In this document: positions 1 through 54,277 of the stretch, piece after piece
Layout: the number at the start of each line of letters is the position of its first letter
How positions within the stretch are numbered: the stretch's first letter is position 1
Assembly: GCA_016193315.1 (NCBI GenBank)
Contig: JACPSJ010000001.1
Location: 350,446 to 404,722 of the forward strand
Direction of reading: 5' to 3'
Length of the DNA stretch: 54,277 nt
Origin: Candidatus Kerfeldbacteria bacterium
GTDB taxonomy: Bacteria; Patescibacteriota; Patescibacteriia; SBBC01; CAIJZX01
Position numbers and translations under genes: made by a program
Notes under the pieces: generated by a model
What the model was told of the DNA's origin: nothing
The model's input: the letters and a program-made list of their open reading frames with translations, nothing else
The model's database searches: none

Positions 1-264
1 TTTCCGAGTGAGAAGGTCGACGCCGAAAAGCCGAAACGAATTCATGAACCTTTTCCAAATGGGGAAAGTTACGACCAAACCTCGGCCAGGATGAAAGCCT
101 TTCTTAACCAGCTCAAGCAGAAGTATCAAGGGAAGCGAGTGATGATCATCGGTCACCGCGCTACGCAGTATGGGTTGGAACACTGGTTGCTAGGTAAACC
201 GCTGGAAGAAGTGATACCGGCGCCGTGGAAGTGGCAACCCGGTTGGATCTATCTCATTCAGTAG
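1..264 (+). CDS. Histidine phosphatase (phosphoglycerate mutase) family protein, 3' part only
   Basis: Frame 1 is open from the window edge to TAG at 262-264: FPNGESY...RVMIIGHRAT, the GES and second-His motifs of the family; absent from the ORF track. Confidence 0.75.
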   Translation, partial: FPSEKVDAEKPKRIHEPFPNGESYDQTSARMKAFLNQLKQKYQGKRVMIIGHRATQYGLEHWLLGKPLEEVIPAPWKWQPGWIYLIQ

Positions 265-308
265 CCCTCTTTCGTGAGGTTAGTCATTTTCCTGTATAAT
301 TCTGACGT

Positions 309-980
309 ATGACCACGCCACGGATTGTCATTCTCGGTCCGCAGGGGGCCGGCAAAGGGACGCAGGCCGGTTTTCTGTCTCGTCGCTTTCGGATCCCGCA
401 CATTTCCGCCGGCGATTTGCTGCGCGCCGAGGCCCGTCGAGGATCACCGCTGGGCCAGCGAATCGCCAGGATTATTGACCGCGGCCGACTCGTTCCCGAT
501 GAACTGATGAGCTCGGTCGTTCGCGCCAGACTCCGCCGTCGTGACGCCAAGCGCGGATGGATTGTCGATGGCTACCCGCGTTTTCGCCAACAAGCCAAGA
601 CGTTCAATCGTTTTGCCCGGCCGAACGTGGTGGTGGTTCTCACCTTGAGTGACCAGCAGGCGGTCCGACGTTTGGTCGGGCGACGGGTCTGTCCGAATGG
701 GCACGTCTACCATATTCGCCACCATCCGCCGAAGCAGAAACGCGGTTACTGCGATCATGATGGTTTGCCACTCCACCAGCGGGACGATGATACGCCCGTC
801 GCCATTCGTCGTCGACTGCGGTGGCACCACCAACAAACCGACCCCTTGATTGATGAGTATCGAAGGCAGAATCTTGTCCTTGAGGTTAATGCCCATCCCC
901 CGATCAAGGCTGTCTACCGTCACCTGCTGGAAGTATTGAAGAACATCCCATGGCTATCATCACGGCTCAAGAAGAAGTAG
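309..980 (+). CDS. adk: Adenylate kinase
   Basis: GPQGAGKGTQA P-loop, HISAGDLLR, DGYPR, LID with C/H ligands, QRDDD. Confidence 0.95.
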   Translation: MTTPRIVILGPQGAGKGTQAGFLSRRFRIPHISAGDLLRAEARRGSPLGQRIARIIDRGRLVPDELMSSVVRARLRRRDAKRGWIVDGYPRFRQQAKTFNRFARPNVVVVLTLSDQQAVRRLVGRRVCPNGHVYHIRHHPPKQKRGYCDHDGLPLHQRDDDTPVAIRRRLRWHHQQTDPLIDEYRRQNLVLEVNAHPPIKAVYRHLLEVLKNIPWLSSRLKKK

Positions 981-2101
981 CCAGACTCCGCCGGAGCGGC
1001 CAGATCTTGGCGGGAGCTCTTGGCGAGACCGTCCGCGCCGTCCGTCCGGGCATCACCACGCGACAACTGGATCGGATCGCCGAAGCCGCCATTCGCCGCG
1101 CTGGTGGTCAGCCCGCCTTCAAAAACTACCAAGGGTACCCGGCCACACTCTGCGCCTCAGTCAATAGCCAGGTGGTCCATGGTATCCCCGATAGCCGCCG
1201 CTTGCGTGAAGGAGAGATTATCGGTCTTGACCTCGGCGTAGAATACCAAGGCTTATACACTGACCAGGCGGTAACGGTACCAGTCGGGAAAATCGCGCCC
1301 CCGGCTGAGCGCTTGATCGCCGACACCCGTCAGGCCCTTGAACTAGGCCTAGCGGCCGTCCGCCCTGGTGGCACGACTGGGGACATCGGCGCTGCCATCC
1401 AAGGTTGGCTTGAGCCACGCGGCTATGGTATCGTTCGCCAACTCAGTGGCCATGGGCTGGGTCACGCCGTTCACGAGCCGCCGGCGGTGCCGAATGTTGG
1501 CCGCCCAGCGTCCGGCCCGGAATTGACGCCGGGCTTGGTGATCGCCATTGAGCCGATGGTGACGATCGGCGATTGGCGGGTAAAAACCCAGGCCGACGGC
1601 TGGACCGTGGTCACCGTTGATGACAGTCTGGCCGCCCACTTTGAGCACACGGTCCGCGTCACGGACAGTGGGTACGAACTGATCACCGCCGACGGCGGTC
1701 GCACCGTGCTTGGGGTCGACGTCGGGGAGAAGAAAATCGGATTGGCCATCGGTAATCGATCGACCGGCTTGGCGTTTGTCCGACCGCCACTGTTGGTCAC
1801 CAGCTGGAGTCAGGCCTGGCCCAAACTCGAGCAGCTGATAGCCAGTGAAAACATCGAGTCGGTCGTGGTTGGGTGGCCGCTCAATGCGCAGGGCCAGCCC
1901 GGTCCACAGGCCGAACGAATCCGGCAGTTTATCGCCGACCTGAAGCAGCGAATCAGGGTCCCGGTCGTAACCCGTGACGAGCGGTTAACCACCCAGGCCG
2001 TCCGCCGCGAACAGCGCGGTCGTCGGCTGCGCCGCGGCCAGGAAGATAGCCTGGCGGCGCAGCTCTTGGTTGAATCATACCTCGAGGAGTCGCGACGGTG
2101 A
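950..2101 (+). CDS. map: Type I methionine aminopeptidase fused to a C-terminal YqgF/RuvX (RNase H-like) domain
   Basis: Map motifs HGIP, DLG..YTD, GHGLG..VHE, IEPM, AHFEHT run without a stop into LGVDVGEKKIGLA...VVVGWP...DERLTT...DSLAAQLL. Confidence 0.9.
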   Translation: MAIITAQEEVARLRRSGQILAGALGETVRAVRPGITTRQLDRIAEAAIRRAGGQPAFKNYQGYPATLCASVNSQVVHGIPDSRRLREGEIIGLDLGVEYQGLYTDQAVTVPVGKIAPPAERLIADTRQALELGLAAVRPGGTTGDIGAAIQGWLEPRGYGIVRQLSGHGLGHAVHEPPAVPNVGRPASGPELTPGLVIAIEPMVTIGDWRVKTQADGWTVVTVDDSLAAHFEHTVRVTDSGYELITADGGRTVLGVDVGEKKIGLAIGNRSTGLAFVRPPLLVTSWSQAWPKLEQLIASENIESVVVGWPLNAQGQPGPQAERIRQFIADLKQRIRVPVVTRDERLTTQAVRREQRGRRLRRGQEDSLAAQLLVESYLEESRR

Positions 2102-3207
2102 CGAATTGGTACTGGCTAGCTTTCGGCCTCAGTTTCACTATCACGGTGGTCTCGACGCTCGTCATACGTCGTCTGGCTTGGCGCTGGCAGATCGTTGATC
2201 ATCCGCAGACCGCGCCCGAACGCAAGCGCCACTTGCACCCAACTCCGCTCCTCGGTGGCCTGGCGGTCATCGTCGGCAGCCTGTCGAGCTTATGGCTGGC
2301 GGCTGCCTGGGGGCCATTGGTTCAACCGGGCTTCCCGCCGGCTTTTGTGGTTGGTCTCGGTCTAGCGGCTGGTTGGATCGCCATCGGCGGCTTCCTTGAT
2401 GATCGCCGGCAGCTGAAACCAGGGCCACAAATTCTGTGGCCTTTGCTGGCCACGATAACAATCATCGTCAGCGGCATCGGCGTCCGATTCATCACCAATC
2501 CGTTTGGCGGCCTGCTCTTCCTTAATCAGTGGCAGCTACTGCCGATCACCGTCGGCGGCCTGACGTATCAATTGACACTGTGGGCCGACCTGTTCACGGC
2601 TGTCTGGTTAATGGGCATGATGTATACGACGAAAATCCTGGATGGACTGGATGGTCTGGTCAGCGGCATTGGCGTCATCGGCGCACTGATTGTCTTCCTG
2701 CTGACCCTCCGACCAGAGGTCAATCAGCCATCGGTCGCCATCTTGGCCCTGAGTTTGGCCGGTGCGGCCGCCGGGTTCCTGATTTTCAACTGGCACCCGG
2801 CCAAAATCTTCCTTGGCGAAAGCGGCGCTTTGTACATCGGGCTGTTGCTCGGGGTGATGGCCATTATCTCCGGCGGTAAGATCGCCACCGCCTTACTGAT
2901 TATGGGGCTGCCGATTCTTGACCTGGCCTGGGTCATTCTCCAGCGGCTGTCGCGCAATCGCTCTCCGTTTCGGACCGCCGATCGCCGTCACCTCCACTTT
3001 CGTTTGCTCGACGCCGGACTGTCGACCCGGCAGTCGGTATTGATGCTCTATGGCCTGACGTTGCTGTTCGGCATCTCGACGCTGCTCTTTCACGGCCGGC
3101 AAAAAGTCTACGCCCTACTCGTTTTGGTCGGGTTGATGGCTGGACTGGCCGGGTGGGTAGCTCGGCGGGCTAGCCGCCGAGCCGGTCCGGATCAGCTCAA
3201 GCCATAA
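2098..3207 (+). CDS. MraY/WecA/TagO-family polyprenyl-phosphate HexNAc-1-P transferase
   Basis: TPLLGG, GFLDD, DGLDGL, FNWHPAKIFLGESG, DRRHLHFRL; multiple TM segments. Confidence 0.9.
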   Translation: MTNWYWLAFGLSFTITVVSTLVIRRLAWRWQIVDHPQTAPERKRHLHPTPLLGGLAVIVGSLSSLWLAAAWGPLVQPGFPPAFVVGLGLAAGWIAIGGFLDDRRQLKPGPQILWPLLATITIIVSGIGVRFITNPFGGLLFLNQWQLLPITVGGLTYQLTLWADLFTAVWLMGMMYTTKILDGLDGLVSGIGVIGALIVFLLTLRPEVNQPSVAILALSLAGAAAGFLIFNWHPAKIFLGESGALYIGLLLGVMAIISGGKIATALLIMGLPILDLAWVILQRLSRNRSPFRTADRRHLHFRLLDAGLSTRQSVLMLYGLTLLFGISTLLFHGRQKVYALLVLVGLMAGLAGWVARRASRRAGPDQLKP

Positions 3208-3211
3208 ATCG

Positions 3212-3715
3212 ATGGTCGGGAAAGCCTTAGCTTTCGTTCTCGCTGGCGCCCTCCTCATTTTTGGACTGAGCCTGTGGCCGGATGCACGGGGATGGTTGAC
3301 CGAGCGTCGACTCGGGGCGCCGTCGGTTAGTCAGGGATACGGACATGGGACCGTGACCTTTGCCGAGACGGCCGTGGAGGCTTTGATTCCATTGACGCCA
3401 GAACGGCAAGCCCAAGGCCTGGCCGGGCGCACCCGGCTGGGCGATGGAGAGGGGATGCTCTGGGTTTACGGTCAGCCTGGCTACTACCGCTTCTGGATGA
3501 AGGGCATGCTCATCCCGATCGATATCCTGTGGATTCAGAACCAGCAGGTGGTCGAGATCAGTACCAACCTTCCCCCGCCAGCAACCGATCAGCCGGCCGC
3601 CTGGCCAACCTATCAGTCGCAACAGCCGGTCAACGCGGTCTTGGAAGTAGCGTCGGGTTTTGCGGCGCGACACCGGATTGCGGTGGGCGATCAGGTGGAT
3701 ATTGACAAGCGATGA
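3212..3715 (+). CDS. DUF192 domain protein with N-terminal membrane anchor
   Basis: QGLAGR..GMLW..FWMKGM.IPIDI...VLEV.SG....I.VGD motif set. Confidence 0.85.
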   Translation: MVGKALAFVLAGALLIFGLSLWPDARGWLTERRLGAPSVSQGYGHGTVTFAETAVEALIPLTPERQAQGLAGRTRLGDGEGMLWVYGQPGYYRFWMKGMLIPIDILWIQNQQVVEISTNLPPPATDQPAAWPTYQSQQPVNAVLEVASGFAARHRIAVGDQVDIDKR

Positions 3716-3739
3716 CTCTCGGGCTAGAGTAATCGGGCT

Positions 3740-4048
3740 ATGATGGCAGTCATCCGCACCGGCGGGAAACAATATCTAGTCAGTCCGGGTCAGATGCTGA
3801 GCATTGAGAAGCTCGACACGGCGGTCGGACAGCCAGTCGTTTTTGAACAGGTCTTGCTCGTTCACGACCAGGCGAGCACTGTCGGCTCGCCATTGGTACC
3901 AAACGCCAAAGTGACCGGCCTGGTCATTGACCACGGCCGGGCGCGAAAGGTGACCTCGATTAAGTTCCACAACAAGGTCCGCTACCGGCGCAAGAAAGGG
4001 CACCGGCAGGCGTGGACCAGAGTGAAGATCGAGAAAATCCAGGTTTAG
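3740..4048 (+). CDS. rplU: 50S ribosomal protein L21
   Basis: AVIRTGGKQY...KKGHRQ.WT. Confidence 0.95.
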   Translation: MMAVIRTGGKQYLVSPGQMLSIEKLDTAVGQPVVFEQVLLVHDQASTVGSPLVPNAKVTGLVIDHGRARKVTSIKFHNKVRYRRKKGHRQAWTRVKIEKIQV

Positions 4049-4051
4049 GCC

Positions 4052-4214
4052 TAGAACTCATTTCAAAACCTCATTTCGGCTGCCAGGCCAGATTTCGGGC
4101 TCCGGCTGGCGGCTCGGGTTCAATGTATCTCCAATACATTTCACCCTCCGCCGCGGCGCCGCGCCCGCGAAATCTGCCATTTCGCCCTGAAAGCAGGTTT
4201 TGAAATGAGTTCTA
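4052..4214. mobile_element. 159-bp MITE-like palindromic element, copy 1 (family M)
   Basis: 18-bp perfect terminal inverted repeats GAACTCATTTCAAAACCT/AGGTTTTGAAATGAGTTC (4054-4212) flanked by TA; same-length copy at 18230-18388. Confidence 0.9.
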
Positions 4215-4224
4215 ACTGGCTTTC

Positions 4225-4824
4225 CTAGGTCGGTTGGCGATGGGTGATCGCTTCTCCCAACGTTGCTTCATCAAGATATGTTACATCGCCGCCAGTGGGG
4301 ATGCCACGGGCGAGTTGCGTTAACCTCACTCCGGACGGAGCCAAGGCTTTTTTCAGATACAGGGACGTTGTTTCACCCTCGATATCTGGATTCATGGCCA
4401 GAATAACTTCGGTGATTTTTTCCTTTGGAATTCGTCCTAACAGGTCGGCGATATGCAGTTGTTCTGGCCCTTGGCCTTCAACGGTGTTGATCGTGCCGCC
4501 GAGGACATGGTACAGACCGTGATAGACTCCGGTTTGCTCAATGGCCAACACATCAGGGGCATCAGCCACGACGCACAGAACTTGCTGGTCTCGCTGGCGA
4601 TCGCGGCAATACCGGCAGGGGGATTGAGTGTCGAAGTTGTGACAGCGTTGACAATTGAGGATCGTCTCGTGGAGATTCGCCACCGCTTGACCAAAAGCCT
4701 TTAAACCAGCGCTTGGTTGACGGAGGAGCGCGAACAGATAGCGTTCGGCCGTTTTTGGGCCGACGCCTGGCAGGCGAGTTAACTCGTCGAGCAAACGCTC
4801 GATGGCCGGCGGGTAACTGGCCAT
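4225..4824 (-). CDS. recR: Recombination mediator RecR
   Basis: LPGVGPKTAER HhH, C4 zinc finger, YHVLGG, TOPRIM EGETT, LARGIP.GG. Confidence 0.95.
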   Translation of the reverse strand: MASYPPAIERLLDELTRLPGVGPKTAERYLFALLRQPSAGLKAFGQAVANLHETILNCQRCHNFDTQSPCRYCRDRQRDQQVLCVVADAPDVLAIEQTGVYHGLYHVLGGTINTVEGQGPEQLHIADLLGRIPKEKITEVILAMNPDIEGETTSLYLKKALAPSGVRLTQLARGIPTGGDVTYLDEATLGEAITHRQPT

Positions 4825-4833
4825 AATTGATGG

Positions 4834-5133
4834 CTACTGCAGACCAGGCAAATTGAGGTGGCCGAGTTCCTTGGCTTTTTTGGCCATCGCTATCTGCGCC
4901 TTCTTGACGGCATTATTAACCGCCTCCTGGACGGCTCGCTCGAGATCCTGCTTTTTTTCTGGTTGGAGAAACTCGGGGTCGATGCTGACGCCGTTGACGT
5001 GCTGATTCCCGTCCATGACCAGCTGGACTTTGCCGTGGGCGCTGTCGGCATAGACCGTCTCCGTGGCCAGGGCATTTTGCATCTGCTTGGCCTGGCTGCG
5101 GAGGTCTTTGTACTGTTTGAGTTTGGAGAACAT
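4834..5133 (-). CDS. ybaB: YbaB/EbfC nucleoid-associated protein
   Basis: AKQMQ...GKVQLVMDG...SIDP...AVNNA; adjacent to recR as usual. Confidence 0.85.
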   Translation of the reverse strand: MFSKLKQYKDLRSQAKQMQNALATETVYADSAHGKVQLVMDGNQHVNGVSIDPEFLQPEKKQDLERAVQEAVNNAVKKAQIAMAKKAKELGHLNLPGLQ

Positions 5134-5215
5134 AATGACAGTCTAACGTACATGACGAATTACGGCAACAATGGATTTCCGACAGCGCGAGTTAAAAACT
5201 GGCCCGGTCGGTCGA

Positions 5216-6607
5216 CTAACCTTGGAACTGGTTGGCGTCGACTCGTTCTTCCCGATTATCAAAACTCGCTTTGCGCTCGATAAATGACAGTTTGATTCTG
5301 CCGGTCGGGCCGTTGCGGTGCTTGGCGATGAAGATTTCCGCCAGGTTCTTTTTAGCATCTTCGAGGTCCGGATCGTATACGGCGGGTCGATAAATAAAAA
5401 GAACGACGTCAGCGTCCTGCTCAATCGAACCAGATTCTCGGAGGTGGGCCAGCTTGGGGATCGGCGGCCGTTCCTGCTCGACCGCGCGCGACAGTTGTGA
5501 CAGAGCCAGGACCGGCACGTTGAGTTCCCGGGCAATCGATTTCAACCCCCGGGTGATTTCAGAAATCTCCTGGGTCCGGTTCTCCGAATTGCGGCTTTCC
5601 ATCAGCTGCAGATAATCAACTACGATCAGGCCTAACGTCTTATGCTCGGACTGGAGGCGGCGGGCTTTAGTCCGAATTTCCATGATGTTGGCGGTGGCCG
5701 AATCGTCGATGTAGATCGGCGCCTCGGCGAGCAGGCCCATGGCGTGGCCAATGCGCTGAAAATCCTCGTCGTCCTTCAATCGCCCGGTCCGCATTTTCCA
5801 CAGGTCAATGTCGGCTTGGGACACCAACAGCCGATCGACCAGTTGCTCTTTGGACATTTCCAGCGAGAATAGGCCGACTGGTAATTTAGTCTTAATGGCC
5901 ACGTTCCGAGCCATGTCCAGCGCCAGACCGGTTTTGCCGACTGATGGCCGAGCCGCCAGCACGATCAAGTCAGACTTTTGCAACCCGCCGAGAATATTGT
6001 CGAGGGCGGCGAAACCGGTCGACACGCCACGCAGCTGGCCGGCCTGATGGTGAAGTTGATCGATCCGTTCAAAGGCCTCGTGGAGGACGTCGCGGATGTT
6101 AATGAAGTTTTGTTTTAGATAACGTTGGGAAACGCTGAACAGGGACTGTTCGGCCTCGTCGAGCAGAGCGGTTACGTCCTCGGCCTCACGGTAGCCCATC
6201 TCAACCATCGACGTGGCGGCGGTAATCAAGCGGCGGAGAGTCGACTTCTTCTGGATGATGGTGGCGTACTGGACGACGTGGGCGGCGGTCGGCACGGCGT
6301 TCGAGAGGGAGACCAGCCAGCTCCGGCCGCCCAGGTTCTCGAGATGCCCCCGCTCGCCGAGGAGATTAGCCAGGGCAATGAGATCGATCGGTTCATGCCG
6401 TTGGTAGAGGCTGAGCATGGCATCAAAAATGAGCCGATGTTTGTCGACGTAGAAATCCTCCGGCTGGATTCGGTCGGCAATCTTGACGATCGCCTCCTGG
6501 TCGATCAGGATCGAGCCGAGGGTGGCCTGTTCGGCTTCGAGCTGGTGGGGCGGCACGCGGAGCGCCGTCTGTTCGAGCAGTTCGGTCGTCATCGTTTTAA
6601 CTGCCAT
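5216..6607 (-). CDS. dnaB: Replicative DNA helicase
   Basis: PPHQLEAEQ, AARPSVGKT, FSLEM, VDYLQL, LSQLSR, LRESGSIEQDAD, KHRNGP. Confidence 0.97.
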   Translation of the reverse strand: MAVKTMTTELLEQTALRVPPHQLEAEQATLGSILIDQEAIVKIADRIQPEDFYVDKHRLIFDAMLSLYQRHEPIDLIALANLLGERGHLENLGGRSWLVSLSNAVPTAAHVVQYATIIQKKSTLRRLITAATSMVEMGYREAEDVTALLDEAEQSLFSVSQRYLKQNFINIRDVLHEAFERIDQLHHQAGQLRGVSTGFAALDNILGGLQKSDLIVLAARPSVGKTGLALDMARNVAIKTKLPVGLFSLEMSKEQLVDRLLVSQADIDLWKMRTGRLKDDEDFQRIGHAMGLLAEAPIYIDDSATANIMEIRTKARRLQSEHKTLGLIVVDYLQLMESRNSENRTQEISEITRGLKSIARELNVPVLALSQLSRAVEQERPPIPKLAHLRESGSIEQDADVVLFIYRPAVYDPDLEDAKKNLAEIFIAKHRNGPTGRIKLSFIERKASFDNREERVDANQFQG

Positions 6608-6725
6608 GTTCTCAGTCTACTGCCATTCTCAGCCGGGAGCAAACGCGATCATGCCCAGCTTTTTCAACGGCTTGTCCCCAAGCCAGCCTTGTGGCCGTGG
6701 CGGTCCTGATTTATACTAGGCCCCT

Positions 6726-7259
6726 ATGATCGTTGGTTTGCCGGCCTCCGAGTTCGTCGTCCTCGACGTCGAGACGACGGGGTTGGAACCGGAGCGAGGC
6801 CACGAGGTGATTGAAGTCGGCGCCCAAAAGTTGCGCGGTCGGGCGGTGATTGGCGAATACGTGCGCCTGGTCAAGCCAAGCAAACCGGTGCCGCCTGAGT
6901 CCTTGGCCGTCCATGGGATTACCGATTCGGAGTTGGAACAAGGTCGAGACCCGGCGGAAGTTTTTCCGGCCTTGGCGCATTTTATCGGCCCCAGCATTAT
7001 CATCGCCCATAACGCCGCTTTCGACTTAGGTTTTGTCAACGCTCATCTCGAACGGCTTGGCTTGCCAATACTCAAGAACCAAGCGATTGATACCCTGGAG
7101 ATTGCGCAGCGGTACCTCATCTTGCCGAGCTACCGCTTGGGCAACGTGGCCGCCTATCTCAAGGTGCCGCAGCCGTCTGCTCACCGAGCGCTGGTCGATG
7201 TGATTACCACCCGGGAAGTGTTTTTTAAGTTGATTGAACGGGCGAAGCAGAAGGTGTAG
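6726..7259 (+). CDS. DEDDh 3'-5' exonuclease (DnaQ/PolC-exo-like)
   Basis: LDVETTG, VHGI, AHNAAFD, HRALVD. Confidence 0.9.
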   Translation: MIVGLPASEFVVLDVETTGLEPERGHEVIEVGAQKLRGRAVIGEYVRLVKPSKPVPPESLAVHGITDSELEQGRDPAEVFPALAHFIGPSIIIAHNAAFDLGFVNAHLERLGLPILKNQAIDTLEIAQRYLILPSYRLGNVAAYLKVPQPSAHRALVDVITTREVFFKLIERAKQKV

Positions 7260-7267
7260 TTGGCGTC

Positions 7268-7296
7268 TTGAAAGATTTGTGCGTCAGTGCTACAAT
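7268..7296 (+). promoter_or_regulatory. Sigma70-type promoter for the tRNA-Lys locus
   Basis: TTGAAA-17bp-TACAAT with extended -10 TG. Confidence 0.65.
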
Positions 7297-7334
7297 GCGC
7301 CTGCTTTTTGTAACCTGCGGGCCGATAGCGAAAT

Positions 7335-7481
7335 GGGTCGCGGCGGCACCCCGAATGGGGTCGCGGCAGAACTGCTTCTGCCGCGGCCGCCGCGACGGGC
7401 GATTCGATGTTTCGAAGGAACCGAATCGCCCAGGCTCGAAGCCACTTGGCTCTCCATAAAACCAATAACGTGCGGCGCGAC
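7335..7481 (+). repeat. Multi-hairpin structured element, copy 1 (family S)
   Basis: 11-bp GTCGCGGCGGC/GCCGCCGCGAC stem enclosing GAAT-loop and CTGC-loop hairpins, then GGGC..GCCCAGG stem; covarying copy on the minus strand at 45394-45578. Confidence 0.8.
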
Positions 7482-7486
7482 CACAC

Positions 7487-7558
7487 GGGCCCATAGCTCA
7501 ACGGTAGAGCATCTGCCTTTTAAGCAGAGGGTTGGAGGTTCGAGTCCTCCTGGGCTCA
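7487..7558 (+). tRNA. tRNA-Lys(TTT)
   Basis: Cloverleaf: GGGCCCA/TGGGCTC acceptor, TCTGC-CTTTTAA-GCAGA anticodon arm, GGAGG-TTCGAGT-CCTCC T arm; CCA not encoded. Confidence 0.95.
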
Positions 7559-7595
7559 TTTGAAATAGGCCGCACGTTAGTGCGGCGAGAATATA

Positions 7596-7687
7596 GTGCC
7601 CAGAGGACGAGAAGGGCGAGCACGGCTGCCGGTGGCAGGCGAGCGCAAGCCCCGGCCCCGCCGGGGCGAGTCCTCCGCGGGTCACCA
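7596..7687 (+). repeat. tRNA 3'-linked hairpin element ending in a degenerate tRNA 3' end plus CCA (family T)
   Basis: GTGCCCAGAGGAC (antisense to the tRNA 3' end)...CTGCCGGTGGCAG...CGAGTCCTCCGCGGGTCACCA. Confidence 0.7.
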
Positions 7688-7866
7688 GCTTTTTTCAACA
7701 CCAAGAAGCGCCGTAGAAAAATTTGCAATTGTCAATGATCGCAGCGGAATCGCCGGCCGGATTTTAGGGGGCGGTCGAGCCCCTTTCAAAATAGTTCACC
7801 AAGTGGGCCGCGAAGCACCACATCCTAATGTACAAATCCCAATACTAATCTCTACAATTCATTCAT

Positions 7867-8385
7867 CTGGCAGAACTTGAAGACAGCGCACCATTCGAGG
7901 ATCCAGCTGAAGCCGGAGCGCGTGAAGGGCTCCACGCCGATCACCCGGGAGCATTTACACCAGACGAGTTACGACGACTGGTCGAGGTCCCCGACACCGT
8001 TGAAGGAAACCCCTCCTACCGGCCCCGGAAACGTTTGCAGAGGATTTGGGAGCTCGAGATTGCAGCGCTGCCCGACGGGCCAGGGAAGGCAGAAATCATG
8101 GATGCCTATGACCAGCGCGCCCAAGAGCTCCTTGCCGCCGAAATCATTAACCTACCGGAAAAAGCAGAAGTCGAGAGTAACCCGGAGTACCAACCGACAG
8201 CCAGGGTAACCGCGATTGCCGAAGCAATCAGTGCCTTTCCATTTGCCCGAACCGAGACGAAGGAGCGAATGTTGGACTTGGTGAACAGCAAAGCTAAAGG
8301 GATGGGTCTGGACTTGTCGGGCGAAGCTCGTCAAGCCGCGGGGCAGTCGACTTCAGCGCTAAGATATGGCATAATTTTTCAGTGA
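7867..8385 (+). CDS. Hypothetical acidic protein; start uncertain (CTG at 7867 or TTG at 8035)
   Basis: Frame is open from 7849 to 8385; stop overlaps the GTG of the next gene. Confidence 0.45.
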   Translation: MAELEDSAPFEDPAEAGAREGLHADHPGAFTPDELRRLVEVPDTVEGNPSYRPRKRLQRIWELEIAALPDGPGKAEIMDAYDQRAQELLAAEIINLPEKAEVESNPEYQPTARVTAIAEAISAFPFARTETKERMLDLVNSKAKGMGLDLSGEARQAAGQSTSALRYGIIFQ

Positions 8386-10976
8386 CCGCCCCGACCCGAA
8401 TCAAAACACAACCCCCGGACAACAATATTTTCTCCCCCTTCACCGCGCTCTCAGTGCGCGATCTTTCATCACGGTTACAGACCTCAATCGAGAGTGGGCT
8501 GTCAGCGAAGGAAGCCGTGGACAGGTTAGTCAAGTTTGGCCCGAACGAAGTCAAAGCGAAAGAAGAAACGGCCGCCCAAATTCTCGTCCGCCAATGGCGG
8601 TCCCCATTTATTGCCCTGCTGGTCGGAGCGGCCGTGGTCTCGCTGGCGCTCGGCGAACGCATCGATGCGGCATTCATTGTTCTGTTTGTCATCATCAACA
8701 CGCTGCTGGGGTTCTATCAAGAATACCGCTCAGCCCAGGCGCTGCGACTACTGAAACAATACTTGAAAACCAATGTTACTGTTCGACGCGACCGCACCGA
8801 GCAGCTGATCGATAGTCGGCAGGTCGTACCGGGGGATATGATCATGCTCAAAGCCGGGGATACTGCGCCAGCTGATGTCCGGTTGGTCGAGGTTGACGAT
8901 CTGACCGTTGATGAATCCACGCTGACCGGTGAATCAGTACCGATCACCAAGCAATCGGGACCGCTAGATCATCCGACATCCGATCTCTTCCAAGCCATCA
9001 ACATCGTCTTTTCCGGCAGCACGATGATCAAGGGACAAGGCCAGGGCGTGGTCGTGGCCACCGGTCGGCAGTCGATCTTCGGCTCGATCAGCAGTTTGGC
9101 CACGGAGACTGAACGGGTCACGGATTTTCAGCAAGGCATTAATGGTTTCAGCCGTTTCATTCTCCGGATGGTGGCCGTGACCTTAGGCCTGATCATCATA
9201 GCCAATACTTTCTTGAAGGGCGGGGCCGGGATTGGGGAGTTCCTGGTTTTTGCCATCGCCCTGGCCGTCAGCGTCATCCCCGAGGCGTTGCCGGTGGTAA
9301 CTACCTTAGCCATGTCGCGCGGGGCCCTGCACTTGGCCCGCCGAAAAGTAGTGGTCAAACGACTGTCGGCGATTGAAGATTTGGGCAGTATTGAAGTCCT
9401 CTGTACTGACAAAACAGGCACAATTACGGAGAACAACTTAACGGTGTCTGAAGTCCGTGGGCGACCACGGAATGAGTGTCTCCAGGCCGCGGCGGTCGGG
9501 AGTAGTGCCGTCGAGCGAACCACCGACTTGCCCAACAGCTCTTTTGACGTCGCTGTCTGGCAGGCGCTTGATGCAACTGGCCAAGCCGAGGTCAATGCCT
9601 GGGCGGTCAAGCACGTCCTGCCGTTCGATCCGTTCCGGCGGCGTACCACCGTGGCCGTGACGAGGGGCGGGCAGTGGCGGATCATTAGTCGGGGTGCACC
9701 GGAAGTAATTCTTGAACATTGTACTGGGCTGACCTGGCCAGCACGCCAAGAGTGGCTGAGCTGGATTGAGGCTGTCGGCCGCCAGGGACGCCGGATTATG
9801 GCGGTGGCCGAGCGATTTTTCTCGACTAACCCTGGACCGTCAGACCTCGAGGATGAGCACGGTTTAAGCCTGGTGGGAATGATCGCTTTTCATGATCCGT
9901 TGAAACCGACGGCCGCCTCAGCCGTCGAACGAGCCAAGTCACTCGGGGTTCAAGTCAAGATTCTGACTGGGGATAGCCCGGAAGTCGCCGGCGCAGTGGC
10001 TCACCAGGTTGGCTTGATAGCCGCGCCGAGTCGGGTGATGACTGGTCAGCAACTTTTTGCCTTACCACCGCCCGAACAGACCGCCACCGTCTTGAGGCAG
10101 CCTGTCTTTGCGCGCGTTACTCCGGAGGACAAACTGCGGATCATCGGCCTGCTCCAGAAGCAGACTCACGTGGGCTTCTTAGGTGAGGGGGTAAACGACG
10201 CCCCCGCGCTGAAAGTCGCCAATGTTTCCATGGTGGTGGCTGGCGCGGCCGACATCGCCCGCGCCAGCGCCGACATCGTCCTTCTTCAGCGCCACCTTCA
10301 GGTGATCATCACCGGTATCGAAGAAGGACGACAGGTGTTCGCTAACACCATCAAATACATCAAAGCCACGCTGCTTTCGAACTTCGGTAATTTCTACTCG
10401 GTGGCCATCGCCTCGCTTCTGATTCCCTATTTGCCGATGCTACCAATCCAAATTCTGCTCGTCAACCTGCTGTCCGACTTCCCGATGATCAGTATTGCCG
10501 CCGACGCGGTCGATCCTAGCGAGTTACGGCGACCCAAGAGCTACCAAATTCGAGAAGTGGCGCTCTTGGCCACCATCCTCGGCTTAGTGAGCACGGTTTT
10601 TGACTTCGTTTTCTTTGGTCTCTTCTCACGCATCTCACCAGCCGCCCTGCAAACCAACTGGTTCATTGGCAGCATCCTCACTGAGCTGGTGGTCATCTAT
10701 TCTATTCGCACCCGCTTGCCATTCTTCCGCGCCAAACGTCCGCCCGCACTTATTCTGTGGTTGACGATCGCGGCGGCCGTGGTCACCATCGCCTTGCCGT
10801 TGACGAAGCTAGGCCAAACGGTCTTTCGTTTTTCCCGGCCAGAGCCGATCTACTTCTTATGGATCGCAATCATCGTCGTCGGCTACTTCTACGTAACCGA
10901 AGTCGTCAAGCACTTCTACTATCGCTATGTGGTAGGCCGGAGCCGCCATCCGGAACTGGCCTGGGCTAGAAGGTAG
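8382..10976 (+). CDS. P-type cation ATPase, MgtA-like (probably Mg2+)
   Basis: TGES, PEALP, DKTGT, FDPFRRR, SNFGN, PMLPIQILL.NL, FQ/LQTNWF..S. Confidence 0.85.
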   Translation: MTAPTRIKTQPPDNNIFSPFTALSVRDLSSRLQTSIESGLSAKEAVDRLVKFGPNEVKAKEETAAQILVRQWRSPFIALLVGAAVVSLALGERIDAAFIVLFVIINTLLGFYQEYRSAQALRLLKQYLKTNVTVRRDRTEQLIDSRQVVPGDMIMLKAGDTAPADVRLVEVDDLTVDESTLTGESVPITKQSGPLDHPTSDLFQAINIVFSGSTMIKGQGQGVVVATGRQSIFGSISSLATETERVTDFQQGINGFSRFILRMVAVTLGLIIIANTFLKGGAGIGEFLVFAIALAVSVIPEALPVVTTLAMSRGALHLARRKVVVKRLSAIEDLGSIEVLCTDKTGTITENNLTVSEVRGRPRNECLQAAAVGSSAVERTTDLPNSSFDVAVWQALDATGQAEVNAWAVKHVLPFDPFRRRTTVAVTRGGQWRIISRGAPEVILEHCTGLTWPARQEWLSWIEAVGRQGRRIMAVAERFFSTNPGPSDLEDEHGLSLVGMIAFHDPLKPTAASAVERAKSLGVQVKILTGDSPEVAGAVAHQVGLIAAPSRVMTGQQLFALPPPEQTATVLRQPVFARVTPEDKLRIIGLLQKQTHVGFLGEGVNDAPALKVANVSMVVAGAADIARASADIVLLQRHLQVIITGIEEGRQVFANTIKYIKATLLSNFGNFYSVAIASLLIPYLPMLPIQILLVNLLSDFPMISIAADAVDPSELRRPKSYQIREVALLATILGLVSTVFDFVFFGLFSRISPAALQTNWFIGSILTELVVIYSIRTRLPFFRAKRPPALILWLTIAAAVVTIALPLTKLGQTVFRFSRPEPIYFLWIAIIVVGYFYVTEVVKHFYYRYVVGRSRHPELAWARR

Positions 10977-10977
10977 C

Positions 10978-12222
10978 ATGTTTCACCCCCGAAAAATCTT
11001 TCGCCGTATCGGCCCCGGCGTCATCACCGGCGCCTCTGATGATGACCCTTCCGGAATCATCACGTACTCGCAAGCCGGGGCCCAATTCGGCTACGGACTG
11101 CTCTGGCTAGCCGTCTTTACCACGCCGTTGATGATGGCCGTTCAGGAGATGTCGGGCCGCCTGGGGTTAGTCACCGGCCGCGGGTTAGCGTATCTGCTCC
11201 GTCGGCACGTGGCGCCAGCGGTGGCGCTGATTATTTCGCTCTTAGTCCTGGTGGTCAACACGCTTAATGTCGGCGCCGATTTAGGGGCCATGGCCGAGGT
11301 CACGACGCTTTTATGGCCAGGCCCGGCCAGCTGGAACCTGCTCGGCTTTGCGGCCATTATCCTCGGACTTGAAATCTGGTTGACCTACCGGCGTTACGTC
11401 AATATCCTGAAGTGGTTGACCCTGTCACTCTTGACCTATGTGGCCGCGGCGCTGGCGGTGACGACTGACTGGACGGCGATCTTCCAGCAAGCCCTTATTC
11501 CTCACTGGCCGCCGGTCACGGCGTGGGGACTGATCGTGGCCGTACTCGGCACCACCCTCTCTCCCTATCTCTTTTTTTGGCAAGCCTCGGAGGAGGTGGA
11601 AGAGGAGCGTGAAGAGCAACGTCGGGCTCATCGAACCGTACCGATCACACCGCCACGATTATCGGCGATGCGGCGGGATACGGTCTGGGGTATGGTTTTT
11701 TCCAATGTGGTGATGTTCTTTATCATTGTCACGGCGGCTGGCACCCTCCACCAGGCGGGACTAACCACCCTTGAGTCGGCTCGTCAGGCGGCGGAAGCGC
11801 TCCGGCCGGTAGCCGGGCCGCTAACGTTTACTTTGTTCGCCCTCGGCATTATCGGGACTGGCCTGCTGGCGGTACCTATTTTGGCTGGCTCGGCGGCCTA
11901 CGCCGTGGCCGAGGTCTTCGGTTGGCCCGAGGGGTTATCGAAACACGTTCGTCAGGCGCCCGCCTTCTACCTGGTGATCGTCGTCGCCATCGTTTTCGGG
12001 TTGGTGGCGAACGCCGTTGGTTTATCACCGGTTCGTCTCCTGCTATTGACCGCGGTCATGAACGGTTTGCTGGCGCCAGTTATCCTATTCTTCCTCCTTC
12101 GCCTCGCCGACCGACCGAGCGTAGTTGGCGAACACCGCAGCCCGCGGTGGGTCCAGGTTGGTGGCTGGTCAGCGTTCGCCGTGCTGGTGATTGCAGCTAT
12201 CGTCCTTATCAGCCAGTGGTGA
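10978..12222 (+). CDS. NRAMP-family divalent metal transporter
   Basis: GPGVITGASDDDPSGI, QEMSGRLG.VTG.G, GTTLSPYLFFWQ. Confidence 0.88.
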   Translation: MFHPRKIFRRIGPGVITGASDDDPSGIITYSQAGAQFGYGLLWLAVFTTPLMMAVQEMSGRLGLVTGRGLAYLLRRHVAPAVALIISLLVLVVNTLNVGADLGAMAEVTTLLWPGPASWNLLGFAAIILGLEIWLTYRRYVNILKWLTLSLLTYVAAALAVTTDWTAIFQQALIPHWPPVTAWGLIVAVLGTTLSPYLFFWQASEEVEEEREEQRRAHRTVPITPPRLSAMRRDTVWGMVFSNVVMFFIIVTAAGTLHQAGLTTLESARQAAEALRPVAGPLTFTLFALGIIGTGLLAVPILAGSAAYAVAEVFGWPEGLSKHVRQAPAFYLVIVVAIVFGLVANAVGLSPVRLLLLTAVMNGLLAPVILFFLLRLADRPSVVGEHRSPRWVQVGGWSAFAVLVIAAIVLISQW

Positions 12223-12226
12223 ACGA

Positions 12227-14956
12227 ATGGAACTTCCCCCGTGGCATAGCCTGACGGTTGAAGCTTCGCTCGAGCGACTGGGCTCGACGCTGGAAGGCTG
12301 GTCTCCGGATCAGGCAGAATCCGCACGCCAAATCTTTGGTCCGAACAGTCTACCCCCGCCGCCCGAGCGGCTGCCGTGGCAACTGTTTCTTGATCAATTC
12401 CGGAGCGCGCTGATTTACATCTTAGTCATCGCCGCCACCATCTCACTGCTGATCGGCGAAACGCGCGATGCGATTGTTATCTTCGGCGTCGTCCTCCTCA
12501 ACGCGGCCATCGGCTACCGCCAGGAACGACAGGCGTCGCGAGCGATGAGCGAACTGCTGCAACTCCCGACCGATGAGGTAAACGTTATTCGCGACGGGCA
12601 GGAATTGCGTTTGCCTATCGGCGCGGTGGTGGTCGGCGATATCGTCGTGGTGGCTACCGGCGACAGCGTCCCCGCCGATGGGCGATGGGTCGAGACCCTC
12701 AGTTTACGGCTTAACGAAGCCAGCCTAACCGGCGAGTCCGTGCCGATCAGTAAAGTGAGCGATCCGTTGCCGTCTTCGACGGCCTTGACCGACCAACACA
12801 ACATGGGGTGGCGGGGGACGACGGTTGTAGCCGGACGCGGGCAGCTGCTGGTCACGGCCACCGGCCCGAACACCCGGTTCGGGTCGATCATCGCCGAGAT
12901 GCAGACCGTCGATCGCCGGACCACGCCATTTCAAGTGAAGTTGAATACCTTCTCCCGGCGCCTGGCGGTGGCCACGCTTGGTCTCGGTTTGCTTCTTTTC
13001 CTACTCGGACTGGCCCGCCAGTTCCCGATCTCGCAGATGTTCCTGCTGACGGTCAGCATGATTGTGTCGATTATCCCCGAAGGCCTACCGGTGGTGATCA
13101 CCGTGGCCATGGCCTATGGCATGCGGGCCATGGCGCGACGGCAGGTAGTGGTCCGCACCCTGGCCTCGGTGGAAACGCTCGGCGCGGTCACCGTGGCCGC
13201 GACCGACAAGACCGGAACACTGACCTATGGCGAAATGATGATGGTCAAGGCTTGGGTCGACCGCCAGGTTTTTCACTTCACCGGCGAGGGCTACCGTCCG
13301 GCCGGAGACATTTTTCTGCACGATCGAAAAGTGGCGGCCGCCGAACACCCCGGGTTGAGCTTACTACTTCGCTTCGGGGCTTTGAACAATGACGCTCGAT
13401 TTTCTCTTGATCAGCATGGCCGGCGGGTGCCGATCGGCGACCCGACCGAGTTGGCACTGGTAGTGGCGGCCGAGAAAGGCGGGTGGCGGAAGATGGAACT
13501 TGAAGATGCGCATCCCCGGCGAGGGGAATTTCCCTTTGACTACCAACGAAAATACATGGTCACCTGGCACGAGTGGGAAAAGGACCAACGGTTGGTGGTG
13601 GTCAAGGGCGCGCCCCAGTCGATCCTTAGTCTCTGTCAGCGGCAATGGCGGCGGGCGGACATCGCCCCGTTGGGAGATGTTGATCGGGCGGCCGCCATGG
13701 AACTGTATGAGCAATGGGCGGCCGATGCCCTGCGCGGCCTGGCGATTGGGTACGCGATCCAACCGAAGGACGGGTCAATCGAGTCGATCGACTCGTTGGG
13801 GCCAGCCTTGGTTTTTGTCGGCCTGGTTGGTCTCCAAGATGCGGTGCGACCGGAAGCGCGGTCAGCTATCATCGCCATGCGCCAAGCCGGCATCCGGACG
13901 ATCATGGTCACTGGCGACTTCCGCCGGACCGGCGAAGCGGTGGCCGCGCGATTGGCGCTGCTGGACGGCGCCGGTTCAACGGCGGTGCTCGATGGGGCTG
14001 AGGTTGATCGCCTGGATGATCAACGCCTGGCCGCGCGGTTAGCGACCGTCCGGGTAGGGACACGTCTGACCCCGGAACATAAGCTACGGATCGCCCGCCT
14101 CCTCAAGCGCAGCGGGGAAATCGTGGCCATGACCGGTGACGGCATTAACGACGTTCCGGCCCTGACCGAGGCTGACGTCGGTATTGCCGTTGGTCGACAG
14201 AGCAGCGATGCGGCCAAGGAAGCGGCTGACTTGGTGTTGGTCGACGGTAACTTTGAAAATGTCACCGCCGCCATTGCCGAAGGCCGGCGGATCTATCGCA
14301 ATATCCGGCGGGCGATGTTTTACTTGTTGGCCTCGAACTTCGGCGAACTCCTGCTGATCGTCATCACCCTGCTGGCCGGTTTGCCCTTGCCCCTTTTGCC
14401 GACGCACATCATTTGGCTCAATGCCGTGACCGACCCGTTCCTAGGAATCGCGCTAGCCCGTGAGCCGAAGAGCCCGACGGTCATGACCGAACAGCCCCAC
14501 GACCCCGGCGAACCAATTGTCACTCGTGGCGTCTGGGCGCGGATCGCCTCCGCCGCCACGGCCATCGCCGCCGGCTCGTTCGTCGTCTACTTGTATGGGC
14601 AGCTGGCCGATCGAAGTCCGGCCCAACAATTTGGCTTGACGCTCACCACCATCGCCTTAGCCGAGTGGCTGACCGGGTTGGCGGCCCGCTCGGCCACCCG
14701 CTCGGTATTCCGCCTGGTCAACCAGAACTGGAGCATGATCGCCGCCTTCATCACCGTCGTCAGCCTGCAGGTCATGATTCTCTACATCCCCGCGCTGGCC
14801 AACCTATTCCATATCGCCCCGCTCAGCTTCGGCGATTGGTTGGTGGCTTTGGCCGGAGCTCTCCCGGTCCTGGCGATGGAAGAAGTTCGTAAATGGTGGA
14901 TTCGGCGACGTTATCAGTCTGGCCGGCAAACTCAATCCCTGACGGCCAAGGCATGA
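12227..14956 (+). CDS. P-type cation ATPase, type IIA (Ca2+/cation-like)
   Basis: TGES, PEGLP, DKTGTLT, GDPTE, KGAP, TGDGIND; ATG at 12227 preferred. Confidence 0.88.
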   Translation: MELPPWHSLTVEASLERLGSTLEGWSPDQAESARQIFGPNSLPPPPERLPWQLFLDQFRSALIYILVIAATISLLIGETRDAIVIFGVVLLNAAIGYRQERQASRAMSELLQLPTDEVNVIRDGQELRLPIGAVVVGDIVVVATGDSVPADGRWVETLSLRLNEASLTGESVPISKVSDPLPSSTALTDQHNMGWRGTTVVAGRGQLLVTATGPNTRFGSIIAEMQTVDRRTTPFQVKLNTFSRRLAVATLGLGLLLFLLGLARQFPISQMFLLTVSMIVSIIPEGLPVVITVAMAYGMRAMARRQVVVRTLASVETLGAVTVAATDKTGTLTYGEMMMVKAWVDRQVFHFTGEGYRPAGDIFLHDRKVAAAEHPGLSLLLRFGALNNDARFSLDQHGRRVPIGDPTELALVVAAEKGGWRKMELEDAHPRRGEFPFDYQRKYMVTWHEWEKDQRLVVVKGAPQSILSLCQRQWRRADIAPLGDVDRAAAMELYEQWAADALRGLAIGYAIQPKDGSIESIDSLGPALVFVGLVGLQDAVRPEARSAIIAMRQAGIRTIMVTGDFRRTGEAVAARLALLDGAGSTAVLDGAEVDRLDDQRLAARLATVRVGTRLTPEHKLRIARLLKRSGEIVAMTGDGINDVPALTEADVGIAVGRQSSDAAKEAADLVLVDGNFENVTAAIAEGRRIYRNIRRAMFYLLASNFGELLLIVITLLAGLPLPLLPTHIIWLNAVTDPFLGIALAREPKSPTVMTEQPHDPGEPIVTRGVWARIASAATAIAAGSFVVYLYGQLADRSPAQQFGLTLTTIALAEWLTGLAARSATRSVFRLVNQNWSMIAAFITVVSLQVMILYIPALANLFHIAPLSFGDWLVALAGALPVLAMEEVRKWWIRRRYQSGRQTQSLTAKA

Positions 14957-15513
14957 AACAACCGCGGCTCATCGTTTTCGTCCTCCTACAGCTGGTACTC
15001 CTAGCCATCGAGCTGGCTACCGATTATGACACGACTCGTCGCCAGCTGGCCTTGGGTCTGACGAATGTGGTCGCCGTGCTGGGCGTGTTGGTCTTCGAGC
15101 GCTGGTTGCGCCGTCGCGGCGGGCGGTTGTCAATCACCACCTTACTGATGGTGGCCGGCGCGGTCTGGATTGATGCCCTGGGAAATTTCCAGCATCTCTA
15201 TGCCGGGTTCTGGTGGTGGGATCGATTGACCCATGTCACCGGCGGCATGGCGGTCAGTGCCTTCTTCACCGATCTATTCCTGGCGCGACGTACCGTGAGC
15301 CAGACCACTCTCTCGTGGCGGCACGCGGTCGGAGACGGCTTCTTGCTCGGGCAGTTCGTCAGCGCGATGTATGAAGTCAGCGAGTGGCTAGGTGACTGGT
15401 GGTTCAAGACCGAGCGGGTCCGCGGTCTGTTCGATGCGCCGCGGGACTTATTCTTTAATCTCGTGGGGGGGCTGCTGGTGGTGATTTTCTTTTGGCGATC
15501 AAAAGGGCGGTAA
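14953..15513 (+). CDS. Membrane protein, DUF2238-like
   Basis: WWDRLTH..GG, YE..EW, D...DL..N..G; ATGA overlap with the ATPase stop. Confidence 0.6.
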   Translation: MKQPRLIVFVLLQLVLLAIELATDYDTTRRQLALGLTNVVAVLGVLVFERWLRRRGGRLSITTLLMVAGAVWIDALGNFQHLYAGFWWWDRLTHVTGGMAVSAFFTDLFLARRTVSQTTLSWRHAVGDGFLLGQFVSAMYEVSEWLGDWWFKTERVRGLFDAPRDLFFNLVGGLLVVIFFWRSKGR

Positions 15514-15663
15514 CGGGAATTAGATCAGACGCTTGTAAACCTGGTGGGTTCGACTTTGAAAGCGGTGGGGCGACGAATGGTTTTTTCGTTTGCGGAATAG
15601 CCATCCGAATGATATAATCAAGACTGCGTTTTCTGCTGACGACATTAGTCGAAATTACGTTTG

Positions 15664-17049
15664 ATGAACCGCACGCTCGCCGGAGAAACTCCCGGTTTGG
15701 TCGGCCAGGAGGTGTTGCTGAAAGGGTGGGTCCATGTCCGCCGCGACATGGGCAAGATTATTTTCATCCATCTACGCGATCGCAGCGGCCAGGTCCAGAT
15801 CGTATTTGGGCCAGACCACCCGGATTACGAAACGGCCAAGACGCTGCGGGATGAGTTCGTGATTGAAGTCGGGGGGCAGGTTATCCAGCGAAGTCCCAAG
15901 AACATCAACCCCAAATTACCAACGGGCACCGTCGAGGTCCAGGCCAAGAAACTGATCGTGCTGTCGGCCGCGGCCACGCCGCCATTCCCGCTTGACGACA
16001 CCAAGCCAGTCAATGAGGACACTCGGCTGACCTACCGCTATCTTGACCTTCGTAGCCAGCGGATGAATGCCAACATTCGCTTCCGCTCACTGGTGGCGAT
16101 GTGGTTGCGGAACTATTTAACCAACCGGGGATTCGTCGAGATCGAAACGCCGTACATCACCAAAGGGACACCCGAAGGTGCCCGCGAGTTCATTATCCCC
16201 TCCCGGCTGCACCGCGGCCAGTTTTACGTTCTGCCCCAGAGCCCGCAGCAATTCAAGCAACTGTTGATGGTCGCCGGCATGGAGCGGTATTTTCAGATCG
16301 TTCGCTGCTTCCGCGATGAAGACCAGCGCGGTGACCGGCAGCCTGAGTTTACCCAACTCGACTTAGAAATGTCGTTCGTCGCTCAAGATGAGGTGCTCGA
16401 GCTGACGGAAAAAATGTTTACTGCCCTGGTCCACGAATTATGTCCGCAGAAACACATCACCACCATGCCATTTCCTCGGATTACCTACGCCCAGGCGATG
16501 AAGCAGTGGGGGAGCGATAAGCCAGACATTCGACAGCACCAGCAGGATCCCGATGAACTTGGCTTTTGCTTCATTGTCGATGCGCCGTTGTTTGAATACT
16601 CAGCCACCGAAAAAAAGTTGGTCAGCACCCATCATTTGTTTACCGCCCCCCATGGCCACGACGTCGCGCTGCTTGATACCGACCCGGCCAAGGTCAGAGG
16701 CCAACAATACGACTTTGTGCTCAATGGATTTGAAATTGCCGGCGGTTCGATTCGGATTCACGACCAAGAACTGCAACGCAAGATTTTTAAGCTGCTCCAG
16801 TTGACTGATCAAGAAATCGCTACCAAGTTCGGGCACCTGCTCCGCGCCTTCGCCTATGGCGTGCCGCCTCACGGCGGGATCGCGCCGGGCCTGGATCGTC
16901 TGGTGATGATTCTGCGTCATGAACCGAATATCCGCGAGGTCATGGCTTTTCCCAAAACCGGTGACGGCCGCGACCTGATGATGGGTGCGCCGAGCGAACT
17001 GCCGGCCAGCGCCCTCCGCGAAGCGCATATCGCCCCCCGTGGTTCCTAA
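15664..17049 (+). CDS. aspS: Aspartyl-tRNA synthetase (short form lacking the GAD insertion)
   Basis: OB-fold N-terminus, RYLDLR, LPQSPQQFKQLLM, FRDED, GGSIRI, PPHGGIA.GLDR. Confidence 0.95.
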   Translation: MNRTLAGETPGLVGQEVLLKGWVHVRRDMGKIIFIHLRDRSGQVQIVFGPDHPDYETAKTLRDEFVIEVGGQVIQRSPKNINPKLPTGTVEVQAKKLIVLSAAATPPFPLDDTKPVNEDTRLTYRYLDLRSQRMNANIRFRSLVAMWLRNYLTNRGFVEIETPYITKGTPEGAREFIIPSRLHRGQFYVLPQSPQQFKQLLMVAGMERYFQIVRCFRDEDQRGDRQPEFTQLDLEMSFVAQDEVLELTEKMFTALVHELCPQKHITTMPFPRITYAQAMKQWGSDKPDIRQHQQDPDELGFCFIVDAPLFEYSATEKKLVSTHHLFTAPHGHDVALLDTDPAKVRGQQYDFVLNGFEIAGGSIRIHDQELQRKIFKLLQLTDQEIATKFGHLLRAFAYGVPPHGGIAPGLDRLVMILRHEPNIREVMAFPKTGDGRDLMMGAPSELPASALREAHIAPRGS

Positions 17050-17102
17050 CATCCTGGTCCGGCGACCACCAATCTTGAATCCTTAACCTTCCACCCTCAC
17101 TC

Positions 17103-17393
17103 ATGCGGCTGTCGGCTCTGCAGCGCTACATTCTCCGCGACAGTTATCTCCAGCGCCGGGACCGAGTGCCCCGCCAGCCGTTCCTGAAATTCTATCGGAC
17201 CGCCAAGCCGCGGCACATGATGGTCGAGACGGTCACCAAGTCCCTCGAGCGCCTGATCGACCGCGGCCTAATGATCGGCTACGGCCGACGGACGCCGAAG
17301 AAATGGTTTATCGATGAGGTGGCGTTGACGCCCCTGGGGCGTGGAACGGCCAGAAAACTGTTAGGCCAGCAGCAAAAACTTCCTTTTCTTTAA
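17103..17393 (+). CDS. Small basic protein, winged-helix-like
   Basis: VTKSLERLIDRGL...VALTPLGR resembles a wHTH recognition helix and wing. Confidence 0.55.
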   Translation: MRLSALQRYILRDSYLQRRDRVPRQPFLKFYRTAKPRHMMVETVTKSLERLIDRGLMIGYGRRTPKKWFIDEVALTPLGRGTARKLLGQQQKLPFL

Positions 17394-17401
17394 GAATTTC
17401 T

Positions 17402-18040
17402 ATGAAAATGCAAAAACAAATTCCAGCGGTTTTTCTCGGTATTGTTCTTATCATTGCCGCGGTTATTTATTTTCTTCCGCGTCTGACTGAAAAATCCTCA
17501 GTCACCATGTTAACGCCAACCGTGAAGCCTGGAGAACAAGCGAAATTTCAAATTCACTGGGCTCCTAGAGATTATGGATTCCTTAACGAACAAACTGTTC
17601 AGATTACGGATAGTACCGGTCAGAATCGTTTGCTTTCAGTCGAACGTTTTTTCGCTGATCAGGGAATCGACTCGGATGAAATTTATCAGATTGGAAAAAC
17701 CAGCAAAGACCCGGAAACGTGGTTAACACAGGGCCAGAAAATAACTGCTGGTCTGGCGTCAGGCTCTGGTTTTATGAATACTGGGTACGACGAGATATTA
17801 GCTCAGTACGAATCAAAAGTACGGACCGACAGCGCTCGTCCGTTTATTACTGAAGACTTGGGTTGCGGCATTGGACTTGGAGACGCATCCGGAGATAATT
17901 CGGAGGCGATAACAACTGTGTACGCGGTCACTGTCTTACCAAAAACTGAACCTGGAACGTAGACGTTAAAACTCCGGCCCGACAATTTTTGTGAGTCCGG
18001 AGGATTGACAGCCGACTTACACTTCACAATAACTTCATAA
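17402..18040 (+). pseudogene. Membrane-anchored protein with probable premature TAG at 17960-17962
   Basis: N-terminal TM; frame continues past the stop as EPGT*TLKLRPDNFC...FTITS to TAA 18038-18040; AT-richer than flanks. Confidence 0.5.
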
Positions 18041-18058
18041 ATCACTAACTATCTTTCT

Positions 18059-18405
18059 ATGGCTGTTCCCGCCAAGGTCACAAAAAAACTCGACCGCGAA
18101 AAAGTGAAATACGAGTTCGTCCCGCACAAAACCGTTTTCACCGTCTACGACTTGGCCCAGACACTGAAGACGAAACTAAACACCATCGCCAAAACCCTGC
18201 TCGTCAAAGCCGACGCCGAGTACCGCCTAGAACTCATTTCAAAACCTCATTTCGGCTGCAAGGCCCGATTTCGGGCTGCGGCTGGCGGCTCGGGCTCAAT
18301 GTATCTCCAATACATTTCGCCCTCCGCCGCAGCGCCTCGCCCGCGAAACCGACCATTTCGCCATGAAAGCAGGTTTTGAAATGAGTTCTAGTCATTCTGC
18401 CGGCT
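18059..18405 (+). pseudogene. 5' remnant of a YbaK/EbsC gene interrupted by the family M element
   Basis: 39/57 residues identical to 18496-18969; VILPA resumes right after the element. Confidence 0.85.
18228..18390. mobile_element. 159-bp MITE-like element, copy 2 (family M)
   Basis: Same TIRs; removing the element and one TA restores CGC CTA GTC (R-L-V). Confidence 0.9.
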
Positions 18406-18495
18406 CCTCGGACAACAGCAAAAACTTCCACTGGAATCCTAACTCTTCAATCCTAAATCCTTAATCCTCAATCTTACTACCTAAATCACAACCCC

Positions 18496-18969
18496 ATGCC
18501 CGTCCCAGCCAAAGTGAAGAATTACCTGAGCAAAATGAAAATCCAGCACCGTCTGGTGCCGCATAAAACAGTCTTCACGGTCTACGACTTGTCTCAAACG
18601 CTCAAAGTGAAGCTCAACGAGATCGTCAAAACCCTGCTGGTCAAAGCTGACCAAGAATACAAACTAGTCCTCTTACCGGCTCACCGACGACTGAATCTAG
18701 AGGCCTTGAAACGGCTGCTCGGTGCCAAAAAAGTCAGTTTGGCCTCGGAAGGAGAAATGACCAAGATGATGAAAGTCAAGCCGGGCGCCTTAACCCCCTT
18801 CGGCCAACTCTACAAGTTGGGGGTGGTGGTCGACCAGGGACTGGTCAAAGCGGAACAGATGATTTTCGGCGCCGGCAGCTTCACCGAGTCAATCAAGATG
18901 AAAGTCAAAGATTTTCTCCGCCACGAACAACCAACGGTCGGCCGCGTCTCCGAAGCGCCAAAGAAATAA
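18496..18969 (+). CDS. YbaK/EbsC (ProX-like) aminoacyl-tRNA deacylase family protein
   Basis: KTLLVK, LA.E.E, PGALTPFG, GAGS. Confidence 0.88.
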   Translation: MPVPAKVKNYLSKMKIQHRLVPHKTVFTVYDLSQTLKVKLNEIVKTLLVKADQEYKLVLLPAHRRLNLEALKRLLGAKKVSLASEGEMTKMMKVKPGALTPFGQLYKLGVVVDQGLVKAEQMIFGAGSFTESIKMKVKDFLRHEQPTVGRVSEAPKK

Positions 18970-18974
18970 TTCTC

Positions 18975-19694
18975 ATGCTCCAGGTTCAGGTCGCTTCATT
19001 CTCCGGCCCGCTCGATATGCTGCTCCAACTGATCGAGCAAGAGCAGCTTGACATCAGCCAGATATCGCTGGCCGCGGTCACGGATCAGTATATCAGTCAA
19101 CTCCAAAACATGGAGCAATTGCCGATCGACGAACTAGCCGACTTTTTGGTCGTGGCGGCGAAACTGCTAGTCATCAAGTCGAGATTGATGGTCCCGGGGC
19201 AGCCGGTCGAAGATGAGACGGGCAACGACCTGGCCCGGCAGCTACGGCTATACCAAGCGTTTGTCGAGGCCGCGAAAATAGTCAACCGCTGGTGGGGGCG
19301 ACATCGGGTCAGTTACCCTCGCGATGGCTACGCCACGATGGAGGTAATTTTTAATCCACCGCCCAAACTAACCTCGGTCATGGTTCGTCAAATGTTCGGC
19401 GAGGTCCTGCGCGGCCTGGAACCGATCGTCCGGCTGCCACAGACGGTAGTCGTCCGCACGATCAATATCCGTCAGAAGATTGAGCAGGTGAAGGAACTGA
19501 TCGTCCGACAGTCGCGGACCAGCTGGCGCCAACTGCTGGAACTGGCGACGACCAAGACCGAAGCGATCGTGACGTTCCTGGCCGTGCTTGAGCTGGTGAA
19601 GCAACAGGCCGTTCAGGTGGCCCAGGAAGACTTGTTCGACGATTTGGAGATCGACGCGCTACCGGCGGCCGGCCACGGAGCTAATCAGCCATGA
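18975..19694 (+). CDS. scpA: Segregation and condensation protein A
   Basis: FSGPLDMLLQLI, ADFLVVAAKLL.IKS, TFLAVLEL. Confidence 0.93.
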   Translation: MLQVQVASFSGPLDMLLQLIEQEQLDISQISLAAVTDQYISQLQNMEQLPIDELADFLVVAAKLLVIKSRLMVPGQPVEDETGNDLARQLRLYQAFVEAAKIVNRWWGRHRVSYPRDGYATMEVIFNPPPKLTSVMVRQMFGEVLRGLEPIVRLPQTVVVRTINIRQKIEQVKELIVRQSRTSWRQLLELATTKTEAIVTFLAVLELVKQQAVQVAQEDLFDDLEIDALPAAGHGANQP

Positions 19695-20278
19695 ACCTAG
19701 CTGGAAAAATCGAAAGTCTACTGTTCGTCTCGCCGCGACCACTGTCGCTACGAAAACTAGCCGATTTGACTGCTTCCGAAGTATCGGTTGTCGAGCAGGC
19801 GATCGCCGACTTGACCCAGCGTTACAATCGTCAGGACCAAGGCATCAACATCCTCCGTCACGGATCCGCCGTGCAAATGGTCACCAGCCCTTTGAGCAGT
19901 CAGCTGGTCACAAGTTTCTTGAAAGAGGAACAGGCTGGCGAACTAACCCGGCCGGCTTTGGAAACGTTGACCATTATTGCCTATCGCGGGCCGATTTCGA
20001 AAATCCAGCTCGATACGATTCGGGGGGTCAACTGCGCCCTTATTCTCCGCCATTTGATGGTCAAAGGCCTGGTGGAAGCCAAACCGCACCGGGATAAATA
20101 CCAGACGACCTACCAGGTGGCCATTGATTTCGTCCGCTTCCTCGGCCTCAACCAGATTGCCGACTTGCCGGACTATCAACGTCTCAACCATGATGAAAAC
20201 CTGGAGCATCTCCTCAACCCGCCACCACCGGTCGCCACTGATGAAACCGGCGCCAAGTCGACGGCCCAACCGCCATGA
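19691..20278 (+). CDS. scpB: Segregation and condensation protein B
   Basis: IESLLF, ALETLTIIAY.GP, IRGVN, F...GL....LP. Confidence 0.93.
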   Translation: MNLAGKIESLLFVSPRPLSLRKLADLTASEVSVVEQAIADLTQRYNRQDQGINILRHGSAVQMVTSPLSSQLVTSFLKEEQAGELTRPALETLTIIAYRGPISKIQLDTIRGVNCALILRHLMVKGLVEAKPHRDKYQTTYQVAIDFVRFLGLNQIADLPDYQRLNHDENLEHLLNPPPPVATDETGAKSTAQPP

Positions 20279-21057
20279 ACACCCGCAACCCACTGCTGAT
20301 CGCCAATTGGAAAATGCAGCTGACCGTCCAGCAGACGGTCCAACTGATCACCGAACTCCGACGCGAGGTCCGGCACTACCGCGGTCCGGTCCAGCTGGTC
20401 GCCTGCCCGTCCTTCACCTCATTGCCGGAAGCCCACCGCCGATTGGTGGGCAGCAAGATTCGTCTCGGGGCGCAGGATGTCTTTTGGGATGATCGCGGGC
20501 CGTACACCGGCGCCATCTCGCCCCTCATGCTTCGTGAGCTGGGCGTTGAATATGTCATCGTCGGTCACTCCGAACGTCGACACCATCTCGGTGAGACCGA
20601 TGACATGGTAGCGCGGAAGATGGTCAGTGCCTTGGCTCACGGCCTCCAGCCGATCCTGTGCGTCGGTGAATCGACCGCCGAACGGAGCCAAGGGGTTCGG
20701 GAGACCGTCGTCCGCCGACAGCTAACCGAAGCCTTCCGTAGTCTGCCACCACCATCACAAGGACGGCGAATCGCCGTGGTCTACGAGCCGATTTGGGCCA
20801 TCGGCACCGGGATGCCAGCCGACCCGGACCAAGCCACCGAGATGCGCAATATCATTCACCAAACATTGATCGACTTGTATGCCCCCACGCTCGTCGATCG
20901 GCAATTCCTGATTCTCTACGGTGGTAGCGTTGATCCACAAAACATTTGCGATTATATACGGGGCGAGCGGTTCGATGGGGCCTTGGTCGGCACGGCTAGC
21001 CTCAATGCCCAAACGTTTGTTACAATGTTGAAGGAAGTGAGTGACTGCCTGAGCTAA
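20275..21057 (+). CDS. tpiA: Triosephosphate isomerase
   Basis: ANWKM, GHSERR, YEPIWAIGTG, YGGSV. Confidence 0.96.
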   Translation: MNTRNPLLIANWKMQLTVQQTVQLITELRREVRHYRGPVQLVACPSFTSLPEAHRRLVGSKIRLGAQDVFWDDRGPYTGAISPLMLRELGVEYVIVGHSERRHHLGETDDMVARKMVSALAHGLQPILCVGESTAERSQGVRETVVRRQLTEAFRSLPPPSQGRRIAVVYEPIWAIGTGMPADPDQATEMRNIIHQTLIDLYAPTLVDRQFLILYGGSVDPQNICDYIRGERFDGALVGTASLNAQTFVTMLKEVSDCLS

Positions 21058-21062
21058 CCACC

Positions 21063-22097
21063 ATGCCGGCCCGCCCCATTCGCATCGCCATCAACGGTTT
21101 TGGTCGCATCGGCCGGAACGCTTTCAAGGTGGCCCTCGAGAAACCGGAGCTCGAGGTGGTGGCGATCAACGAACTCGGCAGCCTGGAAGTGATGGCCCAC
21201 CTGCTGCGGTACGACACCGCCTACGGACGATACCGTCGTCAGGTGACGTACGGTCGTGATTGGCTACAAGTCGATGATCGTCGGATTCATTTCCTATCGG
21301 TCAAAGAACCGTCCACCCTGCCCTGGCGGGAGCTGGCGATCGACGTTGTCCTTGAATCAACTGGTCGGTTCACCAATGACGGCGCGGCCAAGGTCCACCT
21401 CGGCGCTGGCGCCAAGCGAGTCATCGTCTCGGCGCCGACCAAGGGCGGAGACATCGCCACCTATCTGATCGGCGTCAATGATGGAGACAATAAAGGTGAC
21501 GGTGTTTTTTCCAACGCCTCCTGCACCACCAACTGCGTGGCGCCAGTGACACGAGTCATCCACCATGAGTTCGGAATTGCCAAAGCGACGATGACCACCG
21601 TCCACTCCTACACCGCCGAGCAGAATCTGGTCGACGGCCCAGTACCGCCGCTCCACCCCGATCTCCGCCGCGCCCGCGCGGCCGCCGAAAACATCGTCCC
21701 CACCACCTCGGGGGCGGCCATCTCGACCGGCGAAGTCCTGCCTGAGTTAAAAGGCAAGTTCGATGGCTACGCCTTGCGTGTGCCGACGCTGGTGGTCTCG
21801 TACACCGATTTCACGTTCCTGACCAAGAAACGGACCACGGTCAAACAGGTGAACGAGGCGTTCAAGCGTTGGTCCGTCCGTCCTGACTTGCAAGGTATCT
21901 TGGCTTACACCGAGGAACCGCTGGTGTCCTCCGACTTCAAGGGCCATCCGGCCTCAGCCATCGTTGACTTGCCGCTGACGAAGGTCATTGACGGCGATTT
22001 AGTTAAAGTGGGGGCGTGGTACGATAACGAGTGGGGCTATTCCAATCGTTACGTCGAGCAAGCCATTATGGTCGGTCGGCAGCTGCTCGGCTCGTAG
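21063..22097 (+). CDS. gap: Type I glyceraldehyde-3-phosphate dehydrogenase
   Basis: INGFGRIGR, SNASCTTNC, WYDNEWGYS. Confidence 0.97.
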   Translation: MPARPIRIAINGFGRIGRNAFKVALEKPELEVVAINELGSLEVMAHLLRYDTAYGRYRRQVTYGRDWLQVDDRRIHFLSVKEPSTLPWRELAIDVVLESTGRFTNDGAAKVHLGAGAKRVIVSAPTKGGDIATYLIGVNDGDNKGDGVFSNASCTTNCVAPVTRVIHHEFGIAKATMTTVHSYTAEQNLVDGPVPPLHPDLRRARAAAENIVPTTSGAAISTGEVLPELKGKFDGYALRVPTLVVSYTDFTFLTKKRTTVKQVNEAFKRWSVRPDLQGILAYTEEPLVSSDFKGHPASAIVDLPLTKVIDGDLVKVGAWYDNEWGYSNRYVEQAIMVGRQLLGS

Positions 22098-22179
22098 CCC
22101 GGCGGCCAATATGGTATACTGAGCGCGAACATATCCCCAGGCCCCGGCGGGCCACCAAAGGCGAAAGGAGGTGATCGGC

Positions 22180-22392
22180 ATGTGGAAATATGAAGTCTCG
22201 TCGCTGGCTAAAGCCTTTTTCTGGTTCGGTTTGGTGAACGGCGTCCTCGCCTTCTGGGTCCAGTACGGTTTTGTCTACCAGACCGGCACCCAACAGCTCT
22301 TCGGTGACCCGGTCTTTCACCTCCTGCTCGGCAGCTTGAGCATGCTGGCTGGCGTTTTCCTCAATACGGAACGGACCAACCGGTTGCTCTAA
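22180..22392 (+). CDS. Small two-TM membrane protein
   Basis: AAAGGAGGTG RBS before the ATG; two hydrophobic segments; followed by a strong hairpin at 22403-22432. Confidence 0.6.
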   Translation: MWKYEVSSLAKAFFWFGLVNGVLAFWVQYGFVYQTGTQQLFGDPVFHLLLGSLSMLAGVFLNTERTNRLL

Positions 22393-22430
22393 TTTCGATA
22401 TTTCGTTTCAGCCGCAGCCGCGGCTGAAAC

Positions 22431-22601
22431 GACCAAGTAGGAGCCGCTCGGTCCGGCAAAGCCTGTGACCTCGCGGCGCCGCTATTCCTAACGCGGCCTC
22501 CCCTTCGACTACGCTCAGGGACGGCCGCGTTTTGAGGAACACCTCCTGGCCAGTGTGATGTGGCAGCCGGACTTGACTGACCAGCTGACACTAGCTTGGC
22601 C
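22431..22601. ncRNA. Candidate ~170-nt rod-shaped ncRNA (6S-like shape) with a REP-like apical hairpin
   Basis: Nested stems CCAAG/CTTGG, GTCCGGC/GCCGGAC, TTCCT/AGGAA, AACGCGGCC/GGCCGCGTT, TCCCC/GGGGA separated by large internal loops. Confidence 0.3.
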
Positions 22602-22619
22602 AGTCGGTTTTGGGGCCGC

Positions 22620-22648
22620 TTGCCAAATCTTTCACTCTCCGCTATCCT
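22620..22648 (+). promoter_or_regulatory. Sigma70-type promoter for the GIY-YIG/tRNA-Glu unit
   Basis: TTGCCA-17bp-TATCCT, 15 nt before a tRNA-Glu 5'-end copy. Confidence 0.55.
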
Positions 22649-22807
22649 GGTCACGTTTTCCATGCCGCCTTCGTCTCCGGCGACGCCCCGCCCAGCGGGG
22701 CTGCCGGACCCGGCTCCGCCGGGTAGGCCGGTCGACTTGTCTGGCTACGCTAGGAGCAACAAGTTCTTCCACAAAGCAGGGCGGGCTCCGGTCGAGCACC
22801 TTTTCCC

Positions 22808-23083
22808 ATGTCCTGTTACGTTTACGTCATTAGAAGTATCCGTTTCAAACGGCTATACTATGGTAGCTGTGAAAACCTGCCAAATCGTTTAGGTCAGCAT
22901 AATGCAGGACAAGTTCGATCTACGAGGCCGTATCGACCATGGGAGCTAATCCGAACGGAAGAATTCAAAACCAGAGGTGAGGCTCGGAAGAGAGAACAAC
23001 AACTAAAGCGGTCGGGGGTCGCAAGGAAACAGCTGAAACGAGATCCAAGTAAGTACGTGCCGCCATCGTCTAGCCCGGCCTAG
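22808..23083 (+). CDS. Standalone GIY-YIG nuclease (YhbQ/Slx1-like)
   Basis: YVYVI...LYYG.....R..QHN.G...T...RPW.L...E.F....A..RE..LK; stop lies inside the tRNA-Glu gene. Confidence 0.88.
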   Translation: MSCYVYVIRSIRFKRLYYGSCENLPNRLGQHNAGQVRSTRPYRPWELIRTEEFKTRGEARKREQQLKRSGVARKQLKRDPSKYVPPSSSPA

Positions 23084-23136
23084 GACACATGGTTCTCAGC
23101 CATGGAACTGGGGTTCGAATCCCCATGGCGGTACCA
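23059..23136 (+). tRNA. tRNA-Glu(CTC)
   Basis: GCCGCCA/TGGCGGT acceptor, CATGG-TTCTCAG-CCATG anticodon arm, GGGG-TTCGAAT-CCCC T arm, encoded CCA. Confidence 0.93.
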
Positions 23137-23185
23137 CCAATGTATTCGAAGTGAGTGACTTCGAAGTAACCTCATGCGAAGTAGA

Positions 23186-23298
23186 GTGCCGGGATTCGAA
23201 GGGCAGGAGTGAGGGCGAACGAAGCGAAGCCCGAACGTCCGGCGAGGCGCCGGTGGCGCGTCGCCGCTGCCCAGGATCGAATCCCCATGGCGGTACCA
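23186..23298 (+). repeat. tRNA 3'-linked hairpin element ending in a 22-bp exact duplicate of the tRNA-Glu 3' end (family T)
   Basis: 23277-23298 equals 23115-23136; antisense GGGATTCGAA; GGGCAG/CTGCCC stem; GCGCCGGTGGCGC hairpin. Confidence 0.8.
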
Positions 23299-23424
23299 AT
23301 TGGGAAATGAGCGAAAATCGGCCGCGCTCGACCACCCGATTTTCGCTTCGTAGCCGAGTTCTCTCCCTTTGCGCCCGTTTGGGGCGCGGGCGAACGCGGG
23401 CTTTTTTCTCCGTAACCCAAAACT

Positions 23425-23622
23425 ATGAAATACTATCTCTATGCTAGAAAATCCACCGAGGAAGACTCACAACAAGTGCTTAGTATTGAAGCCCAACTTG
23501 TTGAATTGAAAGAATTTGCCGCCAAAGAAAAACTTGTCACCGCCAGCGGGCGGGATCCCGCCTTCATTAGATCTTTGAATCAAAGTGGCGGGAAAATCGT
23601 CACTTCGCTTCGCTCAGTGTAA
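23425..23622 (+). pseudogene. N-terminal fragment of a serine recombinase
   Basis: YARKSTEE..Q..SIEAQ..EL catalytic motif; similarity ends at a TCCCGCC..GGCGGGA hairpin. Confidence 0.8.
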
Positions 23623-23782
23623 ACTTCAAGGCGCGCCCTCCCTCGACGCGGCTCGGAACAGGCGCGGGCGGCGGCTCGGAAAGTCCTAGTCAGGAGATCA
23701 AGAGACGGGTGAGTTGAGCCGGGCCTTGACCGGAACACACAAAATGCTATTCTGTATCAGTGGTCATAGTTCTCAATTCCCT

Positions 23783-24055
23783 ATGCCTCAACCTCCGGCC
23801 GCGAAAGACGACCTGACGAAACTCGGCTCGCGCCTTGATGGAATAATCCAACATCAAACCCGGGGACTCATCGCCCACTTCAACCAGAGTCAAGCAACGC
23901 AGACGGAATGGATCAAGGGGGAGGTTGACAAGGTCCACGTCGAACCTGAGGCGATCAAGGAATTGTTGGCCTGGCGGCAGGAACTCCAGAATCTGGTCCG
24001 CGAAATCAAATCCCATGGCCTGGCGCTTGATGAATCGAAGATCTTCAATACTTGA
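23783..24055 (+). CDS. Hypothetical coiled-coil protein
   Basis: ATG after a pyrimidine-rich leader; helical heptad-like composition. Confidence 0.55.
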   Translation: MPQPPAAKDDLTKLGSRLDGIIQHQTRGLIAHFNQSQATQTEWIKGEVDKVHVEPEAIKELLAWRQELQNLVREIKSHGLALDESKIFNT

Positions 24056-24128
24056 TCAGCTGCTGATCAGCGGACACAACAAAGGCGGATAAGAAAACGA
24101 GCCAGCCGCGCTAGCCCGTAAAGAGTCG

Positions 24129-24683
24129 TTACCAAGCGGTCATGATCTGACCGTCTTCGGTGATTTGGATTTGCGGCCGGCGCGTCGGATGCAGCTGGTA
24201 GTAGAGGGCGATCTTGGCCCGCATCCGTTTCAGGCCGTTGCGAATGAACGTCTTGGCCCAATCCCGGCCGGCGCGCGTGGCGGCCGGGAGAACTGCATGG
24301 CTCAGCCCAGTCAGCGAGACTCGACTCCGTCCGCGCCGTGCGGCGGCCACCACATGTTCCATAATGGCGGCTGCGGTGACACGCTCTCGACCGTGGAACC
24401 GGGTCGGGATCTTCGGTTGGAAGAGCATGGCCTGGAGATGTTCGAGCTCGGCCAGCACTGCTGGGCGCTGGTCGGCCGAAAAACCCTCCTGGAAAACGCC
24501 GCTGGCCACTCCACCCGCAGTCACTCCAGGATCGACACCGATCGTCCGCTGAACCGCCAGGCGCTCATCGGCGGTCAAGTTCTTCAGTATCGTCGGGATG
24601 AGCCTGACTCGACTGTCCGGTGTCAGCCCCCGCCACAGGATGACTAAGGCGCGTTCAGCCGGCGTTACACCCATGCTGGTCAT
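24129..24683 (-). CDS. Hypothetical protein
   Basis: AAGGAGGA RBS before the ATG; 184-aa ORF. Confidence 0.55.
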   Translation of the reverse strand: MTSMGVTPAERALVILWRGLTPDSRVRLIPTILKNLTADERLAVQRTIGVDPGVTAGGVASGVFQEGFSADQRPAVLAELEHLQAMLFQPKIPTRFHGRERVTAAAIMEHVVAAARRGRSRVSLTGLSHAVLPAATRAGRDWAKTFIRNGLKRMRAKIALYYQLHPTRRPQIQITEDGQIMTAW

Positions 24684-24911
24684 TCCTCCTTTCGGCCTAG
24701 AATGTGCGTTCAGACGCTAGCAGAGTCTGAGACCATGGTCAAGCCCAGCACCACTTTTGCCGGTGATTTCCTTAGTGGCGCCAGCGCCGCGGATGTCACA
24801 GTTTCCAATGTAAGAGAAAGAGAGGGAGTTCATCGGCGGCAAAAGTGGTGCTGGATCAAAGCCTGGCCGTTCCGTTGCGCCTGGTTTCTTGCTATACTAT
24901 CCACAGTCTTT

Positions 24912-25460
24912 ATGCCTCGCCGCACACTCATCCTGGTGGTCGCCCTGGTCGCCGTCCTGGCCGGCGCCGGTGTTTGGTGGTGGTTCAACCAGGACCAGGT
25001 CAGCGACTTCCTCAATCCACCCACTAATTCTGGGTCGGCAAATACTAGTACCACCGTCAGCAACACCAATCGCCCGCCGGTCAATGCCAGCTTGGCAACC
25101 GAATTGAAAGGCGATGTCGAGATCGACAAGACGGTCAAAATCAACGACGTCGAAGTTCACTTTTCCAGTCTGTCCAAACTTGATTCGTTCGCCGGTCAGC
25201 CGGCCGGGGAGAAGAAAGTTTTTCTGATCGTTTTCTTCGATCCGGTTCAAAGTGGCCAGGTTGAAGCGGTCCAACGCGGGTTACAGAAGGACGTTACCCT
25301 CCATTACAGCGGCGGAGTGTCTCCGCTGGCAAGTTTAAAAATAGCCAGTACCGTGGTGGCCAACGACCGTGGCTATCTGAAGTTCGTCCTGCCAAGTGAC
25401 GCCAGTAACATGGTCTTGGGCATCGGCGCGGCGAACGAACAGTACCAGCTGCCCCTCTAG
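24912..25460 (+). CDS. Membrane-anchored exported protein with an N/T-rich linker
   Basis: TATACT upstream; MPRR plus a TM helix, then a beta-rich domain. Confidence 0.65.
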   Translation: MPRRTLILVVALVAVLAGAGVWWWFNQDQVSDFLNPPTNSGSANTSTTVSNTNRPPVNASLATELKGDVEIDKTVKINDVEVHFSSLSKLDSFAGQPAGEKKVFLIVFFDPVQSGQVEAVQRGLQKDVTLHYSGGVSPLASLKIASTVVANDRGYLKFVLPSDASNMVLGIGAANEQYQLPL

Positions 25461-25502
25461 GCGACCTGGGGCCCCCGATTCTGACTGCGGCTAACGGATG
25501 CG

Positions 25503-25598
25503 TCCCGTTAGAAGTTATGTTATCCTGGTCCGTGTTCCCCAATCGGCGGTGAGAATACCCAAGACGTGGTTCACTGATCTCAGCCACTTCTAACGAGA
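25503..25598. repeat. CCGTTAGAAG/CTTCTAACGG inverted-repeat element, copy A (family L)
   Basis: 13-bp TIR with 1 mismatch; shares ATCTCAGCC(A/G)CTTCTAACG with copy B. Confidence 0.7.
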
Positions 25599-26728
25599 TG
25601 CGCATCGCGATCGTCACCCAAGCCTACTACCCCATCCTCGGTGGTGTGACCGAGCATGTTTGGCACCTCGGCCACGAATTGCAGCGCCGCGGTCACCAGG
25701 TGACCGTCATCACTGGTAGCGCCAGGGACGACGACAACCATGGCTTGCGCGTCCTACGGCACGGTTTCCAAATACCAGTCATGTCGAACGGGGCCAATGT
25801 CTATCTGACGGTCGGGTGGAAACTTGGTCGGTTACTGCAGCGGATTGAGCAGGCCGAACGTTTTGATCTGGTGCACATCCAGGCGCCGCTCGACCCCGGT
25901 TTACCACTGATCGCCAGCAAAGCGATGCGAACGCCGAAAGTCGGGACGTACCACACCGCCCGGCAGGCCAGCGGCGGCTGGCTGGAACGGATTCCGGCGA
26001 TCTTTCGCTCGGTCTTCCTTGACGCCGTCGGCAAGATTAACCACCACATTGCCGTCTCCCCGGCGGCCGAAGAATTCGTCCACCGCTATTTTCCCGCCGT
26101 TGACCTAACCATTATTCCCAACGGCGTCGACGTCGAGCGGTTTTCGCCGTCGGTCCCAGCCGTCGCCAAATACCGTGACGGTCGACTGACGATCCTGTTT
26201 GTCGGTCGGATGGACCCGCGAAAAGGTGCTAAGTTTTTATTTGCGGCCTTGCCCTACATCGAGAGGCGTCTTAAAAACTACCGGGTCCTTGTCGTTGGCA
26301 CCGGGTGGATGCAGAAATACTATGACGCCTTGATTCCGCATCATCTCCGTCGACGAGTCGAATTCGCCGGCTACATCTCCCCGGAGGAACTGCCGCGATA
26401 CTATCGCTCGGCGGATATTTATTGTTCACCAGCCACCGGCAACGAGAGCTTCGGCATCGTCTTACTCGAGGCGATGGCCAGCGGGGTGCCGATCGTGGCC
26501 TCGGATATCGATGGCTATCGCTGGGTGGTCGAACCGGGCCAAGAGGGATTGCTCGTGCCGCCCCGCAGTCCACCGCACTTGGCGAATGCGATCGTTGAGT
26601 TGGCGGATAACGACCGGCAGCGTCGCCAGATGGGCGAACTGGGAAGAGCCAAAGCGATGCAGTATGCCTGGCCGAAAGTTGTTGACCGGATCGAGGCCGT
26701 GTATCGCCAGATACTTCATCCGGCTTGA
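25598..26728 (+). CDS. GT4 glycosyltransferase, PimA-like mannosyltransferase
   Basis: YYP..GGV..H, IPNGVD, FVGR..RKG, ESFGIVLLEAMA. Confidence 0.9.
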   Translation: MRIAIVTQAYYPILGGVTEHVWHLGHELQRRGHQVTVITGSARDDDNHGLRVLRHGFQIPVMSNGANVYLTVGWKLGRLLQRIEQAERFDLVHIQAPLDPGLPLIASKAMRTPKVGTYHTARQASGGWLERIPAIFRSVFLDAVGKINHHIAVSPAAEEFVHRYFPAVDLTIIPNGVDVERFSPSVPAVAKYRDGRLTILFVGRMDPRKGAKFLFAALPYIERRLKNYRVLVVGTGWMQKYYDALIPHHLRRRVEFAGYISPEELPRYYRSADIYCSPATGNESFGIVLLEAMASGVPIVASDIDGYRWVVEPGQEGLLVPPRSPPHLANAIVELADNDRQRRQMGELGRAKAMQYAWPKVVDRIEAVYRQILHPA

Positions 26729-26749
26729 AATGGTTCAAAAACAATCCAC

Positions 26750-26863
26750 TCCGTTAGAGGCGTCCCGTTTGAAGCGGGGCGGGTCGTAGCTTTGTGGATG
26801 AGGCAGGTTGTTTCGGAAATTGAACTTCTTGGTCATGATGATATCTCAGCCGCTTCTAACGGG
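26750..26863. repeat. Family L element, copy B
   Basis: CCGTTAGAGGCG ... CGCTTCTAACGG. Confidence 0.7.
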
Positions 26864-27001
26864 ATAACGGGGTTGACCCAGCACCACTTTTGTTCCGAAA
26901 CATAACGGTGGCTTCGTCTGGAAGATGAATCCGCCAGAGTGGTCTTAAGCTAATCAGCTAACCCCATGAGGAGGATTGACTTTGGCAAAAGTGGGGCTGG
27001 G

Positions 27002-27060
27002 TTGACAGCCAAAAATAGGGGAGTATACTGCCATTAGCACTCTCCTATTGAGACTGCTAA
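27002..27060 (+). promoter_or_regulatory. Promoter plus CIRCE operator of the hrcA operon
   Basis: TTGACA-16bp-TATACT; TTAGCACTC-N9-GACTGCTAA at 27034-27060 (1 mismatch to CIRCE). Confidence 0.88.
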
Positions 27061-27069
27061 TTTGGACCA

Positions 27070-27780
27070 ATGACCATAGTTTCTCAGCGCCAAGAATCCC
27101 TGCTCGGCAGCCTCATCCGAGCCTACATCGCCTCGGCCCGGCCGGTCAGTTCTGGCGAGCTGGTAGAGCGCGACGATTTTGACTTGTCCCCGGCCACCAT
27201 CCGCCACGACATGGCTGATCTGACCGAGGCCGGCTACCTCGAGCAGCCGCACACCTCAGCCGGCCGGATCCCGACTGAGCGGGCCTGGCGCTGGTACCTG
27301 GACCATCGACTGCAACCGCACCCGCCCTCCCGGCGACAGCAAGCGCAGCTCCGTCAAGTGGCCGATGAGTTTCACCGCCAGCCAGACCAGCTCGTCCGGC
27401 AGCTGGCGAAAACGATGGCCGAGCTGGCGGTGGAATCGGTCCTGGTCGCCTACGGTAAGGACGAAACGTTCTACACCGGTTTGTCAAACCTTTTCCATCA
27501 GCCCGAGTTTGAAAACGTTGAGCAGCTTCTCGACCTGTCGCGGATCATCGACCATCTAGACGAGATGGTGGCCAAGATGTATGACCGAGTTGGGTCGGAG
27601 GTGACCGTGCTCGTCGGCCGAGACAACCCCTTCAGCGCCGCTTGCGGCACGATCGTCACCCGCTACGCACTACCACGCCAGCCAGCCGGCCTGATCGGGA
27701 TCCTCGGCCCCCTGCGACAAAACTACGGCGTCAACCTGGGCCTGATGCGGTACACGCAATCGTTGCTGCAAACCATCTGA
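27070..27780 (+). CDS. hrcA: Heat-inducible transcription repressor (short form)
   Basis: PVSS, LSPATIR.DM..L...GYL.QPHTSAGRIPT, GILGP.R.NY; CIRCE upstream. Confidence 0.93.
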   Translation: MTIVSQRQESLLGSLIRAYIASARPVSSGELVERDDFDLSPATIRHDMADLTEAGYLEQPHTSAGRIPTERAWRWYLDHRLQPHPPSRRQQAQLRQVADEFHRQPDQLVRQLAKTMAELAVESVLVAYGKDETFYTGLSNLFHQPEFENVEQLLDLSRIIDHLDEMVAKMYDRVGSEVTVLVGRDNPFSAACGTIVTRYALPRQPAGLIGILGPLRQNYGVNLGLMRYTQSLLQTI

Positions 27781-27782
27781 TC

Positions 27783-28301
27783 ATGAACCAATCACCAGCC
27801 GCACCGTCAACACCGTCGCCCCAGCCCGACCTGCCGGCCGCCGACGAGTATAGCCAAGAGCTGGTCCGCCTGGAACGCCAGGCCGCCGAGCACCTGGCCG
27901 GCTGGCAGCGGGCCAAAGCCGACTACCTCAACCTCAAGAAGCAGATGGATAAGGAACGGCGCGAAGTGGCGCAACTGGCTCAGGCGACGGTGGTTCTGGA
28001 ATTCCTGCCGATCTACGATAATCTGAAGCGCGCCATGAAGCATATCCCGTCCGAACATCAATCGCAGGAATGGGTGGCCGGTCTCGGCCACATCCAGAAA
28101 CAGTTTGAGGATTTGCTGAAAGAACTCGGCATCATCACTATTCCGACTATCGGCCATCCGTTCGACCCGACGCTCCACCACGCCGTGTCAAAAGTCAAGC
28201 AGCCGGGCGTCCAGAGCGGACAGATTGTGGCCGAATTGAAGAGCGGGTTCAAACTCGGCGACCGAGTGTTAGAACCGGCCCAGGTATCGGTCGCTGAATG
28301 A
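27783..28301 (+). CDS. grpE: Nucleotide exchange factor GrpE
   Basis: RAKADYLN.KK, LPIYDNL.RA, FDP.LHHAV, G F....RVL.PA.V.V. Confidence 0.93.
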   Translation: MNQSPAAPSTPSPQPDLPAADEYSQELVRLERQAAEHLAGWQRAKADYLNLKKQMDKERREVAQLAQATVVLEFLPIYDNLKRAMKHIPSEHQSQEWVAGLGHIQKQFEDLLKELGIITIPTIGHPFDPTLHHAVSKVKQPGVQSGQIVAELKSGFKLGDRVLEPAQVSVAE

Positions 28302-28344
28302 GACACCAACTATTCTTATCAACGAACGCCTAAGGAGACATTCT

Positions 28345-28758
28345 ATGGCCCTTATCAAATGGACCCCAATGGACGTCTTCGGCGACCTCGACCGCGCCTG
28401 GGACGACTGGCCGATGGCCATGCGCCGGGTGATGAGCCCCGCCCTCGATGTCTATGAGGACCAGGACAACGTGGTCATCGAAACCCCACTAGTTGGGGTC
28501 GACCCGAAAAACGTCAATATCGAGATTGAAGATAATATCCTGAAGATCTCTGGTCACAGCCAACACCAGACCGAGGTCGACGACAAGAACTACTTCCGTA
28601 AGGAAATTCGCTACGGCCAGTTTCACCGGGCGGTGGCGCTGCCAAAAGCGGTCGCCGGCGACAAGGCCGAAGCGACCTACAAAGATGGCGTCTTAAGAAT
28701 TACCGTGCCGAAGACGGAGGAAGCTAAGCCGAGGAAGATTACGGTCAAGGCCCAGTGA
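28345..28758 (+). CDS. Hsp20/alpha-crystallin small heat-shock protein
   Basis: PALDVYE, E..YGQF.R...LP, ATYKDGVL.I.VPK; AAGGAG RBS. Confidence 0.92.
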   Translation: MALIKWTPMDVFGDLDRAWDDWPMAMRRVMSPALDVYEDQDNVVIETPLVGVDPKNVNIEIEDNILKISGHSQHQTEVDDKNYFRKEIRYGQFHRAVALPKAVAGDKAEATYKDGVLRITVPKTEEAKPRKITVKAQ

Positions 28759-28828
28759 CCACCCCGCCGCTTTGCGGCCGCCCCTCCTCAACTGAGGCGG
28801 GGCACGCGGCGGAGCCGCGGGGGTGGTC
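28757..28828. repeat. REP-like palindrome, GACCACCCC..CCCCTCC..GGGGTGGTC (family D)
   Basis: Nested hairpins; related copies at 31192-31368 and 41665-41734. Confidence 0.7.
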
Positions 28829-28884
28829 CTGGGGCGGGTAACTCGGCTACCAGCATGGGTCACCCACCCGAGGACTCAATCGAT

Positions 28885-29217
28885 ATGGCCCTACCATCAA
28901 ACTTCAACCACAACATCATTCGCTTGAGCGTTCGCTGCCCGAGCTGCTCGAACCTGTACGACTGGCAGCGGCTGCGCATCCTCGGCGAAAAAGACCAGCA
29001 GCTCTTGGCCTTCATCGACTGCGGCGTCTGCGGTACGGCCTTGCTCTCGATTCTATCGATCAGTCCGAACGGCATGACCGCTCAGGGCCTGGTCACGGAC
29101 CTGACCGTCGATGAAGTCATCGATCTCGAAGATCGCCGGACGATTGGACCGGATGACGCACTGGAAGTCCACGAGATGCTCGAGGCGGATGATCGCTCTT
29201 TCTTCCGACGCAGCTAA
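28885..29217 (+). CDS. Small C4 zinc-finger protein
   Basis: CPSC...CGVC pairs with an acidic C-terminus; lies inside the dnaK operon. Confidence 0.7.
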   Translation: MALPSNFNHNIIRLSVRCPSCSNLYDWQRLRILGEKDQQLLAFIDCGVCGTALLSILSISPNGMTAQGLVTDLTVDEVIDLEDRRTIGPDDALEVHEMLEADDRSFFRRS

Positions 29218-29255
29218 GCCACGCTTACTTAATTTACTGATAATGTACAGACCCT

Positions 29256-31166
29256 ATGCCTAAGATTCTCGGCATCGATCTCGGCACCACCAACTCGGCC
29301 ATGGCCGTAGTCGAAGGCGGCGAGCCGAATATTATCGAAAACGCCGAAGGCGCGCGGACGACGCCATCGATGGTGGCTATTTCCAAAACCGGTGAACGGC
29401 TGGTCGGCCAAGTGGCCAAGCGCCAGGCCGTGGTCAACCCAACGAACACACTCTACTCGCTCAAGCGGCTGATTGGTCGACGCTGGGACGATCCGGAAGT
29501 GCAACGCGACCTGAAAGTCTTGCCGTTCAAGATGGTCCAAGCTGGCGAGGGCGTCAAAGTCATTATGGGGGACAAGGAATTAACGCCGCAGGAAATCTCG
29601 GCCATGGTCTTGCAGAAGCTCAAGGCCGATGCCGAAGCGAAACTGGGGGAAAAGATTAACGAAGCGGTTATCACCGTGCCGGCTTACTTTGACGACTCGC
29701 AACGGCAGGCCACCAAGGACGCCGGCCGAATCGCCGGTTTTGACGTCAAGCGGATCATCAACGAACCGACGGCCGCGGCCCTGGCTTACGGATTCCAGAA
29801 GAAGAGAGATCAGAAGATCGCCGTCTACGATTTGGGCGGCGGGACCTTTGACATTTCCATCCTCGAAGTTTCGGCGGACACGGTCGAGGTTAAATCGACC
29901 AATGGCGATACTCACCTGGGCGGCGATGACTTTGACCAGCGGATCATCCACTGGCTGATCGAAGAGTTTAGGAAAGAGCAGGGGATTGATTTGTCCAAGG
30001 ACCAACTGGCTTTGCAGCGGCTGAAGGAAGCGGCGGAGAAGGCCAAGCACGAATTATCAAGCGCCCAGGAGACGGAAATCAACTTACCCTTCATTTCCCA
30101 AGGTCCGGCCGGCCCGCTGCACTTCGTCAAAAAAACGACTCGGGCGCAGCTGGAGAATTTGGTTCACGACTTGGTGGAAATGACCCTTGAGCCGACGAAG
30201 AAAGCCTTAGCTGACGCCAGCCTGAAAGCTTCTGACGTTGATGAAGTGGTTCTCGTCGGCGGTCAGACGAGAATGCCCCTCGTTCTCCAGACGGTCGAAA
30301 AGTTCTTCGGAAAGAAAGCGAATGCCACGGTGAATCCAGATGAAGTGGTGGCAGTCGGGGCCGCCGTTCAAGCCGGCATCCTGCAAGGCGAGGTCAAGGA
30401 CGTGCTGCTGCTTGATGTCACCCCGCTGACGCTCGGCCTGGAAACTCTTGGTCGGGTGGCCACCCCGCTGATCGACCGCAACACCACCATCCCAACGTCG
30501 AAATCCCAAGTCTTCAGCACGGCCGCGGATAATCAGCCATCGGTGGAAATTCACGTTCTCCAAGGCGAACGCCCGATGGCTGGCGACAACAAATCGCTCG
30601 GCCGGTTCATTCTCGACGGCATACCGCCGGCACCGCGCGGCACACCGCAGATCGAAGTAACGTTTGACTTGGACGCCAACGGCATCCTAAAGGTGACGGC
30701 CAAGGATAAAGCCAGCAACAAAGAGCAAACGATCACCATCCAAGGTTCAACTGGCTTGTCCAAGGACGAAGTCGAACGGCTACGCAAAGACGCGGAACTG
30801 CACGCCGCCGAGGACGCCAAAAAGAAAGAGCTGATCGAGGCCAAAAATATGGCTGAGCAAATGACCTACACCGCCGAAAAAGCGCTCAAAGACGCCGGCG
30901 AAAAGGTTAAACCCGAGCTGCGGGCTGATGTCGAAGCGAAGATTAACGATCTCAAAAAATTAAAGGACAGCACGGACAAGACCGCGATCGAAAACGCCAG
31001 CCGCGCCCTGTCCGATGCGATGCAGAAGATCGGTCAAGCCGCCTATCAAAAAGCCAACCCAACCGGCTCGGCCGGATCCGGCCAACCGGCTGGTGGTCAA
31101 GGAGGTCCCTCGCAAAGCTCAGCACCAGGACCGGTGGAGGGGGAAGTGGTGGATGAGAAGAAGTAG
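29256..31166 (+). CDS. dnaK: Chaperone DnaK
   Basis: [32 protein letters not shown]. Confidence 0.98.
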
Positions 31167-31191
31167 TTGATTGAGGTCGCCTCGTCCTCAA

Positions 31192-31368
31192 GACCACCCC
31201 GGCGCTCGATTCCTCGCGCCACCCCTCCTAAGATAGGAGGGGATAAGTAGGAGGCGGCCCAACACCATCCCCTCCTGATCCAGGAGGGGACCGTGTGGAG
31301 CGGCGCCCTTCCCGTCCCCTCCTCGTTGAGGAGGGGTGATCGTCGCGTTAGCGACGATCGGGGTGGTC
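31192..31368. repeat. Cluster of three CCCCTCC..GGAGGGG hairpins bounded by GACCACCCC/GGGGTGGTC (family D)
   Basis: Directly visible; overlaps the 3' end of the DUF559 gene. Confidence 0.8.
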
Positions 31369-31740
31369 CAACAACGCCGCCCGTCGCTTCACGGTTCGCA
31401 TCAGTTCTTCAATCACGCCGTCCAGGTTCTTGAATACGTCCGAATTGGAGAATCGAACAATCTGGATATTCGGGTGGGCCAGATAGTTTTCGCGTCCCTG
31501 ATCATACTATTGCCCAGCCGGCTCGAAATGCTGTCCTCCGTCGAGTTCAACAGCTAATCGCAACTCCGGACAGTAGAAATCCACGACATAACGTCCGATA
31601 CCATGCTGCCGTCGAAACTTGTAACCCAACAGTCCGCGGCCTTTCAAATATGACCACAGAATGATCTCTGGTTTCGTCATCTCACGCCGAAGTTTGCGTC
31701 GGACAGGATTGTACTCTGAGCGATTGTGGATTGGTGGCAT
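31348..31740 (-). pseudogene. DUF559 (Vsr-like PD-(D/E)XK) endonuclease with an in-frame TAG at 31507-31509
   Basis: RKLRREMT.PE..LW..L...KFRRQH.IG.Y.VDFYC....LAVELDG.QH; resumes after the stop as YDQ.RE.YL....I.IVRF.N..V. Confidence 0.85.
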
Positions 31741-31883
31741 GGTTTTCTTCAAGCCACCGCAAACTTCTTATCATCATATTCCTCCGGTGTCAACCATCGG
31801 GAGCTGAGAAGTTTTTTTGCACTATGCTATACTGATACTCGTGCGGAGAGTACCAGACCCACTAACCCCGAAGGAGACTGATC

Positions 31884-32507
31884 ATGCCTGAAGGAGCCGA
31901 CGAAAAGCAAGCCTACGAATTTCTGGCCGAACACGAAGGCATCACAGAGGAACAGACTGAACACGGTTTTGTCCACCGCGACCGAGAAGGCCGGCTGGTC
32001 TTGCGCACCGAAACGCACCAGAACAAACAAACCACCCAGTATGAATACCCGGAAGCCGGCGGCTCGGTCGAGAACGCCAAGGTCCTGGAAGGCCCGAAAC
32101 AAGGCGAGGAATACCGCCGCGAACATCCCGGCACGACCAGCTCTTTGAAATTATCTGTCCCTGGAGCTGGTTCAGTCGAGATGCCCGGAGTTCTCGAAAC
32201 CCTCGGCTCGACCGTCGCCAACTCGCCCGACGGGACGCATCAGCCGTGGGCGCACTTTGAGGTCACGGATGAGGACAGTTTACCCGCCTTCGCGTCTATT
32301 CCGGCCGAGCAGCGTCAAGTTAAGCCAGGCGGCGCCTACGCCGTTCTTGAAGGTGAACTTGGCGGCGGATTTGAAGTCGAGGTCTATGGGCGGACGGTCA
32401 CGGTCGAACGGATCGGTCGGATCAGCGTTGATTTCAACGAGGCCGGCGAGCCAATCAAGGCCACCATCCACAAAGTTACTTGGTCGGAAAAACGAGCTGA
32501 ACAGTAA
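31884..32507 (+). CDS. Hypothetical acidic protein
   Basis: AAGGAG RBS, TATACT upstream; 207 aa. Confidence 0.65.
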   Translation: MPEGADEKQAYEFLAEHEGITEEQTEHGFVHRDREGRLVLRTETHQNKQTTQYEYPEAGGSVENAKVLEGPKQGEEYRREHPGTTSSLKLSVPGAGSVEMPGVLETLGSTVANSPDGTHQPWAHFEVTDEDSLPAFASIPAEQRQVKPGGAYAVLEGELGGGFEVEVYGRTVTVERIGRISVDFNEAGEPIKATIHKVTWSEKRAEQ

Positions 32508-32651
32508 ACAGGTTTCCAGTCGTCGCTTACCCTCGGCCAGGCGGCTTTACTGTTGATCCGCAAGCAATCGGCCGATGCCATTGACATGGCTGATAAAGTA
32601 TGTCAGGTTGCCCACACCACAGCTGTTTCCTCGACAAAGGAGGTAAGGCAC

Positions 32652-32888
32652 ATGGTCACGCAATTGGATGGGCTGGTGTTGATCGTCTTGACGCTTGTCG
32701 GGCTCGCCGTGGCCGCTCGGGCCGGCAGCTCGCCGGTCTTCGCCGGCGATCGGTCTGCGGCCACCACCATCGGCGGGTTCGCCGGACTTGCTAGTGCCGG
32801 ACTCGGTTTGATCGGCTGGTTCCTCGGCACCGGTCGCAGTGCCGAGGTCATCAAGGCCCTCAGCTTTCTTCCCCGCCTGCAGTACTAG
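32652..32888 (+). CDS. Small two-TM membrane protein
   Basis: AAGGAGGT RBS; terminator directly downstream. Confidence 0.6.
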   Translation: MVTQLDGLVLIVLTLVGLAVAARAGSSPVFAGDRSAATTIGGFAGLASAGLGLIGWFLGTGRSAEVIKALSFLPRLQY

Positions 32889-32892
32889 CCGC

Positions 32893-32919
32893 AGCCGCAT
32901 CTCTGATGCGGCTTTTTTT
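32893..32919 (+). terminator. Rho-independent terminator
   Basis: GCCGCATC/GATGCGGC stem plus T7. Confidence 0.75.
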
Positions 32920-32986
32920 ATCATGGTGCGGCCTGTTCCGAGGGCCACTGCCCTATCCATTCTGACTGCCCTTACGCTATACTTCC

Positions 32987-34348
32987 CTGATCAAACTTCT
33001 CCACACCAAAATTCCAATTCCTTCCCTGCTCGGCTTATTCGTTGCCATGCTCGGTCTGGTCCCAAACGCCCAAGCCCAGTCCGACCCGAAACTCACCGGT
33101 ACGAACTCCTATGTACTTGAAGCCCGGTTCCTGACCAGCAGCCTGCCGTTGACTATCGATTTTGACAAGGGAGCTGTCAGCGGATCGTACGATCTCAATA
33201 CCCCGGTGACCGACGCCAGCAATCCGGGGCGACAAGAAGTATTGATGCAAACGTCGACCATCGACGGCACGTATCGCCGCGGCCAGGTCGAATTTTCGAT
33301 TGTCCTCCAATCCGCTCGCACGGTCACGGATGCCTGTGGCACCTACAAAATTAAGGATCAGGGCGAGTTCACGTTGACCGGCACGGTCGAAGCCGATCGG
33401 TCGCTGGTCAGATCCGGAGCGCCAACCGGTCGACACCGTCTCGATCCGACTATGCTGAATGGCGCCAAGAAAGTCGAAGGCCAGAACGTGCCGCCGATCT
33501 ACGTCGTTCAGTGCGGCGGCCAATCGAGTGGGTATAGTTTTCGGGACGTCAACTTAGCCTGGCAAACCAGCAACCTGAAGGGCAAGGTTGGCGAGTGGAC
33601 CGCCAAAGCCTGCGGGCCGAATGAAGTAGTTCAGGATTCGCAATGCGTCTGTCCGGCCGGAAAAACTTGCGTGGCCTCTACAAAACCCGGCTCAAGATCG
33701 ACCCTGGTCCCAATCTTCGTTGACTATGCCGGTCCGGACACCGTTTACCAGCGCGGCGGTCAAGGAAAAGATCTCCCTCTGACCAAAGGCACGAAACTGC
33801 AGCTTGGCGATATCATTCATTCACTCGACCAATCGGTCGTCCTCAAGATCGGGGATCAACTACTGACGGTCTATCCATACACTGGTTTTCGACTTGAGGC
33901 CGCGGATCTGACCCCTGACCGAATTGCCCGGACCAGGGTTTACCTGCTCGACGGATCCATAAAGTCGAAAATTCCGCATCGTCCGGCGCCGCGCGGCGAT
34001 TTCCATGTCCCCACGCCGGGCGCCAACTCCAGCATCCGGGGCAGCGAGATGGTGGTCAAGTATGACAAAAAAACCAAGATCACCACTGTCTACGTGACCG
34101 AAGACGAAGCCACAATTCAAGGTGACAAGGACAGCAAAGCGGTGACCGTGCCGGCTGGCAATAAAATCACGGTTGGTGCCGACGAAAAGGCCGGCGTACC
34201 AACGGCTTTTGCATCCAGCGAACTGCCGGTTGAACCGAAGCGGATGGCGGGCGGAATTCAGTCTTGGTTGTGGTACGCCGTGGGTGGGTTGGCGCTGGCG
34301 GCGGTTTCGACCGGTGTCGTTTTGGCAAAAAGACCAAAGGGGAAGTAA
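32987..34348 (+). CDS. Exported FecR-domain protein with C-terminal membrane anchor; start uncertain
   Basis: FecR-like L.LGD.I...L.DG.I...TPGA...IRGS; the signal peptide extends upstream of ATG 33047. Confidence 0.6.
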   Translation: MIKLLHTKIPIPSLLGLFVAMLGLVPNAQAQSDPKLTGTNSYVLEARFLTSSLPLTIDFDKGAVSGSYDLNTPVTDASNPGRQEVLMQTSTIDGTYRRGQVEFSIVLQSARTVTDACGTYKIKDQGEFTLTGTVEADRSLVRSGAPTGRHRLDPTMLNGAKKVEGQNVPPIYVVQCGGQSSGYSFRDVNLAWQTSNLKGKVGEWTAKACGPNEVVQDSQCVCPAGKTCVASTKPGSRSTLVPIFVDYAGPDTVYQRGGQGKDLPLTKGTKLQLGDIIHSLDQSVVLKIGDQLLTVYPYTGFRLEAADLTPDRIARTRVYLLDGSIKSKIPHRPAPRGDFHVPTPGANSSIRGSEMVVKYDKKTKITTVYVTEDEATIQGDKDSKAVTVPAGNKITVGADEKAGVPTAFASSELPVEPKRMAGGIQSWLWYAVGGLALAAVSTGVVLAKRPKGK

Positions 34349-34374
34349 AATTTTTGCTCAGCCACGTTTGCTAG

Positions 34375-35010
34375 ATGACTATCACCAAACTCGGCCACTG
34401 CTGCCTCGTCATCAAGGAGGGCGCCCTCACCATCCTGACCGATCCCGGCACTTACTCAACGGCCCAGAATTCAGTTACTGGGGTTGATGTTATTCTGATC
34501 ACTCACGAACATCCTGATCACTACCACCTTGACTCACTCCGGAAAGTCTTGGCCAATAACCCGCAAGCCAAGATTTACACGGTCAAAGCCGTCGGCGCTT
34601 TGCTAGACAAAGAGGGAATTCAGCACCAACTACTTACTGACGGTGGGCGTGTGACTGAAAAAGGAGTTTCGATTGAGGGCTTTGGGAAGAAACACCATGA
34701 AATGTATCCAGGCTGGCCAAGGGTTGATAATACCGGCTACTTCGTCGCCAATCGACTCTGGTATCCGGGCGACGCGCTGTATGATCCTGGCAAGACCGTG
34801 GAGATTCTGGCTCTGCCAGTGGCTGGTCCGTGGTTGAACATTCGTGAGGCCACAGACTACGCGAAACAGATTCACCCCAAAATGGCTTTTGCAGTTCATG
34901 ACGCGGTGCTCGTCAATCCTGGTACGGCCCACCGCGTGCCGGCGAAGTTCCTGCCGGAAGAAGGCATCGAGTTCAAGATTCTAGAAATCGGAAAAGAGTA
35001 CAAGCTCTAG
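34375..35010 (+). CDS. MBL-fold metallo-hydrolase
   Basis: LGHCC, TDPG, ITHEHPDH, YPGD, VHD. Confidence 0.88.
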   Translation: MTITKLGHCCLVIKEGALTILTDPGTYSTAQNSVTGVDVILITHEHPDHYHLDSLRKVLANNPQAKIYTVKAVGALLDKEGIQHQLLTDGGRVTEKGVSIEGFGKKHHEMYPGWPRVDNTGYFVANRLWYPGDALYDPGKTVEILALPVAGPWLNIREATDYAKQIHPKMAFAVHDAVLVNPGTAHRVPAKFLPEEGIEFKILEIGKEYKL

Positions 35011-35069
35011 CGGCAGATTCATAAAAAACCGCCGTCACCTTTGAGATGACCGCGGGCAGTTGCTCGGCT

Positions 35070-35681
35070 CTAAAGTTCGGTGACCAGGCCGTCTTTCATT
35101 TGGTAACCCTGGCCGCAGGTCGGACAGCATCCGACACCACTGGTTTCGAACACGAGATGGGCGAAGCGCTGCTCCCCGTGGTTTCTCTTGCAGACCCAAG
35201 CCACGTGTCGCGCCGGAGCGCCGACCACCAGGGAGAAGTCCTTGACGTTGCGGGTGACCACCGCGCCCATGCCGACCACGGCATAGCGGCCGATGGTGAC
35301 GGCTCCGATGCGGCAGCCGGCGCCGAGCGTGGCGCCCTCCTTGACCAACGTCTGGACGAACTTGCCACCCTTCGGTTCGAGGGAACGCGGCGTGTTGTCG
35401 TTGACGAAGGTCGTGCCCTGAGCAACGAAGACGCCATTTTCGAGGGTGACGCCATTCCACACAGCGACACCGAACTGGATCTTGACGTGGTCACCGATGA
35501 CCGCGCCACGGAGGACCATGCACCCTTGACCGAGCGTACACTGACGGCCAATCCTGGCGCCGGAGGCAACTTGAGTGAATGGTCCAAGAAACGTGCCCTG
35601 TCCGATTTCGGCCTCGTCGTCGACGTTGACAGGTGGGATGTATCGAAAGCCACGCGAATCTTCGATCGGAACGATGTTCAT
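35070..35681 (-). CDS. Hexapeptide-repeat N-acetyltransferase (WbpD/WxcM-like) with a C-terminal CxxC ribbon
   Basis: LbH repeats, FVND..PRS, VGMGAVVT.NV, VVG.PAR...WVC, CPTCG; GGAGG RBS. Confidence 0.85.
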   Translation of the reverse strand: MNIVPIEDSRGFRYIPPVNVDDEAEIGQGTFLGPFTQVASGARIGRQCTLGQGCMVLRGAVIGDHVKIQFGVAVWNGVTLENGVFVAQGTTFVNDNTPRSLEPKGGKFVQTLVKEGATLGAGCRIGAVTIGRYAVVGMGAVVTRNVKDFSLVVGAPARHVAWVCKRNHGEQRFAHLVFETSGVGCCPTCGQGYQMKDGLVTEL

Positions 35682-35881
35682 GAAACCTCCACTGGATCGG
35701 CCGGGCTACTGGCCCGAAATGTTTCTGGGAATGTGCGCGAAAACGCTGGCACCTTAACTTGTTCAACCTCTACCTGTCAACGCCTCGGGCTGAGATAAAC
35801 CCCCAAGATGTGGTATGCTTTTCTCGGTTCTTTCCCGCCGGGGTTTTGGTGCCACCAGAGGTTTTCTCAGCAGGAGATGGC

Positions 35882-36070
35882 ATGCGTGCCGTGTCGAAGA
35901 GAGGTAGAAGACTTGATGACCGTCGAGGCCGGTCAAAACTGCGTCCGTCGGAATCGGTCAACCGTTCCGAGCGACGAAGGAAACGTCCAGGGCGAACCGA
36001 AGCCCAGTCTCAACGCAAGGGGCTCGGTGGCAAAGACATACTCGGTCCCTTTGGTCAACCTCGACCCTAG
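35882..36070 (+). CDS. 62-aa Arg-rich small protein
   Basis: AGGAG RBS; stop embedded in the GACCCTAGGGTC-T6 terminator. Confidence 0.45.
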   Translation: MRAVSKRGRRLDDRRGRSKLRPSESVNRSERRRKRPGRTEAQSQRKGLGGKDILGPFGQPRP

Positions 36071-36214
36071 GGTCTTTTTTCAATAAAACACCCGTCTCCG
36101 TAGACGGGTCGAAGGAGCGGAGCCAAGTTACTGCGCCAGCGGGGCTAGGTGCAGGATCGGGGCCGCACGTCCGAGTCACTGCCCCCAGCGCGCCGCCGGC
36201 TCAGGATGAAAGCG

Positions 36215-36508
36215 TTAGGCCGTCTGGCCGAACATCGGCTCCAGAACCAGTTTCGGCTTGAACCCCAAGGCCAAGGCGAGGTCCGACAGACCCCGGAGGG
36301 TCACCCGGCGTCCGGTCAGGAAGTCATCGACATAGCGATCGGTTCGCCCGGCCAACCTGGCCAGCTCGAACTTGCTGATGCCGCGCTGCTCCATCGCGCG
36401 GCAAACGGCCTCAGTCACATCGAGGATCAGCTCTTCCTGGGTCAAGAGGGGATCCGCAGCGAGCGGGTCGGTGCGGGGATGGCCATGCGTAATAACCGTT
36501 TCAGTCAT
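36215..36508 (-). CDS. XRE/Cro-C1 HTH protein
   Basis: MEQRGISKFELARLAG....V...L.G....TL..L..LA.ALG; GGAGG RBS. Confidence 0.75.
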   Translation of the reverse strand: MTETVITHGHPRTDPLAADPLLTQEELILDVTEAVCRAMEQRGISKFELARLAGRTDRYVDDFLTGRRVTLRGLSDLALALGFKPKLVLEPMFGQTA

Positions 36509-36633
36509 GGGACCCTCCGGGGTGGAAAGAACTTCAGTGGATGCCGTTGTGATCAACGCAGAGACTAGCAGATAGGAGCCAGCCAGTCAAGGACCCGAAT
36601 GCGGCTGAACGGGGATAGTGCTATAGTCAGCTC

Positions 36634-37176
36634 ATGAAGGTTTTCATCATCCACGGCGCCGACGGCCACCCGCACGAGAATTGGTTTCCCTGGTTGAAAA
36701 CTGAATTGGAACGGCGCGGACATCGGGTTGTCATCCCCGCCTTTCCGACGCCGCAGCACCAGACCATGAACCATTGGCTGGCGGTGTTCGAGCGCTGTCC
36801 CGAATCACCTGACCGCGACACGGTGTTTGTCGGCCACAGTCTCGGCGTGCCGTTTATCCTGCGGGTTTTGGAAACAGTGAATCAGCCAGTCCGCACCTCA
36901 TTCTTGGTTGCTGGTTTCGCCCGGGCCACTAATAAACAGGCCGCCAGGTTCGTGCCCACCCGATATTCCTGGATGAAGATCAAGCAGCATTGTCATCAGT
37001 TCGTCATTTTTCACTCCGACAAAGATCCATATGTGCCGCTGGAGCATGGCCAAGAACTGGCTCGGCTGACTGATGGCCAGCTGATTGTGGTGCCGGGAGC
37101 GGGGCACTTCAATGCTCAGTCCGGCTACACGTCTTTCCCTCAGCTTCTTGAACAGTTCCAGAAACCACAAGAATAA
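36634..37176 (+). CDS. RBBP9/YdeN alpha/beta hydrolase
   Basis: IIHG, NWFPWL, GHSLG, SD.DPYVP, AGHFN. Confidence 0.9.
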   Translation: MKVFIIHGADGHPHENWFPWLKTELERRGHRVVIPAFPTPQHQTMNHWLAVFERCPESPDRDTVFVGHSLGVPFILRVLETVNQPVRTSFLVAGFARATNKQAARFVPTRYSWMKIKQHCHQFVIFHSDKDPYVPLEHGQELARLTDGQLIVVPGAGHFNAQSGYTSFPQLLEQFQKPQE

Positions 37177-37188
37177 GAAAAACCCGAC

Positions 37189-37647
37189 CTATTCAGGATC
37201 GGGATCGAGATTGCTGACGTATTCGATGCCGATGGCATGGCACCAGGCCTGGGCCAGCCATTTCAGCAGCGCCACGTCGGCTGAAGTGTCGACCTGCCAG
37301 TAGATGGTCAGGATCAAGCGATCGCGTGGTCCGATTGCTGACAGATCCGGGTCGACGACGCCGATATACTCGTCTGTTTCGTGAAACCAGGCCACAGCAT
37401 AGCTGCACAGTGCCATGGTCACCTCCCAGTCCAAGGTGCATCTTCCCTTGGGTGTAGCGAATGCCGAGTCGACTGTCAAGAAGAAGGTCAAAAAAGCAGA
37501 CCCGCACCTGACGGCGCGGGTCATATCGGCTACATCATCCACACTCCAGTTGGAGACATGGCGGCCAGACCGTAAGGTCTGGAGTGGACGAAGAAAGATC
37601 GGAAGTCCCTTCAGGGCGGGGGCTGGGGCCGTGAAGTTTGTGATCAA
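37189..37647 (-). CDS. Hypothetical protein, start uncertain
   Basis: Longest ORF in the interval; no motif recognised. Confidence 0.35.
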   Translation of the reverse strand: MITNFTAPAPALKGLPIFLRPLQTLRSGRHVSNWSVDDVADMTRAVRCGSAFLTFFLTVDSAFATPKGRCTLDWEVTMALCSYAVAWFHETDEYIGVVDPDLSAIGPRDRLILTIYWQVDTSADVALLKWLAQAWCHAIGIEYVSNLDPDPE

Positions 37648-37869
37648 GGCCTTTGGTTGGCCTCTCCTCCGGGTATGATGCCCGCGCGCGACCGCGCCGG
37701 GGCTCTCCTAGGCCTCGATGCTGCACCCAGCCTCCCGCCCACTTCAGCGAGAACAAAAGGGTTCCCGCCACAGCGTAACCGGCATTCTATATCATTGCTA
37801 ATCTGTGTCAAGTGGCGACTCAGGGCAGATTTGCTTGCGGCTGGTGGTTGAGGAGCGTATGGTAGCGGT

Positions 37870-38544
37870 ATGGCCTGGCTGGCGTATCCATCGGTGCTCG
37901 GGCTGATCGCGGTTAATCTCGTGCCGCTAGGGTTTGTCCTGACCGGTCGGTGGGACGCTTTTTCTTTGCTGTTCGCCTATTGGTGGGAGGGCCTGTTGTT
38001 AGCCTTTCTCATCCTCGCCAAGGTCAACGTCGTCCGGTCCCTGGCCCCGCGGGATGTACGCACGAGTTTCGATGTCTACGACCTGCCGCTGGTGGCGTAT
38101 CTCATCCTGGTCATCGTCTTCAGCCTGGCCGACTTTTGGTTCATCAGTGCCCTGGGGCAAAGTTACGATGGGACGTTGACTTCCCTCGGTCACGTCTACC
38201 AAGTCGGTTTCGGTTCGGTCATCAGCTGGGCATTACCGCGGGTCTTCCGCTGGTCGGTGCTGCTGTTTGTGTTGCTGGTGGCGGCTGGTCATGGCTACTC
38301 GTTCTGGCGCAACTATCTCGAGCGCCAGGAGTATCGACGTGTTCACGAAGTGTTTGGGCAGGGGATACTGAGAATCGTGTTACCGCAGCTAGGGGCCTGG
38401 ATTTTCGCGTTGGCCAGCTTGGGAGCGGCCTGGTTGTCACTGTCGCTGGCCGTGGTTGGCAAGACTGTTCTTGATGCTGGACTCCATTTGGTGGAACGGA
38501 TGGGTGGTAACCCTGACCAGCGACCGCAACGGTTTGTGCCATGA
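37870..38544 (+). CDS. Polytopic membrane protein (DUF6498-like)
   Basis: LI.VNLVPL..V....W.....L..YW.E N-terminus; K...D...H C-terminus. Confidence 0.6.
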   Translation: MAWLAYPSVLGLIAVNLVPLGFVLTGRWDAFSLLFAYWWEGLLLAFLILAKVNVVRSLAPRDVRTSFDVYDLPLVAYLILVIVFSLADFWFISALGQSYDGTLTSLGHVYQVGFGSVISWALPRVFRWSVLLFVLLVAAGHGYSFWRNYLERQEYRRVHEVFGQGILRIVLPQLGAWIFALASLGAAWLSLSLAVVGKTVLDAGLHLVERMGGNPDQRPQRFVP

Positions 38545-38801
38545 CGAATGAACTCGTCCCTTACCGCCAGATCCTGGCCGCGGCAAGAATCAAGCGGTTC
38601 CGCGACTGGGAACCGAAGATACGCTTGCTGGCTCAGGAAATAAATACCGGTCGCCTGGCGCTGCCACCTGACCCGCAACTTCGAGGCTCACTCCTGGCCA
38701 TGCGTGAGACGAGACAGGGGATTGATATGTCGACCGTTGATTCGAACGTCCGGATGCTGGCCCAGGCGGTTTGGGATGCGCAACATGAACCTCAAGAATA
38801 G
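38541..38801 (+). CDS. Small helical hypothetical protein
   Basis: ATGA overlap with the upstream gene. Confidence 0.55.
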   Translation: MTNELVPYRQILAAARIKRFRDWEPKIRLLAQEINTGRLALPPDPQLRGSLLAMRETRQGIDMSTVDSNVRMLAQAVWDAQHEPQE

Positions 38802-38927
38802 TACTCTCTTGTAGAACGCGACGGGTCGTAGCAACAAACGTCACCATGGTCAGTTAAATACATTGACATCCACCAGGTTTCGTGGTATACTCTAAGTGTC
38901 ACAAAGAAAAAAAATCAAAAAAAATGT

Positions 38928-40103
38928 ATGAAAGTCCTCATCGACACAAACAAATCTTCAGTGCAACCGGTCACTGAACAAATCAAAACCCTTGACGCTG
39001 TCGCCAGCGCGACCCGGATTTTTTTGGGTGTCGCCATCGGCACCGGTCTAATGATTTCCGGCGCCGCCATCGGGTGGATGGTTTTCCCGGCGGCCCCAAC
39101 GTCAAAGTCGGCCGCAGTCGCGACTTCAAAAAACCAGCCCTTGAAAGTCATGGATGTGACCCGGGCCGTGTCGCTTTTGTCATTACTTGAGCCCGCCCAT
39201 ACGTATCCATTCAACCCCCAGCAGTACTTGGCCGGCAAGACGGTGGTATATGAGCAAGATAGTCGTTATGGGGAGTTCGACACCACGCCGCTGAGCGGCG
39301 GGAAGAACGAGCCGTTGAAGATCCGTTTGTCTTCGACCGCCAACAGTAACGCCACCAGCCGGGGGCCCAGGTTCGGAATTCAAACTGCTCATGCCCAAGC
39401 CACTCCCTTCTCGATCGAGCCGATCCCGGGCGAAACGTTTCCTGATCAGTACATTTTTCTGTGGTACCGCCTCGCCGGCGACACCAGTGACCGGATGATA
39501 ACCCTGTGCCTAGGACGGACCGATGGTTCAACCGTGTACGTCGGGAGCGATGGCTCAACCTATGTTGACGGCAAGCTTCGGTCGCGTACCACCAGCCGAA
39601 CCTGTAGTGAGCTGTTTACCTTGAATTATGGAGTGGAACAACTAACCGAGGGATCGATTGAAGTGGCAGACCAACCGGTCAACCCGGGCAGTTATTGGGT
39701 GGTTCGAACCGCGCGCGTGCTCGGTCGATGGGACAACGGCGTTCTAGCCTATCTTGGTGAGCCGGATTCTTCCGATCGATTCCGCAGCTTCGTAGCCCAT
39801 TTCAAGTCGCCGATCCTGATGGCTTTTGCTCCGGCCGATGAGACGCAGTTGAACGTCCCCTCCGCCAGCGTTCATCTGGTCGATGGAGTGACGGAGCCGA
39901 ACGTCAGCATCAGACAATCATTGTGTTTCCCGGCGGTCACCTTTGACCCTGCCACCGGCGGACCGGTCGTCTATTTCGACCGCCAGGGTAATTCTTACAG
40001 TGACATGTTCCTCGAGTCGGCGCTGACGTGTTCCCACCCGACCGAAGTGACAGGCGACAGTCGAAGCCCAAGCGAGATTCCCATCGAAGGCATCGATTGG
40101 TAA
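38928..40103 (+). CDS. Membrane-anchored exported hypothetical protein
   Basis: Near-consensus promoter TTGACA..TATACT at 38863-38891; single N-terminal TM. Confidence 0.65.
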   Translation: MKVLIDTNKSSVQPVTEQIKTLDAVASATRIFLGVAIGTGLMISGAAIGWMVFPAAPTSKSAAVATSKNQPLKVMDVTRAVSLLSLLEPAHTYPFNPQQYLAGKTVVYEQDSRYGEFDTTPLSGGKNEPLKIRLSSTANSNATSRGPRFGIQTAHAQATPFSIEPIPGETFPDQYIFLWYRLAGDTSDRMITLCLGRTDGSTVYVGSDGSTYVDGKLRSRTTSRTCSELFTLNYGVEQLTEGSIEVADQPVNPGSYWVVRTARVLGRWDNGVLAYLGEPDSSDRFRSFVAHFKSPILMAFAPADETQLNVPSASVHLVDGVTEPNVSIRQSLCFPAVTFDPATGGPVVYFDRQGNSYSDMFLESALTCSHPTEVTGDSRSPSEIPIEGIDW

Positions 40104-40188
40104 CTCCCAATCAAGGGTGCGCGTGGCCGATTTCAGGCCGCAGCTGGTTAGTGTTATACTTTGGTTATTCGTCATTAGCGTTTAGACT

Positions 40189-40473
40189 ATGAGTCCGCAA
40201 CAGATTCACATCAAGGCCCACGACAACGTCTTACAGGGCGTCTACGCCAACGTCTTGCAGATCTCCCATACCAAGGAAGAAGTGGTTTTTGACTTCCTCA
40301 ATGTCATGCCGCCACAAGGGCAGCTCGTCAGCCGGGTCATTACTAGCCCCGGCCATGCCAAACGCATTTTGACCGCCTTGGCCGACAATCTCAAGCGCTA
40401 CGAAGCGCAGTTTGGGGCCGTGACCGCGGCCAAACCGCCGGCCGGAGAATTCGGCTTCACCCCGACGGGATGA
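40189..40473 (+). CDS. DUF3467 family protein
   Basis: GVYAN...ISHT.EE..FDF....SRVI.SP.HAKR...AL..N...YE..FG. Confidence 0.85.
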   Translation: MSPQQIHIKAHDNVLQGVYANVLQISHTKEEVVFDFLNVMPPQGQLVSRVITSPGHAKRILTALADNLKRYEAQFGAVTAAKPPAGEFGFTPTG

Positions 40474-40550
40474 CCCCGGTAGAAGCCCGGCCAACATGTT
40501 CCACAATACACCAAACGCGCCACGCCCAATAAAGAGAGCTTCTAACGGGG
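40474..40550. repeat. Family L element, copy C
   Basis: CCCCGGTAGAAGC ... GCTTCTAACGGGG (13 bp, 1 mismatch). Confidence 0.6.
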
Positions 40551-41665
40551 GGATCTCCACCAATCTCCATCCCTGGACAGCCAAGCTGCTGTGGTTTCTC
40601 CTGCCGAGCCTGCTCGGGGCAAGTGTCTGGTGGTACGTGGTCAGTCAAACGCTTCAAGGACGAGTGGCTTTTACCAGCGCCGGATTGACGACCTTGCTAA
40701 CCTTCATCGTCTTTGGGCTTTTCTCGTTTGGTCTATGGGTTAGCGGGTTGGGGCTCAGCACGTACTTAGCCAACTGGCGGATCGTCCGGTTCGTCTCCGC
40801 CGGAATTGTCAGTCTGCCGCTGATGGCCTTCTTTCCGCCCCAACCACTGACCGTTGGATTGGCCGTCGGTTTGTGGCTCGTCCTCTGGTGGGGGGCGGAA
40901 CGGTTTGCGACCGACGCCCACAGCCGGCTACAACTTAAACCCCATCTGTCCTCAGGCTGGGCATTCCCCACGGTCATTGTACTGGTCATGGTGGTGGTGT
41001 CGCTGTTGTATTACCAGCAGCTTCGCGGTGCCACCCGAACCGCCTCCGAACTGTCGGCCCGGCTGGCTAGTCAGACGGTCGGCTTGTTAGAGCGGTTCAT
41101 TCCGCTGCTGACGAAGGAGTATCGGCCGGATATGACGGTTGACGAAGTCATCGGCCTACAGATACCAACCGCCGCCGAACTGTTGAAAGATATTCAGTTC
41201 GACGCGCTCAACCAAACTGAGCTGGAAGAACGGCTGCGCCAAACGCTAGCCAGCGTAGAGGGGTTTGATGCCCAGCAATTCTCATTGGGCCCGACCGCCA
41301 ACCAAACTGACTTGGAACGCCAACTCGAAACCCAACTCGAGCAGGCGCGGCGCCAGTTGTCTGAGCAAGTTCGTCAAAGCCTGTCATCGCAATTCGGCGT
41401 GCCGATCAGCGGCCAGGCCACTGCCCACGATGTGCTGACCGACATCGTCAATCATCAGTTTAATCGCTATCTCAGTCGGTATGTGACGGTCATCCCCTGG
41501 CTGCTGGCGGTTGCCCTGTTTTTCATTCTCCGGGTTTTCTCCGGCCTGTTTCTCATCGCCACCACTTGGTTGGGGTGGCTGCTATTTTGGCTGTATCGCC
41601 ACCTTCACATCATCCACCTCACGCACGAGACGGTTCCGGCCGAGCGCGTCGAGTGGAGCCACTGA
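40496..41665 (+). CDS. Polytopic membrane protein with a soluble coiled-coil loop
   Basis: Multiple TM segments; the only upstream ATG lies inside family L copy C. Confidence 0.65.
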   Translation: MFHNTPNAPRPIKRASNGGISTNLHPWTAKLLWFLLPSLLGASVWWYVVSQTLQGRVAFTSAGLTTLLTFIVFGLFSFGLWVSGLGLSTYLANWRIVRFVSAGIVSLPLMAFFPPQPLTVGLAVGLWLVLWWGAERFATDAHSRLQLKPHLSSGWAFPTVIVLVMVVVSLLYYQQLRGATRTASELSARLASQTVGLLERFIPLLTKEYRPDMTVDEVIGLQIPTAAELLKDIQFDALNQTELEERLRQTLASVEGFDAQQFSLGPTANQTDLERQLETQLEQARRQLSEQVRQSLSSQFGVPISGQATAHDVLTDIVNHQFNRYLSRYVTVIPWLLAVALFFILRVFSGLFLIATTWLGWLLFWLYRHLHIIHLTHETVPAERVEWSH

Positions 41666-41734
41666 CCTCACCCCGCCCTGCGGGCACCCCTCTCCTTCGG
41701 CGTTCGCGGGAGGAGAGGGGCCGGGGGGCGAGGT
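41665..41734. repeat. REP-like palindrome (family D variant)
   Basis: ACCTCACCCC..CCCCTCTCC..GGAGAGGGG..GGGGCGAGGT. Confidence 0.7.
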
Positions 41735-41771
41735 TAGCACTCTTGCCTCGAGAGTGCTAATTTGCTATCCT
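41734..41771 (+). promoter_or_regulatory. Perfect CIRCE overlapping the dnaJ promoter
   Basis: TTAGCACTC-TTGCCTCGA-GAGTGCTAA (41734-41760); TTGCCT-17bp-TATCCT. Confidence 0.92.
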
Positions 41772-41781
41772 GAAGATTGTT

Positions 41782-42864
41782 ATGGCGGAAGACTACTACC
41801 AGCTGTTGGGGGTCGATCGACAGGCCAGCGCCGAAGAGATCAAGCGGGCATTTCGCGCGAAGGCCCACCAGCACCACCCGGATAAAGCCACCGGCGACAC
41901 GGAGGCCTTTAAGCGGATCAACGAAGCCTACCAGGTCCTGAGCGACCCGGCCAAACGGCGTCAATACGATCAATTCGGCACCACCTTTGACCAAGCCGGA
42001 CGTGGCGGGTTTGGTGGCTTCCAAGACTTCGGGGGCAGCCAATGGTCGAACGTCAATGTTGACTTTGGGGATTTCGGCGACCTGTTCGGTGACTTGTTTG
42101 GACTTGGTGGGTCGCGCCGGACACGGCCCAGTGCCGCCCGTGGTCAGGATATTGAGGCGCAAGTAACCATCTCGTTTCGTCAGGCCATCTTTGGCGGCCA
42201 GGAAACGATCGAGCTGAAACACCATCGTCCCTGCGCCCGGTGCGGCGGCGTGGGGGCTGAACCCGGGACCGGTCGTCAGACGTGTTCGACCTGCCAAGGG
42301 ACCGGCCAGGTCCAGCAAGCGCAGCGAACGTTCCTAGGCACCTTCCAAAGCGTTGCTACCTGTCCGACCTGTCAGGGCGAGGGCCGGGTGGTCGGCACGC
42401 CCTGCCGGACCTGCCGCGGCGACGGCCGGCAACTGAAGACTGAACGGCTGAACGTGAAGATTCCGGCTGGTATTCGCCGCGGACAGCGGATCAGGTTGGC
42501 CGGGCAGGGTGAAGCTGGCCGTCGCGGTGTGACAGCCGGCGATCTCTACTTGGTAGTTGAGGTGGAGCCCGACCGGGAATTCGAACGGCAAGACGATGAT
42601 ATCCTCAGCACGATTGAGATCCCCATTTCGACCGCCACCCTCGGTGGGGCGGTCGAAGTAAAAACCATTGATGGGCCGGTGAGCTGGAAAATCCCAGCCG
42701 GCACGCCAAGTGGAAAAGCATTCAATATCCGCGGCCATGGAGTCCCCCACTTGCGTGGTAGCGGTCGTGGCGATCACCGCGTTACGGTCAATGTGAGGAT
42801 CCCTGGGAAGCTCTCCACCCGGGCCAAGAAATTGTTTCGCGAACTGGCCGACGAAGGCGTCTAA
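41782..42864 (+). CDS. dnaJ: Chaperone DnaJ
   Basis: J domain HPD, G/F region, four CxxCxGxG repeats. Confidence 0.97.
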   Translation: MAEDYYQLLGVDRQASAEEIKRAFRAKAHQHHPDKATGDTEAFKRINEAYQVLSDPAKRRQYDQFGTTFDQAGRGGFGGFQDFGGSQWSNVNVDFGDFGDLFGDLFGLGGSRRTRPSAARGQDIEAQVTISFRQAIFGGQETIELKHHRPCARCGGVGAEPGTGRQTCSTCQGTGQVQQAQRTFLGTFQSVATCPTCQGEGRVVGTPCRTCRGDGRQLKTERLNVKIPAGIRRGQRIRLAGQGEAGRRGVTAGDLYLVVEVEPDREFERQDDDILSTIEIPISTATLGGAVEVKTIDGPVSWKIPAGTPSGKAFNIRGHGVPHLRGSGRGDHRVTVNVRIPGKLSTRAKKLFRELADEGV

Positions 42865-42922
42865 CGCTTGTCGGCCGAGCGAAAGTATGCTATACTATGG
42901 TCGTCACACAAACAAAACGCTA

Positions 42923-43522
42923 ATGTTTCTCAGCGCCATTCAATTGGCCGGTATTGATTTGACCAACGAAGCCACCTCGGCCAAGAATCTGGTGGCAAAT
43001 ATTGATTGGTCCAAGCCAACCTGGGATCTGTTCATCATCCTGTTTTTTATCATTGCCGCGCTGCTGTACGGTTTGAGTCTCGGCCGCGATCGGGTCCTGG
43101 TCATACTCGTCTCAGTTTACATGGCCCTGGCTGTCGTCAATACCGCGCCCTATATCGGCAACTACCAAGCTGACATCGGCGTTGACCAGTTTTTTGTCTT
43201 TCGGATTTCAGCCTTTGTGGTCGTGTTTATTGCTCTCTTCTTCCTGATGTCGCGTTCAGCCCTGCTGTCGACGATCGCCTCATCGAACACCCAGGGTGCT
43301 TGGTGGCAGGTTTTGATCTTCAGTCTACTCCACGTTGGCCTTTTGATTTCGATCACCCTGTCTTTCTTGCCGCCGACAGCAGCCGAGAAATTAGCGCCCC
43401 TGACGCAGAAAATCTTTGTTGGCGACTTCGGCCGTTTCTTTTGGATCGTGACGCCGATCGTGGCCATGATTCTGGTGAAGGGCGGCGCAGCCGACAAGAA
43501 GAAGTTTAAGTACGATCTTTGA
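42923..43522 (+). CDS. Polytopic membrane protein
   Basis: About five TM helices; TATACT upstream; terminator downstream. Confidence 0.7.
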   Translation: MFLSAIQLAGIDLTNEATSAKNLVANIDWSKPTWDLFIILFFIIAALLYGLSLGRDRVLVILVSVYMALAVVNTAPYIGNYQADIGVDQFFVFRISAFVVVFIALFFLMSRSALLSTIASSNTQGAWWQVLIFSLLHVGLLISITLSFLPPTAAEKLAPLTQKIFVGDFGRFFWIVTPIVAMILVKGGAADKKKFKYDL

Positions 43523-43524
43523 CC

Positions 43525-43553
43525 AAAACTGCCCGCCATACGCGGGCAGTTTT
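43525..43553. terminator. Bidirectional-type terminator
   Basis: AAAACTGCCCGC/GCGGGCAGTTTT. Confidence 0.7.
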
Positions 43554-43673
43554 GCAGTCCCAGGTGTCGCTCAGACCAAAATGAATTTGGTCTTCGCGAC
43601 GCTATCCTTTTCCGGTGCGCCTCGCTAACGCTCGGCCCGCTACCAAACAGCTCTTTCCATCCAAGGGGGCATC

Positions 43674-44324
43674 ATGTTACTGACCGGTTTTCTTGGCTTG
43701 TTTCTCGGTTGCTTGGTGGCCACAATCGGAGCCTGGAAGGACAGCCGATGGGAACCGTTTCGGTGGGGGACCTTCTGGCGTTCGCCCATCGTCACGTGCC
43801 TGGTAGCGTTGCTACTGGCAACCAAATTTCCGAACCAACCCAAACTTTTACTTGGCTTGGCGGCCGTCGCTCTGGAACGACTGCTCGTTGAAACCTGGAA
43901 AGGATGCTTACGCCAGAAGCCCTCTAAGTTTGTTCAACCTGAGCGGGACACGCGGTGGCTGAGACAACAACTATCGGCCCTCAGTCGTCATCGGCAGGTT
44001 CGACAAACTTTGGTCATTGCCATCGTTTGCGGCTACGTTGTCCTGTACGGTGTCGATGAGTATCAGCAGCTCGTCAACGAGGGGGTCACCGCCGGAACCT
44101 GGGCTTACATCTGGTATTGTCTCTGGTGCGCCCTGGTCTTCATCCCCCTCGGTGGCCTCGGGCTGATGGCCGGACTTCTACTCCGCCACCGCGGATTGAT
44201 CAGGTGTTCAGCGTTCATGACGGCCCTCCCGACCTATGCTCTGACGCTGGCCGTGGTCTTGACGTCGAAATTCAGCATCCCCCTGGCGTCCATTTTCTCC
44301 ATCCGCCTCCCGACTGCCCAATAG
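43674..44324 (+). CDS. Polytopic membrane protein
   Basis: Hydrophobic segments; stop inside the ACTGCCC/GGGCAGT-T5 terminator. Confidence 0.6.
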   Translation: MLLTGFLGLFLGCLVATIGAWKDSRWEPFRWGTFWRSPIVTCLVALLLATKFPNQPKLLLGLAAVALERLLVETWKGCLRQKPSKFVQPERDTRWLRQQLSALSRHRQVRQTLVIAIVCGYVVLYGVDEYQQLVNEGVTAGTWAYIWYCLWCALVFIPLGGLGLMAGLLLRHRGLIRCSAFMTALPTYALTLAVVLTSKFSIPLASIFSIRLPTAQ

Positions 44325-44361
44325 GGCAGTTTTTTAGATAAACCGTCCTGGACGTAGCCAA

Positions 44362-45366
44362 TCAGTCTGATTCAGATACGGCTGTCTGCTTTTCGATATT
44401 CTTTATCAGCTCGTCAACATCGGCCAGTGTATTGATCCGCACCGCTTGGTTGCGAAACTCACTGGCCCGCGGGAACCCGCTGACGTACTTGGCCAGGTGT
44501 TTGCGGAATTCAATCAGACCTCGTTCGCCTCTCGTTTTCACCACCAGCCGCGCATGATCGATTATGGTCTGTTTGAGGTTACGCCAATCAACTGATTCGT
44601 AACCCCCAGCTTTTAATAACCGTTTGGTTTGTTGAAAAATCCATGGCTGGCCCCAAGCGCCGCGGGCAATGCCAACCCCATCGGCCATAGTTTCCGACAA
44701 CATCTGCGGCACACGCTCAGGCGTAAAAATCCCGCCGTTGGCCAGGACTGGCCCGTGAAAGTGCTTTTTGACCTGACGAATCATGGCCGCGTCGACTTCG
44801 CCGTGATGGCCTTGTTCGTATGACCGGCCATGGACCATGACGGCGGCCACTGGCAGTCCGTGGAGGGCGGCAATGAAATCAACAGCCGTGTGAACGTCGG
44901 CTTGGTTAGCATCCAAAGATTGCCGTTCTTTCCGAATGCTAGTGCGGATTTTCATGGAGACGGGGAGAGTGGTGTTCTCGAGCGCCAATCCAACCAGCCG
45001 CCGGGCGTACTGAGGATCACGAAGGAGTGCCACGCCAGCCCCCTTGGCCACTACCTTTCGCGCTGGGCAGCCGAAGTTGATATCGAGGCCGGCAAAACCC
45101 ATCTGGCCGATGAGTTTAACCGCTTGGACAAAGGCCTCTGGCTCGCGTCCAAAAATCTGGGCTATGACCGGCCGCTCGGAAGGGTTAAACTCCAAACGTT
45201 CCATCGCCCGCCGGGCGCGATGAAAGATCGCCTCAGCCGCAGTGAATTCGGTGTAAACGACATCGGCGCCCCAAGTCTTGGCGATTTGGCGGAAGGCGGT
45301 GTCGGTGACCCCCTCCATGGGGGCTAAAGCAAGTATTGGTTTTTCCAGACTGGACCAGAAGTTCAT
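44362..45366 (-). CDS. dus: tRNA-dihydrouridine synthase
   Basis: LAPMEGVTD.AFR, YTEF, QIFG, DINFGCP, VHGR, ANGG, ARG..G.PW.F, RKH. Confidence 0.95.
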   Translation of the reverse strand: MNFWSSLEKPILALAPMEGVTDTAFRQIAKTWGADVVYTEFTAAEAIFHRARRAMERLEFNPSERPVIAQIFGREPEAFVQAVKLIGQMGFAGLDINFGCPARKVVAKGAGVALLRDPQYARRLVGLALENTTLPVSMKIRTSIRKERQSLDANQADVHTAVDFIAALHGLPVAAVMVHGRSYEQGHHGEVDAAMIRQVKKHFHGPVLANGGIFTPERVPQMLSETMADGVGIARGAWGQPWIFQQTKRLLKAGGYESVDWRNLKQTIIDHARLVVKTRGERGLIEFRKHLAKYVSGFPRASEFRNQAVRINTLADVDELIKNIEKQTAVSESD

Positions 45367-45393
45367 GGCGCTCGGCTGGTCATGTGTCGGGGG

Positions 45394-45578
45394 CCTGGGC
45401 GCCGCCTGCTCCTCCGAAGCACGGGGGCGGCCGTCGCGGCAGTAGGTAAGAATAAAAAATGTTGTTGGCCGCGTTCCTGGGCCTCGCCGTCCCGACTACG
45501 GGACAGGGCTCGGCCCGTCGCGGCGGGACGAAAGCAAAGCAGTTTGCTTTCTTTGCCTTCGGCAACCCGCCGCGACCC
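45394..45578 (-). repeat. Multi-hairpin structured element, copy 2 (family S), with a repeated GCGAC..GCCCAGG half-unit
   Basis: Minus strand: GGGTCGCGGCGGG-TTGCC GAA GGCAA-GAAAGCAAA CTGC TTTGCTTTC-CCCGCCGCGAC-GGGC..GCCCAGG. Confidence 0.8.
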
Positions 45579-45638
45579 TGCGATCGGAGCTAAGGCCAGT
45601 ATCGGCTTCTTCAGTGGTAGCCTAAAGTTGGTGGGCAT
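45576..45638 (-). pseudogene. Diverged 5' remnant of a dus gene
   Basis: MPTNFRLPLKKPILALAPIAG versus the intact MNFWSSLEKPILALAPMEG. Confidence 0.75.
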
Positions 45639-45815
45639 GCTAACAGCGACGGTACCCTGTTTCTTCTTCTCACGCAACTACACTCTGCGGCCGGGCTGGG
45701 TTTCAAAGCGGCCTTGACGTTTTCCGAGTTTGCCCTATGGTGCCAGCCAGATCCCTGCGTTTCGCGATCTTTAGACGCCATTCAAAATCCAGTCGAGATA
45801 GGAGGCCAAGACACA

Positions 45816-46283
45816 ATGGATGTGATCACCCATGCCTTGCTCGGCGCGGCAATCGCTCCAAATGAGCAGCTGGCGTTGCCAATGGCTGTCAGTAGCACCA
45901 TCCCAGACTGGTGGACTGTTCCGCCCCTGGCTGAGTACCGGTGGAGGAATCGCGGGCGGTACCGCAACAGGGACTTCTGGGTATGGATCCCGCCACGGTA
46001 CGGGGGACTGACGCGGTGGTCACACAGCGTCTTCCCGCTGCTGGCCGTCTACGCGGTTGGGACATTGGTCTTTGGAGTTTCCCATTGGGTTTTCCTGCCG
46101 TGGTTCCTTCACCTTGTCATTGACATTCCGTCCCACGCCAGGAGTCGGACCGGGTACCTCTTCTATCCATGGTCAAGGTGGCAACCGCTCGGCGCTCGGA
46201 ACTGGTACGATGTCTGGTGGTTTTCCATCATCACCATCATCATTTTAGGTGGTATCGTGGTGGCCCGGTTCTTTCACTTCTGA
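45816..46283 (+). CDS. YdjM-like membrane metal-dependent hydrolase
   Basis: MD.ITH, PD, SHS, LH..ID..SH, YPW; AGGAGG RBS. Confidence 0.7.
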   Translation: MDVITHALLGAAIAPNEQLALPMAVSSTIPDWWTVPPLAEYRWRNRGRYRNRDFWVWIPPRYGGLTRWSHSVFPLLAVYAVGTLVFGVSHWVFLPWFLHLVIDIPSHARSRTGYLFYPWSRWQPLGARNWYDVWWFSIITIIILGGIVVARFFHF

Positions 46284-46383
46284 GTGGCTAGCACCAAAAC
46301 CGGTGCTGGTTTTTTCTTCGGCCGTGAACATAGCCCCTTCGCCACGGCGCGGTGATTAGGTGCGCGTTCATGGGCCGATCCGT

Positions 46384-46867
46384 CTAGCCTAGCCCAAGTA
46401 GTTGGACGAGCGGCGGATGAGAGAAGTAGGTCCGGACACCGTAGTCTGGGTTAACCCACTCAATCATTTCAAAACCTGCCCGCTCGATGAGGATGAAACC
46501 CGGTTGAGAAAGATAAGTCTTCTGGAATTCGGGATAGTTAGCCACGGTGAAATCAGCATCACCACTTTCGGGTCTGGTCTTGTCCGGCGCCCGGATTTTC
46601 AAGAGTCGAAGCTGGCCGGCGACGGTGGGGATCGATACTCGGAACAGGGGGGCCGGTTGGGGTTTCTTTGACGACGGTACCGAGTTGCCGCGCGACGGAG
46701 AGCAGCGATTTGTAATCTCCGCGGCGGTGTGAAAAAACAGCGGCGTAGTTAACCGGAGCTTCAGTCTCAGATGTATGGGTATTCTTGAGATCGCAGGTGA
46801 GCCTAACAATGTCCGGCACCAAGGCGCGGAGGTCGTCGGTGCCGATGTCAACGATCTTGCTGGCCAT
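46384..46867 (-). pseudogene. Hypothetical gene split by a +1 frameshift in a C6 run
   Basis: Deleting one base at 46647-46652 joins ...KETPTGP to LFRVSIP..., giving 161 codons. Confidence 0.65.
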
Positions 46868-46884
46868 GCCTGGTGCCAGTTGTC

Positions 46885-48264
46885 CTACGCTTTCCGCAGC
46901 CGTGGTCCCAGCGGCGTATCGTCAACTGTGAAACCGTGTTTAGCAATGGCTTGACGTAGTGAGTCAGCCCGCGCAAAGTCTTTGGCTTGCCGTGCTTGTT
47001 CTCGTTGGGCAAGTAACTTATGAACCACTTCAGGAACGGCAATTTTTTCAGGCTGGGCCTCGTCTAGCCGCAGACCAAAGACTTGGTCCATGATTTTGAC
47101 GCTTTGGCGCTTGGCGTGGCCTGGGTAATCAGATTTCAAGAGCTCGTGGAGCACGGCCAGCGCCTGCGGCGCGTTGAGATCATCGTTGATGGCTTCGCGG
47201 AAACGCTGCTCGTACTCGGCGCAGCCGATTTTCGCGTCGGGCCCGAGATCGGCCACGTGCTGCCACAAGTTTCGGTAGCCTTCGGCCGCCGATTCGAGTG
47301 CGGCCCAAGAGAATTGCAGTTTTTGACGGTAGTGGGTTTGGAGGCAGAGGAATCGAAAGGCCAACGGGTCGATGCCCCGATCAGTCACATCCTGGAGGGT
47401 AATCATGTTACCTTCAGACTTACCCATCCGCCGCTTCGGCAAGACTAAGAATTCCCCATGAAGCCAGTAGCGCACGAACGGACTTTTCCCGGTCGCCGTT
47501 TCGGATTGAGCGATCTCGTTCTCGTGGTGAACGGGGATGTGGTCAACGCCGCCAGTGTGGATTTCAAACTGCGGCCCCAGTTCTTTCATTGACATGGCTG
47601 AACACTCCAGGTGCCAGCCGGGGAACCCAACTCCCCACGGGCTAGCCCACTCCATTTGCCGCTGCTCGCCGGGGCGGGAGAATTTCCACACCGCGAAGTC
47701 ACTCGGGTGGCGTTTCTCCTGGTTAACCACCACTCGCGCGCCAGCCTTTTTGTCGCTCAGCTTCTGCCCGCCCAGTTGTCCGTAGCGATGGAACTTCGAC
47801 GTATCAAAGTAGATTCCGTCGCTGGTTCGATAGACAACCTTCTTGGCCTCGAGTTTCTTGACCAGCGCAATTTGGAGATCGATGGTGTCGGTGGCGCGGA
47901 GAGTTTTGGTTGGAGTTTTGACATTAAGTTTTTCCAGATTGTCGAAAAAAATCTGTTCGTACTGGCGCGCAATAGTTTTTGCACTCTGGCCGGCTTGTTT
48001 GGCGCTTTCTTCAATCTTGTCCTGTCCCTGATCGGCGTCATCAGTCAAATGCCCAACATCGGTGATGTTCATCACCTGCTTGACGACGTAACCATTGAAC
48101 TCGAGGGTCCGACGGAGCAGGTCGGCAAAGAGATAGGTCCGTAAATTGCCGAGGTGGGCCGCTCCGTAGACAGTCGGCCCGCAGGTGTACATCCCCACCG
48201 GTCCAGGGTCGCGCGGTTGGAATGTTTCCCGTTGCTTCGTCAGGGTGTTGTAGAGCTTGAACAC
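46885..48264 (-). CDS. cysS: Cysteinyl-tRNA synthetase
   Basis: LYNTLT, YTCGPTVY..AHLGN, PGWHLECS, HHENE, MGKS; GTG start 6 nt after TACAAT. Confidence 0.96.
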   Translation of the reverse strand: MFKLYNTLTKQRETFQPRDPGPVGMYTCGPTVYGAAHLGNLRTYLFADLLRRTLEFNGYVVKQVMNITDVGHLTDDADQGQDKIEESAKQAGQSAKTIARQYEQIFFDNLEKLNVKTPTKTLRATDTIDLQIALVKKLEAKKVVYRTSDGIYFDTSKFHRYGQLGGQKLSDKKAGARVVVNQEKRHPSDFAVWKFSRPGEQRQMEWASPWGVGFPGWHLECSAMSMKELGPQFEIHTGGVDHIPVHHENEIAQSETATGKSPFVRYWLHGEFLVLPKRRMGKSEGNMITLQDVTDRGIDPLAFRFLCLQTHYRQKLQFSWAALESAAEGYRNLWQHVADLGPDAKIGCAEYEQRFREAINDDLNAPQALAVLHELLKSDYPGHAKRQSVKIMDQVFGLRLDEAQPEKIAVPEVVHKLLAQREQARQAKDFARADSLRQAIAKHGFTVDDTPLGPRLRKA

Positions 48265-48378
48265 GGACCCATTGTACCGTCTCCGGCCACAAAAAGAAAA
48301 CCCCGCACCCCTCGATCTCCCGCGGAGGCGGGGACCGGGGTCTTGGTGCGGGGCGCAAAGAGCGATCAAAGAGCGTGG

Positions 48379-48558
48379 CTAGGTGGTCGGCAGACCGTAT
48401 TCGAGGAACATCCAGAACAAAGCCAGCGACGAAATGATGGCGTTGGCCAATGTCAGGCCGCCGACGATTTGCACGAACCAATGGTCATGCAGCATGTGCT
48501 GCTCGACCGTCGGCATTGGTTGGGCCGCGGTGGCGGCCGGATTGCCCGTTTGGGTCAT
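48379..48558 (-). CDS. 59-aa single-TM protein (not in the ORF track)
   Basis: A-rich leader; MTQTGNPAAT...HMLHDHW..TM..; hairpin plus T-run terminator at 48293-48353. Confidence 0.55.
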   Translation of the reverse strand: MTQTGNPAATAAQPMPTVEQHMLHDHWFVQIVGGLTLANAIISSLALFWMFLEYGLPTT

Positions 48559-48738
48559 GTATTTTTCTTGTTTGTTTTTGTCACCCGTTCTCTCCTCGAG
48601 CCTGAGCGAGATGATAGACTCGTCTCGACGAGCGCTCTCTCCGAGGCGAGCTGGTGCTCAAGGCACTGAGTCCTCAGAGCCGAAGGCCGGAGAGGCCCAG
48701 GTGTTGGCTAACAGTTGATAAACTTCTCCCCGCCGCGG

Positions 48739-49749
48739 TTAAGCCGGCGCGGCCGGTGAAGGTCGACCTTTTGGCTGATGATTACGGGCGAAACACTCCA
48801 GATCGTGGGTCCATTCCTCGATCACCTCCTTCACGTCATTGGCGGTCACGGTCGGGGCGGTCGGAAAATCGCTTGGTCGGTTCATGGCTTTCAATCGGAC
48901 CTTAGCCGCCGCTTCGTCCATGGCGTCAATGGCTTTGTCCGGGAAGTAGCGGTCGGTCAGGAGGCGGCCGGACAAATCAACCGCCGCTCGCAGGGCGTCG
49001 TCGCCGATGCGGACGTGGTGGTGCTCTTCGTAGCGCGGGCGCAGGCCGCGGAGGATGGCTAAGGTTTCTGCGGCTGGCGGTTCGTTCACCATCACCGGTT
49101 GGAAGCGACGCTCAAGCGTTACATCGTTAACGATCTTTTGATACTCGCCCTCCGTCGTGGCGCCGATAGCCTGCAGCTCACCGCGGGCGAGGGCCGGCTT
49201 GAGGATGTCCGAGGCGTCGATTGCCCCAGTCGCTTCACCGGCTTCGGCCAAAGTATGGAGCTCGTCGATAAACAGGATGATCTGCCGCTGGGCGGCAATG
49301 ACCTCATCGAGGATGGTCTTCAGTCGTTTTTCGAATTCGCCGCGATACTTTGTGCCAGCCACTAAGCCAGACAAGTCGAGCGCCAAGATACGTTTGTTTT
49401 GAATTGGCGCCGGGACCTCGCCGCGAGCAATCTTGTTAGCCAGGCCCTCAACGATGGCCGTTTTTCCCACCCCGGAGTTGCCGATCAGCACGGCGTTATT
49501 CTTCGTCCGGCGAGAAAGAATTTGGATGACCCGGTCAATTTCGTGTGCCCGGCCGATGACCGGATCAAGCCTGCCCTGCCGCGCCAGGCTGGTCAGGTCC
49601 TGTGAATACAGGCCCAGAATCGATCCCCGCATCCGTTCGCGGTTTGATTCGCGTAACAAGACAATGCCGAAAAACATGAACAGCCCGGCGAAGCCGAGGA
49701 GCAGCAGAAAACCGGTCGGCGTGGACAACTGGTCAACCAGCTGACTCAT
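48739..49749 (-). CDS. Membrane-anchored ClpA/B/C-type ATPase containing only NBD1
   Basis: N-terminal TM; [44 protein letters not shown]. Confidence 0.88.
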
Positions 49750-49886
49750 GGCGTGGTGCTCGTCAACTGGGCCGCGATGACCACCAGGCCAATGACCAGG
49801 ACCAGGCCGGCGGTAATGACCACAAACCCAACTGACACTTTGACCGCGGTCGAGCGCTGCTTGGTTTGCATTACCGGACGATCCAT
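49746..49886 (-). CDS. 46-aa single-TM protein (not in the ORF track)
   Basis: [12 protein letters not shown] plus a hydrophobic helix; stop overlaps the Clp ATG (ATGA). Confidence 0.55.
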
Positions 49887-49892
49887 AGCGGC

Positions 49893-50624
49893 TTACGAAC
49901 GGAGGAAGAGCATGATCAGCACCACCACCGCCGAGGCGACGGCATAACCACCGACCAGTCGCGGCAGGCGAGTGGCCAGGATGGGGGTCAACTGGCGGGT
50001 TGGCTGGCGTTGGAGTCGGAGCAGCTCGGCGGCTTGGTGCCGGCAGCGGTGGACGGCCAGCCGCAGGCTGAGCCGGACCTCGGCCTCATTGGTTTGAATC
50101 GGCATCAACAGCGGTTCCAGGCTGGCCAGCTGTCGCGACACAGTCTCCAAGGATTGACCAAAATCAATCCGATCGCGATCGCCGTGGCTAGTGACGATTT
50201 CTTTGGCAAACAAATTGACTTGCTGCTCGGTCCAGCGCGCCATGGCCAACAGCAGCCCGGCCATCACCGCGGCTGACGAGGCCTGCCAGAGCGGATGTGC
50301 TGGTTGCATCAGCGAGTCGACAAAAGACTGGATGGTCGGGCAGGCGCCGTCGTCAACCAATACCAACAACCCGGGGCCGACGACGAGCTGGAGACCGACC
50401 GCCCGGAGTTCTTTGGTCAGCGGTTCGTACGCTGGCCAGCGGCTAGCGATATAGAGCTGATCGCGGAACGGTCGGATGACGTTCCGGCGGGGGAAGCCAA
50501 GCAATTCCTCTACATCCAACGGATGGAGACGGAGACTGGTACGCAGACCGGCTACATCATGCTCAGTTGGACGCTGAAGATAGACCAACCGAATGGCCGC
50601 GGTTTGTATTTCGTGAATGGCCAT
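49893..50624 (-). CDS. Degenerate CorA-like protein
   Basis: P...D...L....LHPLDVEE N-domain pattern; a single C-terminal TM and no GMN. Confidence 0.55.
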
Positions 50625-50760
50625 CTGTGTATATTGGTTTTGTTTTCGCCGTCCTTATTGTAGCACGTTTCAGCGCGGTAGTCAATCTTGAAAAAGAAGA
50701 AAAAGAAAGCGTAGTTCGTTGTCGAACCACGCTATCGTCCTGGTGGGGCCGCTCCACCGT

Positions 50761-51279
50761 CTAGTAGCGACGGTAGTATCGACCACCACGATCCATCGGC
50801 GGAGCACTCGACTGGACGATGAAGTCGAGTGTCCACGGCGGCAGGCTGTCGTTCTCGCAGGCGACCGCCACCACGACCACCCGCGGAGCATTCGTGCGTT
50901 CGTTCGGAATCCCGAAGTCCCAGGCGCCCGCCCGAACTGGTCCCACCTCGCGGTGGTCCAGCCAGATGCGGGTATTGCTCGGGTTGCAGTTGAGCACCAG
51001 AGAGAATCTGGCCCCCGCATCCCGCGTGGTCAGATCGATAACCCGACCCGGCCACACTACCTCGGCGCCGCCGTAAGGATTGTTCCAGTACAGCACCGGT
51101 CCGAGCGAACGCTGGTAGGAGTCGATCACCCGTCGGGTGAAGTTGGAACGGAGTTGAAATCCGTTGACCCCATCGTACGACACCTGCGTCGTCGTACGAA
51201 CCGCACCGGTCGTGGCATGGCAGCCATTGACCGCCAGCAGTCCCACCGCCGGGATAAGCCACAACCACAGTCGCTTCAT
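50761..51279 (-). CDS. Putative lipoprotein
   Basis: MKR..LLAVNGC lipobox-like signal; GGAGGTGA RBS. Confidence 0.6.
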   Translation of the reverse strand: MKRLWLWLIPAVGLLAVNGCHATTGAVRTTTQVSYDGVNGFQLRSNFTRRVIDSYQRSLGPVLYWNNPYGGAEVVWPGRVIDLTTRDAGARFSLVLNCNPSNTRIWLDHREVGPVRAGAWDFGIPNERTNAPRVVVVAVACENDSLPPWTLDFIVQSSAPPMDRGGRYYRRY

Positions 51280-51743
51280 CGATCATCACCTCCACTCGGC
51301 GTGGCGATGTACATCCGCCGGTTGGTTGGCCATTCATACCACCAGTCGAGGCCGCTCAGGCCACCCTCGTACGGCGAGTCGTTGTTCTTGCCGTTCGGGG
51401 CGACATCGAACCGCGCGACCAGCCGGCCTTCACGACCGTAGATCTCGAAGTGGTACGGCTCCTCCCGTGGCGCCTTCTGCTGGAGCCAGTAGGACTGAAC
51501 TCCACGCTCGGCGTCGAAGTCCCGGAGGATGGTGTAGTTGTGGTCGGAGTCGTCACCCCGGGAGAACTTCTCCGGCGGGTTGACGATCCGGATGCGGAGG
51601 TTGTACTGCGAGACGTTGAAAACCGCCCCGTTGTAGTAACGATCGATCGGCTGGGGGCCGATGATGTTCTCGGTGCAACCAGTCGCCATTGCGGCTGACA
51701 ACGCCAGCGCTGCCACCATCATGAAACGTGCGAACGTGCTCAC
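51276..51743 (-). CDS. Putative lipoprotein
   Basis: AAGGAG RBS before the GTG; AMATGC lipobox-like signal; ATGA overlap with the next gene. Confidence 0.6.
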   Translation of the reverse strand: MSTFARFMMVAALALSAAMATGCTENIIGPQPIDRYYNGAVFNVSQYNLRIRIVNPPEKFSRGDDSDHNYTILRDFDAERGVQSYWLQQKAPREEPYHFEIYGREGRLVARFDVAPNGKNNDSPYEGGLSGLDWWYEWPTNRRMYIATPSGGDDR

Positions 51744-51915
51744 GACTATTCTCCTTCTCAGGTTGTTCCGCAGCCTAGATCCTGATGGATCTGACCGAAG
51801 AACACAGACAGTGTTTACGACCCGGGAGCAGCCAGACTGAACACCAGAGCCTAGCACAGATTGTTCGATTTGTCAAGACTGTTGGCCTAGGCTGTGATAT
51901 AATTCAATCATTCCT

Positions 51916-52395
51916 ATGGCCGACCAGTTGCCGCCGCGAGTTGAACAAGTTCGGAGACCATCGGTTGAACTCCGACCAGAGACCGTTGGGTCTCCAGAAC
52001 GGCCCGAACCGGTCAGGGTGGTAGAACCGGAGAAACCAACGCCGGCTGAAGTCATCCCGGCGATCCCGGTCCGGCCAGCCAGCCCGCTGCCATCACCAGC
52101 CGAAGATACATCACTCTTCGTCCAAGAGGTCGAACAGGTGCTGGCCGAGGGCCTGGAGGAAACCTATCGCCAGCTCGATCCGGGGGCCCAAGCTGTTTTC
52201 AAGCGGGCGGGTGAGGAAACGGCCAAAAAAATCGTGACGCTCTTAGAGCAAACCAAAGTCCAGGCTAAGAAGGTTCTCGAGCTGATCGTCAGCTGGCTGA
52301 AGCTAATCCCCGGCGTCAACCGATTTTTCCTTGAGCAAGAAGCCAAGATCAAGGCCGACAAGCTGTTGGCCCTGCGCCGACCACCAGGGCCATGA
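51916..52395 (+). CDS. Hypothetical protein (Pro-rich N-terminus, helical C-terminus)
   Basis: TATAAT upstream; coupled to the next gene by ATGA. Confidence 0.7.
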   Translation: MADQLPPRVEQVRRPSVELRPETVGSPERPEPVRVVEPEKPTPAEVIPAIPVRPASPLPSPAEDTSLFVQEVEQVLAEGLEETYRQLDPGAQAVFKRAGEETAKKIVTLLEQTKVQAKKVLELIVSWLKLIPGVNRFFLEQEAKIKADKLLALRRPPGP

Positions 52396-54277
52396 ATTTC
52401 CTGGCCGCCATACCCCAGGTGTTGCCGATCAATGAGGTGGGCCAGAATCCAGGCGGTGCTTTGACATCGACCTTCGGGCCGATCATCCTGAGCCTCCTGG
52501 TTCTGGCGCTGCTCGTGGCCGGCGCACTGATGATCCGCTGGTACCTCCAGGGCCAGGGTCGTATCCCGCGAGCTCTGGAGTCGACCGTGCTCCTAGTGGC
52601 GCTACCGCGGGAATCTTGGCGTCAGGAACTAGAAGACAAAGATTGGCGGGAGATTCTGGCTGGTTTTGAGACGCTTTTCGTCACCCTGGGTAGCTTGCGT
52701 CCGGCCAGCGGGGACGGTCGGCTGCGATCGGCGTGGCGGAATCTGTGGTCGAGTCAAAGTCGGCAGCTAGCATTGGAACTGGTCTCCCACCGCGGACAGC
52801 TGTTTTTTTATCTGGCCGTGCCGCGGGACGCCCGCCAGCTGGTTGAACTCCAAATCCAGGCCCAGTACCCACATGCCCACATTGAAGAAGTTACCGATTA
52901 CAATCTCTTTGGACCGCAGAGCTTCATTCTGGCTACCAGCTTACAGCTGACGAAGCCGGCCATGTTTCCCATTCGGACGTATAAGCGGCTGGACAACGAT
53001 CCGCTCTTCGTGTTGACCAACGTCCTGAGTAAAGTTCAGTCACAGGAAGGAGCGGCCATCCAAATGCTGATTCGACCCCAATCGAAAGGCTGGCAGCAAC
53101 CCGGTCGCGAACTAGCTCGGCGATTGCAGGAAGGACAGCCGTTAGCCAGTCGTCCGGCGGGGAAAGCGATAGGTTTTCTAACCGCCTCGCTTCAGACGAG
53201 TCGTGACAGCCAGATGTCTGCCTACCGTGGCGTGCCGAATATCACGCCGCTCGAGCAAGAGCTGATCCGGACGCTGGAGGAGAAAGCGGGCAAACCGGGT
53301 TTTTCGGTCAACATCCGAATCATCACCGCCTCACCACTGGAAAGAAACGCCCGCGTTCACTTAGAAAACATCATTAATGCTTTCAGCCAGTTTACCTCGC
53401 TTGAATCCGGCAATGGCTTTCGGGCCCGGGCCGTGCAACATGGCGGCCGCCTGGTGTCCGATTTTATTTACCGTCATTTCCGACCAAGCCACCGAATGCT
53501 CCTCAACAGCGAAGAGATCAATAGCCTGTACCACTTTCCTTTACCGGATACACCAGCGCCGAACATTCACTGGTTGGCGGCCAAGAAGGCCGCGGCCCCG
53601 ACGGAGTTGCCAAGCGAAGGCATCATCTTAGGGCACAACCTCTATCGTGGGGAAGATCGGGTCATCCGACTCCAGACCGTCGACCGCCGGCGCCACGCCT
53701 ACATTATCGGCACCACTGGTTCCGGCAAATCGGTGCTGATGGCCAGCATGGCCAAACAGGACGTGGCCGCCGGCCACGGGGTTGGCGTCGTTGATCCGCA
53801 CGGCAGCCTGATCGAAGAGATCCTCGAAGGACTGCCGTCGAACCGGTTGCACGACGTGGTGCTATTTGAACCGGCTGACCTCGATCGCCCAGTCGGGTTG
53901 AATATGCTCGAAGCCCACCGACCGGAGGAGCGCGATTTCGCCGTTCAGGAAATGATCGCCATCTTCATGAAACTCTTCCCGCCGGAGGTCATTGGCCCGA
54001 TGTTCGAGCACAATATGCGCAACGCCATGTTGACCCTGATGGAGGACGAAGACTATCCCGGCACGATCGCTGATATTCCTCGAATCTTCACTGACAAAGG
54101 ATTCCAACAGTACAAAGTGTCCAAAGTCAAGGACCCGGTGGTGCGGGCCTTCTGGGAAAAGGAAATGGCTAAGACTTCCGACTTCCACAAATCGGAAATG
54201 CTGGGCTACTTGATTTCCAAGGTCGGCCGCTTCGTCGAGAACAGCATGATGCGAAACATCATCGGCCAGCCGCGCTC
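52392..54277 (+). CDS. VirB4/TraD/HerA-like P-loop ATPase with N-terminal TM, 5' part (runs off the window)
   Basis: In-frame RRRH.YIIGTTGSGKS at ~53690-53732, DPHG, NMLE, GPMFEH; not in the ORF track because it has no stop. Confidence 0.85.
   Translation, partial: MNFLAAIPQVLPINEVGQNPGGALTSTFGPIILSLLVLALLVAGALMIRWYLQGQGRIPRALESTVLLVALPRESWRQELEDKDWREILAGFETLFVTLGSLRPASGDGRLRSAWRNLWSSQSRQLALELVSHRGQLFFYLAVPRDARQLVELQIQAQYPHAHIEEVTDYNLFGPQSFILATSLQLTKPAMFPIRTYKRLDNDPLFVLTNVLSKVQSQEGAAIQMLIRPQSKGWQQPGRELARRLQEGQPLASRPAGKAIGFLTASLQTSRDSQMSAYRGVPNITPLEQELIRTLEEKAGKPGFSVNIRIITASPLERNARVHLENIINAFSQFTSLESGNGFRARAVQHGGRLVSDFIYRHFRPSHRMLLNSEEINSLYHFPLPDTPAPNIHWLAAKKAAAPTELPSEGIILGHNLYRGEDRVIRLQTVDRRRHAYIIGTTGSGKSVLMASMAKQDVAAGHGVGVVDPHGSLIEEILEGLPSNRLHDVVLFEPADLDRPVGLNMLEAHRPEERDFAVQEMIAIFMKLFPPEVIGPMFEHNMRNAMLTLMEDEDYPGTIADIPRIFTDKGFQQYKVSKVKDPVVRAFWEKEMAKTSDFHKSEMLGYLISKVGRFVENSMMRNIIGQPR

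Follow-up and report, generated by a model that had tools for sequence, protein, structure and literature searches.

Complete tRNA genes nested within split older alleles in a Candidatus Kerfeldbacteria genome: candidate replacement cassettes and their association with small GIY-YIG nucleases

The window analysed here, a stretch of 54,277 nt from the metagenome-assembled genome (96% complete) of a tiny groundwater Candidatus Kerfeldbacteria bacterium, contains four loci (tRNA-Lys, ybaK, tRNA-Glu and dus) at which a complete gene lies next to partial copies of itself, with structured inserts in between (Table 1). All six of these arrangements, proposed earlier from the sequence alone, are present at the positions given by that sequence-only reading. 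At the tRNA-Lys locus, the first 7 nt of the upstream piece can be paired by eye with positions 7446-7452, and the complete tRNA-Lys(ttt) is bracketed by an 11-nt inverted repeat; the degenerate insert downstream of it was not detected in a search with model R1. The ybaK fragment ends at a short, noncoding, multi-copy element with terminal inverted repeats, i.e. a MITE, whose metagenome depth is about 10 times that of its flanks, and the leader following it shows no significant homology to ybaK. The reading frame of the nuclease gene at the tRNA-Glu locus extends into the tRNA itself. At dus, the 5' piece preserves the peptide KPILALAP despite synonymous changes.

Table 1. Features of the four loci, with positions counted from the first nucleotide of the window.
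Feature	Position	Strand	Evidence
5' piece of older tRNA-Lys-like allele (acceptor 5' strand to D-loop GG)	7319-7336	+	14/18 identical to tRNA-Lys positions 1-18
Module B copy, joined to D-loop GG of older allele	7335-7435	+	nhmmer E=5e-20; model R2 98.1 bits; family covariation
Putative T-loop remainder, acceptor 3' strand and CCA of older allele	7436-7456	+	inferred by reading the sequence; unscored
Complete tRNA-Lys(ttt), no encoded CCA	7487-7558	+	ARAGORN; Rfam 75 bits
T-stem stub and degenerate A-like hairpin insert	7596-7666	+	by eye: GCCGGTGGC hairpin loop as in module A
3' piece (T-loop to CCA) of older tRNA-Lys allele	7667-7687	+	7667-7684 15/18 identical, then CCA
5' fragment of older ybaK allele	18059-18235	+	40/59 first residues as in complete gene; weak Pfam tRNA_edit match
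157-nt inverted-repeat MITE at end of ybaK fragment	18236-18392	+	13 genome copies, 86-100% identity
AT-rich leader before complete ybaK	18393-18495	+	32 nt with 91% identity to duplicated 23S rRNA region, contig C6
Complete ybaK (aminoacyl-tRNA editing domain)	18496-18969	+	Pfam PF04073, E=4.9e-28
5' piece (acceptor to D-stem) of older tRNA-Glu allele	22664-22681	+	local alignment to tRNA-Glu positions 1-21
GC-hairpin-rich filler	22682-22807	+	27-nt hairpin, again at tRNA-Phe locus, 93-96% identity
Small free-standing GIY-YIG nuclease gene (domain 22808-23050)	22808-23083	+	Pfam PF01541, E=2.1e-15, 57 bits
Complete tRNA-Glu(ctc), encoded CCA	23059-23138	+	ARAGORN 23059-23136; Rfam 51 bits
Module A (three-way junction) in T-loop of older allele's 3' piece	23201-23275	+	model R1 88.6 bits; covariation
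3' piece (T-loop to CCA) of tRNA-Glu	23274-23298	+	24/25 identical; 22/22 from T-loop onward
Complete dus (tRNA dihydrouridine synthase)	44362-45366	-	Pfam PF01207, E=5.4e-64
Partial second module B	45394-45443	-	weak nhmmer match, E=0.078
Module B, joined to end of dus 5' piece via shared GGGTC	45475-45578	-	nhmmer E=4.5e-19; model R2 96.1 bits
20-codon 5' piece of older dus allele, ending at APME/G site	45579-45638	-	translation and alignment

An assembly chimera of co-occurring strains could in principle produce such patterns in a metagenome assembly, and Logan contigs do break within the inner tRNAs and within the ybaK MITE. This explanation is nevertheless extremely improbable: Logan contigs of several runs span the window junctions, all fragment-insert junctions at the Glu and Lys loci are crossed by single contigs in two runs with zero differences, read depth is equal on both sides of these junctions in four runs, and like architectures are seen in dozens of further assemblies. 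Contig 7 of X1, for example, spans positions 21512-23352 with zero differences, and the same junctions are covered by X2 contigs. The chimerism that the sequence-only reading had envisaged as a possible refutation is thereby discounted.

Across the whole genome, collinear partial copies flank 24 of the 48 tRNA genes (flank piece score of at least 30; the score never exceeded 26 in reversed flanks, which served as the control), and 25 of 26 tRNA fragments have a same-strand tRNA no farther than about 300 nt away. None of the eight upstream pieces begins beyond tRNA position 8, and 16 of 19 downstream pieces end no more than 6 nt from the tRNA 3' end. Flank pieces also accompany 11 of 39 tRNAs in G003, a relative from another genus. 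The outer 5' piece pairs with the outer 3' piece and not with the complete inner tRNA; the outer acceptor stems of Arg(gcg), Ser(gct) and Thr(ggt) display perfect mutual complementarity and differ from those of the inner tRNA by 1 to 4 base pairs. This indicates that a complete, often foreign tRNA is nested within a split older allele. In addition, leader-trailer inverted repeats of at least 8 nt bracket 18 of the 48 tRNAs, compared with 1% of random sites.

The tRNA-Trp locus downstream of rpmG differs among genera. In this comparison across genera the site is empty in G002 and variously filled in G000, G001, G003, G007, G009 and G010: G007 possesses a tandem copy, G001 and G003 a complete gene together with a broken other allele, and in G010 rpmG is followed by a GIY-YIG gene, a tRNA-Trp 78% identical to the query and a native 3' piece 95% identical to it. 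Judging from these identities and from the acceptor stems, inner genes and remnants appear to differ in origin. At the tRNA loci, ybaK and dus alike, the insert carries the displaced part of the gene and the native part lies adjacent. The complete copy is often another allele than the broken one, suggesting that it was imported rather than freshly duplicated, in agreement with the earlier view that these are not fresh tandem duplications.

A like architecture occurs at protein genes, namely msrA (three serial units), a Y-family polymerase gene (two serial units, each broken after the same Gln codon), and L,D-transpeptidase, ABC ATPase and AHSA1-like genes, with a new 5' end being commoner than a new 3' end. 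At dus, the unit of 5' piece and module B occupies one and the same codon position in G000 and in G003, which represent two genera; G003 contains two serial dus units with two full B copies, arranged as here, and the N-terminal codons differ between the units. The proposal that all targets are tRNA-related consequently holds within the window and fails elsewhere. As for the suspicion that the link to tRNA might be coincidental, it is justified for ybaK and dus, but not for the tRNA genes themselves, which are clearly the main targets. Duplicated gene ends also accompany cargo insertions (hicAB-like genes, a methyltransferase gene).

The inserts range from 13 to 400 nt, and the break points are filled by GC hairpins, the 157-nt MITE (at ybaK), module A or module B. 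Both modules are conserved multi-hairpin structures with strong covariation and have no match in Rfam; they are co-oriented with the tRNAs, found almost exclusively at gene wrecks and patchily distributed among genomes. Module A, with 8-9 copies in this genome, gives spacers of 60-69 nt at 16 of 20 loci, and 17 of 20 units possess a direct repeat of 19-24 nt that starts in the T-loop (tRNA position 53-57) and stops precisely at the tRNA 3' end; in 11 of these units the repeat copies are 100% identical. Mismatches in its helices show no strand bias (9 G-T versus 9 A-C), which is compatible with action at either the DNA or the RNA level. Module B is present in 19 copies here and in 21 of 61 genomes. 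On the 5' side it is always joined to the gene fragment via a shared GG or GGGTC, and on the 3' side it is followed by the complete gene; sites so arranged are found at dus, msrA (three times), L,D-transpeptidase, tRNA-Lys and tRNA-Ser. What four inserts were thought to share, a GGGC-(hairpins)-GCCC(A/C)GG module, survives as a common terminal motif: covariance models separate the inserts into families A and B, with one further degenerate copy resembling A. The ybaK insert does not belong with them, being a separate element. The idea of a single system of small elements is thus borne out by the recurrence of structured families but not by their unity, at least five insert types (A, B, GC hairpins, the 157-nt MITE and the AT-rich leader) being involved. 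Enrichment for gene-end duplications is evident at tRNAs genome-wide but not at the MITE, with a flank duplication at only 1 of 12 tested copies.

Small GIY-YIG nucleases, suggested from the outset as possible mobilizing agents, proved to be strongly linked to the duplicate architecture: of the five small GIY-YIG genes present here, four are separated by 21-186 nt from a tRNA with flank pieces, and at 20 of 29 loci from other genomes a tRNA is located within 150 nt (immediately downstream at 17). Among 17 GIY-YIG/tRNA loci, a tRNA 5' piece was identified just upstream of the nuclease in nine and a 3' piece downstream in eight, with control scores not exceeding 22. Homologues were found in 54 of 61 related genomes, in up to 10 copies per genome, and the closest homologues of the window gene are all upstream of tRNA-Glu; an Omnitrophota MAG contig displays the same pairing of GIY-YIG and tRNA-Glu as here. 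When the identity of the neighbouring tRNA is mapped on the nuclease tree, 8 changes are required (minimum 7; shuffled mean 11.5), a value as low being reached in 0 of 200 shuffles. Inherited synteny may account for part of the adjacency between GIY-YIG and tRNA-Glu seen in different families, a point against the cassette reading given below. The proteins, of about 70-90 residues, comprise the catalytic domain alone and did not match NCBIfam models. Residues Y6, Y17, G19, R27, H31 and E51 are conserved without exception among 20 sequences. As they lack a DNA-binding domain, sequence-specific cutting is not expected from these proteins alone. An ORF belonging to a homing-endonuclease family is part of the insert at the window tRNA-Glu and at three further tRNA loci; the nuclease gene is absent from the Lys, ybaK and dus sites, from 20 of 24 affected tRNA loci and from all protein-gene cases.

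We consider the chances about even that these loci represent site-specific replacement cassettes with a putative GIY-YIG driver, a bacterial counterpart of the mobile endonuclease ORFs of fungal mitochondria. Selfish DNA would invade conserved genes, each at a fixed site, and bring along its own copy of the part it breaks, so that the cell survives; the cassette would supply a whole tRNA at tRNA targets and, at protein genes, a fresh end, 5' or 3', that has a start of its own. The older allele would persist as collinear pieces and decay. We infer that the nuclease, carried by some tRNA cassettes, would cut cassette-free alleles within the DNA encoding the tRNA loops, and that break repair would then copy the cassette in, the old gene pieces serving as homology arms, with subsequent loss of the nuclease from most cassettes. 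GC hairpins and modules A and B may fill or cap the break points, a role at which we can only guess. A bolder version, which we hold tentatively and regard as rather less probable, is that each lineage of 80-residue GIY-YIG proteins is coupled to a single tRNA identity and replaces the resident tRNA gene by the copy it carries, often a foreign one. Since the nuclease is devoid of a DNA-binding domain, the target might be found by DNA structure (cloverleaf or hairpin extrusion at tRNA genes, modules A/B) and not by sequence. If true, horizontal replacement of tRNA genes would be driven across Patescibacteria and, given the Omnitrophota contig, beyond.

Other routes to the same arrangement deserve consideration. 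Transposition by a single-strand (HUH/Y1, IS200/IS605-like or RAYT-like) or other transposase is unlikely, albeit with several facts in its favour. Module A, module B and the hairpins would then be non-autonomous elements of palindrome type inserting beside a short target motif, and right-end cleavage at the same motif in an adjacent gene copy would carry the gene end along, yielding the order old end, module, new end at a fixed site. The invariable polarity and shared junctions of module B, its copy number and spread, the serial arrays at single sites, and helices that are almost purely Watson-Crick (without strand bias in module A) all fit this scheme; the genome also encodes two Y1_Tnp-like (IS200-like) transposases, which could move hairpin elements and would thus speak against cassettes, and one of their genes adjoins the ABC-ATPase gene with the duplicated 3' end. 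However, no transposase gene adjoins the copies of A or B, the inverted repeats around inner tRNAs vary by cassette, the target motifs were read by eye only, and both the GIY-YIG linkage and the way nuclease lineages follow tRNA identity are left unexplained. Marginally less probable is that no targeting took place, i.e. that the dead pieces arose by ordinary gene transfer, one junction being homologous and the other illegitimate, or by tandem duplication and subsequent decay. MITE- or REP-like palindromic repeats would then have settled in these pieces because insertions elsewhere would be lethal, and the GIY-YIG genes would be bystanders. The rarity of flank duplications at the 13-copy MITE, the location of module A within a T-loop, with the rest of the piece continuing to either side, the G016 tRNA-Glu with a 3' piece 69 nt downstream but no module A, the cargo insertions with duplicated gene ends and the plain tandem tRNA-Trp duplication in G007 are all readily accommodated. 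Nonetheless, the repeated use of one codon or loop as break point, both among serial units and between genera, the narrow range of module A spacers and the adjacency of GIY-YIG loci to tRNAs constitute a regularity that random junctions would not give.

Module A units also resemble integrase att sites in their direct repeat, a resemblance at odds with the cassette reading. They might be relics of tyrosine-integrase elements, miniature and integrase-less, lying between the intact tRNA as attL and the displaced 3' piece as attR, with arrays built by serial integration. The repeat ends exactly at the tRNA 3' end, tandem arrays exist at Gly(ccc) and Arg(tcg) and in G011, the genome has two tyrosine recombinase genes, and tRNA fragments left by integration are the textbook case (PMC9897764). 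We still find this origin improbable, as upstream 5' pieces and whole tRNAs nested in split ones are not integrase products, the same architecture occurs at the 5' ends of protein genes, and module A interrupts the would-be core site. Both recombinase genes are located elsewhere, and despite the bounding repeat of module A units the inserts, at 13-400 nt, contain no integrase gene, so that they do not classify as integrase-type elements. Even less can be said for functional RNAs, whether outer halves forming split or intron-containing tRNAs, or modules and tRNA ends acting as selected regulatory or processing RNAs. The conserved, co-oriented structures of modules A and B, the inverted repeats around inner tRNAs and the frequent identity of 3' pieces to the neighbouring tRNA would be expected of such RNAs, but the outer copies have broken T-loops, missing arms and hairpins within loops, and the distribution among genomes is patchy. 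Classification as tRNA introns or split tRNAs was rejected: Rfam recovered only the two tRNAs and no intron or ribozyme family, leaving no self-splicing core, and the splicing endonuclease (PF01974) had no match in the 96% complete genome.

Replacement cassettes of the kind favoured here share traits with several known systems. MITEs, REP sequences and Rickettsia palindromic elements are short, multi-copy, palindromic and non-autonomous, and may sit inside genes; they bring no spare copy of the interrupted gene, however, and differ from modules A and B, which are branched with conserved junction sequences. Integrase elements in tRNA genes were reportedly treated by Williams in 2002. Integrase islands, as described in PMC9897764, create partial tRNA duplications (attL/attR), the 3' portion of the tRNA being directly repeated from the T-loop or anticodon loop onward, and form tandem arrays. 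The repeat and the arrays are common to both systems, but the known elements are kilobases long, encode an integrase and are not known to leave upstream 5' pieces or to nest a whole tRNA in a split one. In CPR bacteria, the same bacterial radiation, conserved RNA genes are likewise invaded by endonuclease-bearing inserts, namely insertion sequences with homing endonucleases in rRNA genes (PMC11270868). The two cases differ in the fate of the invaded copy. At the loci described here it is dead and its work is done by a spare one, whereas the rRNA inserts interrupt the gene itself and are removed from the transcript.

Further parallels are provided by homing endonucleases. Phage T4 SegB, which possesses DNA-binding parts, acts between co-infecting phages by gene conversion and is not known to leave nested gene wrecks. 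It resembles the nucleases studied here in being a GIY-YIG protein encoded among tRNA genes. According to PMC2330249, this free-standing enzyme from a tRNA gene cluster cuts a related genome and promotes inheritance of its own tRNA region. In the fungal mitochondrial mORFs (Allomyces atp6; Glomus atp6, atp9, cox2 and nad3), as described in PMC3630166, a LAGLIDADG or GIY-YIG gene inserts in a conserved gene together with a foreign gene end, the native end is left just downstream as a diverged fragment, and inserted and native ends are of different phylogenetic origin. Bringing in a foreign gene end and leaving the native one beside it is what the two systems have in common, and the mORFs thereby offer a precedent in favour of the cassette reading. 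The loci described here differ in that the host is a bacterial chromosome, tRNA genes are the main targets and a whole tRNA is carried, the nuclease is reduced to an 80-residue catalytic domain and missing from most units, 5' ends of protein genes are renewed more than 3' ends, and conserved multi-hairpin modules occupy the break points.

All six sites in the window at which the sequence-only reading had described a gene piece, a structured insert and a complete gene in succession (tRNA-Lys, tRNA-Glu, ybaK and dus) are borne out; the tRNA features are listed below. The ybaK fragment is identical to the complete ybaK at 40 of 59 positions over its first residues, and the dus fragment retains KPILALAP despite synonymous changes. 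Four groundwater-metagenome runs from a single study contain DNA of the window, and no RNA data set is listed among the runs. Logan contigs from two runs (X1, possibly the source run, and X2) span all fragment-insert junctions at the Glu and Lys loci with no differences, contig ends being confined to the conserved inner tRNAs and the high-copy ybaK element, and read depth is equal on either side in four runs. The junction-spanning contigs and the equal depth therefore make an assembly chimera of co-occurring strains, which the same reading had named as one outcome that would speak against it, very unlikely.

Complete tRNA genes and flanking pieces in the window
Feature	Positions	Identity	Placement
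tRNA-Lys(ttt) complete gene	7487-7558		
tRNA-Lys 5' piece	7319-7336	14/18	upstream of complete gene
tRNA-Lys 3' piece	7667-7684	15/18, then CCA	downstream of complete gene
tRNA-Glu(ctc) 5' piece	22664-22681		upstream of complete tRNA
tRNA-Glu(ctc) 3' piece	23274-23298	24/25	downstream of complete tRNA

The window spans C1:350446-404722 of a genome whose nearest named relatives are Candidatus Kerfeldbacteria MAGs. The gene-piece pattern is both genome-wide and lineage-wide. In the genome that contains the window (G000; 1.15 Mb, 58% G+C, 96% complete, 48 tRNA genes), a scan of tRNA flanks at a score of at least 30 (highest reversed-flank control, 26) revealed partial copies beside 24 of the 48 tRNAs, three of which carry them on both sides. 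All 8 upstream pieces start at the tRNA 5' end and 16 of the 19 downstream pieces extend to the 3' end, while a separate blastn search recovered 26 tRNA fragments outside tRNA genes, 25 of them within about 300 nt of a same-strand tRNA. Breaks fall in the D-loop region, the anticodon loop or the variable/T-loop region. A genome of another genus (G003) has flank pieces at 11 of 39 tRNAs; its tRNA-Tyr gene is preceded by positions 1-39 and followed by positions 40-87 of a second copy.

The outer pieces belong to an older, broken allele within which the complete, inner gene is nested. The complete tRNA-Thr(ggt) gene has a 5' half 23 nt in front of it and a 3' half 13 nt behind it. The outer pieces at tRNA-Arg(gcg) and tRNA-Ser(gct) have perfectly complementary 5' and 3' acceptor strands, and their stems differ from that of the inner tRNA at several pairs; such complementarity despite divergence is impossible in a dead copy, so the alleles must have diverged in separate lineages at a time when each still worked. 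Among the genomes compared, the polymorphism can be seen directly at the rpmG/tRNA-Trp locus: the site is clean in G002 and contains a tandem duplicate in G007; in G001 and G003 the complete gene has behind it a 3' part from another allele, whose anticodon or T loop contains a GC hairpin. In G010, rpmG is followed by a GIY-YIG gene, then by a tRNA-Trp that has diverged (78% to the query), and last by a family-typical 3' part (95%). An origin of the 3' pieces from cDNA of mature tRNA was ruled out, since the repeat at one locus (L026) extends into a non-CCA gene flank and a tRNA-Gln piece is devoid of CCA, as is its gene. No gene for a splicing endonuclease was found in G000.

Two multi-hairpin families described by covariance models, modules A and B, occupy break points. 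Module A (73-81 nt, three-way-junction fold) is present in 16 of 61 genomes, with 8 strong copies and a weak one in G000. In an alignment of 27 distinct sequences, pairing is seen in 96.7% of cells and double changes occur at 18 of 23 pairs; none of 500 shuffles reaches these values and slid controls drop to 30-58%. It sits in the T-loop, less often the D-loop, of a tRNA 3' piece downstream of an intact tRNA, with a spacer of 60-69 nt at 16 of 20 loci; the repeat runs from tRNA position 53-57 through the 3' end at 17 of these 20, in 11 of which it is identical. The possibility that the spacer is a decayed tRNA 5' part was dismissed (mean cognate score 7.05 vs 6.88 for non-cognate). Module B is about 100 nt long, has a conserved AACTGCTT hairpin loop and compensatory changes at 11 of 20 predicted pairs, and occurs in 21 of 61 genomes, with 19 copies in G000. 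There, as judged by eye, the fragment is always 5' and the complete gene 3' of it (dus, msrA three times, an L,D-transpeptidase gene, tRNA-Lys and tRNA-Ser). At 22 loci of other genomes, 17 copies have a tRNA within 300 nt and 10 a significant flank repeat, 18 having one or the other. Neither module matches Rfam, a search of which at gathering and E-value thresholds returned two tRNAs as the sole matches.

Several arrangements involving these modules were recorded elsewhere in G000. Downstream of the intact tRNA-Arg(tcg) gene (C1:160720-161400), at least three 3' pieces are chained, broken by module B, then A, then B. An orphan pseudo-tRNA with anticodon loop CGT, distant from all intact tRNAs (C1:738920-739074), is truncated by a module B copy at the expected start of the T arm. 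Finally, a module B copy separates a tandem tRNA-Asn(gtt) pair (C4:64359-64614), and its 3' end may perhaps provide the 5' part of the second tRNA.

Protein-coding genes are affected in the same manner. That the protein genes hit in the window encode tRNA enzymes, a point on which coincidence had been allowed, is indeed coincidental, for the same architecture is found at msrA and at a Y-family polymerase gene. Two serial units precede dus in G003, each with a 20-codon 5' piece that has its own start codon, ends at the same ...APME codon and, as judged by eye, joins module B via a shared GGGTC; the three N-termini are separated by many substitutions. Break site and join are identical at dus in the window. 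Three serial units of this kind occur at msrA, and two at the Y-family polymerase gene, each broken after the same Gln codon and accompanied by a hairpin. That the same codon is hit serially and in both genera points to a site-specific process.

Two further loci of G000 combine inserted genes with duplicated gene ends. A two-gene cassette, hicB/hicA-like by eye, lies within the 5' end of an AHSA1-like gene (C4:27270-28040), about 50 nt of whose start is duplicated almost identically; a Pfam search assigned the first ORF of the cassette to no family. At C1:679800-682400, the 3' end of an ABC-ATPase gene is duplicated (about 73% protein identity) and a methyltransferase gene has been inserted behind that gene, with a Y1 transposase-like ORF directly alongside.

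The ybaK insert harbours an element distinct from modules A and B, a 157-nt inverted-repeat MITE with 13 copies, of which 12 were tested and the ybaK copy alone showed flank duplication. A second copy in the window (4060-4214, 93% identical) has no such duplication. The impression by eye that the older ybaK copy resumes past the MITE proved unsupported (score 17 vs control 16). GC hairpins with stems YCCCGC...GCGGGR occur at many break points and also bracket many intact tRNAs; leader-trailer complementarity of at least 8 nt is seen at 18 of 48 tRNAs, against 1% of random sites. At C6:1500-1960, a duplicated stretch of about 300 nt, 23S rRNA-like by eye, lies beside an AT-rich segment, likewise present ahead of the complete ybaK in the window, and may represent an rRNA insertion with partial duplication.

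Co-occurrence with GIY-YIG and DUF559 genes had been proposed as a check on the sequence-only reading. Five small GIY-YIG genes (uvrC not counted) are present in G000, and four of them lie 21-186 nt from piece-bearing tRNAs, namely Glu(ttc), Glu(ctc) (in the window), Gln(ctg) and Pro(cgg); none of the three DUF559 copies in G000 adjoins a tRNA or a gene piece. The DUF559 copy in the window, a Vsr-like endonuclease reading frame on the minus strand (31390-31701), has a TAG within it. The Gln cassette, comprising nuclease and tRNA, interrupts the older allele in its D-loop, and the cassette ends form a perfect inverted repeat (14-bp stem by scan, 15 bp by eye). Homologues of the small GIY-YIG genes occur in 54 of 61 related genomes, at up to 10 per genome. 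Other genomes were sampled at one locus each, 29 in all; the GIY-YIG gene lies no more than 150 nt from a tRNA at 20 of them, and at 17 of these the tRNA is directly downstream on the same strand. The search for pieces covered 17 GIY-YIG loci (L050 was left out, its tRNA call being lost with the contig read as linear) and identified a 5' tRNA piece immediately ahead of the nuclease gene at 9 and a 3' piece downstream at 8 (controls at most 22 in both cases).

In a tree, the nucleases group by neighbouring tRNA: the 8 Glu-linked proteins all cluster together (88/90 support), as do the 3 Ala-linked proteins, which come from three bacterial families. Support in this tree is moderate, and genomes that are related do not count as independent; tRNA identity changes 8 times (minimum 7; shuffled mean 11.5; 0 of 200 shuffles as low). 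A 36%-identical homologue on a MAG contig from a different phylum, Omnitrophota (L073, 1201-1540), is located 21 nt upstream of a tRNA-Glu(ctc). NCBIfam models gave no match to the GIY-YIG proteins.

We consider it probable that these units are site-specific selfish cassettes bringing their own gene copy; that they are replacement cassettes with GIY-YIG as the driver is roughly an even bet. In the latter version, the nuclease would cut the cassette-free allele and repair would copy the cassette from the filled allele, the old gene pieces acting as homology arms, and function would persist because the cassette holds a spare copy. Homing of replacement cassettes is the simplest account covering nested tRNAs, foreign inner alleles, fixed sites, serial arrays and nuclease linkage. 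It has genuine weaknesses: the nuclease consists of a catalytic domain and nothing else, most units have no nuclease gene, module A units look like integrase att sites, and the two Y1 transposase-like genes of G000 provide an alternative means of moving hairpin elements, which could drag gene ends along. Integrase-borne islands are, together with CRISPR spacers, given as known sources of tRNA fragments in the available text of PMC9897764. A tyrosine recombinase gene (C5:5923-6402) about 300 nt from tRNA-Ser(cga) (C5:6709-6798) may be an ordinary integrase-type element, and this 1.15-Mb genome also contains two reverse-transcriptase genes (C5:12637-13086 and C1:1246-1683).

If homing of replacement cassettes holds true, carrying a spare copy would be a third route, besides introns and inteins, for selfish DNA inside essential bacterial genes; the abundance of small GIY-YIG genes in such reduced genomes would be explained, and a mechanism would be at hand for horizontal tRNA gene replacement, relevant to tRNA-based phylogeny. 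The cassettes would also bear on annotation because fragments are miscalled as tRNAs. Modules A and B add two new conserved nucleic-acid structures, and the GIY-YIG set would offer natural, very small, apparently site-specific nucleases. Literature searches, supplementary files aside, turned up neither an account of bacterial GIY-YIG/tRNA cassettes nor one of module A or B. Mobile endonuclease ORFs of fungal mitochondria, as presented in the available text of PMC3630166, behave as the homing replacement cassettes proposed here.

What the first reader, a model, noticed from the sequence alone, without database searches (positions are those of the whole stretch)
7335..7481. Family S: covarying junction element shared by the tRNA-Lys leader and the dus leader 38 kb away
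Seen: both copies start GGGTCGCGGCGG and form an 11-bp stem whose inner pair switches C-G to G-C. The stem encloses a GAA(T)-loop hairpin (ACCCC/GGGGT vs TTGCC/GGCAA) and a CTGC-loop hairpin (GCGGCAGAA/TTCTGCCGC vs GAAAGCAAA/TTTGCTTTC). Next come GGGC..GCCCAGG, an AT-rich spacer and, 43-47 nt later, a repeat of GCGAC that offers an alternative partner for the 5' strand. Both copies are in sense orientation to the downstream gene. Stems that change while loops stay fixed indicate selection on structure. Inference: an unannotated structured RNA (switch or ribozyme) or an ssDNA recognition site. I do not recognise it as a known family.
Basis: partly seen in the sequence, partly recalled or inferred. 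Interest (0 to 1): 0.8.

Follow-up and report, generated by a model that had tools for sequence, protein, structure and literature searches.

The report
Structured insertion element at tRNA genes
A tightly folded stretch of about 100 bases, present in roughly 18 copies in this small groundwater bacterium, sits inside leftover partial copies of tRNA genes and a few protein genes, so it behaves like an undescribed insertion element rather than a switch for two particular genes.

Summary
Both window copies (7335-7437 +, 45473-45578 -) have the described fold, and no Rfam family matches.

It is not a two-copy leader motif. A covariance model finds 17-19 copies in this 1.15-Mb genome. It also finds copies in 14 of 21 genomes of the order and 36 of 151 of the class. 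An even sample of the phylum gave none in 150 other genomes.

Covariation is strong: 35 of 40 pairs carry double changes, and 0 of 500 shuffles reach the observed score. The fold is strand-specific, with 175 G.A mismatches against 3 C.T.

The key new fact is context. 45 of 59 copies lie within 300 nt of a tRNA gene, 41 on the same strand. They are inserted cleanly at a GG(T) site, mostly the D-loop G18G19, inside a partial duplicate of the neighbouring gene. Copy A follows a 16-nt copy of the tRNA-Lys 5' end. Copy B follows a copy of dus codons 8-18.

The 'GCGAC repeat' is not a family feature. At B it belongs to a truncated tandem copy.

Best reading (about 0.5): an undescribed, non-autonomous structured insertion element that is co-transcribed with its host gene. 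No mobilising enzyme was found, and no RNA data exist.

The parts
7268..7296 (+). Sigma-70-like promoter (TTGAAA, 17 nt, TACAAT with TG extension) upstream of copy A. No promoter-like site lies between the element and tRNA-Lys.
   Evidence: 10 of 12 matches. That the element is transcribed as part of the tRNA-Lys precursor is inferred from this.
7319..7334 (+). 16-nt partial copy of the 5' end of tRNA-Lys (acceptor 5' strand, TAGC and the D-loop start). It ends where the element's GGG stands in place of D-loop G18G19.
   Evidence: matches tRNA positions 1-18. (11 of 11 core alignment with one mismatch; 26 of 1000 shuffles score as well, so weak on its own). The same layout recurs in 21 of 41 copies.
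7335..7437 (+). Element copy A. Parts: GG; outer stem P1 7337-7347 with 7386-7396; hairpin hp1 7348-7361; hairpin hp2 7363-7384 (apex AACTGCTT); hairpin P4 7397-7431 (AT bulge, GAA loop); tail 7432-7437.
   Evidence: Covariance model R2 109.3 bits, E 4e-19. Fold. Coordinates read.
7438..7486 (+). Spacer between copy A and tRNA-Lys. 7467-7476 is complementary to 7569-7578 downstream of the tRNA (a leader/trailer stem).
   Evidence: Read. Similar leader/trailer complementarity is seen at other tRNA genes.
7487..7558 (+). Intact tRNA-Lys(UUU) gene with no encoded CCA. It is the host gene of copy A.
   Evidence: (75 bits).
45473..45578 (-). Element copy B, with the same architecture. Its P4 is of the 'CTGTCCCGTA' subtype, also seen in relatives.
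   Evidence: R2 99 bits, E 4e-17. Fold.
45579..45614 (-). Decayed duplicate of dus codons about 8-18. It reads ...KKPILALAPIA against KPILALAPMEG in Dus and ends exactly at the element's 5' GGG.
   Evidence: score 25; 2 of 1000 shuffles reach it; 8 identical residues in frame. The same layout occurs twice in relative G003 (L005).
45391..45437 (-). 5'-truncated second element copy in tandem (P1 3' strand, P4 and CCCAGG tail). It is the source of the 'GCGAC repeat' at B.
   Evidence: 13.8 bits, E 0.005, filters off, 401-nt search.
44362..45366 (-). Intact dus gene (tRNA-dihydrouridine synthase). It is the host gene of copy B. The site GGGGTCAC in codons 18-20 corresponds to the junction.
   Evidence: PF01207, 216.7 bits.

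Best explanation
The two copies belong to an undescribed family of 82-126-nt elements, called E here, that fold in a strand-specific way.

The fold is: GG; an outer stem P1, which in most members contains a tandem G.A/A.G; an optional hairpin hp1; a hairpin hp2 with an invariant AACUGCUU apex; a second long hairpin P4 abutting P1 without a linker; and a CCNGG tail.

E is an insertion element, not a gene-specific regulator. It is found inserted cleanly at GG(T) sites, above all the D-loop G18G19 of tRNA sequences. It survives only inside redundant partial duplicates that lie next to an intact copy of the same gene.

E is therefore carried in the precursor transcript. At copy A that means the roughly 185-nt leader of tRNA-Lys, driven by the promoter at 7268-7296. 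It is discarded when the tRNA is matured.

Selection keeps the sense-strand fold. The likeliest reason is that the folded single strand (RNA or ssDNA) is what an unidentified trans-acting machinery recognises for insertion or removal.

Shown: the family, the fold, the covariation, the strand asymmetry, the tRNA linkage, the junction positions, the flanking duplicates and the patchy distribution.

Inferred: mobility, co-transcription and removal by tRNA processing, and the reason for the structural constraint.
For: Family and fold:
- 59 copies from 17 genomes were aligned.
- 89% of cells are paired against 65.6% in shuffles. 35 of 40 pairs have double changes. The covariation score is 0.503 against 0.145 (0 of 500 shuffles) and 0.04-0.10 for slid partners.
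- An independent MAFFT and RNAalifold run on 25 of the 59 copies recovers the same helices, with 23 of 31 pairs compensatory.
- Strand asymmetry: 175 G.A/A.G against 3 C.T/T.C, and 60 G.U against 37 A.C.

Insertion-like context:
- 45 of 59 copies have a tRNA gene within 300 nt, 41 on the same strand.
- For the 41 copies with a same-strand tRNA neighbour, the left flank matches that tRNA up to position 18-19 in 21 cases. It ends at 35-38 in 6 (4 solid, all tRNA-Pro GGG), at 42-49 in 6, at 53-56 in 5, and elsewhere in 3.
- The right flank resumes 1-3 nt later, at 20-21 in 10-11 D-loop cases.
- Protein-gene cases show the same duplicate-element-duplicate layout: dus, msrA in three tandem units, and one copy antisense at a gene's 3' end.

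Turnover and patchiness:
- Hits occur in 14 of 21 genomes of the order (1-17 copies), 36 of 151 of the class, and only the window's own genome among 151 in the phylum sample.
- Zero to 8 copies occur within one genus.
- Two congeneric genomes share no occupied locus, yet hold 87%-identical copies at different loci.
- Partial tRNA-Pro copies without the element exist at the orthologous place in three relatives.

The two JGI metagenome contigs that hold the motif are also true matches next to tRNA genes.
Against: No mobilising enzyme tracks the element. RVT_1 is present in 49 of 101 genomes and Y1_Tnp in 57 of 101. Several high-quality genomes that have the element lack both (G002, G003, G007, G008). 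No TnpB-type hit was found in the own genome.

There are no terminal inverted repeats and no clear short target duplication.

Copies within a genome are as diverged as copies between genomes (55% against 52% identity). Only 18 of 59 have their nearest relative in the same genome. So there is no sign of recent bursts.

Copy A has all 40 pairs intact although its 16-nt tRNA-derived flank differs at 4 positions from the tRNA. This suggests selection on copies in place, which favours a host-level function.

No occupied and empty pair of orthologous sites could be aligned, so insertion is inferred, not observed.

The partial tRNA duplicates also exist without the element, so the element did not necessarily create them.
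Confidence: 0.5

Rival explanations
1. Host-useful small RNA module. E is a stable structured RNA released from tRNA-operon transcripts by the tRNA end-processing enzymes, and it acts in trans (for example as a protein-binding RNA). Its paralogues spread by local duplication together with tRNA pieces.
For: Paralogues are old and diverged but their structures are intact. 17 copies are retained in a 1.15-Mb genome. Sense orientation matches the tRNA in 41 of 45 tRNA-linked copies. The loops are invariant and the tandem G.A is conserved, as at protein-binding sites. Copy A sits between a strong promoter and an essential tRNA.
Against: It is dispensable and patchy: 7 of 21 genomes of the order and 115 of 151 of the class show none, and counts range from 0 to 8 within one genus. 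One copy is antisense to its host gene. Clean insertion into gene fragments, including coding sequence, is not expected of an RNA gene. No RNA data are available.
Confidence: 0.25
2. Mobile element that acts at the RNA level, like an intron or ribozyme. E RNA joins itself to exposed GGU in tRNA loops (or is spliced from them). The chimeric RNAs are then copied back into DNA by a reverse transcriptase.
For: Insertion sites are the single-stranded loops of folded tRNA (D, anticodon, variable, T region). Partial tRNA copies end in CCA although the neighbouring gene encodes none. In the own genome these are the Arg-TCG and Pro-UGG copies with E, the Lys copy at 7667-7687, and the Thr-CGT, Pro-CGG and Met copies without E. 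The own genome has two RVT_1 ORFs.
Against: Reverse transcriptase is lacking in many genomes that have E. Some duplicates extend into leader or trailer DNA beyond the mature tRNA ends (L004, L013, L031; L242). One copy is antisense to its host gene. There is no match to any ribozyme family in Rfam, and there are few conserved unpaired nucleotides. At 100 nt it is far below known self-splicing introns (recalled).
Confidence: 0.1
3. Cis-regulatory switch or attenuator specific to the tRNA-Lys and dus leaders.
For: Both window copies lie in sense orientation in 5' leaders. The folds are strong.
Against: About 18 copies occur in many contexts, including downstream of tRNAs and antisense to a gene. 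The alternative-pairing segment is not conserved. The 'dus leader' context is a duplicated piece of the dus coding sequence.
Confidence: 0.04
4. Scar of integrative elements. E is the conserved att-proximal end of phage- or plasmid-like elements that integrated into tRNA genes and were later deleted.
For: Partial tRNA 3' copies that start in the anticodon loop lie downstream of many tRNA genes. This is the classical footprint of tRNA-targeted integrases (recalled). The genome has two tyrosine recombinases, one next to a tRNA-Ser gene.
Against: E has tRNA sequence on both sides, 1-3 nt apart, not at one border of a repeat. No true copy was found among the 80 fetched viral loci, out of at least 120 loose-pattern matches in a truncated scan, and the strict motif found none in IMG/VR. 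Strong covariation is not expected of a decaying scar.
Confidence: 0.06

Closest known systems
REP / REPIN sequences with RAYT transposases (recalled from memory)
   Same: Short, GC-rich, hairpin-forming, multi-copy and intergenic. They are transcribed with neighbouring genes and persist for long periods in a lineage.
   Different: No link to a Y1/RAYT gene: 57 of 101 genomes have Y1_Tnp, but at least seven genomes that have E lack it. Copies are highly diverged with compensatory changes rather than near-identical. The fold is a junction plus a second hairpin. Insertion is into tRNA loops with flanking partial gene duplicates.
Structured MITE-like repeats of bacteria (bcr1 of the Bacillus cereus group, ERIC, Correia elements, Rickettsia palindromic elements; all recalled from memory)
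   Same: Non-autonomous 100-150-nt repeats that are co-transcribed. Some have a conserved RNA fold and compensatory changes. Rickettsia palindromic elements insert inside genes.
   Different: No terminal inverted repeats and no fixed short target duplication were seen. The target is GG(T) in tRNA loops. Intragenomic identity is very low (55%).
Hairpin elements of mitochondrial genomes: double-hairpin elements, repetitive hairpin-forming elements, yeast GC clusters (PMC2800124 and PMC4478555 seen only as search listing and abstract start; the rest recalled)
   Same: Small mobile elements defined by a two-hairpin fold rather than by sequence. They invade intergenic regions and RNA genes of compact genomes.
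   Different: Those are organellar. This is a free-standing bacterial lineage. No tRNA-loop targeting or partial host-gene duplication is described for them, as far as I recall.
Integron attC sites (recalled from memory)
   Same: The structure, not the sequence, is conserved. The folded single strand is the substrate. The asymmetry is strand-specific and non-Watson-Crick features are essential.
   Different: There is no integron integrase context and no cassette array. E has two hairpin domains and invariant loops.
Archaeal tRNA introns at non-canonical positions (PMC4090602 and bioRxiv 10.64898/2026.10.13.758758 seen as listing and abstract start only)
   Same: Intervening sequences in D-loop, anticodon-loop, variable and T regions of tRNA genes, with repeated gains.
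   Different: No splicing endonuclease (PF01974) or RtcB ligase was found in this genome. The interrupted tRNA copies are mostly partial, and an intact copy always lies beside them. No bulge-helix-bulge motif was looked for.

Membership tests
Any Rfam 15 family | Covariance-model score at or above the family's gathering score | tested here: not met
   Whole window at gathering score: only two tRNAs. Both loci at E up to 10: best overlapping hits are mir-3960 at 19.5 bits (E 3.2), a flavivirus xrRNA at 14.1 bits and ybhL at 15.5 bits (E 5.9), all far below gathering.
Self-cleaving ribozymes (hammerhead, HDV-like, twister, twister-sister, pistol, hatchet, hairpin) | Match to the family model or its conserved catalytic core | tested here: not met
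   No such family appears among hits at E up to 10. The element has nested helices only and few conserved unpaired bases. Catalysis itself is not testable here.
REP/REPIN-RAYT system | Co-occurrence with a RAYT (Y1 transposase) gene, usually flanked by the repeats | tested here: not met
   Y1_Tnp is in 57 of 101 genomes and does not track E. G002, G003, G004, G007, G008, G009 and G025 have E but no Y1 hit. No E match lies near the own genome's Y1-like ORF at C1:13293-13574.
IS200/IS605-derived PATE with TnpB guide RNA | TnpB/IscB or TnpA in the genome; a fixed 4-5-nt target motif 5' of the left end | tested here: not met
   There is no PF07282 hit in the own genome. The four bases 5' of the element vary.
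Classical MITE | Terminal inverted repeats and a short target-site duplication of fixed length | tested here: not met
   The termini, GGGTCG... and ...CCNGG(A), are not inverted repeats. The flanks show either clean insertion or long partial gene duplicates of variable length, 16 to about 70 nt. A 2-nt GG duplication cannot be excluded.
Retroelement-dependent repeat (SINE-like, retron or DGR-linked) | Co-occurrence with a reverse transcriptase | tested here: not met
   RVT_1 is in 49 of 101 genomes. G002, G003, G005, G007, G008 and G009 have E but no RVT_1 hit. The own genome has two RVT_1 ORFs.
Archaeal-type (bulge-helix-bulge) tRNA intron | Splicing endonuclease and ligase present; the exons rejoin to give a functional tRNA | tested here: not met
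   PF01974 and PF01139 were not found in the own genome, which is 96% complete. Most interrupted copies lack part of the tRNA.
Riboswitch or T-box-like leader | Consistent position in 5' leaders of functionally related genes, with a conserved expression platform | tested here: not met
   Copies lie upstream or downstream of tRNAs, in tandem arrays, and once antisense to a gene. The alternative-pairing segment is not conserved.
Bacterial Y RNA (Rsr/Ro-associated) | A TROVE-domain Ro protein encoded in the genome | tested here: not met
   There is no PF05731 hit in the own genome.
Structured RNA (or ssDNA) family in general | Compensatory base changes that preserve the helices across diverged members | tested here: met
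   Caveats: alignment A3 is fitted to the model, related genomes are not independent, and R-scape was not available.

The most novel reading that the evidence does not exclude
E is a new class of small mobile RNA. Under this reading, a roughly 100-nt intron-like or ribozyme-like element inserts at the RNA level into exposed GGU of tRNA loops and is fixed in the genome through reverse transcription. This would also explain the many partial tRNA copies that end in CCA although the neighbouring gene encodes none. If so, this bacterial class holds an RNA-based parasite of tRNAs with no known counterpart.
Probability: 0.1. Interest if true: 0.9.

Novelty: new variant of a known kind. Interest (0 to 1): 0.62.

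Why it matters
It adds a well-supported structured family to a little-studied, small-genome bacterial class. The family has 59 aligned members, heavy covariation and no Rfam match.

It also shows an unusual genomic behaviour: clean insertion into the loops of tRNA sequences, always beside an intact copy of the same gene. That pattern is not described for REP, MITE or intron families that I know of.

The element inflates tRNA precursors. Copy A makes a leader of about 185 nt on an essential single-copy tRNA. It marks a lineage in which about a quarter of tRNA genes are shadowed by partial, often CCA-ending, copies.

If the mobilising mechanism is found, it could be a new recombination or RNA-insertion chemistry. 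If instead the RNA has a host function, it is a new multi-paralogue ncRNA. Practically, these elements mislead tRNA predictors. ARAGORN calls a false second tRNA-Asn across one copy.

Tried and rejected
**Rfam.** At gathering score and at E up to 10: nothing relevant.

**Exact-pattern search in the own genome.** It finds only the two window copies. This misled at first; the covariance model shows the rest.

**Alternative pairing with a downstream GCGAC.** Not conserved.

**Mobilising or partner enzymes.**
- RVT_1 and Y1_Tnp are present in many genomes but uncorrelated with the element.
- TnpB-type, splicing endonuclease, RtcB and TROVE/Ro were not found in the own genome, which is 96% complete.

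**Empty-site comparison.**
- The locus of copy A is not syntenic in the 11 family relatives.
- The tRNA-Pro locus of two congeneric genomes loses homology just downstream of the tRNA.
- So no occupied/empty pair could be aligned.

**Viral contigs.** A loose motif gave at least 120 chance matches (the scan was truncated). None of the 80 fetched loci is a true match. The strict motif gave 0.

**JGI metagenome scan.** The strict motif gave 2 contigs, both true matches.

**Expression.** No RNA holder is listed for the window stretch; the four DNA runs come from one groundwater study.

**Laying the contigs of those runs on 5500-9500.** No variant of copy A appears. One joint, 7548 to 7773, has only 29 letters on its shorter side, at the repeated tRNA-Lys 3' sequence. 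I take it as an assembly effect of that repeat.

**Replication-strand test.** GC skew on contig C1 is weak. The element's orientation does not follow it.

**Heuristic search for further minimal copies in the own genome.** Nothing convincing.

**The search for related loci with Dus.** Only 4 loci came back, with uninformative record titles.

**Taxon.** It is not named by any tool. Genome size, GC content and habitat resemble the Peribacteria described in PMC4736985 (passages read), but that is only a lead.

**Literature.** Searches found no description of such an element. Supplementary files were not consulted.

Full report
**1. The observation**

Reading both loci confirms every described part:
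- an 11-bp outer stem (P1) whose innermost pair is C-G in copy A and G-C in copy B;
- an enclosed 5-bp hairpin (hp1) with a GAAT or GAA loop;
- a 9-bp hairpin (hp2) with a CTGC loop;
- a hairpin GGGC...GCCC (P4) starting at the very next base, followed by AGG.

Several P4 pairs also differ compensatorily between A and B. Both stretches fold much better than dinucleotide shuffles, with z of -5.8 and -3.9 and 0 of 200 shuffles as good. Copy A lies 49 nt upstream of tRNA-Lys(UUU). Copy B lies upstream of a Dus protein (PF01207, 216.7 bits). Rfam has nothing at gathering score or at E up to 10.

**2. It is a family, not a pair**

An exact-pattern search finds only these two copies. A covariance model built from them (R1) finds 16 matches in the same 1.15-Mb genome and matches in 18 of 101 related genomes.

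I aligned 59 copies from 17 genomes and rebuilt the model (R2). R2 finds:
- 17 copies in the own genome and copies in 14 of 21 genomes of the order, with 1-17 copies each;
- copies in 36 of 151 genomes sampled from the class, with up to 11 copies;
- only the window's own genome among 151 sampled evenly from the phylum (stricter filters apply to large searches).

Adding a short copy at C1:190046 (R1 only) and the truncated copy beside B gives about 19 in this genome. The window itself holds only A, B and that remnant.

**3. The fold is under selection and is strand-specific**

On the 59-sequence alignment, 89% of cells are paired against 65.6% after shuffling. 35 of 40 pairs show changes on both sides. 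The covariation score is 0.503 against 0.145 (0 of 500 shuffles) and 0.04-0.10 when partners are slid.

That alignment is fitted to the model. I therefore also ran MAFFT plus RNAalifold on 25 of the 59 copies, chosen to include hp1. It recovers P1, hp1, hp2 and P4, with 23 of 31 pairs compensatory.

Conserved primary sequence is limited to 5' GGGU, the hp2 apex AACUGCUU, ACGGG at the P1/P4 joint, a UG in the P4 bulge, and CCNGG.

In 41-42 of 59 members, two adjacent P1 positions are G.A and A.G. The two window copies are unusual in having Watson-Crick pairs there. Across all stems there are 175 G.A/A.G against 3 C.T/T.C, and 60 G.U against 37 A.C. So the strand shown, not its complement, is the one that folds. 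hp1 is optional, and a subfamily replaces it with AA.

**4. Context: partial duplicates of the neighbouring gene**

45 of 59 copies have an ARAGORN tRNA within 300 nt, 41 on the same strand. tRNA neighbourhoods make up only a few percent of a 1-Mb genome.

For the 41 copies with a same-strand tRNA neighbour, I aligned the flanks to that tRNA. The left flank, read up to the element's first GGG, ends at:

| tRNA position | Region | Copies |
|---|---|---|
| 18-19 | D-loop GG | 21 |
| 35-38 | anticodon loop (the 4 solid cases are all tRNA-Pro GGG) | 6 |
| 42-49 | variable loop | 6 |
| 53-56 | variable arm or T region | 5 |
| elsewhere | | 3 |

Where the right flank is recognisable, it resumes 1-3 nt further on: at 20-21 in 10-11 D-loop cases, and at 39-40, 47-50 and 57-59 in the others. 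The element is therefore cleanly embedded in a tRNA sequence at a GG(T) site.

That tRNA sequence is a partial, sometimes complete, extra copy. An intact gene for the same tRNA lies 14-74 nt downstream or 15-67 nt upstream.

Copy A fits this. 7319-7334 repeats tRNA-Lys positions 1-16 with four differences, and the element's GG stands for G18G19.

Copy B shows the same at a protein gene. The 36 nt before it are a decayed copy of dus codons 8-18, with KPILALAP identical and 2 of 1000 shuffles scoring as well. The copy ends where dus itself reads GGGGTCAC. Relative G003 has two tandem units of the same kind at its dus.

At msrA, three tandem units precede the intact gene. Each consists of about 20 nt of leader, 45 nt of 5' coding sequence and the element. 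At C1:817502 the element is flanked on both sides by the last 66 nt or so of a gene on the opposite strand, so here it is antisense to its host.

**5. The 'GCGAC repeat'**

The last five bases of P1 recur within 90 nt downstream in 9 of 58 copies, against 5.2 expected. At B the recurrence is the P1 3' strand of a 5'-truncated tandem copy at 45391-45437. At A it lies in a leader segment (7467-7476) that pairs with the tRNA trailer (7569-7578). The proposed switch is therefore not supported.

**6. Mobile or functional?**

For an insertion element:
- Distribution is patchy, with 0-8 copies within one genus.
- Two congeneric genomes, G006 and G008, share no occupied locus. Yet they hold copies that are 87% identical at different loci.
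- The same tRNA-Ile D-loop site is occupied with the intact gene on opposite sides in different genera.
- Partial tRNA-Pro copies without the element lie at the orthologous place in G005, G015 and G017.

Against a conventional one:
- There are no inverted termini.
- No enzyme tracks it. RT is in 49 of 101 genomes and Y1 transposase in 57 of 101, and both are missing from several complete genomes that have the element. TnpB, splicing endonuclease, RtcB and Ro were not found in the own genome.
- No true copy was found on the viral contigs examined.
- Copies within a genome are no more alike (55%) than copies between genomes (52%).

The copies are thus old lineages whose stems stay intact while adjacent tRNA debris decays differently in each genome. 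This points to selection on the copies where they sit. I therefore keep a host-function reading at about 0.25 and the insertion-element reading at about 0.5. The two are not exclusive.

**7. How copy A most likely behaves (inferred)**

The only promoter-like site is at 7268-7296. Transcription would give, in order, the 5' tRNA fragment, the element, the spacer and tRNA-Lys. RNase P RNA is present in the genome. It would cut at tRNA +1 and release the element-bearing leader. No RNA data exist to test this.

**8. A wider oddity**

In this genome at least 9 further tRNA genes are followed, 20-140 nt downstream, by a cognate partial copy without the element. These copies run from the anticodon loop or T arm to the acceptor end, and some have compensated stems.

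Only 22 of 48 tRNA genes encode CCA by my script. Yet six partial copies end in CCA where the neighbouring gene does not:
- Arg-TCG and Pro-UGG, which carry the element;
- Lys, at 7667-7687;
- Thr-CGT, Pro-CGG and Met, which lack the element.

Two copies do not: Asn and Arg-TCT. This fits either an RNA-derived origin or functional tRNA-like minihelices. It is the main support for the bolder RNA-level reading. Against that reading, some duplicates extend into leader or trailer DNA.

**9. Comparison and verdict**

The element works most like the structured, non-autonomous repeats of compact genomes: REP/REPIN, bcr1, ERIC or Correia-type repeats, and mitochondrial double-hairpin elements. In being defined by a single-strand fold, it resembles integron attC sites. 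It fails the defining tests of each of these that could be run (see Membership tests). Its positions in tRNA loops recall archaeal non-canonical tRNA introns, but the splicing enzymes are absent.

I file it as a new variant of a known kind. It is a real, well-supported structured family with an unusual and unexplained relation to tRNA genes.

Noticed in passing
window 7580-7690 (+); also G000 C1:161177-161217 and C1:204875-204921: A second GC-rich structured insert lies downstream of tRNA-Lys. It is embedded in a tRNA-Lys-like T-loop and acceptor copy that ends in CCA (7667-7687; 1 of 1000 shuffles aligns as well). Two related pieces occur elsewhere in the genome (blastn 81-83% over 41-48 nt). 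It may be a second family of tRNA-embedded inserts.
   Followed up: partly
G000 genome-wide, e.g. C1:561733-561760, C1:673427-673454, C4:30727-30754, C5:85417-85444: At least 9 tRNA genes are followed 20-140 nt downstream by a cognate partial copy without the element (anticodon loop or T arm to the acceptor end). Most end in CCA even where the gene encodes none, and some have compensated stems. In the Pro-CGG, Ile and Met cases a short 5' strand could close a minihelix.
   Followed up: partly
window 7467-7476 with 7569-7578; G000 tRNA-Phe, Asn, Arg-GCG, Pro-UGG, Met loci: tRNA genes in this genome are flanked by leader and trailer segments complementary to each other over 9-13 nt. These extend the acceptor stem in the precursor.
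   Followed up: no
L048 (G004:C1:54260-55352), about 30 nt downstream of the element: A minimal version of about 45 nt lies in the T-arm region of the same interrupted tRNA-Ala copy. It has the outer stem with tandem G.A closed by a GAA loop, then a short second hairpin and CCGG. This suggests hp1 and hp2 are dispensable (read).
   Followed up: partly
G000 C5:12637-13086 (-), C1:1246-1683 (-), C1:13293-13574 (-): There are two RVT_1 ORFs (355 and 332 aa; 50.4 and 39.3 bits) and one Y1-transposase-like ORF (182 aa; 42 bits) in a 1.15-Mb genome. Their type (DGR, retron, RAYT) was not determined.
   Followed up: partly
G000 C4:64359-64428 (-): ARAGORN calls a second tRNA-Asn here. It is really the tail of the element plus a tRNA-Asn copy. 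That copy has a different, compensated anticodon stem and a near-identical T arm, and the element sits in its D-loop.
   Followed up: yes
window 7548 to 7773: In all four groundwater runs one contig joins 7548 to 7773, skipping 224 nt, at about the depth of the genome. It has only 29 letters on the shorter side. This is probably an assembly effect of the repeated tRNA-Lys 3' sequence, but a deletion allele is not excluded.
   Followed up: no
G000 C1:145700-145833: The tRNA-Cys/tRNA-Gly spacer carries the element in three relatives and one metagenome contig. In this genome it holds a different GC-rich insert closed by a 13-nt inverted repeat, with a T-loop-like piece.
   Followed up: no
G000 C1:68250-68323: A tRNA-Ile with anticodon TAT is encoded, and only two tRNA genes with anticodon CAT are present.
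   Followed up: no

Follow-up and report, generated by a model that had tools for sequence, protein, structure and literature searches.

How a gene for a small nuclease has come to lie between the promoter and the coding sequence of an essential tRNA is the question raised by a locus of Candidatus Kerfeldbacteria bacterium (assembly GCA_016193315.1, contig JACPSJ010000001.1), which we analysed within a stretch of 54,277 nucleotides, referred to here as the window. The genome carries a single tRNA-Glu(CTC) gene, the copy at 23059-23136, and no other gene for this isoacceptor. An initial annotation, made from the letters alone, had proposed that a GIY-YIG nuclease gene is inserted here between two copies of the tRNA 5' end. 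From the promoter to the tRNA, the locus is made up of the following features:

22620-22648, plus strand: promoter-like site TTGCCA-17 nt-TATCCT, by match to the consensus
22664-22676, plus strand: stub GCCGCCtTCGTCT, 13 nt, a copy of tRNA-Glu positions 1-13 (12/13 identical)
22677-22724, plus strand: two tandem GC-rich hairpins behind the 13-nt stub (centroid fold)
22677-22707, plus strand: hairpin 1, nested stems CCGGC/GCCGG and GCCCCGC/GCGGGGC (centroid fold)
22708-22724, plus strand: hairpin 2, ACCCGGC-TCC-GCCGGGT (centroid fold)
22808-23083, plus strand: single-domain GIY-YIG nuclease ORF, 91 aa (Pfam PF01541)
23059-23136, plus strand: tRNA-Glu(CTC), intact, with CCA encoded (ARAGORN; Rfam RF00005 at 51.2 bits)

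This inventory bears out the layout described in the initial annotation, as the promoter 5' of the stub, the 13/14 repeat of the tRNA start, the GC-rich hairpins behind the stub and the 91-residue GIY-YIG frame with its stop inside the tRNA are all present. Counting the preceding T, TGCCGCCTTCGTCT (22663-22676) and TGCCGCCATCGTCT (23058-23071) agree at 13 of 14 positions, and the two copies of the tRNA 5' end are 395 nt apart, the upstream one lying just 3' of the promoter-like site. With up to one mismatch, the 14-mer occurs at these two sites of the window and at no others; shuffling gives an expectation of 0.02 chance matches (both strands, 54-kb window), and none of 100 shuffles contained two. 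A degenerate continuation of the stub at 22727-22767, aligned to tRNA positions 1-38, was rejected, its local alignment score of 22 being reached by 312 of 2000 shuffles. For the 144-nt leader (22664-22807), the fold z-score is modest (-1.64) and 11 of 200 shuffled versions fold equally well, so the support for the cassette hairpins is their conservation among cassettes and not their energy: in eight other Glu cassettes, as well as in a gene-less scar (G001), the equivalent position is occupied by a CCGGC(C)...G(G)CCGG double hairpin. The ORF overlaps the tRNA by 25 nt, its stop codon being the TAG of the tRNA D-loop, and the last eight residues of the nuclease are encoded by tRNA sequence. 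Shine-Dalgarno-like 4-mers precede 58 of 402 long ORFs (under a crude choice of start codons), a rate at which their absence before the nuclease genes is uninformative.

Between 22100 and 23700, the consensus promoter is matched once on the plus strand, at 22620-22648, and relatives with an empty site have a comparable TTGCC(A/G)...TA(C/G)ACT placed 12-20 nt 5' of tRNA position 1. We infer that the site is the ancestral tRNA-Glu promoter, which would now drive the stub, the hairpins, the nuclease gene and the tRNA. The earlier suggestion that the cassette uses the tRNA promoter is well founded, and co-transcription is suggested by the single promoter-like site together with the single tRNA-Glu(CTC) gene behind it. 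The essential tRNA would then be made from one long precursor, running from the promoter through the stub, the hairpins and the nuclease mRNA into the tRNA, and RNase P would free the tRNA from it; genes for RNase P RNA and for tmRNA are both present in the genome. As the initial annotation also suggested, it is plausible that RNase P cleavage would leave a nuclease mRNA without a stop codon. This feature is not general among cassettes, since the nuclease ORF ends inside the tRNA in only 13 of the 20 that abut one.

By profile, conserved residues and predicted fold, the 91-aa protein is assigned to the GIY-YIG superfamily. It matches Pfam GIY-YIG PF01541 over residues 3-69 (E 2.1e-15, 57.2 bits, cut-off 22.6), and across 15 relatives Y6, G19, R27, H31, N32, R62, E63 and K67 are invariant, with Y17 conserved in at least 90%. 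We take the GIY tyrosine, the YIG tyrosine and glycine, the arginine, the histidine/asparagine and the glutamate to be the active-site residues of GIY-YIG enzymes. Foldseek matches to the AF2 model (pLDDT 88.9, pTM 0.75) comprise UPF0213, Slx1, HIGLE, I-TevI and UvrC N-terminal domains; the fold resembles Slx1/UPF0213 (TMq 0.60-0.66) more closely than I-TevI (0.43), and in sequence as in structure the best matches are UPF0213 proteins together with the nuclease domain of Slx1. Neither Pfam nor the AF2 model revealed a second Pfam domain or a DNA-binding domain, so that the protein consists of the catalytic domain alone. NCBIfam assigned no family to four of the small GIY-YIG proteins, nor did PHROGs to the window's 91-aa nuclease. 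Comparison with the homologue in G010 (74% amino acid identity) gives a pN of 0.159 and a pS of 0.76; judged from these sequences, the nuclease is under purifying selection.

To establish the state of the locus in relatives, we followed the gene order GAPDH - small membrane gene - tRNA-Glu(CTC), a syntenic arrangement shared by 18 genomes of the order. Three of these loci contain a GIY-YIG gene (G000, G010 and G013) and 15 do not. Eleven of the gene-less loci are clean, with no flanking tRNA piece, while the others consist of the G001 locus, with a 5' scar studded with hairpins, the G003 and G007 loci, each with a 3' piece only, behind a structured insert, and the G011 locus, with a weak scar judged by eye. 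The closest cassette, that of G010, shows the identical junction, ...ATCGTCT followed by CCGGCG, after tRNA position 13. The cassette is a real insertion relative to most relatives, as had been proposed: the gene is not fixed, empty sites exist and the repeat is conserved, which is the opposite of the pattern that the initial annotation had named as speaking against it. Contigs of four DNA runs from one study, one run being possibly the source of the window, contain the cassette unchanged over 21900-25000, with no empty allele in that population. A joint from 22729 to 24840 in one contig, whose shorter side measures 24 letters, was set aside as a repeat artefact. A metagenome scan found no relative above 54% identity and no sign of recent transfer; the cassettes likewise provide no evidence of it, since even the closest is only 74% identical and synonymous sites are saturated.

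The locus is one of many. Six GIY-YIG matches are found in the window's 1.15-Mb genome, five small genes and one 649-aa frame that is presumably UvrC. All five small genes adjoin stable-RNA genes: three run into a tRNA (tRNA-Glu(CTC), tRNA-Glu(TTC) and tRNA-Gln(CTG)), one lies ~185 nt after tRNA-Pro(CGG) and another 162 nt after tmRNA. Small GIY-YIG matches occur in 39 of 41 related genomes, and a tRNA is situated beside the nuclease gene at 21 of 29 loci of relatives. The survey for GIY-YIG genes abutting tRNA 5' ends that the initial annotation had called for was productive, with a same-strand tRNA start within 30 nt of the ORF stop at 17 of the 29 loci; at four, the tRNA is just upstream. 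Most tRNA-linked loci have a copy of the tRNA 5' end upstream of the ORF (35/35 nt in L036, 34/34 in L031). Nearly all of these stubs start at or near tRNA position 1, and their ends vary among related cassettes from position 10 to 38, often falling in the anticodon loop. The layout of nuclease gene running to tRNA is found at 20 loci without integrases. In a tree of the proteins, eight of nine Glu-linked members form one clade, and the label requires two changes, where shuffled labels average 8.0 and 0 of 500 shuffles are as low. Clustering by label is favoured by the choice of loci, which were picked as best matches to a Glu-linked query. The four other GIY-YIG copies of the same genome sit elsewhere in the tree. 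Across this CPR lineage, members of the cassette family are seated at tRNA and tmRNA genes. A literature search found no description of such tRNA-colonising nuclease cassettes, and they apparently represent a widespread, undescribed family of small tRNA-gene-colonising elements in ultra-small bacteria. More broadly, 33 of the 48 tRNA genes of the genome have partial copies of themselves nearby, and in the neighbourhood of tRNA genes (up to 400 nt away) the number of GC-rich perfect hairpins is raised only about threefold (32 against 10.9 expected).

Comparison of the intact inner tRNA with the outer pieces indicates what may travel with the nuclease gene. The inner tRNA of G010 is identical at 74 of 75 positions to the allele at the empty site of G005 and at only 61 of 78 to that of its congener G007, whereas the outer sequence matches G007 (28/29 in the 3' piece, 12/13 in the stub and 21 nt of promoter-leader). 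The 38-nt stub of G013 agrees with the G007 allele at 36 of 38 positions and with its own inner tRNA at 31. In the window's genome, the outer halves of nested tRNA-Thr genes pair with each other and show compensatory changes relative to the inner gene. Because the outer pieces differ in allele from the intact inner tRNA in G010 and G013, the cassette seems to arrive with its own complete tRNA, splitting or replacing the resident one, and lineages appear to exchange entire tRNA alleles. At the window locus, 12 of the 13 stub positions agree with the inner tRNA and the 3' piece matches it exactly, so that the argument for an own tRNA comes from G010, G013 and other loci. The earlier picture of a 395-bp element targeting the tRNA 5' end is thus only partly retained: the insertion and the 5' copy stand, but the stub ends ranging from 10 to 38, the 3' pieces and the foreign outer alleles do not agree with it. 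There was no sign of a cleavage-resistant tRNA variant of the kind that classical homing would lead one to expect, the inner allele of G010 being the empty-site allele. Nuclease similarity does not track similarity of the tRNA alleles, the tRNA of the window being no closer to those of G010 and G013 than to empty-site alleles.

Downstream of the tRNA, a further set of features is found:

23137-23276, plus strand: spacer and structured 'E' mini-element, with 88% identity to the corresponding segment behind tRNA-Glu(TTC)
23145-23165, plus strand: hairpin in the E region
23191-23200, plus strand: pseudo T-arm GGGATTCGAA
23201-23276, plus strand: Y-shaped E core, GGGCAG-hairpin-hairpin-CTGCCC-AGGA
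23277-23298, plus strand: 22 nt identical to the tRNA 3' end (T-loop to CCA), TCGAATCCCCATGGCGGTACCA (two matches, 0.00 expected)
23425-23622, plus strand: remnant of a serine recombinase gene, N-terminal ~35 residues recognisable (Resolvase, phrog_95)

In the genome, BLAST gives eight matches to the E element, every one of them 50-210 nt downstream of a tRNA gene; seven tRNA genes are involved. The element has a fold z-score of -3.73, equalled by none of 200 shuffles, and its second hairpin contains two compensatory changes between the tRNA-Glu(CTC) and tRNA-Glu(TTC) copies. The 22-nt copy of the tRNA 3' end behind this conserved structured insert does not appear in the initial annotation. 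The E insert and the duplicated 3' end are a second, independent kind of tRNA-loop-targeting mini-element. Further on, ~1.56 kb of extra DNA, including the recombinase remnant, separates tRNA-Glu(CTC) from the orf252 homologue (24702), which in relatives follows ~35-310 nt after the tRNA. The remnant reaches 21.7 bits with Pfam Resolvase, short of the 23.3 required (profile positions 2-34 give 18.5 bits), matches phrog_95 integrase with an E-value of 4e-5 and lies outside the cassette. Within 22664-23058 there is no integrase gene and the duplicated part is the 5' end, the sub-threshold resolvase remnant being found downstream only.

Taken together, we consider it probable that 22664-23058 is a homing-like, hairpin-associated selfish cassette, composed of a double GC hairpin and an Slx1/UPF0213-like GIY-YIG gene, inside the tRNA-Glu(CTC) transcription unit. 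To its left, the 13-nt stub would still be joined to the original promoter, and to its right would stand a complete, working tRNA-Glu(CTC). With less certainty, the cassette may spread in a homing-like manner by nuclease-stimulated recombination in which tRNA sequence serves as homology; a complete tRNA copy would travel along, so that function would be preserved even where the resident gene is split or replaced in part, and the stubs and 3' pieces would be leftovers of the older allele. The hairpins are probably recognition or cleavage structures of the nuclease in single-stranded or extruded DNA. Site-specific homing enzymes normally carry a DNA-binding domain, and the bare catalytic domain therefore counts against the homing reading. 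A farther-reaching proposal, which we put forward tentatively and hold to be possible yet rather doubtful, is that of a new class of mobile DNA, bounded by hairpins and equipped with a bare GIY-YIG catalytic domain, which would enter tRNA and tmRNA loops via single-stranded or extruded hairpin DNA, carry a replacement tRNA and drive continual horizontal tRNA replacement in CPR bacteria.

Three other explanations were weighed against the selfish cassette. That the insertion is a minimal 395-bp element of hairpins and nuclease gene, producing a 13-14 nt target-site duplication at the tRNA 5' end and bringing no tRNA of its own, would account for the two near-identical copies (13/14) exactly 395 nt apart, for the junction common to the window and G010, and for a window locus without an outer 3' piece of foreign allele. 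We nevertheless regard it as unlikely, as stubs of ~10 to 38 nt that nearly all begin at or near tRNA position 1 are unlike a fixed-length target duplication, the stub alleles of G010 and G013 differ from their inner tRNAs, and G010 keeps a 3' piece of another allele. Fainter still is the case for a host-serving, Ssn-like single-strand nuclease that would act on genomic hairpin repeats in DNA uptake or repair, with tRNA genes merely as highly transcribed, tolerated landing places. Such an enzyme would likewise be a single-domain, SsnA-sized GIY-YIG protein with hairpins beside its gene (in the available text of PMC11893778), and both the purifying selection and the small GIY-YIG genes in 39 of 41 related genomes would suit it; however, the SRM motif, in its form published there, does not occur at the locus and is no commoner in the genome than expected, the gene is patchy at a given tRNA gene among close relatives, and dead tRNA pieces flanking the gene are not expected from a simple host gene.

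The duplicated tRNA 3' end and the serine-recombinase remnant with ~1.5 kb of extra DNA downstream could also point to debris of an integrase-borne island once integrated at the tRNA, with the GIY-YIG gene as a leftover passenger. This is very improbable: the nuclease gene is placed 5' of the tRNA, in the interval that separates it from the promoter, integrases do not make 5' duplications of this kind, 20 loci show the same order of gene and tRNA without integrases, and the 3' duplication is part of the E element repeated after seven tRNA genes. An intron or split tRNA was discarded, the outer pieces lacking the tRNA middle and the inner gene being complete.

If the selfish cassette is real, the tRNA genes of ultra-small bacteria would be sites of continuous invasion and not quiet housekeeping loci, and the sole gene for an essential tRNA would be expressed via a selfish nuclease gene that ends inside that very tRNA. 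Thousands of single-domain GIY-YIG proteins now called 'hypothetical' would gain a testable function, and a nuclease of 91 residues, whose target is presumably defined by structure or sequence, would be a possible tool.

Several known systems share parts of this arrangement. SegB-type enzymes are encoded by phage genes and carry a DNA-binding domain. In the available text of PMC2330249, the SegB-type genes of T-even phages are likewise free-standing GIY-YIG genes, situated between or next to tRNA genes; some genomes have them where relatives show the site without the gene, and they presumably spread with flanking tRNA sequence by recombination. The window's cassette shares the presence/absence polymorphism at a conserved site and has no joined DNA-binding domain; it differs in being a 91-aa catalytic domain only, chromosomal in a CPR bacterium, and accompanied by hairpins and duplicated tRNA pieces. 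The mycobacteriophages of tRNA-dependent lysogeny are, in the available account, whole temperate phages with a tyrosine integrase and a ~10-bp core (Guerrero-Bustamante and Hatfull, 2024, PMC10865867). The cassette, in contrast to these phages so described, measures a few hundred bases and combines a GIY-YIG nuclease and hairpins with a replacement tRNA inside the broken gene.

To our knowledge, the Ssn family (cd10448, SsnA-like) is the sole biochemically characterised model for such single-domain proteins. The available text describes site-specific ssDNA endonucleases with NTS/SRM hairpin repeats, likewise single-domain GIY-YIG proteins (~90 aa), encoded by a gene with hairpin-forming sequences on its flanks (Chenal et al., 2025, PMC11893778), and the 91 residues found here agree with its single domain of ~94 aa. 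The word tRNA does not occur in the main text of that paper, and its SRM motif, as published, is found 0 times in 22300-23700 and 11 times genome-wide (seven on contig C1, against 2-9 in five first-order Markov simulations). Unlike Ssn, the best solved relatives of the window's nuclease are UPF0213 proteins. Entry titles of the bacterial UPF0213 structures in the PDB name neither a function nor a link to tRNA. The closest sequence and fold matches are structure-specific GIY-YIG nucleases of the Slx1/UPF0213 type (COG2827-type; PDB 6seh, 7cq2, 4xlg, 1zg2, 1ywl). Slx1 additionally possesses a zinc-finger domain and is partnered by Slx4. Since Slx1 cuts branched and stem-loop DNA, the likeness of the cassette's nuclease to Slx1 fits an enzyme tied to hairpins.

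The Candidatus Kerfeldbacteria genome carrying the cassette (G000; 1.15 Mb in 6 contigs, C1-C6, 57.6% G+C, 96% complete, 48 tRNA genes; the window is G000:C1:350446-404722) contains a single tRNA gene with a CTC anticodon, the tRNA-Glu(CTC) of the window, at and around which the following features are located:

22620-22648, + strand: promoter-like site, preceding the upstream copy of the tRNA start
22677-22707 and 22708-22724: two GC hairpins, directly after the 13-nt tRNA stub
22808-23083, + strand: GIY-YIG ORF, 91 aa (Pfam GIY-YIG, score 57.2 bits, cut-off 22.6)
23059-23136, + strand: tRNA-Glu(CTC) (ARAGORN, Rfam)
23277-23298: tRNA 3'-end repeat, an exact copy of the last 22 nt, behind a 140-nt spacer

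The final 25 nt of the ORF lie inside the tRNA gene, with the D-loop TAG as stop codon. The 14-mer at the tRNA start has a second copy 395 nt upstream with one mismatch, a match expected 0.02 times across the whole window from shuffled sequences, and no second promoter-like site was detected on the + strand between 22620-22648 and the tRNA. As the tRNA, the overlapping ORF, the 14-mer repeat, the promoter-like site and the hairpins were all recovered, the arrangement described in the initial annotation is confirmed; the exact 22-nt 3'-end repeat had been overlooked there. The stretch from the small membrane-protein gene to the tRNA promoter contains two more strong hairpins, 22403-22432 with a perfect stem of 13 bp and 22490-22531 with a stem of 15 bp at 87%, which may be terminators or further hairpin elements.

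Twenty-one genomes of the same order were searched with the tRNA sequence and then, using tblastn, with the flanking proteins. The conserved gene order, consisting of GAPDH, the small membrane protein, tRNA-Glu(CTC) and a homolog of the window ORF at 24702, is present at 18 loci including the window, one more locus at a contig start being omitted. A GIY-YIG gene separates the membrane-protein gene from the tRNA at only three of them, in the window and in the related genomes G010 and G013 (74% and 47% protein identity to the window, respectively); the closest named relative of the window protein belongs to a Candidatus Kerfeldbacteria MAG (Patescibacteria/CPR, 74% identity). The remaining 15 of the 18 syntenic loci are gene-less, so that the picture of a fixed gene with no empty site and an unconserved repeat does not apply, and the insertion proposed initially holds. 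No flanking tRNA pieces above the score threshold were found at 11 of the 15 gene-less loci (one with just 77 nt downstream). G001 retains a gene-less scar in which tRNA positions 1-12, a hairpin, positions 13-38 and a double hairpin precede the intact tRNA; in G003 and G007 a 3' piece alone stands behind a structured insert, and in G011 a weak scar is visible by eye only. At clean sites a promoter-like TTGCC(A/G)...TA(C/G)ACT is located 12-20 nt upstream of tRNA position 1, and in the window the same arrangement stands before the stub. The junction ...ATCGTCT / CCGGCG is identical in G010 and the window. Judged by this alignment of occupied and empty loci, the comparison shows the window cassette to be an insertion. 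Across the family genomes, tRNA-Glu(CTC) and its promoter occur in either orientation relative to the same flanking genes (loci L047, L049, L052, L055 and L061 versus L040, L042, L048, L050, L051 and L053), and in G010 the whole cassette is inverted together with its tRNA relative to the window.

The nuclease gene is one of several of its kind. Six GIY-YIG matches occur in G000, namely one 649-aa frame, which we infer to be UvrC, and five small genes, all five of which adjoin stable-RNA genes. Three of these frames run into tRNA-Glu(CTC), tRNA-Glu(TTC) and tRNA-Gln(CTG), a fourth gene begins about 185 nt past tRNA-Pro(CGG), and the fifth begins 162 nt past the tmRNA gene, the two being separated by clustered GC hairpins; by rough arithmetic (48 tRNA genes, 1.15 Mb) the chance of such a position is far below 1% per gene. 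The tmRNA locus (G000:C1:787534-788357) comprises the tmRNA, four or five GC hairpins spaced by ACCTGG-like words and the small GIY-YIG gene (ATG at 788100); within 900 nt, no second copy of any part of the tmRNA was detected. The small-gene family is multi-copy in 40 related genomes, with matches in 39 of 41 genomes including G000. At 17 of the 29 loci examined in relatives, which represent the best matches per genome, a same-strand tRNA starts within 30 nt of the GIY-YIG stop (one tRNA being cut by a contig end); at four the tRNA lies just upstream of the gene, and at eight, several of them short, the available sequence contains no tRNA. The adjoining tRNAs are specific for Glu, Gln, Ser, Ala, Asn, Leu, Asp, His, Tyr and Thr. 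In broader samples retrieved by peptide-pattern search the association is weaker than among the relatives yet present: an adjacent same-strand tRNA occurs at 8 of 22 species-genome loci, including Bacteroidota, Omnitrophota and Caulobacteraceae records (Kordiimonas, 0/8), and at 7 of 33 metagenome loci. These counts show that the window cassette is a member of a family tied to stable-RNA genes.

In most cassettes the ORF is closely preceded by a duplicate of the 5' part of the same tRNA. This stub comprises positions 1-35 at L036 (35/35 identical), 1-34 at L031 (34/34), 1-25 followed by a hairpin and 26-32 at L033, and in G000 positions 7-38 for tRNA-Glu(TTC) and 1-15 for tRNA-Gln. Stub ends range from about position 10 to 38 and often fall in the anticodon loop. 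One or two GC-rich hairpins follow. These hairpins form a tandem pair in the nine Glu cassettes and at the G001 scar, with the pattern (T)CCGGC(C)-loop-G(G)CCGG(A); at tRNA-Glu(TTC) the pairing is kept with different letters. In AT-rich relatives the palindrome CCTGCCTGCCGGCAGGCAGG recurs within tRNA remnants. Several loci have tRNA 3' pieces downstream. Of 20 tRNA-abutting cassettes, 13 have a GIY-YIG frame that terminates within the tRNA, including all nine Glu cassettes, which share the same D-loop TAG; in the other seven the frame stops 4-29 nt short of the tRNA. At L031 (G021:C52) a 372-nt unit composed of tRNA-Gln stub 1-34, palindrome, positions 35-54 and GIY-YIG gene is tandemly duplicated before an intact tRNA-Gln(TTG), the two copies being identical in the parts compared.

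At several loci the partial tRNA copies match another allele better than the intact gene they flank. The inner tRNA of G010 agrees with the empty-site allele of G005 at 74/75 positions and with its congener G007 at 61/78, whereas its downstream 29-nt 3' piece matches the G007/G006 allele at 28/29 and its own inner tRNA at 20/29; its stub matches G007 at 12/13 and the inner tRNA at 10/13, and its promoter-leader agrees with that of G007 over 21 nt without a difference. Likewise, the 38-nt stub of G013 fits the G007 allele (36/38) better than its own inner tRNA (31/38), and its stem is one in use by working alleles elsewhere. In G000, tRNA-Thr(GGT) and tRNA-Thr(CGT) each lie between the 5' and 3' halves of another allele, whose acceptor strands pair with each other and carry compensatory differences from the inner gene; short inverted repeats CCTGCCCGCC ... 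GGCAGGCGGGG mark the joints, and the two ends of the tRNA-Gln insert bear a perfect 14-nt inverted repeat. These identities show that outer pieces belong to older alleles at several loci. We conclude that they are left over from an earlier resident gene, the intact gene having come in with the insert. In the window the stub is one base off the inner tRNA and the 3' piece is identical, and arrival of the cassette with its own tRNA rests here on the other loci. Partial self-copies within 600 nt (ungapped score of 12 or more) accompany 33 of the 48 G000 tRNA genes, reversed flanks giving one match in all; a few are neighboring paralogous tRNAs (Ala/Ala, Asn/Asn, Ser/Ser), and the majority are orphans, with 5' fragments lying upstream and 3' fragments downstream, the fully nested tRNA-Thr genes included.

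The spacer before the 3' repeat contains a structured mini-element, here termed E. The stretch 23184-23276 has eight BLAST matches in G000, itself included, each of which follows a tRNA gene at a distance of 50-210 nt and on the tRNA strand; the tRNAs are Glu-CTC, Glu-TTC, Arg-TCG, Gly-CCC, Trp (in two pieces), Lys-CTT and Met. At least seven tRNA genes are closely followed by E, at the following positions:

window 23137-23298
C5:72734-72819
C1:160929-161006
C1:560187-560226
C1:696882-696967
C1:83737-83810
C4:32449-32491

E is usually succeeded by a duplicate of the 3' end of the tRNA in question, starting in the T-loop; for most of these tRNAs it stands at about +140. The core reads GGGCAG, hairpin, second hairpin (CGGCGA...TCGCCG), CTGCCC, AGGA (fold z = -3.73), with two compensatory changes in the second hairpin between the two Glu copies. 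Because G003 and G007 carry an E-like insert and a duplicated 3' end after tRNA-Glu(CTC) without the nuclease gene, E and the 3' repeat represent an event separate from the GIY-YIG cassette, and E behaves as a second, nuclease-less kind of insert targeting tRNA loops. Further downstream, about 1.4 kb of extra DNA relative to the relatives (23299-24701) separates the tRNA locus from the orf252 homolog; it contains the N-terminal remnant of a serine recombinase (23425-23622) as well as two ORFs, 23714-24055 (+) and 24129-24683 (-), without Pfam or PHROG match, and is probably decayed integrated DNA. Within 23334-23531, contigs from sequencing runs X2 and X3 show 21 differences from the window. 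About 1 kb from tRNA-Leu(TAG) (C6:16624-16709), an open frame of 495 aa with a full match to the Resolvase domain (large serine recombinase, G000:C6:17691-18131) may mark a conventional integrated element.

Residues Y6, G19, R27, H31, N32, G34, T39, P44, R62, E63 and K67 of the nuclease are invariant in fifteen relatives, and residues 1-70 are modeled with confidence by AF2 (pLDDT 88.9). Among proteins of solved structure, Slx1 and the UPF0213 members EF2693 and BH0048 are closest in sequence; closest in fold are BH0048 and the nuclease domain of Slx1 (TMq 0.60-0.66, 30-40% identity), with I-TevI and UvrC at about 0.43. Between the window and G010 genes pN is 0.159 against a pS of 0.76, a substitution pattern showing that the gene has been maintained by selection and that both copies are old. 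In a 33-protein tree, eight of nine Glu-linked members form one clade (SH-aLRT 86), and the Glu label requires 2 changes versus 8.0 in shuffles (0/500 as low), clustering to be read with the choice of loci as best matches to a Glu-linked query; the other four G000 copies are scattered elsewhere.

In the most likely model, a single transcript would start at the former tRNA promoter and extend across stub, hairpins, ORF and tRNA, and RNase P, whose RNA gene is present in G000, would free the tRNA from this precursor. More tentatively, the nuclease might nick or cut DNA at hairpin or cloverleaf structures, and repair, or recombination with incoming DNA, might copy the cassette plus its tRNA, the tRNA segments providing homology and the stubs being left over. 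As the initial annotation proposed, RNase P cleavage would strip the stop codon from the nuclease mRNA, and G000 has a tmRNA gene; a stop within the tRNA is not general, being missing from 7 of 20 cassettes.

A full-text literature search returned no description of GIY-YIG cassettes nested in bacterial tRNA genes. Chenal et al. (PMC11893778) demonstrated that Ssn nucleases, single-domain GIY-YIG proteins of the cd10448 group, cut single-stranded DNA at gene-flanking hairpin repeats; the word tRNA does not occur in the main text of that paper. The window protein resembles Ssn, as described there, in size, single domain and neighboring hairpins, but the degenerate motif of the Ssn hairpin repeat (SRM), as that paper presents it, is absent from 22300-23700 and shows no enrichment in G000. 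Ssn therefore serves here as the best mechanistic model for a possible action of the enzyme rather than as a family assignment.
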